Below, in pieces: positions 1 to 64,000 of a stretch of DNA of 64,000 nucleotides. The notes beneath the pieces were generated by a model. It saw nothing but the letters and a program-made list of their open reading frames with translations. It was not told where the DNA came from and made no database searches. The stretch is from Moniliella sp. 'wahieum' (lineage: Eukaryota). The stretch spans positions 1,178,001 to 1,242,000 of the forward strand of contig RSEE01000002.1 in NCBI GenBank assembly GCA_003971905.1. The letters run 5' to 3'. Position numbers and translations under genes: made by a program. Positions within the stretch are counted from its first letter, which is position 1. The number at the start of each line of letters is the position of its first letter.

Positions 1-1653
1 CCGTCCTAAGGACGTGGGCAAGTTCAAAGCCGAGACAGCGGCGGCGGCTGTGATCGAGATGAACCCAGATCTCAAGGGGAAAATTCAAGCGAGCGAGGAG
101 GGGTGGGGCCTGAATCGGAGGATGTATATGGGATAATGAGGGATGAGTTCTTTGCCCGTTGACGGGAGTGACGAATGCTTGGACAATGTCCAGGCGCGGC
201 AACATGGACCGTCGGGTGTGTACTACCAGAAACCGCTTCTTGATCGGGCACGTTGGGTACTCAAACTAACACTCAAGTTGTTGTTCCCCATTTGACGGAA
301 AGCTACTCCTCTTCGCAAGACCCGCCTGAGAAGTCTATCCCCATGTGTACCCTCAAGAACTTCCCCAACGCCATTGAACACACGATTGCTTGGGCGCGGG
401 AGAAGTTTGACGAGTTCTTTGTCAAGCCTGCGCAGAACGTGAACCAGTACCTCACGACACCAGACTATGTTAATTCGACCCTTCTTCACTCGGGCAGCGT
501 GATCAGCCAGAAGGAGCAAATTCCCAAATTAAGGCTTTCCTTGTGGACGAGAAGCCCATTTCGTTCGCAGCGTGCGTCAAGTGGGCCGGTTCAAGTTTGA
601 GGAGGATTATGCCAACACGATCAAGCAGCTTCTCTATTCTCTTCCCCCTGACGCTCGGACTAGCACGGGCCAATTGTTCTGGTCGGGCCCCAAACGTGCC
701 CCCAAGGCACTCCAGTTTGATCCGAACAATGATCTTCACATTGGCTACGTGATCGCCGCAGCCAATCTCCACGCAGAGAATTATGGCCTCAAGGGAGAGA
801 GGAACCCCGAGGGTTCAAGCGCATCTTGGCTGACGTGCATGTCCCCGCGTTTGAGCCAAAGAGCAACGTCAAGGTCCAGACGAGTGACAATGATCCGGCC
901 CCGTCAGCAGGGGGACGGGAGAGGATCCGACAGAAGAGGAGATTGTTGAAATCGCTATCCAACTTCCCTCTTCCGCTTCTTTGGCCGGCTACCGCCTGAC
1001 CCCCGCCGACTTTGAGAAGGATGTGGATGAGAACTTCCATATTGACTTCATCGCTGCAGCGGCCAATCTACGCGCCGAAAACTACAGTATCCCGATCGCA
1101 GACCGGCTCAAGATCAAGGGGATTGCTGGCAAGATCATCCCGGCTCTGATCACGAGCACCAGTGTAGCGTCGGGTCTGGTGTCGGTGGAGCTGTACAAGT
1201 TGATTGATGATGGGGTCGCTGATGATTCCTCGGACCCGCGCAAGCGCCGCCGTACCATTGAGGACTACAAGAACACGTTTGTCAACTTGGCCTTGCCCTT
1301 TGTCGCTTCCTCAGAGCCGATTGCGCCACCAAAGAACAAGTATTACGACAATGAGTGGACGCTGTGGGATCGGTTCACCATTCCCGGTAATCCTACCCTT
1401 CAACAGCTGATTGATGACTTTGAGAAGAAGGAGAAATTGGAGATCTCGATGGTGTCGTCGGGTGTGTCAATGCTGTTCTCTCCCTTTGCCAAGGACCGCA
1501 AAGAGCGGTTAGGGATGACGATGCGGCAGCTCATTGAGCACGTGTGAAGAAGCCCATCCCGCCTCACGTCCATTGGGTGGTTGTGGAGGTGATGGCCGAC
1601 GATGAGAATGGGGAGGACGTGGAGATCCCTTTCTGAATGTCCAAGTGGTGTAA
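1..1653 (+). CDS. UBA1: Ubiquitin-activating enzyme E1, C-terminal part (5' truncated by the window; several frameshifts)
   Basis: Stitched frames give [32 protein letters not shown] (catalytic Cys), [52 protein letters not shown] and a ubiquitin-fold C-terminus ending ...GEDVEIP, with TAA at 1651-1653. Confidence 0.96.
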
Positions 1654-1836
1654 GATTGGGGGATGTGTGGTTTGAATCAATCACTCCTTTGAGTTTGATC
1701 ATTCTGATGCCAGGGGCTCCGTACTCCGTTCAGATCGTTCAGACACCTGTGGCGTTCGATGTGTCGGAGTTGGAGTGCAATTGGCTTGGCAGGAGCGACA
1801 GCGTTGACGCTTGGCGTGACGTGTGGTGACACGCTC

Positions 1837-1950
1837 TTGAAGCTTGAGACTTGAGAAGCTTGAAGCTTGAGATCTCTGATAGGTGATTCTGGGATCTGAG
1901 ATCTTGAGATGATCAATCAGATTCAGAGGATCGATGAGATGATCAAATTT
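1837..1950. repeat. Cluster of 7-bp palindrome-core repeats (AAGCTTG, AGATCT, ATCGAT)
   Basis: gaagcttgaagcttgagatct at 1855-1875, followed by gatctgagatcttgagatgatc and gatcgatgagatgatc. Confidence 0.8.
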
Positions 1951-2237
1951 CAAACCTCGTATAGCAATCGTCTGTGGGAATGCAGGGCGCTCTGGGCCAG
2001 TGTTTGGCTGAACGGGGAACGTCGGCCGATGAGCTTCTCAGCGGTCAGCGCGCCAGCCTTGAAGAACCAGCGAGTCAAGGCACTGGAGAGGCTTTCCTTT
2101 ATCGTGCGCGTGTATTTTGGAAAAGGGGATGCGTTGATGGCGTTTGTGTGTGGGGATGTCTGTCAATGGCATGTGTGATACGTGGTGGCAGACTCGATGA
2201 CACGATGATGTTTTGAGACAGGCAGCGACAATATGAT

Positions 2238-2281
2238 CATCATGCATCATGCATCATGCATCATGCATCATGCATCATGCA
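2238..2281. repeat. (ATGCATC)n heptamer microsatellite, about 6 copies
   Basis: catcatgcatcatgcatcatgcatcatgcatcatgcatcatgca read directly. Confidence 0.95.
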
Positions 2282-2726
2282 GTATCCGTCAATTCAACAA
2301 CTCTAGATGACTATAGATGTGGATCTGTCCATGTAATTCCATCATGATAAGCGTGCCTGGCCGGGTCGGTTACATTGGCCAAGGCGCCTTAGGCAGTAGG
2401 CCTTGTTGATTATCACCATTTTCCCCTTATTTGTCCAATTTGGCCTCCAAAGCCTCAGGCCTCACGCCTATACTCCGTCGGCTTGTTCCAACACCACAGT
2501 CTCCTCTAGGGGCAAAAGGCTTTAGGCCTTGACAGCCCTCACCGCGATTGCATTGCCCTCTACATTTCCAGAGGTTCTCCACCGAAATCCTTGGGTCCCT
2601 ACGGTCGTAGAGCATTTTTTTTGGCGCGCACACCCTTTGCACGGTATTACGAACTCGTCTTGCTGTGTTGTGCGCGCAATATCTGTTCCACTCTCCAGCC
2701 AAAGAAAAACAGCATTGCAATATCAA

Positions 2727-2828
2727 CCCTGGCGCAATTGGGGGTCCATTGAAATTCTCAGATCTCAGATCTCAGAACCCCTGGCGCAATTGGGGGTCCA
2801 TTGAAATTCTCAGATCTCAGATCTCAGA
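2727..2828. repeat. 50-bp perfect direct tandem duplication (period 52) ending in (AGATCTC)n
   Basis: ccctggcgcaattgggggtccattgaaattctcagatctcagatctcaga occurs at 2727-2776 and 2779-2828. Confidence 0.95.
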
Positions 2829-3960
2829 GCCTCTGGGGACCCTGCTCGCGAGGATCGGTCGCATGTGCATCACAATGCACAACCGATGACATTTTCTGTG
2901 GTGTGGTGTTTATTACGTGTACGTGTGCATACGCGTTACGCGCTTAACTACACTGTGATTACGCGTTTTCATCAAATGGCGCTGATGCAGGTCATCAGTC
3001 CTAACCAGCAACCCTAGTCCCACGAGGGACTACACACACGTGTGGCTGTTGTGAGGACTTTTGTAGGCATTGGGGTGGCTTGTGGGCTATACGACCTTCA
3101 CGGGCGCGTTGACTGTTCTCAAGTTTTTGGGCTATCCAGTTGTTTCATCGTTGATTTCCTCAACTCTCTGACTTTGGGGTGGAGGCACCGCGGTTATACC
3201 ATCCTTAGTTGGGGTCGCGCAACAAAACGCGCATTTTCCCACACCACACACAATGGGGTTGTCATTTGGGAGGCACACATATCTGGCACCCGCGGCGGGG
3301 TTAAACAATACATTTATGCGGCTCTCCTTGAAGACGCTTTTCAAGCTTCAAGCTTCAACGCTTCGAGGACGTCTTCGATCTCTCCAAAGGGCCCCACCCT
3401 CTGGTATCCTGGGAGTACTGATTACACACTGAGTTCAATACTGAGTATAGACTTTTTGACTATGCTGCCACCCACAACACCCGTCCGTGTCATTGAAAAA
3501 CCATGGAATGCCCCTCTGCGGTGTTGCCCTTCACACGGTAAAGATGAACTGGGCTTGAGCTTGAACTACGTTTGAACCTCGAACCAGTGGGTCTTCCAGG
3601 TCTTCCCCGCCGAGCTGCAGGGTGGCAGCCTGTGGTTTGTTGCCACAGGCTGCCGCTGACCAGGGCGGAGGCCCGACCTCGTGCATATATATAGCCACCC
3701 ACAGCCCTCCCTGGTCTGAAACCTGCCCTGTTCACTACTGAGTAACTGAGTATTCAACTGAATACTGGCTGCATGACGTGCCACTGCGTACACTCAGTAG
3801 TCACTACCAGCGCTCCCTCCCCGCACGGGCAGCCCCACACGCCCATGCCCAATCGGGATCTCTTACTCCACATCACACATGCATCACAGTTCTGCTAGAA
3901 TGGCCTCATCTTTTCTCCACGGTTTTGCCACAAGCAGACCATGCACAGGTTATGCATTAC

Positions 3961-4039
3961 GCTGGCCGTGTAGGTCATGCTGGTCGTGTACGTCTTGCTG
4001 ATCGTGTACGTCATGATGGTCGTGTAGGTCATGCTAGTC
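3961..4039. repeat. 18-bp minisatellite, 4+ degenerate copies
   Basis: gctggccgtgtaggtcat / gctggtcgtgtacgtctt / gctgatcgtgtacgtcat / gatggtcgtgtaggtcat / gctagtc. Confidence 0.9.
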
Positions 4040-6643
4040 ACTAGTCACATGACGCAGGTCATGCATGTCATGCAGGTCGGCCATGCTTGTCATGCCGGTC
4101 ATGCACACACGGCACTGATCTCAAGCGTATATCTAGGAGGGTGTGCTATATGCACTCTCGGCCAATGAGATCGATGACCTCTCTGACTGTGTGGCTTTCA
4201 GAGCGTCTCTGTGGGACCATTGATACGTTGTCGCGTTGTCCCCGTTGTACCTAGTTTATGATACGTTGTTGTTGAGACACACACACGAAGGACTTGAAGC
4301 TTGAAGCTTGAAGTCGATGAGACATGGACCTTAGATCTCATCTGGCACGGAACCGGGTAACGGACTTTTTGGCTCTTCCAGGCTCTCTGTCTTGGATCTT
4401 GCACCTCTTTCTCCCGACACTATCCAAACCAACTGCTAAGTGAGCCTATTGGCCACGGCTCCTTGGTTTTCCCATCCATCCATGCATCCCGGGACGCTGA
4501 CGCTGACCACGGCTCACACATCGCATCGAGTGGCGCAGTGCGAGGTGAGAGGAAGTTCACTAAGGCCTGAGGAAGGCAGATACGCGATAGATGCACTACT
4601 GCGTATTAGATACCGCGGCGGCTATTATGCTCTCGCCGAGCGCTGACGCGTCACCGTGGCGCCGCGGCCCGAGAAAGAGATTGAAAGCTCAATGCACTGT
4701 TCCATTTGAAGCTTGGAGCTTCAAAGAGCGCATCATGCATCACCTACTTCAAGAGCTCCAAGCTTCAAGCCTTCAGAAGGCTTTGCATGTTACAGTTCGT
4801 GGCCTGGCGCCGCACCCAAAAGCCCATCGGGTTTAGGTCGGGCAGCCGAGTTGCCGTCTGGCGCCTTCCTCGGTAAATCGGCGTTAGGCACCATATACAC
4901 GCGCTCGGTTTTAATAGAGCGCGTTTCTTTTTTCCCACCCTTAAAAGCTTTGTAAATGCAATGACCACAGCATATGATTAGCTAGTACGGTACTAAAACG
5001 CCATCTATTCGGTTCTCGTGGTGGATGAACGAGTCTGTTGGTCGAAGTGGTTCTCGTGTGCCCCTGCCTAATCGTAATCAGAGCTACAGATTTGAGTCGA
5101 GTTCGACGCGTTCGGAGGTATCTGGTCAAGATTCGCAATGTTTAATGGCGTGTCACTAGTCACTGGCAAGGAGAAGGATATCGCATCGCACCTGGCGGGT
5201 TTGAAACAAACGAGGTGTGGACTGCGTGGAGAGCTGGTCTCGGTTTTAATACCAACTACGACATTCGTGATCGATGGCAAAGACACACGCATCCTATTTC
5301 TCCTTGTTGGGAAGCGAGGAGTGGCATGTGGCGTTTAATTTTCCCGGGGAACTGCATAATGCGGGATGGTGAAGAATCATTTCCATGATATGCAGACGGT
5401 GCATAATTCCCGCCTGGTATCCGTGAGATGCATTTGGCGTATTTGACGGAGCGGGCGTGTCAATGGAAGGCAGTGTCAGCCATTGGGTTCTTCACGATGG
5501 CGCGGTGCACCGCGCTCGCGTGGCTGATGTTGGTCTCATTTCGAAAACAGCAGTCAGTAATGTCCAACGGTCCATGTCAAAAATGTCAACGAGCAGAAAA
5601 ATCAGAGGCAGGCCCGAGGCCTTCCAAACTCTACAACTGGGTCACCAGTCACCGGTCAGGGGCACGGGGCGACCGCAGCCATCCTGCTCTCATCTACCTG
5701 GCTGCCCCCTGCCGTCCGTGGGTTCCCCGGCCGGGATGTCAGCGGCAATGCCCAGCTCTTGCTCGCGGGCCGGGGGCATGGCCCACACGATGTGTGATGA
5801 CATGAACATGTGACGCGACTTTGGCCGAGGCCGTTCGTTCGTCACGCCGATGACCGAGAGCATCATGATCGATGATCGAGGATGGATGATCGATGACCGC
5901 GATGGCCACAGTGTTCGGCGTTCGAGGGCGGAGGACCGGTGCGTGTCCTGCCAGAGTCGCGAGCACGGCCGCGTGATGCGGGACGCGTGCCCAGATGGCC
6001 TCTTCGGTGACCGGTGACCAGTGACCGGATGATCGAAATGATCGGAGCAGCAGAGACGCATGACGCTCACCGGTGGGGCCGGTCAGGCTGACCGAGAACC
6101 AATGACCAATCAGTCATCACATTTGCCTCCTCCGAATCAGCGGTTGTGCATCACGCATGGGGCGCCTGATCCCGGTCAGGCGTCGTCTGTCGGCTGCCCA
6201 GGACACGCTGGGGCCTGACTGGTCCCGTGCCCCGCCGCCGGGTGGTCCACGGAGAGCGCGTGTGTGCCGGCCATATTTGGTGCTAACGAGGATAAGCTAC
6301 TCCCACGGGGTAGAAAACTGCATATATCGCAGCCCGCCCCACCCTCCCAGCCGCCGGCCGCCCCCACCTCCTGCCTCCCGTTCTGCTTCCCAGACGCTCC
6401 ACGAGAATTTCGTCGGGCCTGTGCTCATTGGATTGTCTCGCTTCCCTCCCTCTACACCCCTTCATCCGTGTCGCCCTCGCCCTCGCCCTCGCCCGCGCTA
6501 TTAGGCCATGTCTTGTTCCCCGTCCGTGCGCGCCACCCGCCGTCTCTGGCCCATCTCTCCACTCAACTTCACTCTGCCTCCAGCAGCTCCGACAGTCTAT
6601 CCACACCTGACACCCTTGCCAACGCATCCACTCCCCCACCTCG

Positions 6644-7745
6644 ATGGGCTGGCTCTCACCCCTCTCGGACCGCCTGCCGAATAAGGACCAGATTGGCTAC
6701 GCCTCGCCGCACTCCACCCCCGGCCTGTCCAGCTCCACTAGCCTGAGCAACATGAGCCCCGATTTGTTTGCCACGCTGCCCGACAACATGTCCCCGTCGC
6801 TCGGGGATGAAACATACATGCAAGCACCGACGACCACTTCGTCTTTCAACCCTTTCCTCCAATCCAACACCTCTTTCCTGCCCACCCCAACCAACCTTCC
6901 TCAGAATACCAATGCAAGCATGTTTGATTTACTGTTTGCCTATAATTCCGCCGTTCCATCAGTTGCTTTTCCCTCCGTGTCGATCAACTCTCCCCTGCCC
7001 TCGGCTTCGGCGAGTCGTGCGCTGCACCCCTTCGGCCTTTACCGTACCGCCCCTTTCGAGCAGTTGCTTCTCCCCGCTTACCGGTACAGCATTGAGCGAG
7101 TTGGCTGCTGTACGTTCTTGAGTGTCGTCTAGTGTTGTACACGACACGAAGCTGACCCTTTCTTTAGCCCTGGCAAGAGACGGTGGATGAATCTTCGGTT
7201 ACCACCATGACCCCTACCGGTGCCCTTCCCAGGCACATCGGACAATGCCTCCGTCTCAACCCTGAATCTCATCGAATCGCCTACGCAGGAGGAGGGGCTA
7301 GAGCCTTCTCTCTGTGAGAGTGGAGAGGATGCGACGGTCACGGCGGCGACGCCGAGCTTGACCGAGGGCAAATCGATTGCGCCCAGTAGTCCTGGCTCTA
7401 CAGGGGCGTACAAGGAGCGCAGCAACGAGCAAGGCAGCTGGGCTTGTCACGGCACGACGGAGCAAGGTGCGGCGTTCGCCCCCTCGGAGACGGAACCAGG
7501 ACGCACGCTTCCCATGCCCCAAGTGTGGCAAGGTGTTTACCCGCAACTACAACCGCCTGGCACATGAGACGGTCCATGAGCCCGACCATCCGCGGCCATT
7601 TGTTTGTCCCGATGCGTCGTGCCACAAGGCATTCGCACGCAAGTACGATGCCCGCAGACACTACCGTCTCCATATCATCCGTGAGGGTGCGCCTACGGAC
7701 TGGGTGGAACGGATCGTGGATGTCCGCCGCACAGCGAAGCCTTAA
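6644..7745 (+). CDS. C2H2 zinc-finger transcription factor (2 fingers), one intron 7110-7167
   Basis: S/P/T-rich N-terminus (MGWLSPLSD...), intron GTACGT...GCTGAC...TTTAG, and C-terminal FPCPKCGKVFTRNYNRLAHETVH and PFVCPDASCHKAFARKYDARRHYRLH. Frameshifts lie between the parts. Confidence 0.88.
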
Positions 7746-8528
7746 GCCCGCCTCCTTGCTTTACCCATCTGGCTGCACCCCAATGCTCGCCAGGCTTATC
7801 TAGGTTTGTCATACAGTCGTGTTGTCCATGGCAAGCGCGAGGCCCAACCCTGTTTGTCCACTATTCCGCTATTCTCGTTGCCGTTGGTTGGAGCCTCACG
7901 GACTCGGGTCTGCGACGCAATTCCCCATGCATGCGCATCGTTTTGGGCACGGTCGCGCAATGAAGGGTGGAGGGAGCCGGCGGTCAGGCTGAAGCTGGTC
8001 CAACTGGTCAAGCGTCTAGGTTGTCAAAGAGCATCATAAACACGATATCTCTGAAGCCCCTTTCGATGCGTGCTGCGCCTGCCACCCTATGTCATGTGGA
8101 TCACCTCGTACCAAGCCGTTTGCTTTGGGTCCTCATCGATCATCGTTGGTCGGACTCTTTCCATTCCAACTAATAAGGCCAACCTTCCAGGGAACAAGGG
8201 AAGACCTGAGGCCAGATACCTGATACACTGATAGGATGGCTCCAGTTGTCCGCGTCACGAAAACGAACGAACCCGAGGAGACCTGTGTGGTCTCAATTCA
8301 AATTGTTCCCAGATCGATGATCTTGTACTTTTAGTGCTTCTTTGCCTACGACTAGATGCGTCTTCTCCACTTCTGATTTGATCCTGAGGCCTGATCGATT
8401 GATCCAAGTAGTTAGATAGATGCTGCTGGTTTGTTAGCCTCGGCGTTGCCGTTGTGGCTTAGTGCACCCCTTTCCATTCATCTTCGTGCGCCTCTTTTGG
8501 GCAATGTTGGCCTCAATGCTATTGAGCA

Positions 8529-8936
8529 TCAAGCTTCAAGCTTCAAACAGTATGACATGTGACCTGTGACATGTGACATGGGACACGTGACAGGGGCGCC
8601 AAGCATGCATATTGAGCACTGAGTCTCAGTACTTTTGTGCTTCCTGCCACCGGGATCAGCAGGCCTGAGCGCCTGAGCCAAGCCCTCCGGCCTCAGGCTG
8701 AGGTACCAGCCTGTTGCTTGTCCCAGCGTGGGGCCTGTATATACACGTTGAACGTGACGCGTGAGCGTGAACTTTGAACTTGAACTGAACGTTGAATTGA
8801 ACCATTTGCTTTGGATTTGCAAGGCTTAGGATCTAAGATCTAACCCAGGTATAGGTCCGCACACTGATTTGGCATTAGTGCATTACGCGTTACGCGTTAC
8901 GCCTCAGGCACCTGTCTCGGCGCCAAGCTTGGCGCC
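8529..8936. repeat. Dense cluster of palindrome-core heptamer arrays plus an 18-bp perfect palindrome
   Basis: (AAGCTTC)2 at 8529; TGA-CATG-TGA-CCTG-TGA-CATG-TGA-CATG at 8553-8580; AGGCCT-type units at 8660-8700; AACGTT-type units at 8745-8800; TTA-CGCG-TTA-CGCG-TTA at 8883; ggcgccaagcttggcgcc at 8919-8936. Confidence 0.85.
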
Positions 8937-10201
8937 AGGCGGGGCAACGGGCTCGTTGCTTCCCGCGGTACGCGGTGAGTCAGCTGGTCAGCCAACGCAT
9001 GTCATCGTGTCGTTGAGAGGTGTCATCGACGTCAGCGTCATTGATCATCTCAATCATCGGACCGACATGTATCATGACTAGTGACTCATGCAACTCACAC
9101 CATCAATATTCAATCGAATCAATCATGGACCATCCTCGTCGCCCTGTCGGCCACATGCAGAGAGAGAAGAGGCGGGGGCATGATCGATAATCGATACCAT
9201 GTAACAGCCAATCACGCTGCCAACCTGAGAGCTTCGCAGTCGACCCAACCAGCCGTCTCACGAATTTATATATCCCCCCATGCCCCGCCACCTCTGCTCT
9301 GCGACTGTCTTCTCTATTGCATCATGCATCATCCTTCAACTTTCAAGCCCACCCATCAAAGATCGACGTGTGCCGTATACTTAACCTGCCTCTCACGTGT
9401 GTGACCTGCGATACACAACAGTGTGAGGGGGAGAGAAGAGAGGCCAGGGCGTACAAGCAGTTTTTGGGGGGTGGCTATTACGTACCGGCCAAAACACACT
9501 CCGACCACCACCTGTTTGTGCATTGTAAAAGGCCATCCAATGGAAGGAACACACTGACAAAAAAATTAGGCGCAAGTATACAATCTCCTGTTGTGAAATG
9601 TGTGCGGGATGGTCTACAGGGAGGTCACGTTTTCAGCCCTGGCGCAGGGACGCTTGCTATTCACGTTATGCTAAATGACACTACCAATCAGCCAAGGCGT
9701 CTCGCGGGTACTACCCAGTTCAGACATGATACGAAGAAAGGAGCGGACGTTTAATACTGTTTAGGCTGCTGCTGCTCCCATGCTGGGATAAAGGTAGGTG
9801 GTACTCTGGGAGACAGCATCCACAGAACAATCAATCACGCAAGCAAGGGGGCCATCCGTTGTTTGCCTCACACAATTAGAGCTCGACAAGCTATTTCGGG
9901 AGATACAGGTACGAGAATCAACAATCTTAAACAGACAGGTATATCACAGTGGTGAACGAGTCTAAACGCACGGTCGAGGCGTGTGAATGATAGGGTAGGG
10001 GCGAAAGGGAGTCAAGAAGAGAGGTAGGAACAAAAGGAACTGTCTTATGAGGCCTGAGGTTCAGGCTCAAGCCTGATCGATAATCACCTGTTGAAGAGGA
10101 AGCTAAATTACGGTGCAACGATCCATCCTTAACGCTTCCACGGGATTTCTTGCCCTTCGTCCGCCAGACCCAGACGGTTCTTTCCCTTTTGGATGAACGG
10201 C

Positions 10202-12858
10202 TTAGGCCGGTATATGTAGGCGGTGGACCAGCCGTGGAGAGGGGATGCCAGGTCCATGTTCACCCCCATGATCTTCCGGGCCGACTTTAGTGGCTCTTGC
10301 TTCCTGCCGTAGCGCAGCCATCGAAAACGGCGAGGAGAGCGACCGTATTAGGCTGCGTTTTCTCCACTTGAGGTGTGTGACCCTGTTTCCGATGAAGCCA
10401 CAGTCGTCCGTGGGACTAATAGAGTCTAAATCTGGATGAGATGAGGACGTCAAGCAAACCGAAACCACTGCCTCCTCTGGGTGCTTAGTGCTGGCGAGCA
10501 CATAGTCGGGATGGCCCTCTTCAACTCCATTCTTGGTCATATGAACGCGTTTCTCTCGGCAGGCGAAGTGTGCAGCCCGACTTGGCGTGCATCAATCACC
10601 GTAGCAGTAGGGGTAAATACGTGGCCCACGCGCGACTCGACAGGGAAAATAAGGGTGCCCTCCAGTCCGTCTGTTTGCACCGGGCTGGTGGAGGGCCCAA
10701 TCCCGTTTACCATCTTCGATGAGAGGCAGGCGCTAGTCTCTTTTTGCGGCCTAACCCGTCGTTCACAAGGAACCAACGTACTCTTCCCACCACTTCCTCT
10801 GGTACAACTGTTGAGCCGACAGAGTGGGTGAGTTTTCGTTGTTGGAGCTCTGCTCCGTTTCCGGAGACGTAGTGGTGTAAAAGACGTATCAGACCGACAG
10901 TAGCTTGGTAATAGCGGGTGGAATCCCGCCATTCGTATGACCAACAAAAGGGGCCACCGCCGTTGGCGAGTCAGCCGCTGGAGCAAAATGGATGGATCAC
11001 CGCACAGTAACGAAATGGCATTGGGCCCTGCCCCATTAGCAGGAAGAGAGTCTTTCTTATGTCATTAGAAGAAGGGACAAAGGTCGGTTCTGTTTCCACC
11101 ATGGGTAGTAGTGAGGTAACGGCCAAAGAGCTTGCTTTCGTCGCATGTGCGTGTGACAGAGGAAGCAGGGGCAAGATCGTTCCTGTGCCATTGCAGAAGT
11201 TAAAGGGGTGATGCTGCAACTGGCCTGAAGACGTGCCAGATACCTTCATCTTCGCCTCGTAAGGGCTGCATTTCGATCTGGTTGCCTGCTTTCGTCATCG
11301 TAGGGATTCAGAAAGGGGAGATGAGGGAATTGTATGACTTGGACTGGACCCGAGGAGGGAAATTCGTCGTTTCAACCTGCTCAGCAGGTTCGGTCTTGCT
11401 GTGTATATACCCCCAAATCCGATCATCTTTACACCCAAAGGTACGCGAGGTGTCCAGTCCGTACGGCTGCTTCCTTCAGTCAAATGAGGGGTAAGGGGGG
11501 GGCGCATTCATCCGGTTTTTTGATCCTTCCATTTCTACCATACTTGAAGGAAGAGTGGCAGGATTGTCCTCAAGTAGTGACGACCCCGCACGCCCAAAGG
11601 GACGATTCTGCTGAATTTTATCACCACCTTCTTCCCCCGTCTGCTTCGTGATGGACGACAAGGTAGGAGGAAAAGATTGCTCTTCTTGTGTTTGCTCGTT
11701 TTGGTTCTGTGTGCCCTCTGGACCAGAGGACGCTAGTGAAACCGTTGGGATCGACCCCTGCTGCAATTGCATCACACCCACAGGCAAGGGGGCTCCTTGG
11801 AGGTGACGGAAGCACCTGAATTGGGGCTGGAATCCGCAACCAAGGTGTCGGAGGGGAGCGATTGGAAGCTTTTTCTTCTTGCTTTGGAGGGTCAAACCCA
11901 TCTTGGCCACATATTCGGCCGCTCGTTCCTCTGTGAACTTTGCCGGGAAAGCAAGGGAAGATGAAAGAACATTTGTGGCCAACCCGCCCTACTGGGGTGG
12001 ACGCGTGGGAGCCTCACTCCGAGTGTGATCGCGCACAAGGCCTCCAGTGCACTATGAACCAACCGAGTGAGGAGCCCCGGCTTCTGGATGCCCTCTCCAT
12101 TCGGACTAGGAGGGTGAACGGGCTGTCTTCAGCTTGGGGCAGCATACGGTCGGAAGGAAATGCCAAGGCATACAACGGACCCGGACTTGCGAACCAGGCC
12201 ACCACCCATCCAAGAGGAGAATGGGCGCTTGCATGGCCCATGCGCGCCATGGCTGTGACCCTCCCTGGTCCAGTGGGATAGAGCGGGAGGCCAAGTAGCA
12301 GCCGGGACCTGCTCCGTCCAGCGGGTGAGCACCGCGCCGTGCTCGTTTTCATTTGCTACTGGGGTCAAGTGTAAGGTTACGACACCTGGTAATGCCCACT
12401 CAACAAAAGGGAACCACCGCGGCCGGAGAAGGTGAATGGCTTGCTGTTGTACCACAATTGGTCTGGTGCTGCTGATCAGTCTCAAGTTCAAGGATCATAC
12501 GAGTATTACGTTCCTAAGGGGTACATACTGATGGATGGTGTTGGGGGGGAAAGTGGTTTGTGCATCCTGCACTTGCCCCCGAAAAGAGCGAGCTGGATGT
12601 CGGCACCCGTAGCCGGAGAGGAGCGAAGGACGAGCATGTCATGATGGAGGAAAAAGCGACAGAGGAACGGAACGCATTGAGCTGACAGCAGTTTGGCTCA
12701 TAAAGAGTACGTTCGAGCCGTCTGAGAAAGAGTCGACTGCTTGGAGTGAAAAGCTGATGTCGGATGCGATGCGCACCTGGACTGTCTCGGTTGGGTTCAG
12801 GGCGGAGGTTGTCAATGGGAATGGCCGCACAGACGGATCCCCACAGGAGAGGGGGCAT
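10202..12858 (-). CDS. Hypothetical protein (fragmented by frameshifts), possibly a folded N-terminal domain followed by a long low-complexity tail
   Basis: Minus-strand TATA-like TATATATA near 12961-12968, a pyrimidine-rich leader, ATG at 12858, a candidate GTATGT intron at ~12469-12528 and a chain of abutting minus-strand ORFs down to ~10200. No family was securely recognised and the 3' end is uncertain. Confidence 0.35.
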
Positions 12859-13735
12859 GGAGCATAAGCAATGGTTCGGACGTCAAAGCCATGTTCAGCG
12901 TCGGGTGGGGGGAGGCGGTGTCGACAGAGCAGAGAGCGTGGAAGAAAAGAAGAACTCTAGTATATATAGTAACGGGGTGTGGGGCGTGCGCGCGGTAGTC
13001 TGAGCGGGAGAGGGAAGAGGGGCTAGCGTTGTGGTTGGAGAGACGAGACCGGGGCAAGCATGAGGGCGTGAGAGCGGCTGGTATTGAGGGTGTCTTTCAG
13101 GCGAGGCACATGACTAGATGCTGCTGTGGAAGGGTTATGTCCGCTGTTGTCACATGTCAACCGCATCAAATGCAAAATGCCGCTTAGTAGCTCACGCTGC
13201 ACAGATCCGTGTGATATGAGGCGGTAGCAAACACCTGGGCCGGGTCGGTCGAGCAGGCATATAGAAGTGGGTTAGATGGATGCGTAGACATTGTCATCAT
13301 TGGCACATTGTACTGAGTGCGGCATGCACAATGGCAGAGCCGTCAGTGTGGGTCTATACCAGGAGTAGCGCTTCGGGGGAAGCATATATAGCTGTGACCA
13401 AAGAGAGCAGGGGAAAGTAGATCCAGTCTACTACATACAAAACAGATGCTAGATCAGGGAAGAGACTGATGATGGCAGGGGACGTGGAGGGACACTTTTC
13501 TTTTGGGTGCATTCTCGGCCCTGTCACCTACCATGGGCTCCCACCTGGTTCGTACAACTGTTTTCCTTTGGCACAGAATGCTCACAGTGCACCTATACTC
13601 CATCTTCTCCTGGGATAGATAAGCCAAAAAATCGGTTCTTGTGCTCAAGCATTAACAGATCCTGGTAAATGTCTGTAAGCTGCTGTTTCGGCGGAGCTTT
13701 GGCAGCTGCTGAGCACTTGTTTAGCCAAGCATGGA

Positions 13736-15169
13736 TCAAGCGTAGTGGCGCACGGCCATGCTTCGCTCGGTAGGGAAGGAGTAAAAGTCATGCGGCATAC
13801 CAGGAGCGAGATGCTGCTCGATCGAGCCTTTGACTGATCTGACCTTGTCTGCCAAGCTCAGACCCTCATCAACAACAACTGCTCCACCGCCCATTACCAA
13901 TCCACAAGGGCGGTAACCGCGCCACCTCCTTCTCCGGAAGCAGCAGCGGGGAGACCCAAGCACTGCTCCCCACCTCGACCGGAACCGTTTTGCGAACACT
14001 CTCGTCTCCCAACCGCATGACACTAGCAACCAAGTAGTCGTGCGTCGCGGTCCGGCGGGACGGGAAGAGGACGCCGGTATCCCCAATGTGGAGACATGGG
14101 CTGAGGAGCAAGATGCCTGGCACGTTCACGTGGGGGTTAGAGCTAAGCAAGTGCCGGTCGGATTCAGCCTTGGCGTCAACTGCTGCCTTTGAGGCCATCG
14201 GGTCCAGAGCAAGGTAGGAGGAACTGGAAGGGACGTTGAGGTGGGGCCAAACGTCAGTCAAGTAGCGATGGAGGTGGAGGACGAGGAGACCACCAAAGCT
14301 ATCGCCCCCTAAAAAGATCTGGGACGGGTGGTAGCCTACCCGCAAGAGGTAGAGGTACGCTGCAAACAACTGCACAACCGCCGTTGGGTGGGTAGCAAAC
14401 GGCGCCACATCATAGTCCACCGAAAAAACGTCAATCCCAGCCTCTTGCGCCAACGTCCGCCCTAGCGTCCACCCCATAAACGGATCTCCGGCGGCAAAAA
14501 ACAACCCTGCGCCCCCGTGCGCATAGAGCATCACTGCCCGGGCTGGATTGGGCGGAAGGGTGGTGGAGCGAGACAAGTACCAATAGCACGCCACCTTGCG
14601 CCGGGCAAAGGCTGGCCGAACCAACGGTGGCCCCGAGTACAAGGGCGAAGTGACCCATTGCTCTTCTGCCGTTCGTGTGGGATCCCGAACGGTCAGGAAG
14701 CCCCGCATCCATTCTAACGGGGGCGGTTCGACCCATACCCGATCCCTTCGCGCGACGGGAATCAGGCCCCACGAAGTACTCCATAGTGGCCAACCGACAC
14801 TTCCCAACGTAATCAGGCGGAAGAAAGGCTCGAACCAGGCACCCAACAAGGTCGACGTCCACCCTTCATCTTCCTCGTAGGGCAGCGGGAAGAAGCGGCT
14901 CACGAGGAAGTAGGGCATCAAATGGCGGAGGAGCGCTGTTAGAACAGCTGTCTTGTAAGAAAACTCCTTGTGGCGCGCAGCGAGGGGACTGCATTGGAAA
15001 TCAAGGTCACGGGCAGCAGAAATGGCATCGTGATGAGGAAGAGGAGGTAGAGGGCCACAAGGCGCAAGAGGAAGGTGAGCAGATGGCGTGGCGGTTGCTT
15101 CGCCTCCTTCACCGCCTGGAAGACATAGTCCTGGACTGGTGAAAGCGACCCCGGCGGATCGGCGGACAT
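13736..15169 (-). CDS. Alpha/beta hydrolase, hormone-sensitive-lipase family (Abhydrolase_3), with an N-terminal hydrophobic anchor
   Basis: MLYAHGGAG (oxyanion HGG), VFSVDYDVAP, IFLGGDSFGG (nucleophile GDSxG), ILLLSP, LPPLWI and a C-terminal PGMPHDF (catalytic His) in a shifted frame. The N-terminus MSADPPG...LLTFLLRLVALYLLFLITMPFLL is TM-like. Confidence 0.88.
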
Positions 15170-16412
15170 TGTTTCCGTTGGTGGTGGTGGGGAGGCAAGA
15201 GATGCGGTGGGACACTCGGCCTGTGGCCATGTGGTGAGCGTTTTGCCCAGCGGCTCCTGTAGTCTGGTGTGACATGTGACCTGTGACGCGGAGATCCGCC
15301 TCGCGCCGGCTGCCTGCGCCTTTGGGGCATTTTTATACGTTCGCTTTTCCCTCTCATCTCTCCCAATCGATCCCGCGATCCCGCTTCGGCATTCCTCCGG
15401 AGGCCCTTCCTAGCTCTTTCAGCCAGTGGGCCACGGGACATGTGCCAGCTGAACTTGGACTTTTGACACTCTGCCAGCGGCTACGCATGGCGTAACGCTG
15501 CCTCGGTGCCTGCACCTGAACTCATACTACTCCCAGTAGTTAATAAGAACTACCCCACACGCAACTGAAGGGCGCCGCGTCTCATACGCCCCACACTTGC
15601 CCCTTTTGCTGCACACAGGATGCGTGGCGCGTGACACACGATTAATCCCACATCAGGGATCGCTCATAAGCGATGATCGATGATCGATGATCGATCTAAT
15701 CGATATTCATGGATCCATCCGCTTGTCCGACACGCTCTTCTCTGTGTCGATGCATGCGGTCGATGGCTCAATCTCACACATCGGTTTGCCCTTTCCGATT
15801 GACATGCTCCGATGTATTCACGAGCGAGACTGGCAACCTGGCCCCGCCCGCGTCCTGCCAGCCTGGTTGTGAGGACTTCCGTGCTAAACCGGCCTATAGA
15901 GCCTTCGTCCAGTCAAGGATATGTCGTTGCGGGGACTGTTCGTAAGGACAGTGCCAGAGTGATACAGGCTGTTTCTCCTATCCCGGCTCTCAACAGTGTA
16001 GTGCGGTTCCGCCTCTCTGGCCAAGAGGCGAAGCCACTGCATGGAGGGTTTGGTTCCGATTCCTGGCAGTCACTCTTTTCCGGGCCATTTCATCCGGGTA
16101 TAGCATTCTATCATCACAGAAGGGACTCATCCGTTCAGGTCCCCCTGGTCATGGTTGGGAAAGGACGAAAGGGTGTGTGCTGTTTCCAAGAAACGCACAA
16201 CTTGGTCCCCTCCAATTCAGTCGCGCGTCCTTCTTGGTAGACGGACAACTATACCAGTGGATGATCCACTTCTAGTGTTCGCCAAAGATATGGTGCCCAC
16301 CGGACCCACGTAGTGGTGGTGGGGATGCTTTCGTTATACGGCTAAAAGGGTGGCCCACAAGGGGTTCCCAAGCATGGTCAACATGAGCACATCGTATAGC
16401 ACAAAACGAGAA

Positions 16413-18096
16413 TTACAAGGGCGCCCAATGCGCAGGTAAGTGGTTGGCAGCCAGGGAGGAGGTGCGGCGGCGACGAACGTCGGTTGTAGGCCAATCGTAG
16501 TTTTGATTTTCGTATTTGAAACCGTACTTGGCGATCCAGTCGTTGAGTGCCTTGGGGCCCCTTGACCCGTACGCGTATGGCTCTGGCTTGATCTCACCCC
16601 GATCAATGGCATGAAGAAGCGGGGTAAAGATGGACCAACTGGCCTCTAGTTCGTCGTCCCTAACAAAGTTGCTGTGATCTCCTGCCAACGCATCGTAAAG
16701 CAAGGTTTCGTACGCCTCGGGGATGCGTACACCACTAAAACGGTCCTTGTACGTCAAGTTCAGCTCGGCACTGACCAGGTCATACGTCAGTCCTGGGGAT
16801 TTGGCGTTCACCTTGACATATACGGCTTCGCCTGGCTGGATCCGGAGGACAAGCTCATTGCGCATCAGCTCCTCCGCTTGGGGGCCAGAAAAAAGGTTGC
16901 TGTCGGGGTCCTTGTACTGCACACGGATCTCCACCTTGGCCTCGTTCAGTGCTTTGCCCGCCTTGAGGATAAACGGAACTCCTTGCCACCGTGTATTGTT
17001 CACCCACAATGCCACCGCTGCAAACGTAGGGCAATTGCTGTGGTCTGGCACGGTGGCGTCATCTAGGTACCCAGGTTTGCCCTGTGCCGCCACGTACTGC
17101 CCCAGCAGCGCATCTTGCTGTGTGACGGGCGGAATGTCGTGCAGGACGGCAACTTTGGCGTCCCGAATCGCCTTAGCGCTAAGCGAGCTGGGTTGTTCCA
17201 TGGCAAAGAGCGATAAGACTTGAGAGAGGTGGTTTTGTTGAATGTCGCGGATGATACCAAACTCATCAAAGTACCCACCCCGACCATCGGTGCCAAAGGG
17301 CTCTTTGAACGTGATCTGTACGTTGGAAACGTACTTGTTGTTGAGGGTCGCCTCGATGACGGGATTGGCAAAGCGAACAGTCATCAGGTTCTTGACCATC
17401 TCCTTACCCAGGTAGTGGTCAATACCTGATATAGGAGAGAGGTGTATAGCGCTGGTCAGTTCATGATAGGGTAGGCGGAAGGAGGGAAAATGCAGGAACG
17501 AGACCATCACCAAAAAGTGCGAACAAAATACGTACGAAATGTTTCGTCCTCTCTCCAGAGCGGCTTGAGTGCGCCCAGCATTGCCTGGCAGGACTCGAGG
17601 TCTTTTCCAAATGGCTTTTCGAGGATGATGTGGTTGGAGCCAGTAGGAGAGTAGTTGTTGTGTTTGAGGTGGCTTGCCACCTTGATGAACACGCTAGATG
17701 GAAGAGCCATGTAGAAGAGACGATGGGAACCTCCTTGGCTCACACCACGTTCGGCCTCAATGGCACGAATCTGCTGTTCCAGCACTTGAAATGCCGCATC
17801 GTCATCGTACGAGCCGGGAGTGTAGCTGGTGAGTTCGAGGAAGGCTTGGGCTGCCTTTTGCCCTTGGGGAGAACCGACGTTGGTGAAGCAGCTGGAAATG
17901 CGGTCGTGAAAGGCTTTCTGGTCAAGCCGGGTGCGAGCGTAACCAATGATGCTCGTGTTGGCAGGCAGCAGGCCCAAGCGGTACAGATTGAACAGGGCTG
18001 GGAATGTTTTTTTGCGCGCCAGATCGCCCGAGGCGCCGAGCACGACAATGACGACCTCGGATCCGAGCTTGCCAGGGAGTGGGATTGCTGGCTCAT
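16413..18096 (-). CDS. ZWF1: Glucose-6-phosphate 1-dehydrogenase, one intron 17426-17535
   Basis: GASGDLARKKTFPALF, ILEKPFGKD, spliced FRIDHYLGKEMVKN, FKEPFGTDGRGGYFDEFGIIRDIQQNH, WQGVPFILKAGKAL, IPEAYE and FVRDDEL. Confidence 0.97.
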
Positions 18097-19562
18097 ATGA
18101 TAGTGGTGGTGGGGGGGTGAGGGGGGGGGGTGGTGAGGTTCAAGTGGGAAGACAAGGACGAGGATAAACAGGGCGAGGCCTAAGGCCTATAAGGCCTACG
18201 GTGAGGGACCGAGCAATCAGGGACGAGTTCATGGCGGGACCCATTTGCGGCCAAAGAGCGGCTGGGCGCAGTATGTCTTGCTGTTTCAGGCAGCGCGGGG
18301 GGGGCAACAGAGAAAACCGAGGTGGCAAGAGGGAACGATTCAGAATGCAGTTGAGGAATGAATTGCTGGGGCCCGCTGGCCTTCTGCGCTGGCTGCCTGT
18401 GGGGCTACTGTGTTTTAAGTGAGGGCGTGCAGGACGTTTTGATGCTGGTAATGACGCTGACGCTGACGATGATGAGACTGGGCGCTGTGAGGCGCTCAGC
18501 AGATGGGGCGCCGGGGGGCTGGTGCTCTATAATCCACTAGCCACTGCACCCAGTCGGCTCTCCTGTCGACCGCCGGCGATAGCGGTGGCCGCGGGCCGGC
18601 CTACCATGCAACACGCCAGTATACGAGGCGGTGGCGGGCGCACGGACGTCAGCGCCAAACACGAGCTGACCGGTGATGTACGGCGTTGGATGCATGATGC
18701 TCCCTGAGGCCTGAGGCTCAGCGAGGCGCTGCACCTGAGCGACTGAAGAGGCTCTTGGGGAAGTGGGCGCAAGGGGCGCAGCATGGGGACAGTGTACCCC
18801 AACCCAGGGTCCTCCATGCTGCATGCTGCATGCACGCAGGCCAAATTGAATGTGATACTGCGCACAATGGTCCACTGCCGGGGATCTAAGGTGGGCTGTG
18901 CGGTGGGAAGCCGGTATGCGCGCCACCATCTCCAGAGCTAGGTATGTATTCGCAGCGCACCTGCGGAAGCTGCGAAGGCCCAGGACGATGCGGGCGTGGG
19001 CATCACCGAGACCATCATATACGAGACGGCATTGGCGAGTTTGACTTTTACTGATCCGAATAAGCAGGCGGTAGGCGAATGCCATGATGTGGTTGGCCGC
19101 AGCGCGTGCGAACAAGCGGGGGATATGGGATCGGACTGAATACACAAACCGGTGTCTGCGTCGGGGGCCTCAGCTTGTTATAGACACTGGGGTGACCAGG
19201 TAGACTGGTAGACCACAGCAGAGCAGCCACAGCACGCAGCAACCGGCAGGCGTGCCTCTCCAGTGGCGTTGATGCATGATGTATGATACCTTGTGTGTGA
19301 CGTCACGTGTCACATGTGTGTGAAAATACCCCCACTCTGACCAGATCTGGGGTAGAATCAACCTGTTGAAACGTTCACGCGGTTCTCCGATTCTGTGAAG
19401 CTATCCGGTGGATTCTACTTGGACTGCGACATGGTCTCTGTCTGAGGCCTCACCTGAGGCCCCTGAATATTGAATCCCCTGCCTTTCCCAAGAAGAAGAT
19501 TCGACGGGAGTCAGTTACACTGCCATCATTACTCAGTACTCATTCACCTCCACGCCTCCACA

Positions 19563-20876
19563 ATGCCTCGAGGTGTCTGTTGCGGGCTGGGTGCGTATCT
19601 CTGTGGGACCACAGTTGAACAGACAACAGGCGCTAACCTCTCTCCCCATCCTCTCTCATCGTATGGACCCATCTCGTCGCAGGTTCTTTTCTCATGTGCG
19701 CCGCCATGGTGCTCATGATCTTTGTCAATGTTGGCCAGATCGGCACCGGCCCAGTCGAGCGTCACATCTATCTCGCTCACCTCAATCTCACTGGGTTTGC
19801 TACCAGCCTTGGAGATTCCAACGAGATACGACAAATTTTTGCCTCCAATCAGTCTTCCCGCTCCTCGCCGGCAACGGAATACGGTACAACTATTGGTGGG
19901 GAATGTACAGCGTCTGCGGGAGCGATGCAGGCCTGGTAGCTCCAACCGATCTTGTTCTTCCAACGAGTTTGGCCACCCGCTCGAGCCAGCGCAGACGCTG
20001 GGTGCCGATGATGGGTCGAATGGCAGCTTGAGTACCGCCTTGGCCCTATCTTTTCGAATGAAGACTCATCCAATGTCACCAATCCGGGAAAGCTAACCAA
20101 ATTTACCAATCAACCTGGCTTGCCAACCTTTCTCGCGCTACTTTTACCTTTCTTTATTAGCACCATCTTGGCTGGCGTGTCCTGGGTCCTGAGTTTGCTC
20201 AACGGGGAGCGTTTGCTCTCTTTCTCTCTTCCTCGGTTGCCTCTTACTGTTGTGCTACTCGGCATCGGTGGACAATTTGGACGGCAATGGTGGGCATCCT
20301 TCGTGATGAGCTCAAATCCGCTCGGATTAACAAGCTGTTGATCTTGAGTACGGAAATGCCGTCTGGCTCAGCTGGGCTGCGTTTAGTTGTGCGCTTGTCA
20401 GCATCTTTCCTCTTCTTGTGGCCGCTTGCGAACCAGGCCGATCTTGCTATGGTCTTCGAAGGAGGAAGTACGAGCCTACCCCTCTCGATCCGGACTGGGA
20501 CGTCGAAGCACGACACGTTACCACACACTCTACTTCCCTTTCCACCCGGCCACCAACTCGGTCGGCAAGCCCTCCCCGGGAGCTATCAACGTGGAGAGGC
20601 GTATGATACTGCCTATGCCCAAACTGCTTACCCAGCCTCTACTCCTAGACCGGCTTCGCCTCCGCCTCCGCCTCCAAAGTCATTCCCTGCCCCGGTTGTG
20701 ACGCAGGCCTATGTTCCCGCCGGACCAATTCAGTCCGGTCGCAGACCAATGCAGTCTCAGCGTACACGCGGTACGAGGCGCGGGACGCGCGGGACGCGCA
20801 GGCCCAAAGTGCTCGATACGATCGTTATGATCGCCAAGATGTTCGCTATGATCCTCGGTTCGATGACAACTATTGA
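19563..20876 (+). CDS. SUR7/PalI-family multi-pass membrane protein, intron 19591-19682
   Basis: Spliced MPRGVCCGLGSFLMCAAMVLMIFVNVGQ (TM1), extracellular loop GIRYNYWWGMYSVCG...FGHPLEP, further TM segments (FLALLLPFFISTILAGVSWVL; VVRLSASFLFLW) and a Pro/Tyr-rich tail ending RYDPRFDDNY*. Frameshifted. Confidence 0.72.
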
Positions 20877-22180
20877 ACCACACCCCCTCCTCCATGCCTC
20901 CCTGCCCATCTCGCATCCCGCTTTTTTCACAGTCAAACATCCACAACCCGATGCCCCTCTCGCCGTTCCTGTGTTCTTCGTATGCGCAGCAGAACCATTT
21001 GTGGCTTGTGGCCTGTGCTGGCCCGGATTGTCCCGGGCCTTCGTCGGCCCGCCATGTTAATACCTAAGTACCTTCCTCCCCGTCCATCCACTGCAGAGAG
21101 GACAAAACAAAAAATGGTGGCGGTTTTACTGTGGATACATGCATGTATCGTATCGTATTAAGATTGTGGTTTTCTCTCCTCGCACGCTTGCGGTGGCTTG
21201 CAGACAGTAGTACCTGGCACCCAAATGCGTCAACCCATCGGTTGCTTCTCTCACAGCTCTGAAAGTCTGCCTTCTGTCATTGATACACCCGCATGTATCT
21301 CCTGTTCTTCGGCCGGAGGCCTAGCGCCGTCAGCGCGTCAGCAACCGAAGGCTCTACAGTTCTCAGTTCCGCAGTAGCCTGTTGTGAACATCGCAGGCTC
21401 GGATGACGTCATCTGTAGACGCGGTGGCTGATGAATTCTGAGTTCCGATGCAAGACGGGCGGTGGCGTTACAACTTTCAACAATAGGACACGGACCAGGT
21501 GCGCTGTCTCTCTAGATCTCGATCTTAGATCTCAGACGATCAGATCATCTGCCAGACGGAGAATGGCCACCATAAACGGCCTAGCTGGGCTATCGAGAGT
21601 GACGACTACACACAAGCAGTGTGGTCTGTGCTTCGCCTCAGCGCACGGCAAGTAGTACGAGTAGTGCCACTGTCCATTGAATCTGGAAGCGTTTGAGGAG
21701 AGCCTTCTCTCGAGCTCGGGGTAGTCTCCCACCTATACTCAAGGTGAGAGCGTAAAATCCCCCCATCACCAGACTGCGCTTGCAGCGTCTCCTTCAACAG
21801 GCACGCAGCAAAAAGATGAGAAGACTTTTTGTCGAATCCACAGGTCTTTTCAGATCTTAAACCTCGGTCTATTGATGGTCCTCCCATGACAGACAGCTAC
21901 ATGGCTACTCCCAGCCATCGCGCCTTCTCAGCGGGTGTTGGGCCCGTGCACAGTTCATTGCCACAGGCGCCACTGCCCCAGGCCCTCCCACAGGTACTGT
22001 GGGTGCGCTCACAACATTCATTCATCAGGATAACTGGGGCAACTCTCATTGGGCAGCACTGCACCTACCCCCCCCCCCCCCGCCCCGGTTTTCCTAGCTT
22101 CATCATTTCTCTTTCCTCCTCCTTCCTTCCCCCACCCAAACACAAACCACCGTTCCATCCCTATCCCATCTATCACCACC

Positions 22181-22808
22181 ATGACCTCTTCGGCCTCACC
22201 ACAAACGACCGGGCCCTCGGCTTCCACGCATCGGATGTTCCCTACGCAATGGCCCAGCATCCCACCGGCACGCTCGAACCAAGCACGACCCGGACGGCGG
22301 CACCCACGACCTCCGCGTCTGCCCCTTCTGCCTCTTTTCCCACTCCCAGCACCACCACGATGACCTACACGACCACCTGCCCCTCCTTCCCCAAGTAATC
22401 GATCGTGGGGACGAAGCGCAGCTGGTGCAAGAGGCCGAAAGAGATGCCACCTCCGCCGGATTGGCGGGCAGCACCAGGATCATCAAGCCCCTTCACGCGG
22501 GCCAAGCGGAAACAGGTAGGTCACCCTCCCTCCCTTGGTCATGTACCGTTTTGTGCCGCTATATAGATCTGGACGTGGCGCTGACTGCTCGTTCGTCCTT
22601 GTTCCGCTGCTGGGTACCAGTGGTCAACGATCCCATCATCCCTGCTAGTGCCAAGGAGGCGCCTTGGTTTGGCATTCCGCCCGTGAAAGGGTTGTCATTT
22701 GAAGAGCAAGTCAAAGCCAATGCGCTCTACTACCGCGGCAAGATTTTCCATGATACCGATAAGGTCCAACAAGCCGCGGCCGAGTTACGTGGCGACATTC
22801 GTCTCTAA
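22181..22808 (+). CDS. Small hypothetical fungal protein, intron 22516-22620
   Basis: ATG after a C-rich leader, a GTAGGT...GCTGAC...CCAG intron, and C-terminus KGLSFEEQVKANALYYRGKIFHDTDKVQQAAAELRGDIRL*. Confidence 0.55.
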
Positions 22809-23416
22809 CCCCCTTTCCTCCCCTAGCTGTGACAAACACGATAGAAGTGGGTCTGGTGAGCCCGTCCATTACACCACGACGGCTCCTTTTTTTCGATACA
22901 GCGTCTTCTACTCATCTACGTAACATTGACCGTGTACTACTCTCCATGTTGGGTGCATACACCCCCCTTTCTGTTGCATCTTGTGTTGTGCTACCCTAGT
23001 TAGTTGCTGTACTCTGCTGTTGATATCCAATGGATGTTTTGGTGCTGGACTCACCACCCCTTGGCCCCTTCAGCTGACCCCTTCCGCCGCATCTATCGCA
23101 CACACGAGAGAGAGCACTTGGACATTCTACTAGTATCCTTTTATTCTTGTGTTGCCCCCCTACCGACTCCCTCCACGTAGATCCAAAGAGGTAAGGGAAT
23201 GGGGCCGCATGCATGAGTAAATAAGTGTCTGTGTGGCGTTCTTGTGTGGTTGCAGGGCCTATAGGGTGTAGAAAGGATGCGAGTAAGAAAAAAAAAAGGG
23301 GTGACAAAAACAGCTAGGGGGTGGTATAAGGTACAAGGCAGGAGGATAAACGGGGCAGATGAGCCTTTGGTGGTTGGCAGGAGGCGAGGCGAGGGTGAGG
23401 GTGGGAGTGAGAAGGG

Positions 23417-26400
23417 TTAAATGTACTTAGTAAAGTCAAAGTTGACATGCAGCTTGGAGCTCAGCACAGGCGGCACGACGAGCAACGCCACTAAGAGAGT
23501 GAAACCAAAGAAGAACAGTGCACCGTACCGGACAACAACCGTGCGGCGTTGCTTCTCCTGGGTGCGGGAGAAGGAGGATCGGTGGTGAATTTGGTGTCCC
23601 GGGTGCAGCAGCCAGAAGAGGGCGATGGAATGGAGCGTGTTGACATAGGGCAAGAGCATGGGCAGCGCGAGGGTGAAGAGGATGAGGTGGCACAACAAAA
23701 AGTCACAGGAGTAGGCGCCCATCTCGGTGATCTTGACCACAAATTCGCGTAGCGGCTGGCTCCATGCGTGCCAGCCCAGGCCGCGCCCATACCACCGCCC
23801 CGACCACCACGCACGGTTCGTCTCGTCCACATGCATCTCTCGTGTCAAGAAGAGGGCAATGAGAAGCTTGAACAGTGCGCGCTGGATCGCAATCATTGCA
23901 ATCAGTCCCAGCACCGCGTGCGAGGCATCCCACATCTCTAGCAGCCACCAAAACTCCACAATTCCCACCAAGCCCAAGATGGAGAGAAAGTGAGCGACCG
24001 AGGCGATGATCGAGGGGAACTTGGTCCACTTGCTCAGCATCGGACCCACCGACACTGATAAGAAAACCCGTGATGAGCACCGCAGCGTTCCACCCAATCG
24101 GTGCGGCGGCAAGAAAGGCAACCCGAACAATCGCACCATGGGGGGGGGGTACTTGGTAGGGAAGGACTTGACGTATACATACGCAATTGTAAACACCACT
24201 GCCGTCCCAATCGGGAACAGACATTCGGCAAACAAGATGGTTCGCCACCCCGCGCGCGGAAGGTCGCCTGACAACTTGTCCCCCGACGCGCCCAACTGCG
24301 TTTTCTTGTACCCCGTCACTTTTGTTCGGCTCAGGCGACAGTAGCCTACCCAACTGTTGGCGTGGGCACGGCTGTTGCCACGACTCATCCAGCGGAGGAA
24401 CTCGCGGTAGTCGATAAAGAAGTCCCACATGGAGAACTGGTGCGGGTTGAACACGTAAGGGGCCAGCAACAAGGCCGTAATACTAATCCAGAAGCTATTG
24501 GGGCGAGAAAGAAACTGGCGTGTCAATATTCCTGAGGTGCACAAAAAAAGAAGAGAGAAAGGAGATGAGAGAGGAAGAAAGGGGACATACTAGATCAAGT
24601 GCCACATCCAAACAGTTAGCGTCACGTACACCAACAGCAAGGTGAGCCGAGCCCCAGTGTAGATGGATGGCCCGGCAAAACGGGAGAAGAGCAAGCTGAA
24701 GCTTTGTCGGCTTGTGGCGAACCCACGACCAGTGGCAATGTACCGTGCCCCACCAAAGGTCAAGTTCGAGATCAGGGAGTTGGAATAGATTTGAGTAGTG
24801 AACACCTCAAACAAGGGCGAGAGAGAGATGACCTGCTTGGATATACGGAGCATTGCGGATATGGCCCCACGCTCACACAGCTCCGTCATAAACAAAGGCA
24901 GAAAGGAAATGGCAAAGACCAGGAAGATGGATATGATGGTGCGTTTGACCCAGGCAAAAACAGGCTCAAGATAGTAGCACCCCACCGCTCCTATAACCTG
25001 TTGTCGCGAGTTGAGTTGACACACATCAATCGTGCTGTTGAGCGTTCCCAAAAAGACGAGAGAGAGGATGAGAAGTTGCATGCTGAAGATAACCATACAG
25101 TTGTTGAGCGTAAAGCCGGGGTGACCATAGTAAAACGTGAGGAAGCGGTCCATGGGCAATTGGGTTCCCATATGTAGTACTCGCGCGAGAGGAGTTGCTC
25201 TCCCATCCCATTTCCCAACTTGGTAGTAAAGTTGAGGATCGTACCAAAACCCAAATCACGCCCTTTTCCGCATTGGTAGTACTCACAGTGCTTGATCCTG
25301 CCTCCGCGCGAGAATGCGGTCATACCAGCGTAGATGTCTTCGTTGAGGTGCAAGCCTTTCTGGGCCTTGGACACGCCACCACGGGTGGTCATGAAGATGG
25401 CATTGAGGAAATCGGGATGCCCATAGTGAAGTTTTCCTCCGATATGGGCCAAGCCTCGACCAGTGAGGGTACCAAACGTCTGTTCCTTTCCCGCCGCATT
25501 GTCCCCCAACATGCCAATGTTTCAGAGTAGATATACTCGCGTGCTCCGAGGAAAGCGACTGGAGCCTGGGCATGCTCTTGGTGATTCACTCCGTAAGGAT
25601 CGACTTTGGGGACATTGAACGACTCAAACTCGCCCAGCACCGAACGAATCTTAAGGCACTCCTCGAGATAGTTGTCTGGTTGGCATCAATGCCTTGCAGG
25701 TACTCGCCACGATGAAAGATAATTGCATGGTTCTGATTGTCGGATTTGCCATCGCCTAGGATCGGATTTCCGGGGAGCTCGATCTTGAACTTGGGCTTCC
25801 GTTTTCCATTTTCGAGCTGCGGGCTGTACCCATCAATTAGGCAGCTGAACCAGCGTCCCTTCTTCCTTCCTTACCAGGTTCCTCCTCCAAGTAGGCAATC
25901 TGAAGGTCGGGGTAAGCGCGGAGGAGAAACTCTGCGTTTTCCCGTTCCTCCTTGTTGAACTTGGTGGTGTAGCGCTGCATGGTGATCACGTACTTGAACT
26001 TGCGCCGGCTGACTCGTTCCAACTCCCGTTCCAGTGCCTCAGGATCCGAAGCGTACTTTCCACAATGTCGGGATTTTCGACTCGATAAAGAAGCTTGATG
26101 GCCTTTGTGTAGTTCATGAATCCCGAAACCGTGCGGGTAAACCGTCTGAGCACGAAGTGAGGCCAGATCCGAGTCCGAAGTACGTACTCGGGCTTGGCCG
26201 ACTTGAACCCACCATGTAGAAGGGCAGATCGTCTTCGTTTTCCGCCTTGTTCTTGCTGAATCGTTTGCTGTGTGCTTGTCTCCGCCGCCCATGTTGGGAG
26301 TGGAATGAACTACCTCCTCGTCCTCATCTTCTGCTAGGAGCTTGGTGTCCGTCACAAAGTTGTCCCATTCCCGGGGATTCAGCTTCTTGAGATAATCAAT

Positions 26401-28974
26401 GAGAGTGATGTAGGTGCTCTCGTCCTCCACTCGGAGGATTTCCCGCAGAGACAGCAAAATCTTCTCGAATAGTGGGGGGTGAGACGGAGGTAAAAGTAGG
26501 CATGGCCGCCACAGGGATAGGGGGAGGCATGTCAATCAATAATGACTGAGCAAAAAAGCTGATCCGCCGATCCGCTTCCGATCTTGGGAAGAACTCTGGA
26601 GGGCGTCCGGCTTTGGGGTAAAAAAAGGAGGGAGGACTTAAGAGAAGCTGCCCGTGTCGGATTGGACTTGGCGGTTTAGAGCAGGTGTTGAACATGTTCG
26701 ATGCTCAGCAAGTGCTCGCGGTATAAGGATATGACGACCGCATTCCAAATTTGGGAGACAAGCACCTTTGGTTTGTACCCGGCTTCCTTCCCGGTGTGAC
26801 AGAGGAGTTTGGTGTAGATTCGCCCAGGCAGGCGATGGTACATCTCCTTCCAGGGCGTCCAAACAGAGATTCCCACACGGAAGGCCTGGGCAACACTAAA
26901 AACGGTGCTCCAGACGACATGCCATAGGAAAGTATCGAGAAAGAAAGGACAAGTCCATGAGGATCATAATGGCCAGGGTAAAGATGGGCTGGTTTTTGCA
27001 CAGTGCCTGGCCAAAGTATCGGTCGCGGCAGTTTTGCACCTGCATCCGCACCAGGATCGACAGGGACTCGCTAAAATTGAGGGCGAGGAAAAAGTACGAT
27101 TCGGTCAACTTGCAGCCAAAGATGAGAATCCAGGAGCGCAATTGTTGCTCGTCGGCCCGCAGGGAGCGAGGGGTTGGGGTAGGAAACGTTTGGCTAGCAA
27201 GATACTTGCGGGCTTTCCCACGTACCCGATCACCAAACATACGCCCACTGGGCACGATCGAGAGAAAGACGGTGATTGTGCCTGCCACAGCAATGTGAAC
27301 CAACCCAATGATGGTCGGTACCGTCCCTTTGTGAGAAAAGCCGAGGACATATACCGCGGGGGCGACTGTAAGCGCAAGGCAGACGAGCAAAAACAATGTC
27401 CGGGAGAGAAGGTGAGCATTGTTGTGATTGTTTCCTCCCACATACTCCCACTCAAAAAAGGTCGCAAGCAGCATCAGCATCACCGACACTGCCCCACCCA
27501 GTCCCGCAAACGTCAATTTTTGAGGAAGTGTGGGTGTATTATCAGCGGTGTAGATCCGGGGTGCGTTTGCTCTAACGGAAGGTGTGAGGTTGGTTAGATG
27601 GCAACACACGGAAAAGGGGACGGGAATGGAAGATAAAAATGAACATACGCTGTGTAATACCAAAAGGCCGACAAGTGGAAGATCCAAATGCGGTTGAAGT
27701 TGACGACAAGGTGTCCCCAAGAGCGGGACTCGCGGTAATTCTTGAAGAAGACAAGCTCCCAATTGATCTTGTCAAACTTCATGTATCGCTGCTGTGGGTC
27801 CACATCGACAAGGCGAGTTCCATCCCTGAGAACGATGCGGGAGATGCCTTCCGGGTACCAAAATAGTTGGTTGACATCGTCATACCCAATGATTTGGGCA
27901 TGGTCCTTTTCCTTTTTGACAAACTTGCCGTCAACCACCTCAAAGACCTGGTCGCGTAGGAACCGGTAGAGGGGACGCACTACAGCCCACAGAAAGAGGC
28001 CTTCGGGGACAGGCTCAAGACGCGCCTGGCACTCGGGGCTGCGATAGTAGTCATCAGCACATTTAAAGATAAAGCAGAGACACTCGGGAACAAAGCGAAC
28101 CTGACCGCCTTCGCCCCAGCAGAGAAGCCACAGGGCGATTTGACGGAGACGATCGTAATTGTTCATCCGACCCATGGCCTCGCGCCATCGATCCGACGCC
28201 GAGCCTAGGCTTTTGACTCGAGCCGTCGTGCGGGGTGCCATGGATACCGAAGTAGTGGGAATACGCATAGTCGTAGCTCGGCTCAAACCGGGGTTCTGCG
28301 CCTCGCCAATTGCATCGTCCAAGTCGAGCTGGGAGGCAAAGTACCATTTGCGATAGTTGGCGTGCTCGCCACCAATAAAGTCGGCGTGAAGGGTGGCCAG
28401 GGCCAGGTCCGGGCTCATCCGACTGGCGCGACTGTCGAGAAGAATCATAAGGTGGTCGTACATGTTGCGCATGGAGTCGCGCTGGAAGCCAAACTTGTTG
28501 ACGAGGTCAATGAAGATGTCCTCGACCTCTTCCTTGGATAGAGGGATGCCTTCTCAGGGGTCCAGGCAGCATACGTGTCCGGAGGGGGAGCGGAGGGGAT
28601 TGGATATGAGGAGTGGTCGACGTAGCCCGAGGAGACATCTGCGAAGCTGGCGTCTTCGAAGCTGGCGTCTGCTAAGCTGGTGGTGTAGTAGGTACTATCG
28701 GCCACAGAGGCATAGCGGATCTTAGACTTGCCCCCTGGATGGCGTCGTCGTCATCCGCATCGACATCGTCGTCATTATCGGGGTCATCGTTGGCGAATGG
28801 GTTGGGGAGATTGATTTGGGACAGGTCATCATCCAGCTTGTCCGTCAGCGTAAGGCGGGGACTGGCGTTGTTGTCATGGTCGCTGCCAGGGGCGCTGGGG
28901 AGGAAGGGCTGGTCTTCTTCAGGCTCGGGGGGGAGGGCGAGGGGGTGGGAGAAGGCGGGCGGGTCGTCAGGCAT
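23417..28974 (-). CDS. FKS1: 1,3-beta-glucan synthase catalytic subunit (FKS, GT48); introns 27572-27648 and 24495-24590
   Basis: [160 protein letters not shown] and [10 protein letters not shown]. Many indels. Confidence 0.97.
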
Positions 28975-30189
28975 GGTGGTGGTGTGCGCCCAGGGGGAGG
29001 CGGTGGGGGAGGGATATAGGGGGCGGGAAACATGTATATACGCGCAAGCCATGCTGAATGGCCGCCGACAGCAGGCAGCGCACAGCCAGCGCAGCCCAGC
29101 GCCCCGCCCCGATAGTGTGTATACCCGCTACATAGCGTCCACACTTTATCCTCGCCTCGCAAACGCATTGTATACCGAGTACCGACGGAGGCAGCCGCCT
29201 CTTCGATGCGCCGGCGGCTGCTCATCGCCTGCAGATGGATGATCAGCCACCTGGACTTACTGTGTCCATCTCAGAGCCCAGAGGGCATGCCGGAACTCCG
29301 GGGGTCTCGGTCAGCCGTGCTGTCGCTCTGCCGCTCGGCTGCTGGCACGGTGTGCGTCTCACACGTGCTTCCATAGCACCCCCGCTGCGGAAGCAGGCCG
29401 AGGGCAGCAACAACCTCGCAAGAGCCGCCCATGCGAACGCCATGCCATCCTCTCTTCCCTATCTCGAATCATCCATCTTCACCCTTCAATCCACCGCCTA
29501 CTACGTACTTGCAGACAGCCCCCCCCGCCTACGCGCACACAGACACAGTCCACCCCTGGCCACCCCCTCCCATCTCCTTTCGCTAGGAACGCGTGTTGCC
29601 TTTCGGTACATGTGTATACCACAGCCCGCACATGCGCCTCCGGCCGTCGCTCGCCAATCTCCATCGGATGGTGTCCATCATCCGGCACCCTCTCTTTGGG
29701 GGCTGCTTTTTTATTGTGCTTGATAGCAGAGAGACCCATCCGAGCCACACTCTCGCTAAACACACTCATCCTAGCTGTGTGGGAAGAGATATAAGGAGGA
29801 CCGAATGCAGGATGCGTATTGCATGGAGATCACCTTATCGCGTCTTTCCTGCTGCGATAGGTCAGGGCGATCAGGGTGGCTCTGCCCTCTGGGGCCGGAG
29901 ACAACCCCCGAACCTCTCCAAGGAATAAGAGACATCATAATGACGGATGCCTCCCTCCACTTGCGTTATAGTAAACGCCTTCGAAGCAATTTTATGGTGG
30001 GAACATGGGCGTTTCCGGCTGCATTCTTAATGACGCCTCCCTCCCATATAACTGCCCACAATCCTCGCTCTCCTCAGGCCTCAGACCTCATACTTCCTCA
30101 ATGACCCAAATCAAAGTAACTTCGCCTACAAAAACAGGTAGCAGTGAGTGCCGTGTGATCATGGTCGACCTCGCATTACGGTAACCAGT

Positions 30190-30403
30190 GCGCGCGTGAG
30201 CGTGAGGGTGAGCGCGCGAGCAGGCCTGAGCGCCTGAGCCTGAGCACATCCATCACCCTAGTCACGCGAGTCACAGCTAAGCTAGACTGCTTCAGGAGCT
30301 GAGTAAAGGCTGGTTCCACAATGCTACTAAGTATGATTAAGTAAGGCCCTACGTAATCTATGCACTGCCGTGACGCGTGACGCGTGATCGATAATCGATG
30401 ATC
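30190..30403. repeat. Palindrome-core heptamer cluster, including a phase-conserving chimeric array
   Basis: TGA-CGCG-TGA-CGCG-TGA-TCGA-TAA-TCGA-TGA at 30371-30401; aggcctgagcgcctgagcctgagc near 30222-30245. Confidence 0.85.
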
Positions 30404-30429
30404 TGTCGAGCTGGCGAGCAGATACGTTG

Positions 30430-32920
30430 AGGTCACGGAGGCCACATGCAAATGGACGGCTAATAGCAACACGGTCCACGTCGGTAAAAGGGGTTCTTCG
30501 GGATTGTCTCGATTTGGCGATAATGCACAGTTCCAAGCGGTACGAGGCCATCTTGACCTCTTGGATGCGGTGGGGGTGGCTCAAGCCGATTTGGTTCGCT
30601 TGCGCTACTGGTCCTCGGCCAACACTGCCCGTGAGCAGCACCTCGTTGAGGTCATTGCCAACCGTTATTCCCCAAGTATGGCAAGTATGCCGACATTCTC
30701 AAAGAGGCAGGCATTTGGGATATGTATCCCAAGGAGGCGCTCGAGTTTCTTTGGGAGGCGGTCTTGAAAGTCCGCCAGGGTTCCTTGATCCTACTGCATA
30801 GAACGACGTGGTTGGGCTGAACTCTGATTTGCTGTAGACCCTCTGTTTTTCCCTTTTGCATATATAATCGCACCTTTCTCCATCCGACTCAGCTCGCATG
30901 CCCCCCCCCCCCCTTTTCTCCGAGGTAAAGTTACCTCGCCTCCGACCGTTCCATTTGATGAATATCCATTGTCCTTCTCCCATCACCATCTCTCCTGATA
31001 CGCATGAGTTACCACACGACATGTTATGATGTGGGAACTTGATCTCCAGATGGAACTGCGCGCTTCTGTGCTGAACGAGCCAAGAGAAGCTCTTATCCAA
31101 CTACTGGGTTGACTGGATGCCATTGCCAATACTTTGACGATATTGGCGTTCGCCATCATCGCGTCATCGACGCCCAGTACAACATTTCTGGCGCTGGCCG
31201 CACCACCCAGTTCTGTACCGGACCACCAACACACTCGGCCACCTTCAGCCACCGTGACGACGGTAATTGAACCTGCGTCGGGCACCCAGACTCACATGCT
31301 TTCGTACCATATTTGGGAGGATTCGACCAATCGCAAACTGTGCACCGTCCTACACCATCCTCAAGGGCAACAACGCCCCAACATCATGGTCTTTGGCATG
31401 TTATTGGCCCTTCACACGTGTAACTCATCTCCTCTCTTCCTTGTTACACTTCTAACACTAGATTGCTTTTTGCGATGTGTCTGATTTCTCAACCTTTGGA
31501 TTGACTTTGGTGTGAGGCGTCGCTTTGCCCATGTAGCACGCCAGATAGGTAACAAAAAGGTCAATAATATCTTCCGAGGGACCACGGATCTCAGTTTACC
31601 ACAGCAAATAGTTAAGGCAATGTGAGCGAAGGAAATGAAGAGCATGAGTTGACTGCTCCATACACACCAGTTCTCAAAATTGCCGAGCTAAGCGAGTGCA
31701 GGGTACTTGATGGAAGTGTGCACAATACTTCCTCATTGGAGGTAAATTGCCCAAAAGTCTATGCCGGCGTATATTGGTTCGTACGGCGCGGTGTACCTGT
31801 ACAACTTGATTCCAACACCGGTGAGGTTGACTTCGGAGCTGGAGAAGGTGAATCTGAGGAACGGTGGTCTGAGAAGAGGGCTATGGTGGATTATCTTCGC
31901 GCGATTGTGTATTACTTGGGTGTGCGACTGGAGAGAGAGCAAGCCCGAAGCACGTGGTCTCCGGGGCGCTGTGTCGGATATGAGATAGTCGGATTTCCAA
32001 GATAGGGTTCCCTCTTTGGCACGTTTTGGTAAGTCGTCATGTTCTTTTCGACGAGTTTAGCCGTCTAGCGTATCCTTTCTGCGCTCCAGAAGAAGTTTGC
32101 TGTCATCCTCTCCGGTTTCCTCAGATCGCCCTCTCGGATTGCGCATCACGCATGACCGCACGGCTGGCATAGCATGCCTCGACCAGGAGGAGTATATCAG
32201 GATGTGGTTCAGCTCTCCGGCAAGGGCCAGGCGAAAGGACGTACCCTCAACATGGCCCAAGGAGCCTTCAATTCGGCCTTGCTTTCCAGCCATGCGGCCA
32301 AGGAGGAGAATGGTGGAGATGCGAGGGCCGTGGGGGAACGGCTCAAGTCGGTTTACTCTGCGGCGGTGGGGTCGATCTTGTACGCTGCGACGAATAAGCG
32401 CCCGGATGCGGCACATGCGTATCATGCCGTTTCTCGTAATAACTCGGCACTAATAGAGGTTGCTTTGGTCTGGGTAAAGGGGAACATTGCCTGCCTGAGG
32501 TGCACGTGTTCGGTCGCTTTGGTGTATCAGCGTGATGGTGCTGGACAGGTGGTTGTCTGGTCTGATGCAGACTTACAGAAAACGATGATGGTTCAAGCAT
32601 CTCTGGGGCTGTTTTTTCTTTTGCTGGAGGTGCCTTTTGTTAACACCCGGAAGCAGTAGATGGTGGCGGTCAAAACACTGGAGGGGATGAAGCGGACGAC
32701 GGAAGGAGGGGAGACGCGTTTTGCGAACATGTGGCTGTGTGAGGGCAAGGCAGTTGCACCGACAAGAACTTGCACTTGTAACTGTGGTTACCTGCTATAC
32801 AGAAACGACTTTTCTGACACTCTGATCCTCGGACGGACAATATGTGTTGCACGGTCGTAACTCTTTCGTTTCCGGGCAAGAGAACGGAGTGCACGCGGCT
32901 GGCGGGTAGGAGGGGGGGGT
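30430..32920 (+). mobile_element. Degenerate Ty1/copia LTR retrotransposon remnant (integrase, RT C-terminal part, RNase H, PPT)
   Basis: Integrase motifs HELTAPYTP (31643), LPKSL, AVYLYNLIPT, ERWSEKRAMVDYLR and CVGY; RT motifs LGLRITHDRTAGIACLDQEEYI and YSAAVGSILYAATNKRPD; RNase H motifs VVWSDAD and RKQ*MVAV; polypurine tract aggagggggggg at ~32908-32919. Domains are in copia order (IN before RT). The 5' limit is uncertain. Confidence 0.85.
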
Positions 32921-33114
32921 CTTAAGCTGTGCTACCGGCGGAAAACTCGGTAAAAGAGGCCTGAGAACCGCCAATGCAGTACCAGGTAACGGGTAGCAGG
33001 TAACCGGTAAACGGGGTCACAGTGACGGTTAAACAGGTTCAATATGATTCAACGGCATTCAATATCCAACCTTAATTTGAAGCATTTTAGCGCACGCCGA
33101 CAGCGGCCTGTGGC

Positions 33115-34570
33115 CATTTAACGTTAACGTTTAACGTACGTTGAACGTGTGCCACGAGAGTGTGTTGGATTTACTATGGGGTTGGTTCTTTCAGTACTTG
33201 GTGGCTGCTGTAGTGGCTAGGCGCGAACAAAGCAGACCCTTCATCACATGCATCGCGTGCATCGCACGGTTCATATCACACCGCAATCACATTGTATGTT
33301 GAGACATATCCATGCATTGTAGCTTTTGGAGTCGAAGGGTAGACCGTGCGTAGATTTTGGAAGCTGGATAGGGGATCTGCAGAGCAGCTTGCAGAGCAGG
33401 TTGTGACTGGAATCTACCTCCTGCGTAGCTATCGTTAGCGCGTTAGACGCGTTAACGTTAACGTTTAACGTTCAACGCCTGACGCGGCCTTATATTACGC
33501 GTTACTTGCGGGCAGGTGGCGGCGTGTTGACGCATGCGGTATGGGCTGGGATGGGCTGGGAGTGTTGAGCCACACTGTGGGTACCGCCAATATTCCTTCT
33601 GTCCCTCCTTAGCGAGACGCTTCTAGCAGTTCATTGTGTTCTCTTCGCTTATGTGTTTCCATGTTCTGCAGGGTGGGCGACTGTCTGTGTAGGTTTTTTA
33701 GACCGCCATCACAGCCACACTAGCGTAAATTCACCTTCGAGGACTGCATCAGGCCGACTCCATCATGTATCAGGTGCATCAGGATGGGCTGGAATGGGAT
33801 GCTAGCAGTATTGCCCTGTCCATGTCATCTTTCCATCTTCCCGGTTACAGGTTCCTCACATGCAATTGCCACGAGGTCACAGAGTCACAGAGTCACATGT
33901 GACAGTGACGGTCACCTGACCAGCCACTCGGCTGCCACCCAAGTACGTACGCCCAATGTCACTGCATCACTTCGTCATTCATATTAGAGTTTCCTAGGTA
34001 GGCATCACCATCACGCGTGTCGTCACGCGTCACGCGCATTGGGTTCGTCGAACCCTTTTGCCCGACAGCGGCAAAACCATACGATACCATGTAACACTTA
34101 TAGAACAAGGTTACAGACGTTCATTACCGGTTACCGGTTACCGGGTACCTACCACGTTCAACGTGTTGATCAACACGTTCAACCAATTTCAATGTCCAAC
34201 CTCAACACCATTTTTTCAACACCTCCAAACGCCGACGTTAATCATTCGATGCTGTGAGGCTGCTGGGCACTGGCCTGTACCAAGAGCGGGTCTGGAGTGA
34301 GGCTGAGGCGGCCTGTGGCTGAGGATGACTTAGCATGGCCGATGATAAATGATTGATGAGTACCAGCGCTGAGCGCTGACGCGCTGACCCATTATTAAAC
34401 CGCTCGTTGAGCGCAGCGTTCAACGTGTTGAACGTTGATTAACGATTAACGTTGAACGTTGAACGTTGAATGTACTTGAACGTTGAGACGTTGAGGCCAG
34501 CGGCCTGAGGGAGGTTGAACGTGTTGAGGACCTGAGGCCCTCCGGCATCAGCCGGAGGTCTCAGTATTGA
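33115..34570. repeat. Extended region of palindrome-core heptamer arrays
   Basis: AACGTT arrays at 33117-33147, 33450-33476 and 34418-34490; (ACGCGTC) at 34011-34037; TTA-CCGG x3 at 34124-34144; GCGC-TGA-GCGC-TGA-CGCG at 34366-34383; AGGCCT-type units at 34490-34540. Confidence 0.85.
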
Positions 34571-35167
34571 GTACTAGTTACTGAAGGGCCTGTGGCCTCC
34601 GCGGGAGGAGAGAGGTATGCGATGGTTGAGACGACGTCTACGTATCCGTCGCGCCCGATGGACACGGCAGCCAACAATCATCTGAAGTATCACAGCGGAT
34701 GGGACATGCGCCGAGTGACGGTGACTGGTGACGCGTGACGACGGACTCGGTGACTGGAACGGTGGCGGGGAAGAGGAGGACAGGGAGCAGACAGGGAGAC
34801 GAGGGAGACTGGCGCTGTGCCTCTGTGCGCAGGCCGCGGTTAGCCAGGCACGCCCTGGCACGCCGTTGTAGCTCCGCTCGGCACTGCGGCAGAGGGCGAC
34901 TAGCTTCGCGTGGGCCGCATGTCACTCTTTCTTATAAGCAAGCCCGCCTTCTCTCGGCCCTCCCCGACCGCCCTTTCTTCCCCTTCCCCACCGTTTCACC
35001 TTCGACCGTCAACCCCCCACACCATCCCCACCACTGGTTGGTGCCCGAGAGCCGGCTATCTCCTCCCGTTCCTCCCATCACCTCTCTCCAGCCGGTCTGG
35101 CCTTCCTTCTCACCCCTTCATCCTCTGGCCTGGAGCCTATACGCCGGTCGTATTCCTCATCATCATC

Positions 35168-36881
35168 ATGCACCCTCGTCCGCTGGTCGGTTCTCTTCCT
35201 CCTGCTCCTCGCCCACCTTGGCGTTGGGGTCAGTGCACTGCCCATCCGTGTGCTTCATGCGCCTGCCAGTCCCACACGGCGCACCCTACTGCCTTGACGG
35301 CGGAGCCTAAAGCCTGCTCCATCCACGGGGCTTTACCCCTTCCCAAGCCGTGTCCAAAGCGCTTGCGCAAGCCGGCAACCAGGGAAATCCTCGTCGCGCT
35401 GCGTCCCCGGAGGTGCTGGCTCCTCTTCTTCCGCTTCCGCTCGCCCCACATCTGCCTCATCCTACTCTAGCTCGCACTCACTCGCCGACCTCGTCGGCTG
35501 GCTCGGGTTCCAACTCAGGCTCTGGCTCGGGCTGGTTCAGGCTCGGGTTCAGGCTCGGTACAGGCTCAGGTTCGGGTTCAGGTTCGGGTTCCTCAAGTTC
35601 GAAGAGCACTTCCCACGGTTCTGGCAGCTCAGCGGGTGCTGGCAGCTGTCCTGCCTGGGCTACGGGTGGGTACAACGGCCCCAAGACCAAGAGCATGAAT
35701 GTCCCCACCTCGTGCTTCCTCCCATCGTCTTCGTCAAGTCCTCGCTCCTCCGCGTCCAAGTTCCTCTCCTCGTCCAAGTCCACGGCGGCTTCAAGCACCA
35801 AGACTTCTTCCACGGTTTCCTCGACCAACACGCAATCCACCTCCAAGTCCATGTCGAGTACCCCACCTCCTCTAAGTCTTGGAGCTCGTCCAGCGTTACG
35901 TCGTCTACAGCAAGCCACAAGTCAACGTGCAAGCCCAAGAGTTCTTCTACGCGCAGCAGCAGCAGTGCTACTAGCACCTCAAGTTTCCTCCAGTAGTGCT
36001 TCCTCCGGCAGTTCTTTGCCGAGCAACCCCCTACTGGTACGTTGCCGCACGATGGGTACAGCAAGGCAGAGCTGAGCACGGATTTGCACAAGATCATGGC
36101 CTGGGCCGACGACTTGGAACAGCTGAAGGGTGGTTTGTTCAATGAAAATGTGGATGCCGTGTGGCACGCAGCGGCACGGTACTGGAATGAGATGCCTGCC
36201 CGTGTTGGCGGCGCGCTTCATCCTTGCTGACATTCGAGCCGAGTCTGACTTTGACAAAAGATGGTCGACGGTCCTGCCTGGGGCCTTCTCCAAGTCAGCC
36301 GGGTCAAGACAGCAACGATGACCTTGTTCAAGCAGCATGCACTGTCAAACACCACAAGGTATCGTGGCAAGCGGGTGGAATCAGTCAGGCGAAGGATCGG
36401 GTGCATGACGGACTACCAGTCTTCGGATCCGTTGGACTTGGCCAAGTTGACCAACCGGGATCTTCTCCGTCCGTGGATCAACATTCACGTCGCGTCCTGG
36501 ATCCAGTCCAATCTGGCCCGGTCGGGGAGCAACGATCCCTACGACTGGCAAGAGATGGCCCGTCTGTCCCATTCCGTCGCACACACCAGCAGCACGTCCA
36601 AGCGAACCCAAAGCCAAACCAAGTTGAACAAGTTCTTGCAGGCCACCCAGTTGCCATACACGTTCCAGACCGCTCTGGGGTCCTGGCTTGCCGGTCCCGC
36701 GACCGATGGTCCTGGGTCGTACAAGCAGACGGGCGATAACCGGTCAGGCCAGTACATCAACTCGGTTCTGGCTGGCGTCAAAGTTTTGTTTGGCAAGCCG
36801 AACTTGACGACCAACATTTTCAACAAGTGGTCGGTACACCCGGGATTGGTGGATTACAATATCCATGCTTTGTCTGTGTGA
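35168..36881 (+). CDS. Putative secreted Ser/Gly/Thr-rich protein with a C-terminal lysozyme/lytic transglycosylase (SLT, GH23-like) domain
   Basis: TATAAG at ~34933; signal-like N-terminus (MHPRPLVGS..LLLLAHLGVGVSALP after frame correction); (GS)n and S/T linker; then ARFILADIRAESDFD..GPAWGLLQVS and DLLRPWINIHVASW, resembling the SLT motifs xxESxF, GLMQ and DPxxNI. Confidence 0.6.
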
Positions 36882-37759
36882 GCTGTGCTCCGCTTCCATG
36901 ACTCGGTCGATTTTGTTTTCATTGGTCCCGCATGCTGGCTCCATTTGGTTTGGTTTGGCTACCTTGTCCGCGTCCCTGATACCCTCCGTATCCTATCCCT
37001 CGCGGCCCTCTTAGACAGTTCTGCTGAACTGTTGTCTTTTGCGTGACAACTCTGCTCTTAATCTTGTATTCTCTGCGTGCCCTCTCCCCGAATTTATCTC
37101 TACCTTTTCCCCATAAAACCATTTGCTACGATAGCGTTTCCGATTTTTGGCGTTTTGCCTAAGCTTGGAACGTGCTAGTTCTTGGAGATACAATGAGAAG
37201 TATCGTCGCCTAGACGAACAGAGGCGGGTCTTATCTCCGGTGCCACACTGGCGGTAGTTGCACCCCGGTAGCCCTCCTGTGCGGAGTCAGACGCAGAGAG
37301 GTGAACGTGAGGCAGAGGATGATGCTGAGTTGGAAGAGTGAAGCACAATCTCAACCAAGTCACTTTTACACTCCGGATACTCCGCATCAATCTTTAACCC
37401 TGATACGCTTACGGGGCTACACACCCCTCCGTTTGACACCTACACCCCTTGCACCCATCATTAACCCTCTACACCTGGCCAAATACACCCATACGTCAAC
37501 ACTCGGCACGTCAACACCCCATCCGTCGCTACTCCATCTACGGCTACTTCATCCGTGTTCATCACTCCACCTGACGAGGCCAGCCCATCAATCGGCACCC
37601 ATTCGGACCAGCACAACTTTTTAGATTAAGAATCTTGGCTGCTGGAACAAGCAGAGTGCGACAAGAACGTCAAGTACCAGGTACGCACTCAAGGGCCGTT
37701 TTTTCCCTTGGTTTGACGAAGCGAGGATATTATGGCACCAAGACAGCGGGCAAGATGTT

Positions 37760-38650
37760 TGCGCACGGAAGGATCTGACTATTGAATCTCAATGGAAATG
37801 GTTCCTCGTTCGGAAATGTCTACCACGTTCATCCGTGTTCACACGCGCTACCTCGGCTACGGGACCGAATGGCGAGCACCAGAGGGTCCTGATATCTGGC
37901 GGTTCCCCTGGTTTCTTAACAGTGGTGGCGCTACCAAGTAACACACGCAAGATGAACCGGTTGGTTTAGGCGTAGCGTTTCCCTGTCCTAGCCTTAAGCT
38001 CTGTCAATGATATGGATGCACCTTCAAGAATGCGTTCTCTGTGTGCGTTTTCTTGATTACTTTTCCTGGGTGATAATTTAGATAGAGATAGGCTACCACG
38101 TAGGAATACCCGATGCAACTATGCGCCCTTCCACTCTTCTTCCGGTTCTCTGAAAAAGCCTTACCTTGGACCTCGGAACCTCCTCAACAGCAGTGCTGTA
38201 TAGACTAAAAGATGGTGTTGGCACTAGAAGACTTGTGCTGGTTGAGCTGTTTGCAATAAGGTCCAGCAGACTCCTCGGGAAGCTACTCCTTCGCACCATA
38301 CACATACACCCAGTCCTAGGCCAAGATCACAATACAACATGGGATCGGATCTGAATTCTGGGACGTTTACTCACCCCGACGGCCCCAAACATGGAGCAGC
38401 CGAAACCCAGTCCTGGCCCTCGGCTTCGCTACAAGCTGCATGTCGATGTGGTGACAACGTTCCCTGACTCTGACGCTCTGGCGCCACTGCCGTGCCCCCA
38501 GCCTGTCCCTCACGATCACACCAGGCACTGCTTCGCGGATCCTGCGATGAGAAAGGACAAAAACGGTGCGGCTCTCTTCCAGAACCATATATCCTATCGC
38601 ACTATTAGAGGAGTGGCGCGTCCAGCACCAGGGATCCAAGGCGTCTCGGC
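37760..38650 (+). mobile_element. Probable highly degraded Ty3/gypsy pol fragment (RT end and integrase)
   Basis: KC..F....RYLGY (37813-37860, with a frameshift); YRLKDGV...LLLRTIHIHPVLGQDHNTTWDRI (integrase Zn-binding-like); QPKPSPGPRLRYKLHVDVVTTFPDS (resembles QPLPxPxRPWxxISMDFITxLP); AALFQNHI. Confidence 0.45.
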
Positions 38651-38862
38651 TGGCCCACTCGGACCAGGGCACTGCGTTGGCCATTGGCCTCTCAGCAGGG
38701 AGGGGTATCGAATCGAGGGATGGGATGGAATTAGGGGATTGGACAAGACCATTAGTAGCGCGCGACAGGGCCGTGAAACGGCCCCAAGCGTTGAAGGCCA
38801 ACGCGAGAGGGTGGTGGGGGTCACCATGACCGGACAAGGAAGCCACCTACGGGAAGGATGAA

Positions 38863-39792
38863 TTACTTGTGCTCGCCACGACCTTGCGCACAATGTGCTC
38901 CACCAACGTTCCAGCGCTGTGCCGGGCTCGTCCCCACCGGCTGCTGGGGCAGAGGCCAAGGCGCCCTGCACCGACCTGACCACATACTTGCCCGCCATAT
39001 CAAACTCGACATTGACCGCCTCGCCTGGGTGGAGGTTAGGGAGATCAATGATGGACTGGGTGTGAGCAATGAGCATGACGGTCAACTCGATCGTTTCCTT
39101 CTCCTCTGAAGGTGGGGGGAAGTCGCAAGTTGGCTTGGTATGCGTCGGGGGAGAGGTGGCGCTGCTGTGCGGTGAGCGCGCCACCCGAGGCAGGACTAAC
39201 ATCAATCAAGGTCAAGCTCGCTCCGTTGAGCGTGATGAACCCCTTGGGGATGAGGTACGGGGCGCACTGGGCGGAGTGGGAAGGCCGACGGCCGAGCGCA
39301 GACGCAACGTGAGCGTCAATGCGTTTCCCGTCGGCGCGAGAGACAAGGGGTGGCAACGGTATCGACGTGTCCTTGGACCTGGTGTCCTCCAAACCGCGTG
39401 TGCCCACTCATCGCTCGTTCGCAGTTGACTTTTTGGCCCGGCCGGACCGAGCCCAAGTTGTCCGCTGCAGCGTCTCGGGCGCGAGTCCGACTTTGAACCA
39501 TCCGCCCTTGTCCGTCTTGGAAAAGTCCGTGACAGTCAAGCATGCGCCTGCGAGGGAGGAGGAGAAGGTCAGTACGCCCAATCGAAAGCGGTGCCCCAGC
39601 AAGGCAGGCCAGGGGGGGGGGGGGGGGGGCAACTTACCTTGCACCGCAATGCTGTCTCCAATGTGGCAGTCGTCCAGCAATTGAGGCGGCATCACCAATG
39701 GTAAGGGAGAACCCGTTGCCTCCAGCTTCCGAGGGGTCATGGTTCTCCACTTGCAGAACGGGTGCGGAGATCTCGATCAGACCGGTGAACAT
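38863..39792 (-). CDS. RIB5: Riboflavin synthase (alpha chain type), intron 39548-39637
   Basis: Diagnostic N-terminus MFTGLIE; DCHIGDSIAVQG|ACLTVT; GLAPETLQRT; VNCERAM..HTRFGGHQVQGHVD; PKGFITLNGASLT; VMLIAHT; VNVEFDMAGKYV. Confidence 0.96.
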
Positions 39793-40028
39793 GGCGCCAA
39801 GGGTGGGGGTGGAGGAGGGAGTGGTGGCGGGGTGACCCGGTGACGGTGCTTAAAAGGCGCGTCGAAATACGCCCGAACCAACGGAAATAAGAAGGACCGG
39901 TTCCGAGTCTAAAGTACCACGACGCATGATCAGGAACATTGAACGTTTGAATACTTGCGTGACGTGTGACGCTTGACGGACTGTGATTGATGCTGGTCTG
40001 CCGAATCGGTACAACCTGGTATGGTACC

Positions 40029-40059
40029 CGTGATGCGGCACGTGCCGCATCACGTGATG
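40029..40059. promoter_or_regulatory. 26-bp perfect palindrome with E-box cores at the centre of the RIB5/WHI5-like bidirectional promoter
   Basis: cgtgatgcggcacgtgccgcatcacg (40029-40054) equals its own reverse complement and overlaps catcacgtgatg (40048-40059). A further CACGTG lies at ~40098. Confidence 0.6.
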
Positions 40060-40287
40060 AGCTTGATGGTACGCGAACTGCAAGCGCTGGTTTTGGCCAC
40101 GTGACGCAGCGGAGTGGGACGCCAAACGCAAGCAAGCGCCGCGCCGTAGAGACCAACACCACAGCACAACTATCGCACAACTGGCCACCCGTCGCCTACC
40201 CCACCACCAGCACTCTCGTTCCCGCCTCGTCTACTCCCTTACACCGCCCAGTGCCTTTGCACTTCCTATTCCTGTCTTGTTGCATCC

Positions 40288-41233
40288 ATGAGCATACCTC
40301 CCACCAGCACCTACGCTCCCGTGCCCGATCCGACGCGCCATCACCACCAAGACAGCGTTTGGATGGCGTGGAGCTCGAGCGCATGGCGCAGATATGTGCA
40401 AAGCGCCTGCGGTACGCTCACTTCAAAGTCCAAAATGGCTGGGTGCGTCTCTTTGGGTTAATTGATTCCGGAATACCCCACTGACCTCGCTGTACCCAAT
40501 GCTTGCGCTGGTCCAGGCAAACAAACCCTCTCAGAGGTGGAGAATCTGTATTACAAGAAACAGCGCACCTACCGTGCTGCCACCACCCGCAGTGGTGATC
40601 TGTTCGGACCATCGCCCCAAGTACCCCTAATGCGGCCAAACACGAACACAAGGCGCTTGGCCCTTGGCCCCAAACCAGGACAAGGACAAGGACACGGACA
40701 CGGACAAGGACAAGGACAAGCAAACGTGTTGAGCACTACCACCGCATCCGTCAGCAACAGTGTATGGGAGGCGGCCTGTACCGACAGAGCGAACAAGTTC
40801 CGGCGCGGAGTGCTCTCGCGCGCGCCAGCCGGGGTACGACAATATGTCGTTGTTGGCGCAGGCATCGCTGATGCGCCGCCCGCCTCGACGCCGGCGCGCA
40901 AAGCCGCCCCGCGCACGCCTACCCGTCGCTCTGCCCCTTGAGCATCATTTCCCCATCTCCGGTTCGAGCGCGACGACCACGAAGCGTCCGGGGCCCCTCC
41001 CTGTTGTTTCTCCACCCCCGCACCGCGCCCCACGCCCTACCACGGTGATGGTGCGGGAGGGAAGGAAGCAGCTGTACCACCAACTATGCGGCCTTTTGGG
41101 CCCACGTTGGCTCCATGGGTGGTTTGGGCAGCTCGACCCCAACCGATCCAAGGAAGCGTTCCTCCCGGCCCTCCATCCCACTCCCGACGAGGCAGAAGTA
41201 CCAACGAAACGGGTGCGCGTGGCAGGCGTGTAG
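40288..41233 (+). CDS. Whi5/Nrm1-family G1/S transcriptional repressor-like protein, intron 40443-40516
   Basis: MAQICAKRLRYAHFKVQNGW|..KQTLSEVENLY matches the Whi5 motif LxxRLxxAxxKxxxGW...LxxvE. Also SP/TP-rich, with a GQGH repeat. The 3' end is approximate. Confidence 0.78.
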
Positions 41234-42997
41234 CTTGCGATCCGGGGTGTTCGCGTTCGTGGAATGTGTGGCCGAGCGCGTTTTCCTCTCGGAATCGCAC
41301 CGCTCTTCATTTTTGCGTCGTGGGGGGGGATAAAAACCCTTTTTGGCGTGGCGTGTGGGGCGGATAAAACGGGTGCAGTCGCTCGATCGACTGTTGCCCC
41401 CCCCCTCACCTCTTTCTTCCACACACCTCATATTTGGGGCAGAGCATAAGACGTGGACGCGGCCACCTTCCATCCCGGCCCCCGTTACCGTCAACACACC
41501 AATGGCCGTTCGAAACCTACACTACTTTGTTTCCCCTCTGCATGCCCCTCTTTCACCCCCCCCCCCCCTCCGTTCTCCAATGATATGAAACCCACGTATG
41601 CGCGTCCCCCCCACCCATGTTGTAATCAATGTTGGTGCGACGGAGAAGTAGTCGGACGGTCCAAGGTGCAGGGGTGGCCGGTTGATGGGGAGTGTCTGTT
41701 GGATGTGTTGACGCGAAGGTCTGTAGCGGAGGGTGACCGTGGGGTACGCACGCAGGGGTGCGGGACGGGGCGGACGGTCAAGGATTTTCTCCCCAGCTGA
41801 CGCACTGATGAGAGCGGGAGAAAGGAGCGCCAGACAGCCACTATTCTCGCCACGATTGTCCCGGACGGGGGGTCGGAGTAGAGCGCAAGCACCTATCTCT
41901 GCATCAATGCATGTCCCCGTCGAGATGGACTGGGAGATGCTGGCCGCGTCTTGTGTGTTGCGTTGCGTTGCATGAATGACATGAGCATGAGGCCAACAAA
42001 GCATGGCTGGGCGGCCTGTGGGGGCTGCGGGTAGGGTTAGTCGGCGTGGGTGCGGGCGGGCGGTGGGCAGAGGCGCGGGCCGGGGGGAAGGTGAGTAGTG
42101 TGAATGGAAGGACACATGAAACAGCGTACGCTCTGGAGCGGCCAGAAACCGAGGGTGGGGGCTGGATGGTGGCCCTGTGCCCACTTGCGTTGCTGCGGCC
42201 CTGGCCTGCGCTGGCCGGGCTGGCTAGGCACCGCGACTCATGTACATGGCACGCACCAGGTACCATTGATTGGGTCACCGCATCCCGGCCGGCACCGGAC
42301 ATGAAGAATGAACGTTGGTTTTCGGCGCGTCCGGCCCAGGGCGTAGTAGGGCGTACCCGCAAAGCAGCGGGGGGCACTGGAGGGCTCGGGTGTGCGCGCT
42401 GGTTCGCCGTTTCTGTGGGGGCAGTGGCTGGGGCAGGACAAGCGCCACGCTGTGCTGCACGATGATCGATGAGTTCGGTCAACCGATGATCAATGAACAC
42501 ACGCCGAGAATGCATTCAATCTATCGACTATCGATGACCACATGCCGAATGCACGCCCGCCAGAGCGCTCTCCATGAAACTCGCCGAGAATGTGGCGCTT
42601 GGGGCCGTGGTCCGGTTGTCCGGTCTTGTCCGGTCCTGCTCCGTCCTGCCGTGCTGCTCCGGCCGGCTGCCCCCTGCCGACCCTGTCCCTGCAGCACCAC
42701 GTGGGTACCCGCAAAGATGCATCACATGATGCATGATGTTCGATGATCGATCGGTACGCTGACTAGGAGGAGTCGCTCGTGGGCGGCAGCCACAATACAC
42801 AGCCCCAGTGCCTGCCTCCCGCACCGCCCTGGTGCCTGGCTGGTGGCTGCAGGCGCATGCGAGCGTTCGTGTTAAAAAGTAGTGCGCAGCGTCGATGCCC
42901 GCCTTGCGCCCCGCCCACCTCCTTCTTCGTCCCCTCCACCACCTCCATCTTTCTTCTCGCTGTTTTTTTTTATCCTTCCCATCCCACGTCCCTCGCC

Positions 42998-44026
42998 ATG
43001 CCCGAGCTGTTAACGCTGCTGTTACCACCCCTGTCGATTACCAGGCCTTTGTTGCCAGCATGATGACCGAGCCCAAGCGCGACGACACGTTGACGCTTGC
43101 GCCCGATCTCTTTGCTCTGGATCCGCACCTGCCCAATGGCAACTACGCTTCGCTCAGCGATGCTTCCATCAGCTCTAGCCCTGTCCTATCCCCTCTCTCC
43201 TGGTGAATACGAAAGCAGCAACGCGTCGCTAGACGCGTCGCCCCCGCGGACCTGGCTCAATTTTTTATGGACATCTCGCCCTTTCGCAAGCCGACACGGT
43301 CTCGCCGACTGTGTCGACGGCCCCCACCCGGGTCTCTCCAATGAAGTGCAAGCCCGCCTGTTTGAGTTCGTGGGCCACACGTCAGCCACCTCAACTTCCG
43401 TGCCCCTGGCGCTATCCGAGTCGCAGGTTGCAGACACGCCCGCCACGGCCGACTCGAAAGACTCGGAGACCTGACGTACGAGTCGGTCTGTGCCAGCCTC
43501 AAGGAGATGGCTGCCAGCGATACCTCGGCCAAGGTGATGATGCAGTTCCTGAATCTGTCGCGTGCTGCGCTGCAACGCGGATCCCAGCGGAGATTGTGTT
43601 GCAAGGTCTGCTGGAACGGGAGACGCGCACGGCGGCGTCGCCGTTGTCAACAAGTTCGTCTGCCTCGGGCTTTGCGGCGCCCCGGCGTCCTCGTCAGTCG
43701 CTGCGCGAAGCGGCGAGCCCGTATGCCATCCCAGCTGGCCCGCGAATGTACCAGTGCGACCAGTGCCCGTTGGTGTTGACCGTGCGTACAATCTCAAGGA
43801 GCACCTCAAGACCCACGATCCCAACTGCAACAAGCGCTTCCCTTGCCCGCTGACCAAGTGCCGTCACGCGTCCCACCGCCGTGCCGACATGCACCGGCAC
43901 ATTAAAAATGTGCACATGAAGAAGGACGGTCTGTCCGAGACGGAGAAGACGATCGTCTGGCTGCCTACCCTGCGATGCGGGTCGAAATTTACCCTGAAGA
44001 GAGGAGGCTCGCCCCTCCGTCTCTGA
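42998..44026 (+). CDS. C2H2 zinc-finger transcription factor (2 fingers)
   Basis: RMYQCDQCPL..DRAYNLKEHLKTHDP and RFPCPLTKCRHASHRRADMHRHIKNVH across a frameshift, with an acidic/Ser-rich N-terminus. Both ends are approximate. Confidence 0.82.
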
Positions 44027-44934
44027 TGGAGTTGCGGCCTGTTTTACGTTTAACCAATCACCACTCTGATCCTAGTGGCTCCGGCCGCTGGCTTCCGGAC
44101 CGACGACTCGATCGTCGATCCACCGTCCCCCTTGCCAGCGACGTCCGCTGCCGCCCCACTTACTCGAGAACCTCGAGCCCAGGCACCTCTTGTCTCTTGT
44201 GCTTGCCACGGAGCAAGAGGTTGGTTCCCCTAGCAACGTGGGTCATTAGTCTCCGCATTGTCGTTGAGCTGCCCCGTTGCGTGTTTGGGCAATTGCCTTT
44301 GCCTGTGTTTTCGTTCGCTCCCCTGGCTCCCCTGCACCTTACGGTGAGGGAGGGGCTGTCTTGGCTTTGGCTTTTCTCGTTCCTTTTGCGTGTTCTGTTT
44401 TGAATGTGTGGTCCACGTGTGTGCCATCTTTTTTCTTCTCTCGCTTTCCAAAGTAGCAATGGACTCAGTACTTCTCTTTGAACGGATGGCGGTGAGAGGT
44501 GCGATTTAGATGCGTTTAGTTGTAGGTAGACAGACGCACTGCTTGCCATCTCATCTGCTCTGCTGCCAGTCCGCCAGCATGCGTCGGAATCGCGCATGCA
44601 TGCCGTCCCAGTCCAGTCAGGGAGTGCAGCGACAAAGCCAGCGCCCAGGCGTGAACGTTGAAATGTCAATGTAGTCGTTGCCGCAGCACAGCTTCGATCC
44701 CAGCGGAACTGGCATTCCTCCGCCTGCCCGGCGTCGGAGCAGACCGGGGGCCAGTGAGCTGTGACCAGTGACGATTAGCTAAGCAGTGGACAGGGCGAGT
44801 GTAGAGCAGAGGCGCAGCAGGCGGCTGCTTTGAAATCAGCCTGCCTTCCCCCCGCCGCCCGCCGCCCTCCGCCCGCCAGCTTGACAGAGCACCCCAGCCT
44901 CGGCTTTTCCACCACCAGTCCCCGTTTGGCCAGC

Positions 44935-45524
44935 ATGTACACCGCGCTTCGTCGTCTGAGCACCCTCGGTGACCTCGTCAAGGCCAACCCGTGGGTCCAC
45001 CGCAAGCTCCAGCCCTTGGCCCGCTGGTACGTCGACAAGATGGGCTACCGCAAGCTCGGCCTCAAGTTCGACGACTTGTTGATCGAGGAGAGCGAGGTAA
45101 TGCAAAAGGTGCGCTGACTGTCGACCCCCTCCCCCCCACACCTACCCCATCTACGTGTCCCGCGTCGCTTCGTTCTGCGTGCCCCGTAGGGTCGGCGAGC
45201 GATGCACGACCGTCCCAAGCACGCGTTGGGACAGCGCAGCGCGACGGGGCATGGAAGTGGGTGGGGGATCTGCCATGGAGAGAAGCTAACTTGTTGGTTG
45301 CGTGTTGTTGTGCAGTCCATTGCTCGTCTTTCGCCTCGTGAGCAGCAAGACCGGATCTGGCGGATCCGTCGTGCGGTGCACCAGGACATGCTCCACCGCC
45401 CGCTGCCCAAGAGCGAGTGGACCAGCAGGAGGAGGATGCGCGGTACCTCACCCCGTTCGTCAAGCAGGTCGCGGCCGAGCTCGAGGAGCGTGCGGCCTAC
45501 GACAATGCCACCATCAAGAAGTAG
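44935..45524 (+). CDS. QCR7: Cytochrome b-c1 complex subunit 7, intron 45109-45315
   Basis: LARWYVDKMGYRKLGLKFDDLLIEESEVMQK|SIARLSPREQQDRIWRIRRA...LPKSEWT...YLTPFVKQVAAELEERAAYD. Confidence 0.94.
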
Positions 45525-46182
45525 GTGTAGTCATCGGTTCCACGTGGGACTTGCTCCCCGCGCGTTGCGCGCGAGTGGGCTCGACTGGGCCCCATGCAAT
45601 CCAATCCATCCTGATGCACACTCCCCTTGGCCATGGCGCGAGGCTTGTAGGTGAAGAGGGATGTCGATGACCACTGGTTGGGTCAGGAATCGGTCGCCGG
45701 CGGTTGACCTTTCGTAGCTGCGCCAATTTGCACGCCTGCGTGTGTGACTGACTGTATGGGACGAGAGGATGACTTTGCATGGCGTGTCAGCAGCAGCGGG
45801 GACAAGGGCGAGGGACAAGGACAGATCAAGGGGCGGGAACGGCGTAGCCGGGGGGTTAGCCGTTGTTGCACACAGCGATTCTGACACTGTTTCCAGTGGC
45901 TGGCAACGTCGACCCTGGTAGCGTGTGAGGCTGTCCATATATCCCAGTGGCCAGTGATCGATAGTGATCGTCTCCTCCACCCTGTGTTTCTCATGCCTTT
46001 TGCCCTTTACCCATTCCTATCGCCTGCGCGCGAATGAGCCCTATCAAGCTGGCTGCTTCATGTGCATTGCGACCACTCCCTAACCCAGAGCACAGAAGGT
46101 GGCTACTTCATTGGGAATTTTCAGTCGACGAGAGCTAAATAACGAAGGTACCATATTCTATGTTAATTCTATAACGTCACAA

Positions 46183-46263
46183 GGACGGCTGGCGCAATGG
46201 TAGCGCGTCTGACTACGATTGGTTGTAATCAGGAGGTTGCAGGTTCGACCCCTGCGTCGTTCG
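46183..46263 (+). tRNA. tRNA-Arg (anticodon ACG) with a 9-nt intron at 46219-46227
   Basis: Acceptor stem GGACGGC/GTCGTTC, D arm GCGC-AATGGTA-GCGC, anticodon stem TCTGA/TCAGG with CT-ACG-A, T arm GCAGG-TTCGACC-CCTGC, and downstream T runs. Confidence 0.92.
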
Positions 46264-46640
46264 ACCCGACAAGGGCGTCCTTTCTTTGTCACTGCCACCG
46301 GGCACGAGCGACTTCAGTGTTTTTTTTTTGCACTTCGGGCTCCATTGATTGGTGTTATGTGCAGGAGGGCAATTGGACAGATGGAATCTAGCGGAGCCGC
46401 AAGAGGCAGGCCTGCGAGAGACACCAAGGGCCAGATTCAACTCGAACGTTGATGTGCGTTGGGACTGGTCAACAAGAGAGCCTGCTTGGTTTCGCCAAAG
46501 GTGCGCGGCACATGACCCCATGGCGGAATTGCGAGGGGCGGAACCCATGCGAGGCAGGCGAGGGCAGGGGCGCGCTTCCGGACGCCCAAGCCAGGGGGTA
46601 ACTCGAGTGGCCTAGCCGGCGGCTGTGCCAAGCGACGACC

Positions 46641-49640
46641 ATGTCCTTCTTTGGCTTCGACACGACCCTCCCGCGCGACCGGGCGGGTGGCCTGGCCGGA
46701 GGAGGTGCAGGTACTGGTTCTGATCTCAGCACGCCCCACGGCGCTCGTCCGATCGCCAGCGACGACGATGACCTCGACGCCAAGATCCGTGCTCACATGG
46801 GCAACAAGGAGGACATGGCCGTCTACACGGGGCGAGGAGGACTACGACGGCCTGGGCGACCAGCGGATGAAGAGGGCGATGCTTTCAATGACGATACCTT
46901 TGGCGGTGGCGTGGTGGGGTACGTAGGCTGTCCGCGTCCCGAATGCTACTGCTGTCCCCGCGCTAACCGTTTCTGCTAGGCAACGACTTTGACTTGGCAC
47001 GCGCCTAGCCTGCCACGCCGGCACCTCTGCCCGCGTGGGGCACCAAACAGGCCCACAAGCCGTCCAAGTTTTCCTCAGATCTGTCCGATTTTGACAGACA
47101 AGCGCGCAGTGCGTCTCGCAGCGATGCCGCGGCGCCGGGCAAGCCAGCCAAGTCGGTCCAGGAAATCGAGAGCGAACTGCAAGCTGCGTCTCTGTCTGAC
47201 CAGCCTCGCGCGCCCGCTCCGGCCAAGCATGCACTAACCATGGAGGAGGTGGAGGCGCAGATGCGACAGCAACGCGCTCCGATGCCTTCCTCGGTCCCCA
47301 GCCCGTTCCCCGTGCCTGGCGGCGCGGTCGCGGTGCCTCCGCCGGCTATGTACGCTGCTGCGGTGCCCCCCGCTGGGCCTATACCGCCTGCGGGGATGCC
47401 TGTCCCCCGCTTCCCGGCACGCCAGGAACCCCCTCCGGGGCTCCCGCCACGCCCAATGCGCTCCCTGCCCAGGCGGGCGGCGGCGTACCGCTTTTGGCGC
47501 ACATCATGCAGCAGGAGGCCCAGTTGCGGGAAGAGCGAGCCCGTGCCGCCCCAGTTCCCGCTTCTGCACCCGCTCTCGCTGCCGGCCCTGGAACTCCGGT
47601 GAGCCAGGCTCCGGCCGCGGTGCCGCCCTCTCAGGGGGAGACGCAAGCGATGCATTTTGCTCGGATGCGCGCGCTGCTCGGGTCGATGCCGGGGATCATC
47701 CAAGCTGCTATTCTGCGTCTCCCGCCTCCGATCCAATTTGAGGAGTTGGAATTTATTGCAGGGGCGTTTCCGCCGCTGGGGGCGCTGCGCACGCGGATGT
47801 GTCCAAGCCAGAGATTGCCTCGGCGGCTCAGCAGTTGGAGGCGGTGGCGATGAACGCGCTGTACCAGCACTCGCAGCCCAAGATCCAAGCGTGGCTTGCG
47901 AGCCAGGCGCGTGCCAAGCGGACCGAAGCCAAGCGGGCCGCGATGAGCAAGGACAATGGCTTGATGAGCAAGTCGGACAAGCAGTTTATCACGCGGATCC
48001 AGGTGAGTCAGTTGGTCACCTCGGACCCTTACACCGATGACTTTTACGCCCATATTACTTTACCCTGCGCGGCCGGAGCGGCGCCAATGCTCCCCTTTTG
48101 CCTTCGACCGAAAGCGTCACGACCGGCGTCGGGGAGCAAGTGACGCTGGACCGGCGCGGGGCGCAAACAACAGTCTCGTGTCTCTCGTCGCGAAACGGCC
48201 ATCCTGCGCATGCAACAGCAAGTCGAGCGCATCGTCCGCAATCGGATCGAGCGGTCGCAAAAGTCAGCATCGGGAGCTGCCTTGGAAGGGGCGCTGGGCA
48301 AGCTGAGCGCTAGCTCGACCAAAGGCATGCGCCAAACCCTTTCGCTGCCCGACTCGGGCCCAGCCACTACAGGTCCCACCGCGGCCGACTTGGCGGCCCA
48401 CGCGGCGGTGCGGACTGCCTTGGCCAACGATGTGGTCTTGGTGATGCAAGTGGGGTCACGAAGCGGGATCCCCTTACCGCCGCGAGGCGTTGGCGATCAT
48501 TGAAAACTTGTACGATACGGTCCTGGCCATTGAACAGTTGCGCCGGGATGGTGCGGTGGCTGGCACCCAGTCCTCTCCGCCTCCGCCCGAAGGGAGGAGC
48601 TGGTAGCACAGGCCCAGCAGGAGCGACGCGACCAGGAACGTGTGGCACTGACGTCTCAGCTGTGGAAGGAGCTGCGCGTGCTGAGCCGCTCGATATTTCC
48701 AATCCTCACCGTTTGTTTCGATTCTCGACAGCCTCAAGGGCCAACGGCTCGTTCCGCGGGCGATGCGGTTGTTGGGGGAGGACCAGCAGCTGACGACGAT
48801 GACTATGATTGTTGCCTCGTTTGATCAGCTCAATGTGGTTCGGCAAGCGCATGTGCTGGAAGAGGAAGGTGCTTTGCCGGGCTACGTGAATCGATTTGGG
48901 AGCAAACGGAGGCGTTCGCCAACACCATCATTCCATTTATGCTCCACCTCGTGACGGTGCACCGCTCAAGTACGTGGCGGGCATGCTCGCCATCTTCCTC
49001 GAGCGCAACGATGTCGTTCGCGTCGCCCGTTCCCGCCCGGGTGTACTGTTTTTCACCATCTTCCTGTCGCGCGCCGAGGCTCTGCGTCAACTGGGCGCCA
49101 ATGCGCCTCCGGCACGCCGGGAGCGCCGTCTGTGCAGGATGTGGCCACGTGGGCGCACTACTTTGGCCAGCTCTTCCAGCGTCTGTCGCAGCCGGGTGTG
49201 CTGCCGAGCCTGTTCCCGTCGACCCGGGCGCGTGCCCTGCTGCCCTTTGGCCCGGGCTACTACATTTCGGGTGCGTTTGGGGCGGCGCCGTTGCCGAGCA
49301 GTGGGGTGGACGGGGGGGCGGAGGGGCCGGTACCGCAACATTGACCACGAAGACGAGCCGTGTGGCGGTTCATGGCAGCGGTGGCGGTGGCGTGCACGAT
49401 GGAGCAGCAGCAAGTGCTGGTGGCGGGGCTGCGGGAGAAGATCCTGGAGAACGTGGCGAGCGCCAAGGAGTGGGCGTCGCAGCGGCGGCGTGCGCTGCAG
49501 ACGCTGCGGCCGGCGGCGGACGTGGAGGCTGAGCTGGCGGCGGTGGCGGCGGCGGGGCAGGACGGACCCGAGGCGCGCATCCGCAACGTCAACTGCTGCT
49601 CCATGCGCTCAACCTCGATGCGACCCAGATCACCATCTAG
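46641..49640 (+). CDS. PAT1: mRNA decapping activator / topoisomerase II-associated protein Pat1, intron 46919-46979
   Basis: MSFFGFDTTLPRD, FNDDTFG, LTMEEVEA, NGLMSKSDKQFITRIQVSQLVTSDPYTDDFY, LEGALGK, TIFLSRAE, VWRFMAAVA..MEQQQVLVAGLREKILENV and C-terminus LHALNLDATQITI*. Confidence 0.94.
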
Positions 49641-49893
49641 CGTTGCACCGACGTCATAACCACAGGCGAATGCGATGCTTGCGTAACGCCTAGGCTCGCG
49701 CCCAGTAGTGCTCCTCCGGCAGCGTCTCTCGGCGGAAGCGGACTGTGCCGCCCCCGCCCACGTGATCGCCTGGCACATTCGTCCCACCCAACCCAACAAA
49801 CACCTCGCCCGCCGCCGCAGCCCCTGAGCACCCAGCTCGAGTTGGGCCAGGCCAGGTCTTGCGGCCTGAGCCCCCCCCCCCCACCACCCACCC

Positions 49894-50353
49894 ATGTCCT
49901 GGCAATCGTACGTCGACACCAACCTGCTCGGCACCGGCAAGGTCAGCCAGGCGGCCATCCTCGGCCTCAAGGGCGGCGTGTGGGCCACCTCGGCCGGCTT
50001 CAGCCTCAGCCCCACCGAACAGAAACAGCTGGTGGGCATGTTTGACAGCCCCGAGGCTGTCCAGGCGTCCGGCATCCACGCCGCCGGCAAGAAGTACTTT
50101 TGCCTCCGGGCCGACGACCGCTCGGTCTACGGCAAGTTGCAGGGCGATGGCCTGGTGTGCGTCAAGACGTCGCAGGCCGCGCTCATTGCGGCCTACCAGA
50201 GCCCCACCGTGCCTGGCGAAGCGGCCAAGGTGGTCGAGGGCTTGGGTACGTCCCCCCCTTTCTTTTCGGCCTGTGGCCTGTGGATGGAGGAGCACGAGAC
50301 TAACTCTGCTGTGCGCTTGTGTAGCCGACTACCTGATCGGGGTTGGGTTCTAA
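49894..50353 (+). CDS. PFY1: Profilin, intron 50246-50324
   Basis: MSWQSYVDTNLLGTGKVSQAAILG..GGVWATS; GIHAAGKKYF; spliced end VVEGL|ADYLIGVGF*. Confidence 0.97.
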
Positions 50354-50665
50354 GCTGGCTGGTTGGGTTTGGTGCGCACGGTGGCGCTGTTTGTTGTGCC
50401 AAGGCGGGCAGGGCTGCGTGGCGTGGGTGTGGATCTTCTTGTGCCCTGGCATCCGAATCGCATGCTCGACTCGCGCGTACCTCCGCACATGCCTCTGGGA
50501 GAAGATCATAGCCAGACAGCCAGTGAACATTTCAACGCGGGACTAGGGTTGGCACGGCCACTGCATGCTGCAGGCACCCGATTTGTAATGGGCAGGCGGG
50601 CAGTGCTCCCGGCGGTGCGGTGCGGCCGGTTGGTCAGCGGGGCGGCTGGGCGTGGACTGGACGAA

Positions 50666-52256
50666 ATGCTCCGCTGGGCCGCTGGGCGCTGCTGCTCCTC
50701 CACCGCTTGGCCGCTGTGCGATGCTGCTGGCCTGCTGCTCCCGGTGCTCGCGCTGCGCTGCGCCTCGCCGCGCCGATGCCGCCCACGCCCACGCCCACGA
50801 CGCTAGCCTACGCCCGCCACCTCGCCACCCAGGTCGGGCTCCCCCCCGTCACCACCCACGGCGGCCTGCGCGACCAGGACCGCATCTACACCAACCTCTA
50901 TCTCCAGCACTCGTACCACCTCAATGGCAAGGGCGGTGCGCTGGCCCGCGGCGACTGGCCCGCACCAAGGACATTGTGTCAAGGGCCACGAGTGGATCAT
51001 GACCAGATGAAAAAGTCGGGCATGCGCGGCCGCGGCGGCGCGGGCTTCCCCTCGGGGCTCAAGTGGAGCTTTATGAACAAGCGGTGGGAGAAGGACCCGC
51101 GTCCGCGTTACCTTGGATCACAATGCCGACGAAGGCGAGCCGGGCGTGCAAGGACCGTGAGATTATGCGCGGCGACCCGCACAAGCTCGTCGAGGGGTGT
51201 CTGATTGCCGGACGCGCCATGAACGCCAACGCGGCCTACATTTACATTCGCGGTGAATTCCATGTCGAGGCGGCGCACATGCAGGAGGCCATCAACGAGG
51301 CGTATGCCGCCGGCCTAATTGGCAAGAACGCGTGCGGGACCGGATACGACTTTGACGTGTATGTCCACAAGGGCGCCGGCGCGTACATTTGCGGCGAGGA
51401 GACGGCCCTGATCGAGTCGCTCGAGGGCAAGCAGGGCAAACCGCGTTTGAAGCCTCCGTTCCCGGCAGATGTGGGCTGTTTGGATGCCCGACAACGGTGA
51501 CCAACGTAGAGACCGTCGCTTCCTCCCCTACCATTCTCCGTCGTGGGCCCGAATGGTTTGCTTCCTTTGGCCGCGAGCGCAACAGCGGTGTCAAGCTCTT
51601 TGCCATCAGTGGCCACGTCAACACGCCCTGCGTCGTGGAGGAAGAATGAGCATCCCGCTCAAGGACCTGATCGAGAAGCACTGCGGTGGCGTGCGGGGCG
51701 GGTGGGACAACCTGCTGGGCATTGTGCCTGGCGGGTCGTCGGTTCCGGTGCTTCCCAAGAACCGGTGCGAGGAGGTGTTGATGGACTTTGATTCGCTCCG
51801 GGATGCCCAGTCGGCGTTGGGCACGGGTGCGGTGATCGTCATGAACAAGCAGACGGACATTATCAAGGCCATCGCCCGCTTCTCCAAGTTCTACAAGCAC
51901 GAGTCGTGTGGCCAATGCACGCCCTGCCGCGAGGGCACCACTTGGATCAACAACATGATGGAGCGCTTTGCCGAGGGCCGTGGCACGTGGCGCGAGATTG
52001 ACCTGATTGAAGACATTACCAAGCAGATGGAGGCCACACGATCTGCGCCTTGGCCGATGCTGCTGCCTGGCCCGTGCAGGGTCTGATTCGCCACTTCCGT
52101 GACCGTGTGGAGCAACGCATGGTCGACTATGAGCAAGCCCATGGCAAGGTCCTCTATGGCGGTCACCTGCTGAGTGAACAGGACCCCACCCTGGCCCTGC
52201 CGGGCAACCTGTCGCAGCCCAAGCCTTCGACCCCTGTCCCGCCCGCGGCGAGGTAA
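50666..52256 (+). CDS. NDUFV1: NADH:ubiquinone oxidoreductase 51-kDa flavoprotein subunit (start approximate)
   Basis: [102 protein letters not shown] and [15 protein letters not shown]. Confidence 0.97.
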
Positions 52257-52356
52257 ATCGGACGACCGACCCCCCTGTTTGGCAGAACCCATGCATCTTT
52301 TGGTCCATCCCCATCTTGCTTCTTTCCGCATACCCATAGACCTACACATTCATCAT

Positions 52357-52392
52357 GCTCAGGCTCAGGCTCAGGCTCAGGCTCCGGCTCAG
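52357..52392. repeat. (GCTCAG)n hexamer repeat between the convergent NDUFV1 and MetAP 3' ends
   Basis: gctcaggctcaggctcaggctcaggctccggctcag. Confidence 0.85.
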
Positions 52393-53440
52393 TGTCTCCT
52401 TTCCTTTAGCCAGGCTTGGCGTCGCGCCGTGGTGTCGTACGTCTGGACGCCGCCTTGGGCCGTAAGGACCTCCACCCCCACCTCGGTGATCAGCAGCGTC
52501 TCTTCTGCCGCCGCCGACGGCTGGCCCGAAGCCGAAGCGACCGTCCAGCCATCGGGCCAGACGACCACCTTGGCCTGCTCGCCCCATACCAACATGGGTT
52601 CAATGGTAAAGATGTGTCCGGGCTGCATGATGCCGCGCGAGTGATTGGGTGGTGGTGGTAGACCCGCGGTGGGCCATGGAACTGGTCTTTCCCGATCCCA
52701 TGGCCCGTGTACGCCCGTACCACCGCACACCCATTCGCGCGCGCGTGCGGGTGGATCACCTGGCCAATCGCTGCATAGGGGATGCCGGGCCCGCAGAGGG
52801 CAATGGCCAGGTCGAGACACTCGCGTGCGGTGCGGATCAGGTGAGCACGGTCGCGCGAAACGGGCCCGACAGGATAGGTCATATTCACATCGCCATGGTA
52901 GCCTTGGTGGTACAGCGTCACATCCACATTGATCACATCCCCCGGCCGGAGCGCATACTGGTCCGGAATGCCGTGGCACACTACCTCGTTGACCGACGTG
53001 CACACGCTCTGGGGGAACCCATGGTAGCCCAAGGGCGAGGGATAGCATCCCCTCTCGGTCGCCATGGTAAAGCAAGCGCGATCCAGCTCAGCCAGGGTGG
53101 TGCCGACGGCGATGAGGGAGCCAAGCTGGTCCAGCACCTCCCTCGCCAGCGCACACGCCCGGCGCATCCCCTCTACATCTGTGCCGCTGTGCTGGCGGAT
53201 TCGAAAGGGGAACTGGGGTAGGAGACAAGCGTTGGCCAGTTAGCATCCGCCGGGACCAGGGCAGATGGGAAGGCACGCGTACGGCCTCGTGGAGGTACTC
53301 CCAGCCGTACTTGGGCTGCGCAATCGAGGGCGAGGGGGCGGCAGAGGCACAAGGGGGTACACGGCCCGGTGGGGACCAGTGTACTTGTACTTGGGGAATG
53401 GGTCGTAGGTGCTCTGCGAGCGGCTGGTTGCCTCGCCCAT
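52389..53440 (-). CDS. MAP1: Methionine aminopeptidase type 1
   Basis: YDPFPKYKYTG, MRRACALAREVL, YPSPLGYHGFPQSVCTSVNEVVCHGIPD, DVINVDVTLY..GYHGD, YTGHGIG, FTIEPML, WPDGWT and EETLLITE. Start approximate. Confidence 0.92.
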
Positions 53441-55494
53441 TTGGTAGAACCCAACCGAGCCTCTCTGCCCGTGGGCACGCCGGCCCAAGCTACTTGCTTT
53501 ATGAGTCGCGGAGTGGTGCCAACCCTAGCACGCCCGCCCTATCCTCGACTCCCCTACGCTGCGACGCATCACATCCCAAATCCATCACGCCCAAGAGCGT
53601 GGGCCTGTATCGTGTGGGTTACTGTGCTCACCTGCCTCCCAGCCCAAGACGAGTCTGACTGGCCCCAATGTCCAGTGCCGTGCCTTTTTTCCCTCCTGAT
53701 TACCCCGGACTGGATGGCCCATCATCACCACTCCCCCTCGGGTACGGAGGACGCACCAAAAGCCCCGCTCTCGGTCTCCATTAGAGGGTACTGTTGAGTG
53801 CCTGATGCTCGCAGGGGCATCTCAACTGCGCGCTCTCCGTTGCCGGTACGCATCCCCCACACCAGCGCGGAATTCGGGGACGGTCCTGTCCATATGTACA
53901 AGTCAAGAGAGTGCTAGGGAAGGCATGCAGGGCATGGGCCAAACGCCACAGCGCCGTCCGAGGAACTATCCCAGTAACCACTAAGCCACCAGGTAAGGGC
54001 GAAGGGGGCGGGCCTGACAGACTAGCAGTCAGCCTGATCCCGAGTTGGGTTGTGAGGGTGGAAAGGAGAAGAAGGCAACGCAGCAAGCAGCCCCCAATGC
54101 CCCCCTTCCTACATGGTAGTCGTATCGTTTTCAGAGCTTAAGGCTAGGATGAAGACAGTTGCGCTTAAACTGATCTGCTCATCCGTCACGTATGGTCAAT
54201 ACTTGCTGGCGCCAAAACCATGTATAGGAAACCAGGGGAGCCGGCAGAAGGTCAAAAGACCCTCTGGCGCCGCTTCCCTTCCAAATCAGATGAGCGCACT
54301 TGGATACGAAGGAGCATGGCAGACATCGGGGCTCTGAACCATCTTCATTGAGGCTCATCAGTTAATCCTTTCTAGGGCTCAAACACCTTGCTCACCGTCT
54401 TGGTGGCGTCATAGTGTATATCCTCGCTTTTCGTCATTATAAGATGGGGAAGAAAGGTTCTTGGATGCATGGGTGGTACTTGGTGTTCTTGTCGCCTTCT
54501 GTCGCTTGTTCCAATACTTGAAGCACAGCTCCTTCTCCAGGCGTTCCAATGGCGTTGCCACCCTCCGGGACGCAGACGTCGTCTCCCGCCGTGTTCCCAG
54601 GAGTCCCACAATATGGTCCACCTGCAATCGTGATGCTCGGATGCTCCAGGTTTCAGTACCCGCGGGCGTCAGTACGCATCTCCTTCCTCCCCGCGCCTCG
54701 CCTCGTCCTCCTCCACGGTCGGCTGTTTGTGGGTATGTCCGTATCGGGGGATGGAGCGCACGAGCTGTATAGAGAATCGGCTCCTGCACCGCATCGTGCA
54801 ATGCACCAGACTTAGACCCTGCGTGCAGGTGCTATAAGCCCAGACGTGCTCAGGCGGAGCGTGGCACCACAATTGTACATGCTGCGCGTAGAACGGCACA
54901 GGGTACGCAGCTAGAGACCAATCTGAACAACCTGTTTGTCACGGTGAGCTCGAGGGACTTGGTTGCTGCAGTGGGATGGAGGAAAGCCACACGTGTTGGC
55001 ACTAGTTGAATTGCTACTCCACCACATTGCGTCTGTCGGCGACGTTGAGCTTCTTGAGCAGTTTCCTACCGACTCTTCTCTCACATCTCCCGACAGCGCG
55101 TGCGCTGCGCCGTAACTGCGTTTTTGTTATGCGTGCATCCAAGGGGGCAACAAGAGGGGTATCAATTGATCGTCGTTATTGATCTCTGCATGGTGGGTAT
55201 GTGTTCCAACAATGTGGATGGGCCCAGTGGGGGGGGGCAAGAACCCTCTTTGTCCTTGCGAAGGCACTTTGGTCCGGCCATTTGGAGGCTGGGGCTGTAG
55301 GGCACCCCATGGCCCCATCGATCCGACCCAGCCTAGACCCGGTGCGGGGCAAATGCGCAGGCGTGAAATCAAGCCAGAGCCCAACCAAGCGGCTTAGTTG
55401 CTTACGCTCAGCTCCCAAAAGGCGTACACATTTCACCGGCACCCCCCTCCTCCTCCTGCCGCCTCCACTACCACACCCTTGCCCGGCATCGACG

Positions 55495-56492
55495 ATGAGG
55501 CTGCCTTTCCTGTCCAGGCTCCAACGAGGCGTGGAGGAGGAGCAAGTCTCTTACGATATGATGGAGGTGGCCACACCCGACACCCGCGCTGCTCTTGCTC
55601 GCTTGGCTGCCTACACCCCCCCCCCGAGCCTGACGTGGTGGCCCAGATTCCCGCCTACCGCCGCGCCGCGGTGCTGGTCGGCCTCTTTGTCGGCAGGAGA
55701 GGCTCGCTGCATGTGATTCTCAGCCAGCGCTCTAGCTCGCTCCGGTCGCATGCTGGCGACACGGCTCTGCCCGGAGGGCGGTGCGAGTTGCTGGATCGCA
55801 CGCTGGAAGAGACAGCGCGGAGAGAGGCGTACGAGGAGTGTGGGTTGCCGATGGACCCGGAGCGGGTGAAGAAACTGTGCACCATGCCTCCTTTTCTCAG
55901 TGCCAACGAGCTGCTCGTCACGCCCGTTGTCTTTCTCATCACCGACACGAGCATCCAGCCCAAGCTCAATCCCAAGGAGGTAGAACAAATTTTTAGCCTG
56001 CCTCTGGAGGCCTTTCTCTTTCACAACCCTCCCGCGCACGTGCGCGACGCGATCCACTTGCCCCGCGCGCCTCTCCACCCCAGCCCATCCACTGCCTCTC
56101 CCCCGTCCGACTGGCACTCGTGCCGCGACGCGCAGTGGCTTGGCCTGCTCGTCCGAAGACACTACTTTATGGACACGCGCAACCCCGTCATGGGCCTGAC
56201 CAGTGACATTCTCATCCACGCCGCCATGCTGGCTTACGACGCTGTGCCACGCGACGCGCTCACCTTGCCCAATGGCGCCCCCAATCCCTCCCCCCCCCAC
56301 GGCCAGAGGATACTCGACTTTACCCTTCGAGCGCCGGGCCAACCTAGCTCCAATGACCAACTCATCACCCTCGCCTTTTCCAGCCCGCGCCGCGCCAAGC
56401 GCAAACGCGTCCGACCCCGCTTTGCCCTCTTGCCCTTACCCCCCTTGCCCCAGCCCCGAGACGAGCAGGAACACCTCGGGCCCGACGACGAA

Positions 56493-56532
<40 letters not shown>

Positions 56533-56669
56533 AAGACCACGATGGTCCCCCGGACAATCGACCACTGACCGGCTCGGCCACCCTCAACTCATTCCTCCAC
56601 GGCATGACCCAACCTTGGCCGCCAACGCCGTCAGATGCGCTGGCGTCACCGCCACCGAGCAAATTGTAA
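55495..56669 (+). CDS. PCD1: Nudix CoA diphosphatase (NUDT7/Pcd1-like)
   Basis: RRAAVLVGL, VILSQRSSSLRSHAGDTALPGG (CoA-Nudix signature), Nudix box ETARREAYEECGL, LNPKEVEQIFSLPL, GLTSDIL, a (DP)n repeat and a C-terminal SKL (PTS1). Confidence 0.92.
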
Positions 56670-56973
56670 GCGTAGGAAATACGCTGGCCCGCGCAGCCCC
56701 ATCATTATTACGTTACGAGCAATCCTGTGTGCCCGCTATGACCCGACTCTCGTACCACCTACTAGTAGCCATCCCATCCAGACAACAAAAACAAATAGCG
56801 CTAGCGCAGCATGAGAAATCATGGATTGCAAGCATTTTGAAAGGCAATGAAAAGCTCCCCTCATAGTCTACCCCCCCGGGCAAGCCCAAGGGGACGACTA
56901 CTGGGTGTAGCGTGCGACAGCCGTACGTCATTTTTCATGCCAACAGGGAAAAAGGAAAAGAAAGGCGAGCTGC

Positions 56974-57622
56974 TTAGTACACGGAAGGGGTGGCCCATGG
57001 TCGACTTGACGTTGAGCGACTTGACGTTCTGCCAGTTCTTCTTGAGCAGCGAGATGAGGAAGTTGATGGCAAGCATCACGTTGGCCAGCAGCTCCTCGTC
57101 CGACATCTGCACGTGACCAATGGCCACACCGAGGCAGAGCACCTTCTTGAGCTGGAACTTGATCGTCGACTTGACCTCAATCGACTTCTTCTCCAGGTCG
57201 TCGGCGTGCGAGACGGGCGTGGGGAACTTGCCCGCCTTGGAAAGACCGGGGCCCAGCAGACGGGGGATCTGCTTGATGAGCGCCTCCGAGGCCAGGAACG
57301 CATCAAACTTCTTGGCCAGCTTCTTGACCAGCTTCTTGTTCTTGTTGAGCTTCTTGAGGTCCTCCACCGTCATAAAGTCAAGCCCAATCAGCTTGGCCTG
57401 GTCCACGTGCGCAGCATCCGCAAGAATGCACACCGTCATGCGCGGGCGCGGCACATGGGGCAGCTTGATCGTGCCGCTGAAACGCTTGTCACGCTGCGGG
57501 TCGTAGTTCTTGAGGCCAATCTGCAGCTCCACCGTCTCGTTGAAGTTACGGTGCTTCTCCTCGCTGGCCTTCAGCAGCTCCTGCAGCGAGGCGCGGACGG
57601 ACGAGACCTGGATCTTGGACAT
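56974..57622 (-). CDS. RPL1: 60S ribosomal protein uL1 (L10A), intronless
   Basis: [68 protein letters not shown] and [17 protein letters not shown]. The true stop is probably TAA at 56974-56976 after an indel. Confidence 0.97.
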
Positions 57623-58219
57623 CTTGGCAGTCGCACGCTTGGCAAGATGGCGGTGGAGAGAAAAAAAAGTATCCACGGCGGCTGTTCCTACGCTTTTGGC
57701 GGGTTGCGGGGGCGGGCCATCCTGACGAAAGCTGCGGCGCCCGCAATAAAATTGCACCATTAGGGTTGCCTGCCAGGGTTGCCCGGTGCTGATTTGCAAT
57801 TTTACCTGCCAAGCCCTCCACTCAGCTCAGGCGGCGCATGAGCATCACACGTCACGCGTCACGGTGACGAGTCGGCGACTGCAATCGCTGATCACATTGA
57901 ATACCGTTGGAGCGGCCGCTAACACTCACTGAGCGAGCGCAGCAGCCACTTGGCACTACGCAAAAGGCAAGAACAACTGGCATGTCCCCTGGCAAACCTC
58001 AGCTCAGCGCCCTCATTTTTCCAGCGCGCCAGGTAGACTGTCGGCTACCAGGTTGCCCCTCTGACGCTATGCACAATGATCTGAGTGCGTCTCAATCATG
58101 CCATCTCGTACATCCACCTTCTGCTGCCTCCGAAGTCCAGCAGCACCCAGCTCGGCCTTCCCCAGGCAGATGCTGCTGGCCGGGGGCGCGGACGGAGGAG
58201 GAATGCAGCGTATTACGCG

Positions 58220-58871
58220 TTACGGTTGCTTGCTGTGCACCGTTTCGGTAGGCGGGATGAGTTCCCGGGCGGCGGCATGGTACCCACAGCCCGAGCAGAT
58301 GCGAAGCTGGGGCTCCTCGTTCCATTGGGTAATGTGCGGCTTGAGTTGGGTGCCCAAGTCGGTGCAGTAGAAGCTGGCCTTGCGGATCAACGTGGGTTCC
58401 GCGTGCGCTTTCGTGTTGGGGCAGTACCACACGCAGCTCATCTGGGTTCATGGGGTTAGCCTTGGGCGGCTCGGGCGCTGGACCATCCAAGGGAGGTAGG
58501 GGGGAGGGGGGGGTTAGGCACGCACCGTTCTGTCCCTCGGGACGGGTGCGCTCGACGACGAGGCCAACGGTGTTTTCGAAGCGGATGGGCGAGTGGGCCG
58601 TGTTGGCCGGAAGCATAAACATCTCCCCTTCCTTAATTGGCACATCTTTGAACTTGCCATCCTCAATGATCTTGAGCAGCATGTCGCCCTGGACCTGGTA
58701 AAAGAACTCCTCGGTGGGCTGGAAGTGGTAGTCGCTGCGCTGGTTCGGCCCGCCAACGACCATGACCGTGTAGTCCTGCGAGCGGAAGAGGCAAAAGTTG
58801 CCCACCGGAGGCGCCAGACGCTCCTTGTTCTCCTCCACCCAGCGGGGGAAGTTGAGTGGCGGAATGACCAT
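58220..58871 (-). CDS. BNA1: 3-hydroxyanthranilate 3,4-dioxygenase, intron 58442-58525
   Basis: PPLNFPRWVEENKERLAPPVGN, VMVVGGPNQRSDYH..TEEFFYQ, EGEMFMLPANTAHSPIR, WYCPN, FYCTDLGTQLK and RICSGCG. Confidence 0.96.
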
Positions 58872-59669
58872 GGGTGCAGGTGAGGGCGAAGGGGGAGGTG
58901 GTACGGGGACAAGAAGGACGAGCGGCGACAAAGGACGACAGGCCCGGGGTTTATTTATGCTTGCCCGCTGATGTCGTCTCATCTTCGGCGGCCTGCGCAA
59001 GCAGCTCATATTGACCGCCCCGACATGCGACAGGCGCCTCTCGGATTCGGCCTTGGCTGGCGCCTACGCCGACCAGCGAGGTCACGTGTTTTTTGGTCTA
59101 CCAGTGCAACATGTAATCTCCGGTATGGGCAATCGGACGCGCTCTTCTTGCCGCTACAAGCAAGAAGCACGTGCGCTCGGACCACTTGTCGGATTTCGTG
59201 GAACGCTGCAGAAAAAGAAAGTCTCTTCGTCTTCGGCAACTGGTACCCAATGGACCAGACATCCGACTGCGTTGGCGCGCAGCCGCCCTTCCGCCTCCCC
59301 CAATAACGCCTCGTCTGGTGGCCACCAGACCAGGACGCAAAACAGCTGCATCGCGGCCCATATGGCGTGCATCGATACTTGGTTAGAGCGAAAGGAACTA
59401 CAATGCAGAGATTACGAGAACAGGGGTGTGTGTAAGCCGTTGAAGCAATGCAATGATGATGGGAAGGGGGAATCATGGTCCGGGGTGAACCGACATGTTG
59501 TTGTACACGCGTATCGAGATACATGGAAGTCGTTGAGACGAACAAGGGAAAGGACAGAAGTTACGAGGTGGGTGTCAGAGGTCGCAGAGGGGGGTGAGGG
59601 GGAGCGAGCAACGACAGGCAAGACCCGCTTGGAGTTGAACCAAGGGTGTGCAGGGTCGTGGGAAAAAAA

Positions 59670-60921
59670 TTAAAGCGTGAGCTTCTTGGGCTGCTCCCAG
59701 GTGAACTCGGGGCGGCCAAAGTGGCCATAAGAGGCAGTGGAGCGGTAAATGGGCTTTTGGAGCTCGAGGTGGTGCACAATCACACCCGGCTTGAGGGTTA
59801 AAGTTCTTGCGCACAATGTCCACCAGCTCGGCATCCGTCTTGGTCGAGGTGCGTACGACTCGACCAAGCCGACAGCGGTTCGGCCACACCAATCGCGTAC
59901 GAAAGCTGCACCAACGCCCGGCGGGCCAGACCGGCAGCAACGAGCGACTTGGCCACCCAACGCGCCGTGTAGGGCCGAGCGGTCCACCTTGGAAAAGTCC
60001 TTGCCCGAAAACGCACCACCACCGTGCGCGCCCCAGCCTCCGTACGTGTCGACAATGATCTTGCGGCCCGTCAGACCCGCATCGCCCTGAGGGCCGCCAA
60101 TCAAAGCGGCCGGAAGGCTGGATGTGGTAGATGGTGTGCTCGTCAATCAGGTTGGCAGGAATGACCTCCTTGATGATCTTCTCGAGAATCTCGGCGCGCA
60201 GGTGCTCCGTCGTAACCTCGTCCGAGTGCTGGGTCGAGACGACAACCGTGTCCACACGAACGGGCACCACCGCACCGCCATCCTTCTTGTACTGGACCGT
60301 GACCTGGGTCTTGGTGTCGGGACGCAGCCAGGGGAGCGCACCCGTCTTGCGTGCGACCGTCAGCGCACGGTTCAGCTTGTGGGCAAGGGTAAGCGTGAGC
60401 GGCATGAGCTCGGGCGTCTCATCCGTAGCATAGCCAAACATGATGCCCTGGTCGCCGGCACCATGGTCTTCCAACGAACCATGGTCCAGGCCCTGGGCAA
60501 TGTCCGGGCTCTGCTGCTCAATGGCAACCAGAACATTGCACGTCTTGTAGTCAAAGCCCTTGGCGCTGTCGTCGTACCCAATCTCCTTGATCGTGTCGCG
60601 AATGACCTTTTGGTAGTCAATCACCGCCTTGGTCGTGATCTCACCAAAGACCATCACCATGCCCGTCTTGGTCGCCGTCTCGCAAGCAACCTTCGAGTTG
60701 GGGTCCTGGGCGAGGCACGCGTCGAGGATGGCATCGGACACTTGGTCACAGATCTTGTCGGGGTGGCCCTCGCCGACCGACTCGCTAAGCGCAAGAAGGA
60801 ATGGGTTAGGCACGAGGAGAGGAGCGAGCCGGGGCCAGCGCGGGGAGGAAGCGTACGACGTGAAGAGGAAGTGCCCCTCGGGCAGCTTGTGGTTGTGGAA
60901 CGAAACACCGTTGGCAGCCAT
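59670..60921 (-). CDS. SAM2: S-adenosylmethionine synthetase, intron 60785-60856
   Basis: [83 protein letters not shown] and YGHFG..EFTWE. Confidence 0.98.
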
Positions 60922-62762
60922 GGCGCGGGCAGGCGGATGGGCGGGGGGGCGGGAGAGAAGGAGAGAGGGACGGGGGGGGAAGGAAGAGGAGAGAGGCGGT
61001 GAGAAGAAACGTGGGGGGGCTTTTAAAAGCGCCAATTTTTTTCGATTGGATCGCTGGCCACGTGCGGGCAGCTGCTGTGGTTTTTTGCTGCTGGGTGCCG
61101 GCCAGCCAAGCATCTATCCATCCCATCCCGGCCTCGCGCGCGCTCCCGCCACTGCCCCGGCCGCACCACGCCGCACCACGCCGCACCACGCCAGAGCTGC
61201 AACTTTCACCCTTCCGCCCGCCCCGCCGTCCGCCACTGGCCCTGTGCCCGGGGGCGCCCAACCGGCCCATTCCGCCCCTCTGCCCCCGACATCTCCGCGG
61301 CAACTTTCAATGGGAGGGCGCGGCGTTGCACCCGAGCAGGGCCGTGCCGTGCTTTCGGCCTAGGCGCCATGTGCGTCCAAATGGCGTGCTTGGGCATGCC
61401 CAGCAACCAGCAACCCTACCGCAAGCACGCGGGCAACGCGTGAATATTGAATGCCTGCCCGCCCCCCTTATCGGATGCACAGCCTACCCACCTGCCTACC
61501 CGCACCCCACACCCTTGCGGGCCTGCAGATTCAATGTTCAACGTGAACGTTCAACTCGGGCGTCAAATGTTCAAACGCACCCAGCGCAGCGCCGCTGTCT
61601 CCAACGAGGGGGGATGCAGGGTGGTTGGGTTGGCCGCCACAGCCGCCGGCCGCTCTGGCGGAGCAACGGGTGAAATGGACCAGCCCTCGACCAATCATTA
61701 ATCAGCGATCGATGAGCTCCAGTTTTGCCCTCGCAAGCTCAGAGCGGTCAGGTGACCGCCACCGCTCCGCCCCTTCCGCCTCGGCTGACCTGGTCACCCA
61801 GTCACGGCCAGCGCTCAGGCAGAGCCTGGCTGCGTCGGGATGTGGACGGTGTGGATGTCGCTGATGGATGACGCAGGCGGCGGGGGTGGGATGGGCGTGC
61901 GGGCGGGTGGGCACGCTGCGAGCGCAGCGCTCCGGGCAGCTCCCTGCGCCCGTTCCCAACAGCCCACACTGCCCCTGCCCAGCCCCAGCGCGTCAGTACT
62001 CAGTCGGAGCTCAGGCTCTCAGGCACGTGGCCGCGTCTGCGCACTGTGGCGCCCCGCCGGCCCCAGCCGTGCAGCGGAGCGGCGTGGAGCCACACTGGCG
62101 CCGTGCGGCTGCAGCTGCCCTCGGCTGCTCCCCACATTCAGGCTGGCAGGCTGCACGCTGCAAGCTCCAGATCGCAGAGCTTCAGGCTTCGCCCGGAGCC
62201 GGGCAAGCACTGGCGCAGCGCAGTGGCTAGTGGCTAGTGGTTCTGGCCAAGCGAGCGCGGCGCTGCCGGCAGACGGCGCTGGGCCACATTGTGCCCGCTC
62301 CCACGTCACACACCGCGCGGTGCCTGCGCGGTGCCTGCCAGGGCGCACCGCTGCGTGCCGGTCCGCTGCCGCGCCTCGGCACACGCGGGCACGGCGCCAG
62401 TGCAGCCAGGGGGCGGTGACATGTGGCAAGGCGCATGGCATGTGGCATGTGGCACGTGTGATGCAGGCGAGCAGTGTGATGCGTGACGGCCGCCTGACAG
62501 CGCGGCCTCCCCCGGTGAGCCAGTCCCAGTCGTGGCGTCGCGGCGACCGGCGGCTGCTCTGATCGGGATCGCTCAGCCGCTCCTCCCTTGGCGCCAGCGC
62601 CGCCAGGAGACCCCCGCCCGCGTTGGTGCGCGCCAGGCTGCCCAATTGAAACCAAGCCTGCCCGCCTCTCCCCGCTGCCCTTCCGTCTCCCTCGGCCGAC
62701 CCACCACCCGCGTCCTCCGCCCAACCCCCAACCCCCTGCCGCCGCCCGGCGTGAGATTGCAC

Positions 62763-63436
62763 ATGTCCGGCTACCACGCGTACGCGCTGCCCCCCCACTA
62801 TCGCCGCCCCCCGCGCCCGCCGTCGGCCTCGCCACGCCCCACCTGGACGACTGTCTGCTGACCGACCCGCGCCTCGGCCCCTCCCTCCTCTCCTCCCAGC
62901 CCACCTACCGCTCTCTCCCCCCCTGGAGCTCCTCGCCCCCCTCGACCCCAACACCGCCTTTGCCCCCACCTCTGCCCTCGTGCCCCCTCCCCCACCCCAC
63001 CCGGACTGGGCCGCGTCGCCCCCCCCCCAGGCTCGACCTGCCGCGCCCGCGGAGCACATGCCCCCCTCTTCCACATCCCCTCCACCCATGCGCCGCCTGT
63101 CCCGGACGCGCCCCTGTTCGCCTCGCTCGCGCCCGATGTCGTTCCCGCCCCCGCGCCAGGTCCGCTCGCCCACCCGCCCGTCAAGCGAACGCGCACACCC
63201 AAAAGCGCTTGAACAATCCGGCCAAGCAGGACGAGTCTCCACCGCGGCGCAAGCGGCCTTGGTCCCCGTACAATGTGTACATGTCCAAGGCGGTCGCCTT
63301 GGTGCGCGCCCGCCGCGAAGGCATGACCCACAAAGAAGCGTTTGGCATCGCCGCCCATGAATGGCATTTCCACCCGACCAACCCCAAGAAGAAAGCCGAC
63401 GCAGAGGAGACGCCAGCGGCCAACACGTCTGCCTAG
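62763..63436 (+). CDS. Pro-rich protein with a C-terminal YABBY-type HMG-box-like domain
   Basis: RKRPWSPYNVYMSKAVALVRARREGMTHKEAFGIAAHEWHFHPTNPKK resembles the YABBY motif (PSAYNRFIKEEI..IK...PDISHREAFS.AA.NW). The N-terminus is frameshifted. Confidence 0.75.
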
Positions 63437-64000
63437 CCATCTAGCCATGCTGCTCTTCACCCCTCCCCCTCCGCATCCCTCCCTGCCCGCGCGGCCCCCG
63501 CCCCGTATCCTCTTTTTTGCTTCTTGCACACCCGTCGAACGTTGACCTTGAACGTTGACTTTACTCTCCCTCGCCTGGGTCCATCCCCCTCCTGCTCTGT
63601 TCCAGCCGTACATACTGTCTGTGTCCTCTTTGCCTCTTGATGTGGCTCCTGCTTGACCCCACTCATGCCCTATCCCATTGCTGCCGAGACGCTTCAGGCG
63701 GGCTGCACAGCGGGCTCAAGTGACTATACCTAGTCGCATCGTACTCGTACTGCCTTCATAGAGAGGGGCTGCTGGCCTGCCGGCGCAGCATGCATGCAGC
63801 TTTCCCATCCTCTCTCCCCCTCCCCCTGTTATTTGTCCTTGGTTTCGTTTCCCTTCTGCCTATGGAGAAGATCGAATGCGATGCCCATATGGCCCACGTA
63901 TTCCAGCTGTGATGGCTTTCTAAAAACGCGTGGTCTTGCCCAGGATGGCGGCGATAGGAGAACATGGACCCAGACAAAGGCAACCCGGTATAGCAAGTAT

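Follow-up and report, generated by a model that had tools for sequence, protein, structure and literature searches.

The window analyzed here is a single 64-kb stretch of DNA from Moniliella sp. 'wahieum', to which all window counts refer; it includes the 3' end of UBA1, a C2H2 zinc-finger gene, an Abhydrolase_3 ORF, G6PD, and a 3-HAO ORF. The organism is a smut-like basidiomycete of Ustilaginomycotina type; its G6PD is 66-70% identical to the best named matches, which come from Tilletiaria, Violaceomyces, and Ustilago. Around these genes we find short repeats in which T-N-A alternates with a palindromic tetramer (the core), and 60 loci carry the same N on both sides of the core (same-N loci), with 15 different cores among them. 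Four non-coding stretches, 10 kb in total, hold 46 of the 60, and Pfam-supported ORFs (13.5 kb) hold two (binomial P = 2e-4), in line with the claim of the first-pass annotation that the repeats avoid coding sequences. Its further remark, that every junction is a stop codon on one strand, follows from the genetic code but is unnecessary to explain this avoidance, because any 7-bp insertion causes a frameshift.

Table 1. Positions of clusters, 12-mers, and multi-copy arrays in the window. The strand of a 12-mer is the one on which TNA c1c2 c2'c1' TNA c1c2 is read.
Positions	Strand	Type	Core or unit	Remarks
1700..6100		Dense non-coding cluster		17 same-N loci (3.9 per kb), between UBA1 3' end and C2H2 zinc-finger gene
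8000..10200		Dense non-coding cluster		13 loci (5.9 per kb), downstream of C2H2 gene
18100..19600		Cluster		5 loci, upstream of G6PD
32900..34800		Dense non-coding cluster		11 loci (5.8 per kb)
1836..1847	-	12-mer	AGCT	
1943..1954	+	12-mer	AATT	A/T-only
2453..2464	-	12-mer	GGCC	
4731..4742	-	12-mer	TGCA	
5153..5164	+	12-mer	CTAG	
5885..5896	-	12-mer	TCGA	
8133..8144	+	12-mer	TCGA	
8383..8394	-	12-mer	GGCC	
8753..8764	-	12-mer	CGCG	
9075..9086	+	12-mer	CTAG	
9103..9114	+	12-mer	ATAT	A/T-only
10048..10059	+	12-mer	GGCC	
13148..13159	-	12-mer	CATG	
15268..15279	-	12-mer	CATG	In 5' part of Abhydrolase_3 ORF
19270..19281	+	12-mer	TGCA	
19464..19475	+	12-mer	ATAT	A/T-only
19531..19542	-	12-mer	GTAC	
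30072..30083	-	12-mer	GGCC	
32999..33010	-	12-mer	CCGG	Spacer T
34427..34438	-	12-mer	ACGT	
34729..34740	+	12-mer	CGCG	
42461..42472	-	12-mer	TCGA	
58213..58224	+	12-mer	CGCG	Spacer T; within 3-HAO ORF; may be chance
61441..61452	+	12-mer	ATAT	A/T-only
61693..61704	-	12-mer	TTAA	A/T-only
61993..62004	+	12-mer	GTAC	
1855..1870		Array	AAGCTT+G	2.3 copies
2238..2281		Array	ATGCAT+C	Longest, 6.3 exact copies
2756..2776		Array	AGATCT+C	3 copies, within copy 1 of 52-bp tandem duplication
2808..2828		Array	AGATCT+C	3 copies, within copy 2 of 52-bp tandem duplication
3340..3358		Array	AAGCTT+C	
4034..4048		Array	ACTAGT+C	
4293..4313		Array	AAGCTT+G	3 copies
5865..5879		Array	ATCGAT+G	
6005..6019		Array	ACCGGT+G	
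8529..8546		Array	AAGCTT+C	
8549..8596		Decaying array	ACATGT+G	Core substitutions; exact part 8565-8580
8830..8843		Array	AGATCT+A	
8883..8902		Array	ACGCGT+T	
9183..9196		Array	ATCGAT+A	
9318..9332		Array	ATGCAT+C	
15671..15695		Array	ATCGAT+G	3.6 copies
18176..18189		Array	AGGCCT+A	
18703..18717		Array	AGGCCT+G	
18815..18833		Array	GCATGC+T	Sole symmetric array off the T-N-A rule (C-N-G type)
30369..30403		In-phase mixed chain	CGCG, TCGA	Two CGCG units then two TCGA units; spacers G,G,G,A,G
33124..33137		Array	AACGTT+T	
33458..33472		Array	AACGTT+T	
34021..34036		Array	ACGCGT+C	
34124..34144		Array	ACCGGT+T	3 copies
34365..34379		Array	AGCGCT+G	
34448..34470		Array	AACGTT+G	3.3 copies
42725..42738		Array	ATGCAT+G	
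57850..57863		Array	ACGCGT+C	

Enrichment of palindromic cores at lag 7

With 100 dinucleotide shuffles as the null for TNA-core-TNA counts, a palindromic tetramer stands between two T-N-A 92 times in the window against 8.0 in the shuffles, and 74 times with the same N on both sides (2.5 expected; shuffle maximum 7), whereas non-palindromic cores remain at chance level (112 observed, 118 expected). This comparison, which the first-pass annotation had suggested, confirms its intergenic 7-bp grammar of T-N-A and palindrome far above chance. The flanks are direct rather than inverted, complementary N occurring only 7 times against 74 for the same N, and no enrichment appears in the window for any of the 15 remaining outer-pair classes. 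The spacing is specific: in a lag scan of the window lag 7 alone is prominent (74 vs. 2.0 expected), with lags 6 (18 vs. 9.2) and 8 (6 vs. 2.6) not standing out, and a period scan of the window finds no excess of reverse-complement symmetry at periods 5, 6, or 8-12. In addition, the window holds 278 A....T hexamer palindromes (shuffles, 170 +/- 10). Same-N frames with two broken core pairs number 21, against about 20 from chance proportions, so there is no pool of non-palindromic TNA heptamers from which palindromic ones might have been selected.

As a control we used 661,083 bp of real, unrelated metagenome DNA surrounding heptamer arrays. There the palindromic/non-palindromic ratio is at its chance value, 0.063; same-N cores are palindromic in 34 cases and non-palindromic in 682, and the 12-mer described below has 14 matches, against 88 in the 64-kb window. 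No comparable repeats were found in the other DNA or in the literature that we searched.

Elementary 12-mers, arrays, and their decay

The majority of loci are not arrays but, as a new observation, 12-mers of 1.7 copies in one asymmetric phase. Lengths of exact period-7 tracts peak at 12 bp (11 bp, 15 tracts; 12, 22; 13, 11; 14, 6; 15, 7; 16, 3; longer, 11), and 17 of the 22 tracts of 12 bp have the phase TNA c1c2 c2'c1' TNA c1c2, running from T to c2, or its reverse complement (2/7 expected; P = 3e-6). Among 49 single-core loci, an extension of at least 2 nt lies on one side only in 34, on both sides in 6, and on neither in 9, and lengths of 12, 13, and 14 bp occur as 17:9:4, which fits a 12-bp product lengthened in some cases by chance. 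We find no mirror form, in which the inverted junction would lie at the T end, in the window except for TGCA and TCGA, where both readings coincide, and no other combination of direct and inverted copy lengths is comparably enriched there. The 26 oriented 12-mers contain 13 different c1c2 dinucleotides, with N being C in 12, G in 12, and T in 2, and we find no flank consensus around them.

Longer repeats follow the same rule. Exact period-7 runs of two or more copies number 43; in 28 the unit consists of a 6-bp palindrome and one further base (11% by naive chance), and 27 of these are of the A....T type, the exception being GCATGC+T at 18815. The spacer is constant within arrays, which are homogeneous direct repeats; 20 of the 27 arrays have G or C as this base and the other 7 have A or T, against A or T in 2 of 26 12-mers. 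The term "arrays" in the first-pass annotation does not suit most loci, as 62 of 74 T-N-A/core chains are single-core. Of the 12 G/C-containing cores it assigned to arrays, 11 do form runs of at least two copies, GTAC being confined to single-core loci, and its statement that A/T-only cores are missing applies to multi-copy tracts but not to single-core loci, where AATT, ATAT, and TTAA occur (5/26 12-mers vs. 0/27 tracts of at least 14 bp; Fisher P = 0.023).

Tracts of 14-16 bp (16 loci) show uniform phases and longer ones have lengths not congruent to 5 mod 7, so tracts of at least 14 bp are not simple whole-unit growth of 12-mers; we assume that they are fragments of decayed longer arrays. 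Identity at lag 7 past the tract ends is 34%, somewhat over background, and some of the 12-mers are therefore remnants of old arrays. When same-N frames are sorted by distance from perfect, we count 74 at distance 0 (2.1 expected), 119 at distance 1 (47.8), and 484 at distance 2 (498). Furthermore, we count 27 breaks of the inner core pair against 6.6 expected, many of them differing from a palindromic core by an apparent CpG transition. The loci decay much as neutral DNA does.

A proposed mutational origin and its alternatives

The reading we favor, to which we give about an even chance, is that a local mutational process, self-templated and specific to this lineage, has left the repeats as scars in non-coding DNA. 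It would comprise a 7-bp birth event, growth by slippage, and decay by point mutation. At birth, 5'-TSA c1c2 would become 5'-TSA c1c2 c2'c1' TSA c1c2, gaining seven bases for any c1c2, five of them by direct copying and two in reverse complement (a split into four and three is equivalent). The structure is directly observed; its direction, as a presumed insertion, is read from that structure. A single step of this kind would write a 4-bp palindrome between two TSAs as well as an A....T hexamer palindrome whatever the c1c2, and because it would make a palindrome from any flank, every palindromic core could arise under one rule. The earlier argument that one microsatellite cannot yield many cores is supported, and the companion idea of a sequence-independent generative process fits if it is self-templating, the 12-mer core copying two flank bases once directly and once inverted. 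The step would probably take place during replication, or while a gap or break is being repaired, through a double template switch or by way of a flap or a hairpin as intermediate; T-S-A could then serve as a mini-hairpin loop or as a quasi-palindromic re-pairing site. Against this, none of the routes considered explains why T-S-A is required, when C-N-G, G-N-C, and A-N-T meet the same pairing logic, or how a polymerase would start the inverted copy without a loop. The phases and lengths of the tracts of at least 14 bp, the lag-7 identity past the tract ends, and the larger share of A or T spacers in arrays than in 12-mers also count against this reading.

Seeds of 1.7 copies would then enlarge through ordinary replication slippage, favored because a looped-out unit would form a hairpin whose stem has 4-5 bp and whose triloop is T-N-A. 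Cores would need a G or C to pass the seed stage, and the distribution of A/T-only cores agrees with such a second, hairpin-aided step. Predicted DNA hairpins of the arrays have TNA triloops and energies of -4 to -14 kcal/mol, and single strands of the ATGCAT+C array fold with 5-bp stems, TNA triloops, and N.N mismatches; the modest hairpin z-scores (-0.4 to -3.7) count against this explanation. The mixed chain is what a new event at the terminal TGA of an array would give. In the final stage, which is directly observed, point mutation erodes the loci, many changes resembling CpG to TpG. As mutational scars, the repeats would be tolerated outside coding sequence only, and would not be a protein-binding code.

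We consider it quite unlikely that the repeats arose without any special birth event, as ordinary microsatellites biased in motif, where heptamer repeats of every kind could form but only the reverse-complement-symmetric ones would expand through slipped-strand hairpins that escape repair. Homogeneous arrays with a constant spacer, their predicted hairpins, a microsatellite-like decay, and A/T-only cores that never expand would all suit this account, and heptanucleotide microsatellites indeed share the exact head-to-tail 7-bp copies, short arrays, point-mutation decay, and non-coding location. Chance, however, would give about 2 seeds in 64 kb, whereas 60 loci occur, with 15 cores among them, and random truncation is not expected to yield a 12-bp mode in one fixed phase, the form that most loci take. 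Unlike in heptanucleotide microsatellites, the unit is not arbitrary (T-N-A in 27/28 palindrome-plus-one-base runs), and motif bias predicts neither the T-N-A requirement nor the restriction to period 7, with nothing at periods 5 and 9. Arrays of such heptamers in metagenome DNA are barely biased toward palindromes (65 palindromic vs. 45 non-palindromic seeds, two classes each), as the controls generally show little or none. Distinctly improbable, too, is an origin as excision footprints of a hairpin-forming cut-and-paste transposon, with a 5-bp target duplication (TSA c1c2) and two P nucleotides. A direct repeat with a perfect, abutting inverted dinucleotide is the classical P-nucleotide form (hAT, Transib, V(D)J), and the loci are concentrated in a small number of open intergenic stretches; but footprints of hairpin-forming transposases and V(D)J joints are heterogeneous and two-sided, whereas here one uniform, one-sided scar recurs, never with a different P length or with P moved to the opposite end. 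T-S-A would also lie off-center in the putative target, odd for a symmetric transposase, and we found no transposase domain, terminal inverted repeats, or dispersed repeat family within the 64-kb window.

Selected cis-elements, either structural (cruciform- or hairpin-prone) or protein-bound marks of promoters or boundaries, kept because both strands read alike, are an unlikely explanation. The concentration of loci in four long intergenic stretches adjoining the zinc-finger gene, G6PD, and another gene would suit them, and three units make 21 bp, perhaps about two helical turns. Yet 15 cores share no common recognition sequence, flanks are direct, loci are found 5' as well as 3' of genes, with no consistent orientation seen relative to gene strands, spacer orientation along the window is not significantly clustered (runs z -1.4), most loci are asymmetric 1.7-copy 12-mers, and the excess of one-mutation derivatives equals that of perfect copies, suggesting little constraint. 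On these grounds, with the absence of a flank consensus and the neutral-like decay, the spaced half-site protein code of the first-pass annotation is not upheld. An assembly or sequencing artifact is extremely improbable: the loci are short and internal, the sequence around them is unique, and mutation has eroded them to every degree; moreover, they avoid ORFs, and a 52-bp duplication carries one array in both of its copies. We know of no artifact that produces such a pattern.

Among the closest known systems are small inverted triplications at Okazaki-fragment maturation, for which one study proposes two template switches with flap fold-back and later removal by slippage over hairpins (PMC13334657). 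Both have a direct-inverted-direct layout from local sequence; those described there measure 148/160/148 bp with a 30-bp spacer (PMC13334657), whereas ours are 5/2/5 bases without a spacer, have an inverted part shorter than the direct one, and are tied to T-S-A. Our repeats can also be set beside three further systems. Quasi-palindrome template-switch mutations, reportedly described by Ripley and by Loytynoja and Goldman, resemble the proposed process in the self-templated making or perfecting of short inverted repeats during replication, but they copy a nearby inverted segment and are not known to be bound to a single trinucleotide or a fixed 7-bp gain or to seed tandem arrays. Ogata and Miura are said to have shown that thermophilic polymerases elongate palindromic tandem repeats in vitro by way of hairpins; there too the growing repeats are short and reverse-complement-symmetric, although fold-back growth would alternate N with its complement, and N is constant within our arrays. 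Cyanobacterial HIP1 is likewise a lineage-specific, genome-wide excess of a short palindrome, but a single fixed 8-mer that is not tandem and is found in genes too.

Palindromic heptamers in the window and in control DNA

Tandem Repeats Finder reports many period-7 arrays in the window, and a scan for exact period-7 runs with two or more copies retrieves 43, arranged head-to-tail and reaching 6.3 copies in the longest. In 28 of these 43 runs, compared with a naive chance share of 11%, the unit consists of a 6-bp palindrome and a single further base (e.g., ATGCAT+C), and the palindrome has the form A....T in 27 of the 28. At other periods the symmetric share is at or below its chance value (30/105 at period 5, 10/61 at period 6, 1/9 at period 8, and 0 at periods 9-12).

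We counted T-N-A + N4 + T-N-A motifs and derived expectations from 100 dinucleotide shuffles of the window. Palindromic N4 cores occur 92 times versus 8.0 expected, and non-palindromic cores 112 times versus 118, a comparison proposed in the first-pass annotation for its heptamer grammar of T-N-A and a palindromic tetramer. Palindromic cores flanked by the same N on both sides (same-N loci) number 74 versus 2.5 in the shuffles, those with complementary N 7 versus 2.1, and those with any other N 11 versus 3.3, while the other 15 outer-pair classes show no palindrome excess over dinucleotide shuffles in the window. The proposed spacing is likewise special: among lags 4-12, lag 7 gives 74 versus 2.0, with 18 versus 9.2 at lag 6 and 6 versus 2.6 at lag 8. 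Hexamer palindromes of the A....T type are enriched overall (278 versus 170 ± 10 expected), whereas those with C, G, or T as the outer base show no enrichment.

Public metagenome contigs, scanned for arrays of TSA+WGCW (S being G or C), served as a control in real DNA and yielded at least 121 loci, with flanks for 80. The array seeds among the matches listed are palindromic (AGCT, 41; TGCA, 24), non-palindromic of two classes (45), or mixed (11), so that the palindromic seeds are only slightly more numerous than the non-palindromic ones. Outside the seeds, in 661,083 bp among the matches listed, the ratio of palindromic to non-palindromic cores is 0.063, equal to the chance value of 1/16; same-N cores in these 661,083 bp, again among the matches listed, are 34 palindromic versus 682 non-palindromic, compared with 74 versus 56 in the window. 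The multi-core grammar is absent from the 80 loci with flanks among the matches listed. Because the metagenome ratio is at chance and that in the window is 74:56, the pattern belongs to this organism and not to heptamer repeats generally. An assembly or sequencing artefact is a very unlikely source.

The grammar as first described, tandem arrays using all 12 G/C-containing palindromic cores and no A/T-only core, needs amendment. Multi-core arrays are present, but 62 of the 74 chains hold a single core (nine hold two, and one each holds three, four, and five). Runs with two or more copies feature 11 of the 12 cores, but GTAC is confined to single-core loci, and A/T-only cores do exist as single-core loci (AATT, ATAT three times, and TTAA). 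Among the array spacers, 20 are G or C and 7 are A or T.

We took Pfam-supported ORFs as coding DNA because codon-bias and period-3 Fourier maps are too noisy for classification. These ORFs (13.5 kb) contain only 2 of 60 same-N loci (p 2e-4), and four non-coding stretches totaling 10 kb hold 46 of the 60; such locus-rich stretches occur both upstream and downstream of genes. A runs test on spacer orientation along the window is not significant.

Structure and proposed origin of the 12-bp element

Same-N T-N-A frames at lag 7 number 21 versus about 20 expected when two core pairs are broken, 35 versus about 13 when one is broken, and 74 versus 2.5 when none is. Frames with two broken pairs are at chance, and non-palindromic T-N-A heptamer repeats thus do not form a reservoir. 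Exact period-7 tracts of T-N-A plus palindromic core are 11 bp long in 15 cases, 12 bp in 22, 13 bp in 11, 14 bp in 6, 15 bp in 7, and 16 bp in 3, with 11 longer tracts of up to 44 bp; the 12-bp mode differs from what random truncation of arrays would yield. Moreover, 17 of the 22 12-bp tracts run in the phase from T to c2, or its reverse complement (expected share 2/7, p 3e-6), giving the elementary 12-mer TNA c1c2 c2'c1' TNA c1c2: five direct plus two inverted bases, that is, direct-inverted-direct copies of local sequence with a palindromic junction. Deleting any seven consecutive bases compatible with the repeat from this 12-mer restores TNA c1c2.

Among 49 single-core loci, an extension of at least two bases is one-sided in 34, two-sided in 6, and absent in 9. 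Same-N loci of 12, 13, and 14 bp (17, 9, and 4) match a 12-bp product with chance extension (0.56 : 0.28 : 0.11). Matches to the mirror form, in which the inverted junction lies beside T, number 14, all with TGCA or TCGA cores, for which both readings are identical, and no other combination of direct and inverted lengths is comparably enriched in the window. Among 26 oriented 12- and 13-mers, N is C in 12, G in 12, and T in 2; they use 13 different c1c2, include five A/T-only cores, and share no flank consensus. Direct-plus-inverted tracts lacking TNA number 24 versus about 10 expected (4.6 + 5.8 in shuffles), a weak excess from which T-N-A appears nearly, perhaps not absolutely, required.

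The sequence structure, specificity, phase, location, and decay of the loci can be read directly from the DNA. As to origin, we infer that the 12-mer is born by a 7-bp gain at TNA c1c2 (the +7 event), which is the simplest reading. The two flanking bases would be the source of the core, through one direct and one inverted copy, and the A....T hexamer palindrome would be a by-product, because T and A are complementary. The gain would probably arise during replication or repair via a double template switch, or via a flap or mini-hairpin, in which the putative intermediate c2'c1'-TSA-c1c2 would form a 2-bp stem capped by a T-S-A triloop. Arrays would enlarge later through hairpin-assisted slippage.

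Several observations run against the +7 reading. Phases are uniform among tracts of 14-16 bp, and the lengths of longer tracts are not congruent to 5 mod 7; we regard both groups as remnants of longer arrays that have decayed. Past the tract ends, identity at lag 7 is 34%, a little more than background, and A/T spacers are more frequent in arrays than in 12-mers. From the 7-bp-gain scheme we could not derive why T-S-A should be needed over other complementary outer pairs, or how the inverted dinucleotide could be started without a loop. A dedicated T-S-A-anchored mutational machine in this lineage (a nickase, a transposase-derived nuclease, or a repair polymerase route), writing 7-bp palindrome-bearing units into intergenic DNA at a per-site rate near that of point substitution, is a tentative idea that we consider rather improbable; it would make hairpin-prone repeats and steadily supply new short palindromic motifs near genes.

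Growth and decay of the loci

A/T-only cores make up 5 of 26 among 12-mers and none of 27 among tracts of at least 14 bp (Fisher p 0.023). Single-stranded DNA folds predicted for the arrays have 5-bp stems, T-N-A triloops, and a single N.N mismatch at each seventh base, with energies of -4 to -14 kcal/mol and z-scores of -0.4 to -3.7. The spacer is constant within arrays, with no alternation between N and its complement, and growth is therefore probably direct, by slippage; the same constancy speaks against fold-back elongation. The mixed in-phase chain at 30371 is the product expected if a new +7 event took place at the terminal TGA of an array already present.

Exact 10-mers occur 74 times versus 2.1 in shuffles, those with one substitution 119 versus 47.8, and those with two 484 versus 498. 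The excess is thus of similar size for perfect and one-off copies, suggesting that the loci are young or turn over fast under little constraint. Breakage falls on the inner core pair (27 versus 6.6 expected) and hardly on the outer (8 versus 6.5), and broken cores are often one apparent CpG-to-TpG or CpA change from a palindrome, together hinting at CpG hypermutability, possibly with cytosine methylation, in this genome. The balance of N in the oriented 12-mers (C 12, G 12) contradicts deamination, or a lesion, at the C of TCA in the repaired strand.

Comparison with known systems and genomic setting

Head-to-tail copies of a short unit are common to these arrays and to microsatellites, but a microsatellite origin, from any chance proto-repeat followed by slippage, does not fit the 28/43 symmetric units where 11% would be expected; chance seeds would number about 2, as against 60 loci, and a 12-bp mode in one phase is also unlike a chance origin. 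Arrays of transcription factor sites share a recognition sequence, which these loci lack (15 cores, with only T.A constant), and the spaced half-site protein code of the first-pass annotation is not supported. The excess of same over complementary N (74 versus 7) speaks against inverted half-sites for a dimer, and the varying cores speak against bZIP, HSF, or MCB sites. We find no MITE-like element in the window: there are no shared flanks or terminal inverted repeats, and no dispersed repeat family beyond the arrays. Hairpin-forming transposases leave P-nucleotide footprints that have the local form seen here and are expected to be heterogeneous and two-sided. A fixed-length direct duplication with a palindromic junction is shared with such excision footprints (17/22 12-mers), but the heterogeneity and two-sidedness are missing, as the mirror form is absent and other length combinations are not enriched. 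A cognate element is also lacking within the 64-kb window, where transposase domains and dispersed families are both missing, and we discounted a footprint built of transposon termini because the core is copied from the flank.

The nearest published process among the literature examined is a FEN1/Rad27-linked small inverted triplication, described as a direct-inverted-direct structure of about 150 bp with a spacer and with inverted and duplicated segments of equal length, and explained by two template switches (PMC13334657). It shares its layout with TNA c1c2 / c2'c1' / TNA c1c2, but the 12-mer differs in having 2-3 inverted versus 5 direct bases and no spacer (PMC13334657). In the full-text literature searched, with matches judged mostly from listings, we found no description of palindromic heptamer repeats in fungi. 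The repeats combine kinds already known, microsatellite and templated insertion, with a distinctive, sharply defined, and testable signature.

Should the +7 event prove real, it would provide a clean, countable mutational signature (a T-S-A anchor with five direct and two inverted bases), show how palindromes and tandem repeats can be born from non-repetitive DNA, and point to an unusual replication or repair property in one fungal lineage, which comparative genomics could trace to gene loss or gain. How proto-microsatellites originate is a long-standing question, and in this window seeds are directly visible. Standard repeat surveys typically stop at hexamers and would overlook this heptamer class.

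Pfam matches on long ORFs identify the window as a gene-rich fungal chromosomal stretch, with UBA1, C2H2 zinc-finger, alpha/beta hydrolase, G6PD, FKS1 glucan synthase, PAT1, profilin, NADH dehydrogenase 51K, M24 peptidase, ribosomal protein L1, 3-HAO, and SAM synthetase; a Pfam search of its ORFs finds no transposase domain. The best protein matches to the G6PD ORF have 78-87% identity, and the best named taxa (Tilletiaria, Violaceomyces, Ustilago, and Thecaphora) 66-70%, indicating a Ustilaginomycotina-like basidiomycete, for which this search gave no close named relative. Rfam and tRNA scans find a single RNA gene in the window, a tRNA, and no match at the arrays.

Coordinates of loci and other sequence features in the window
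Feature	Position	Description
Locus-rich non-coding stretches	1.7-6.1, 8.0-10.2, 18.1-19.6, 32.9-34.8 kb	
Symmetric run not of A....T type	18815	GCATGC+T
Mixed chain	30371	Two CGCG units, then two TCGA units
Broken cores (examples)	6015, 34350, 36478, 39960, 57845	One apparent CpG-to-TpG or CpA change from palindrome
TGA-rich stretch	8745-8802	TGA every 5-8 bases (TGAACG, TGACGCG, TGAGCG, TGAACTT etc.)
52-bp tandem duplication	2727-2830	2.1 copies, 98% identity; three-copy AGATCT+C array in each copy
18-bp repeat	3961-4039	4.4 copies, 83% matches; adjoins ACTAGT+C array
22-nt exact repeat	8658-8679, 30219-30240	Two intergenic regions; contains AGGCCT and two GCCTGAGC units
Hexamer arrays	35514-35591, 52353-52392	TCAGGC / CTCAGG type (T-S-A plus G-N-C), up to 12 copies
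Inverted repeat	37800-38030, 54110-54340	~230 bp, ~75% identity, opposite strands
C19 and G18 tracts	22068-22086, 39612-39629	Same strand, 17.5 kb apart
tRNA	46183	
Lower G+C part	1-35000	~52-59% G+C
Higher G+C part	40000-64000	60-68% G+C

The second half of the window, of higher G+C, is gene-dense and has few or almost no heptamer loci. The TGA-rich stretch resembles a heptamer array degraded by small indels. The two copies of the 22-nt repeat, which show no extended homology beyond it, could mark a regulatory site common to both regions or could reflect similar repeats that coincide by chance. The hexamer arrays, which may be coding repeats, are located where a period-3 signal is present. 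The inverted repeat encloses about 16 kb of housekeeping genes, and the C19 and G18 tracts register as an inverted-repeat pair.
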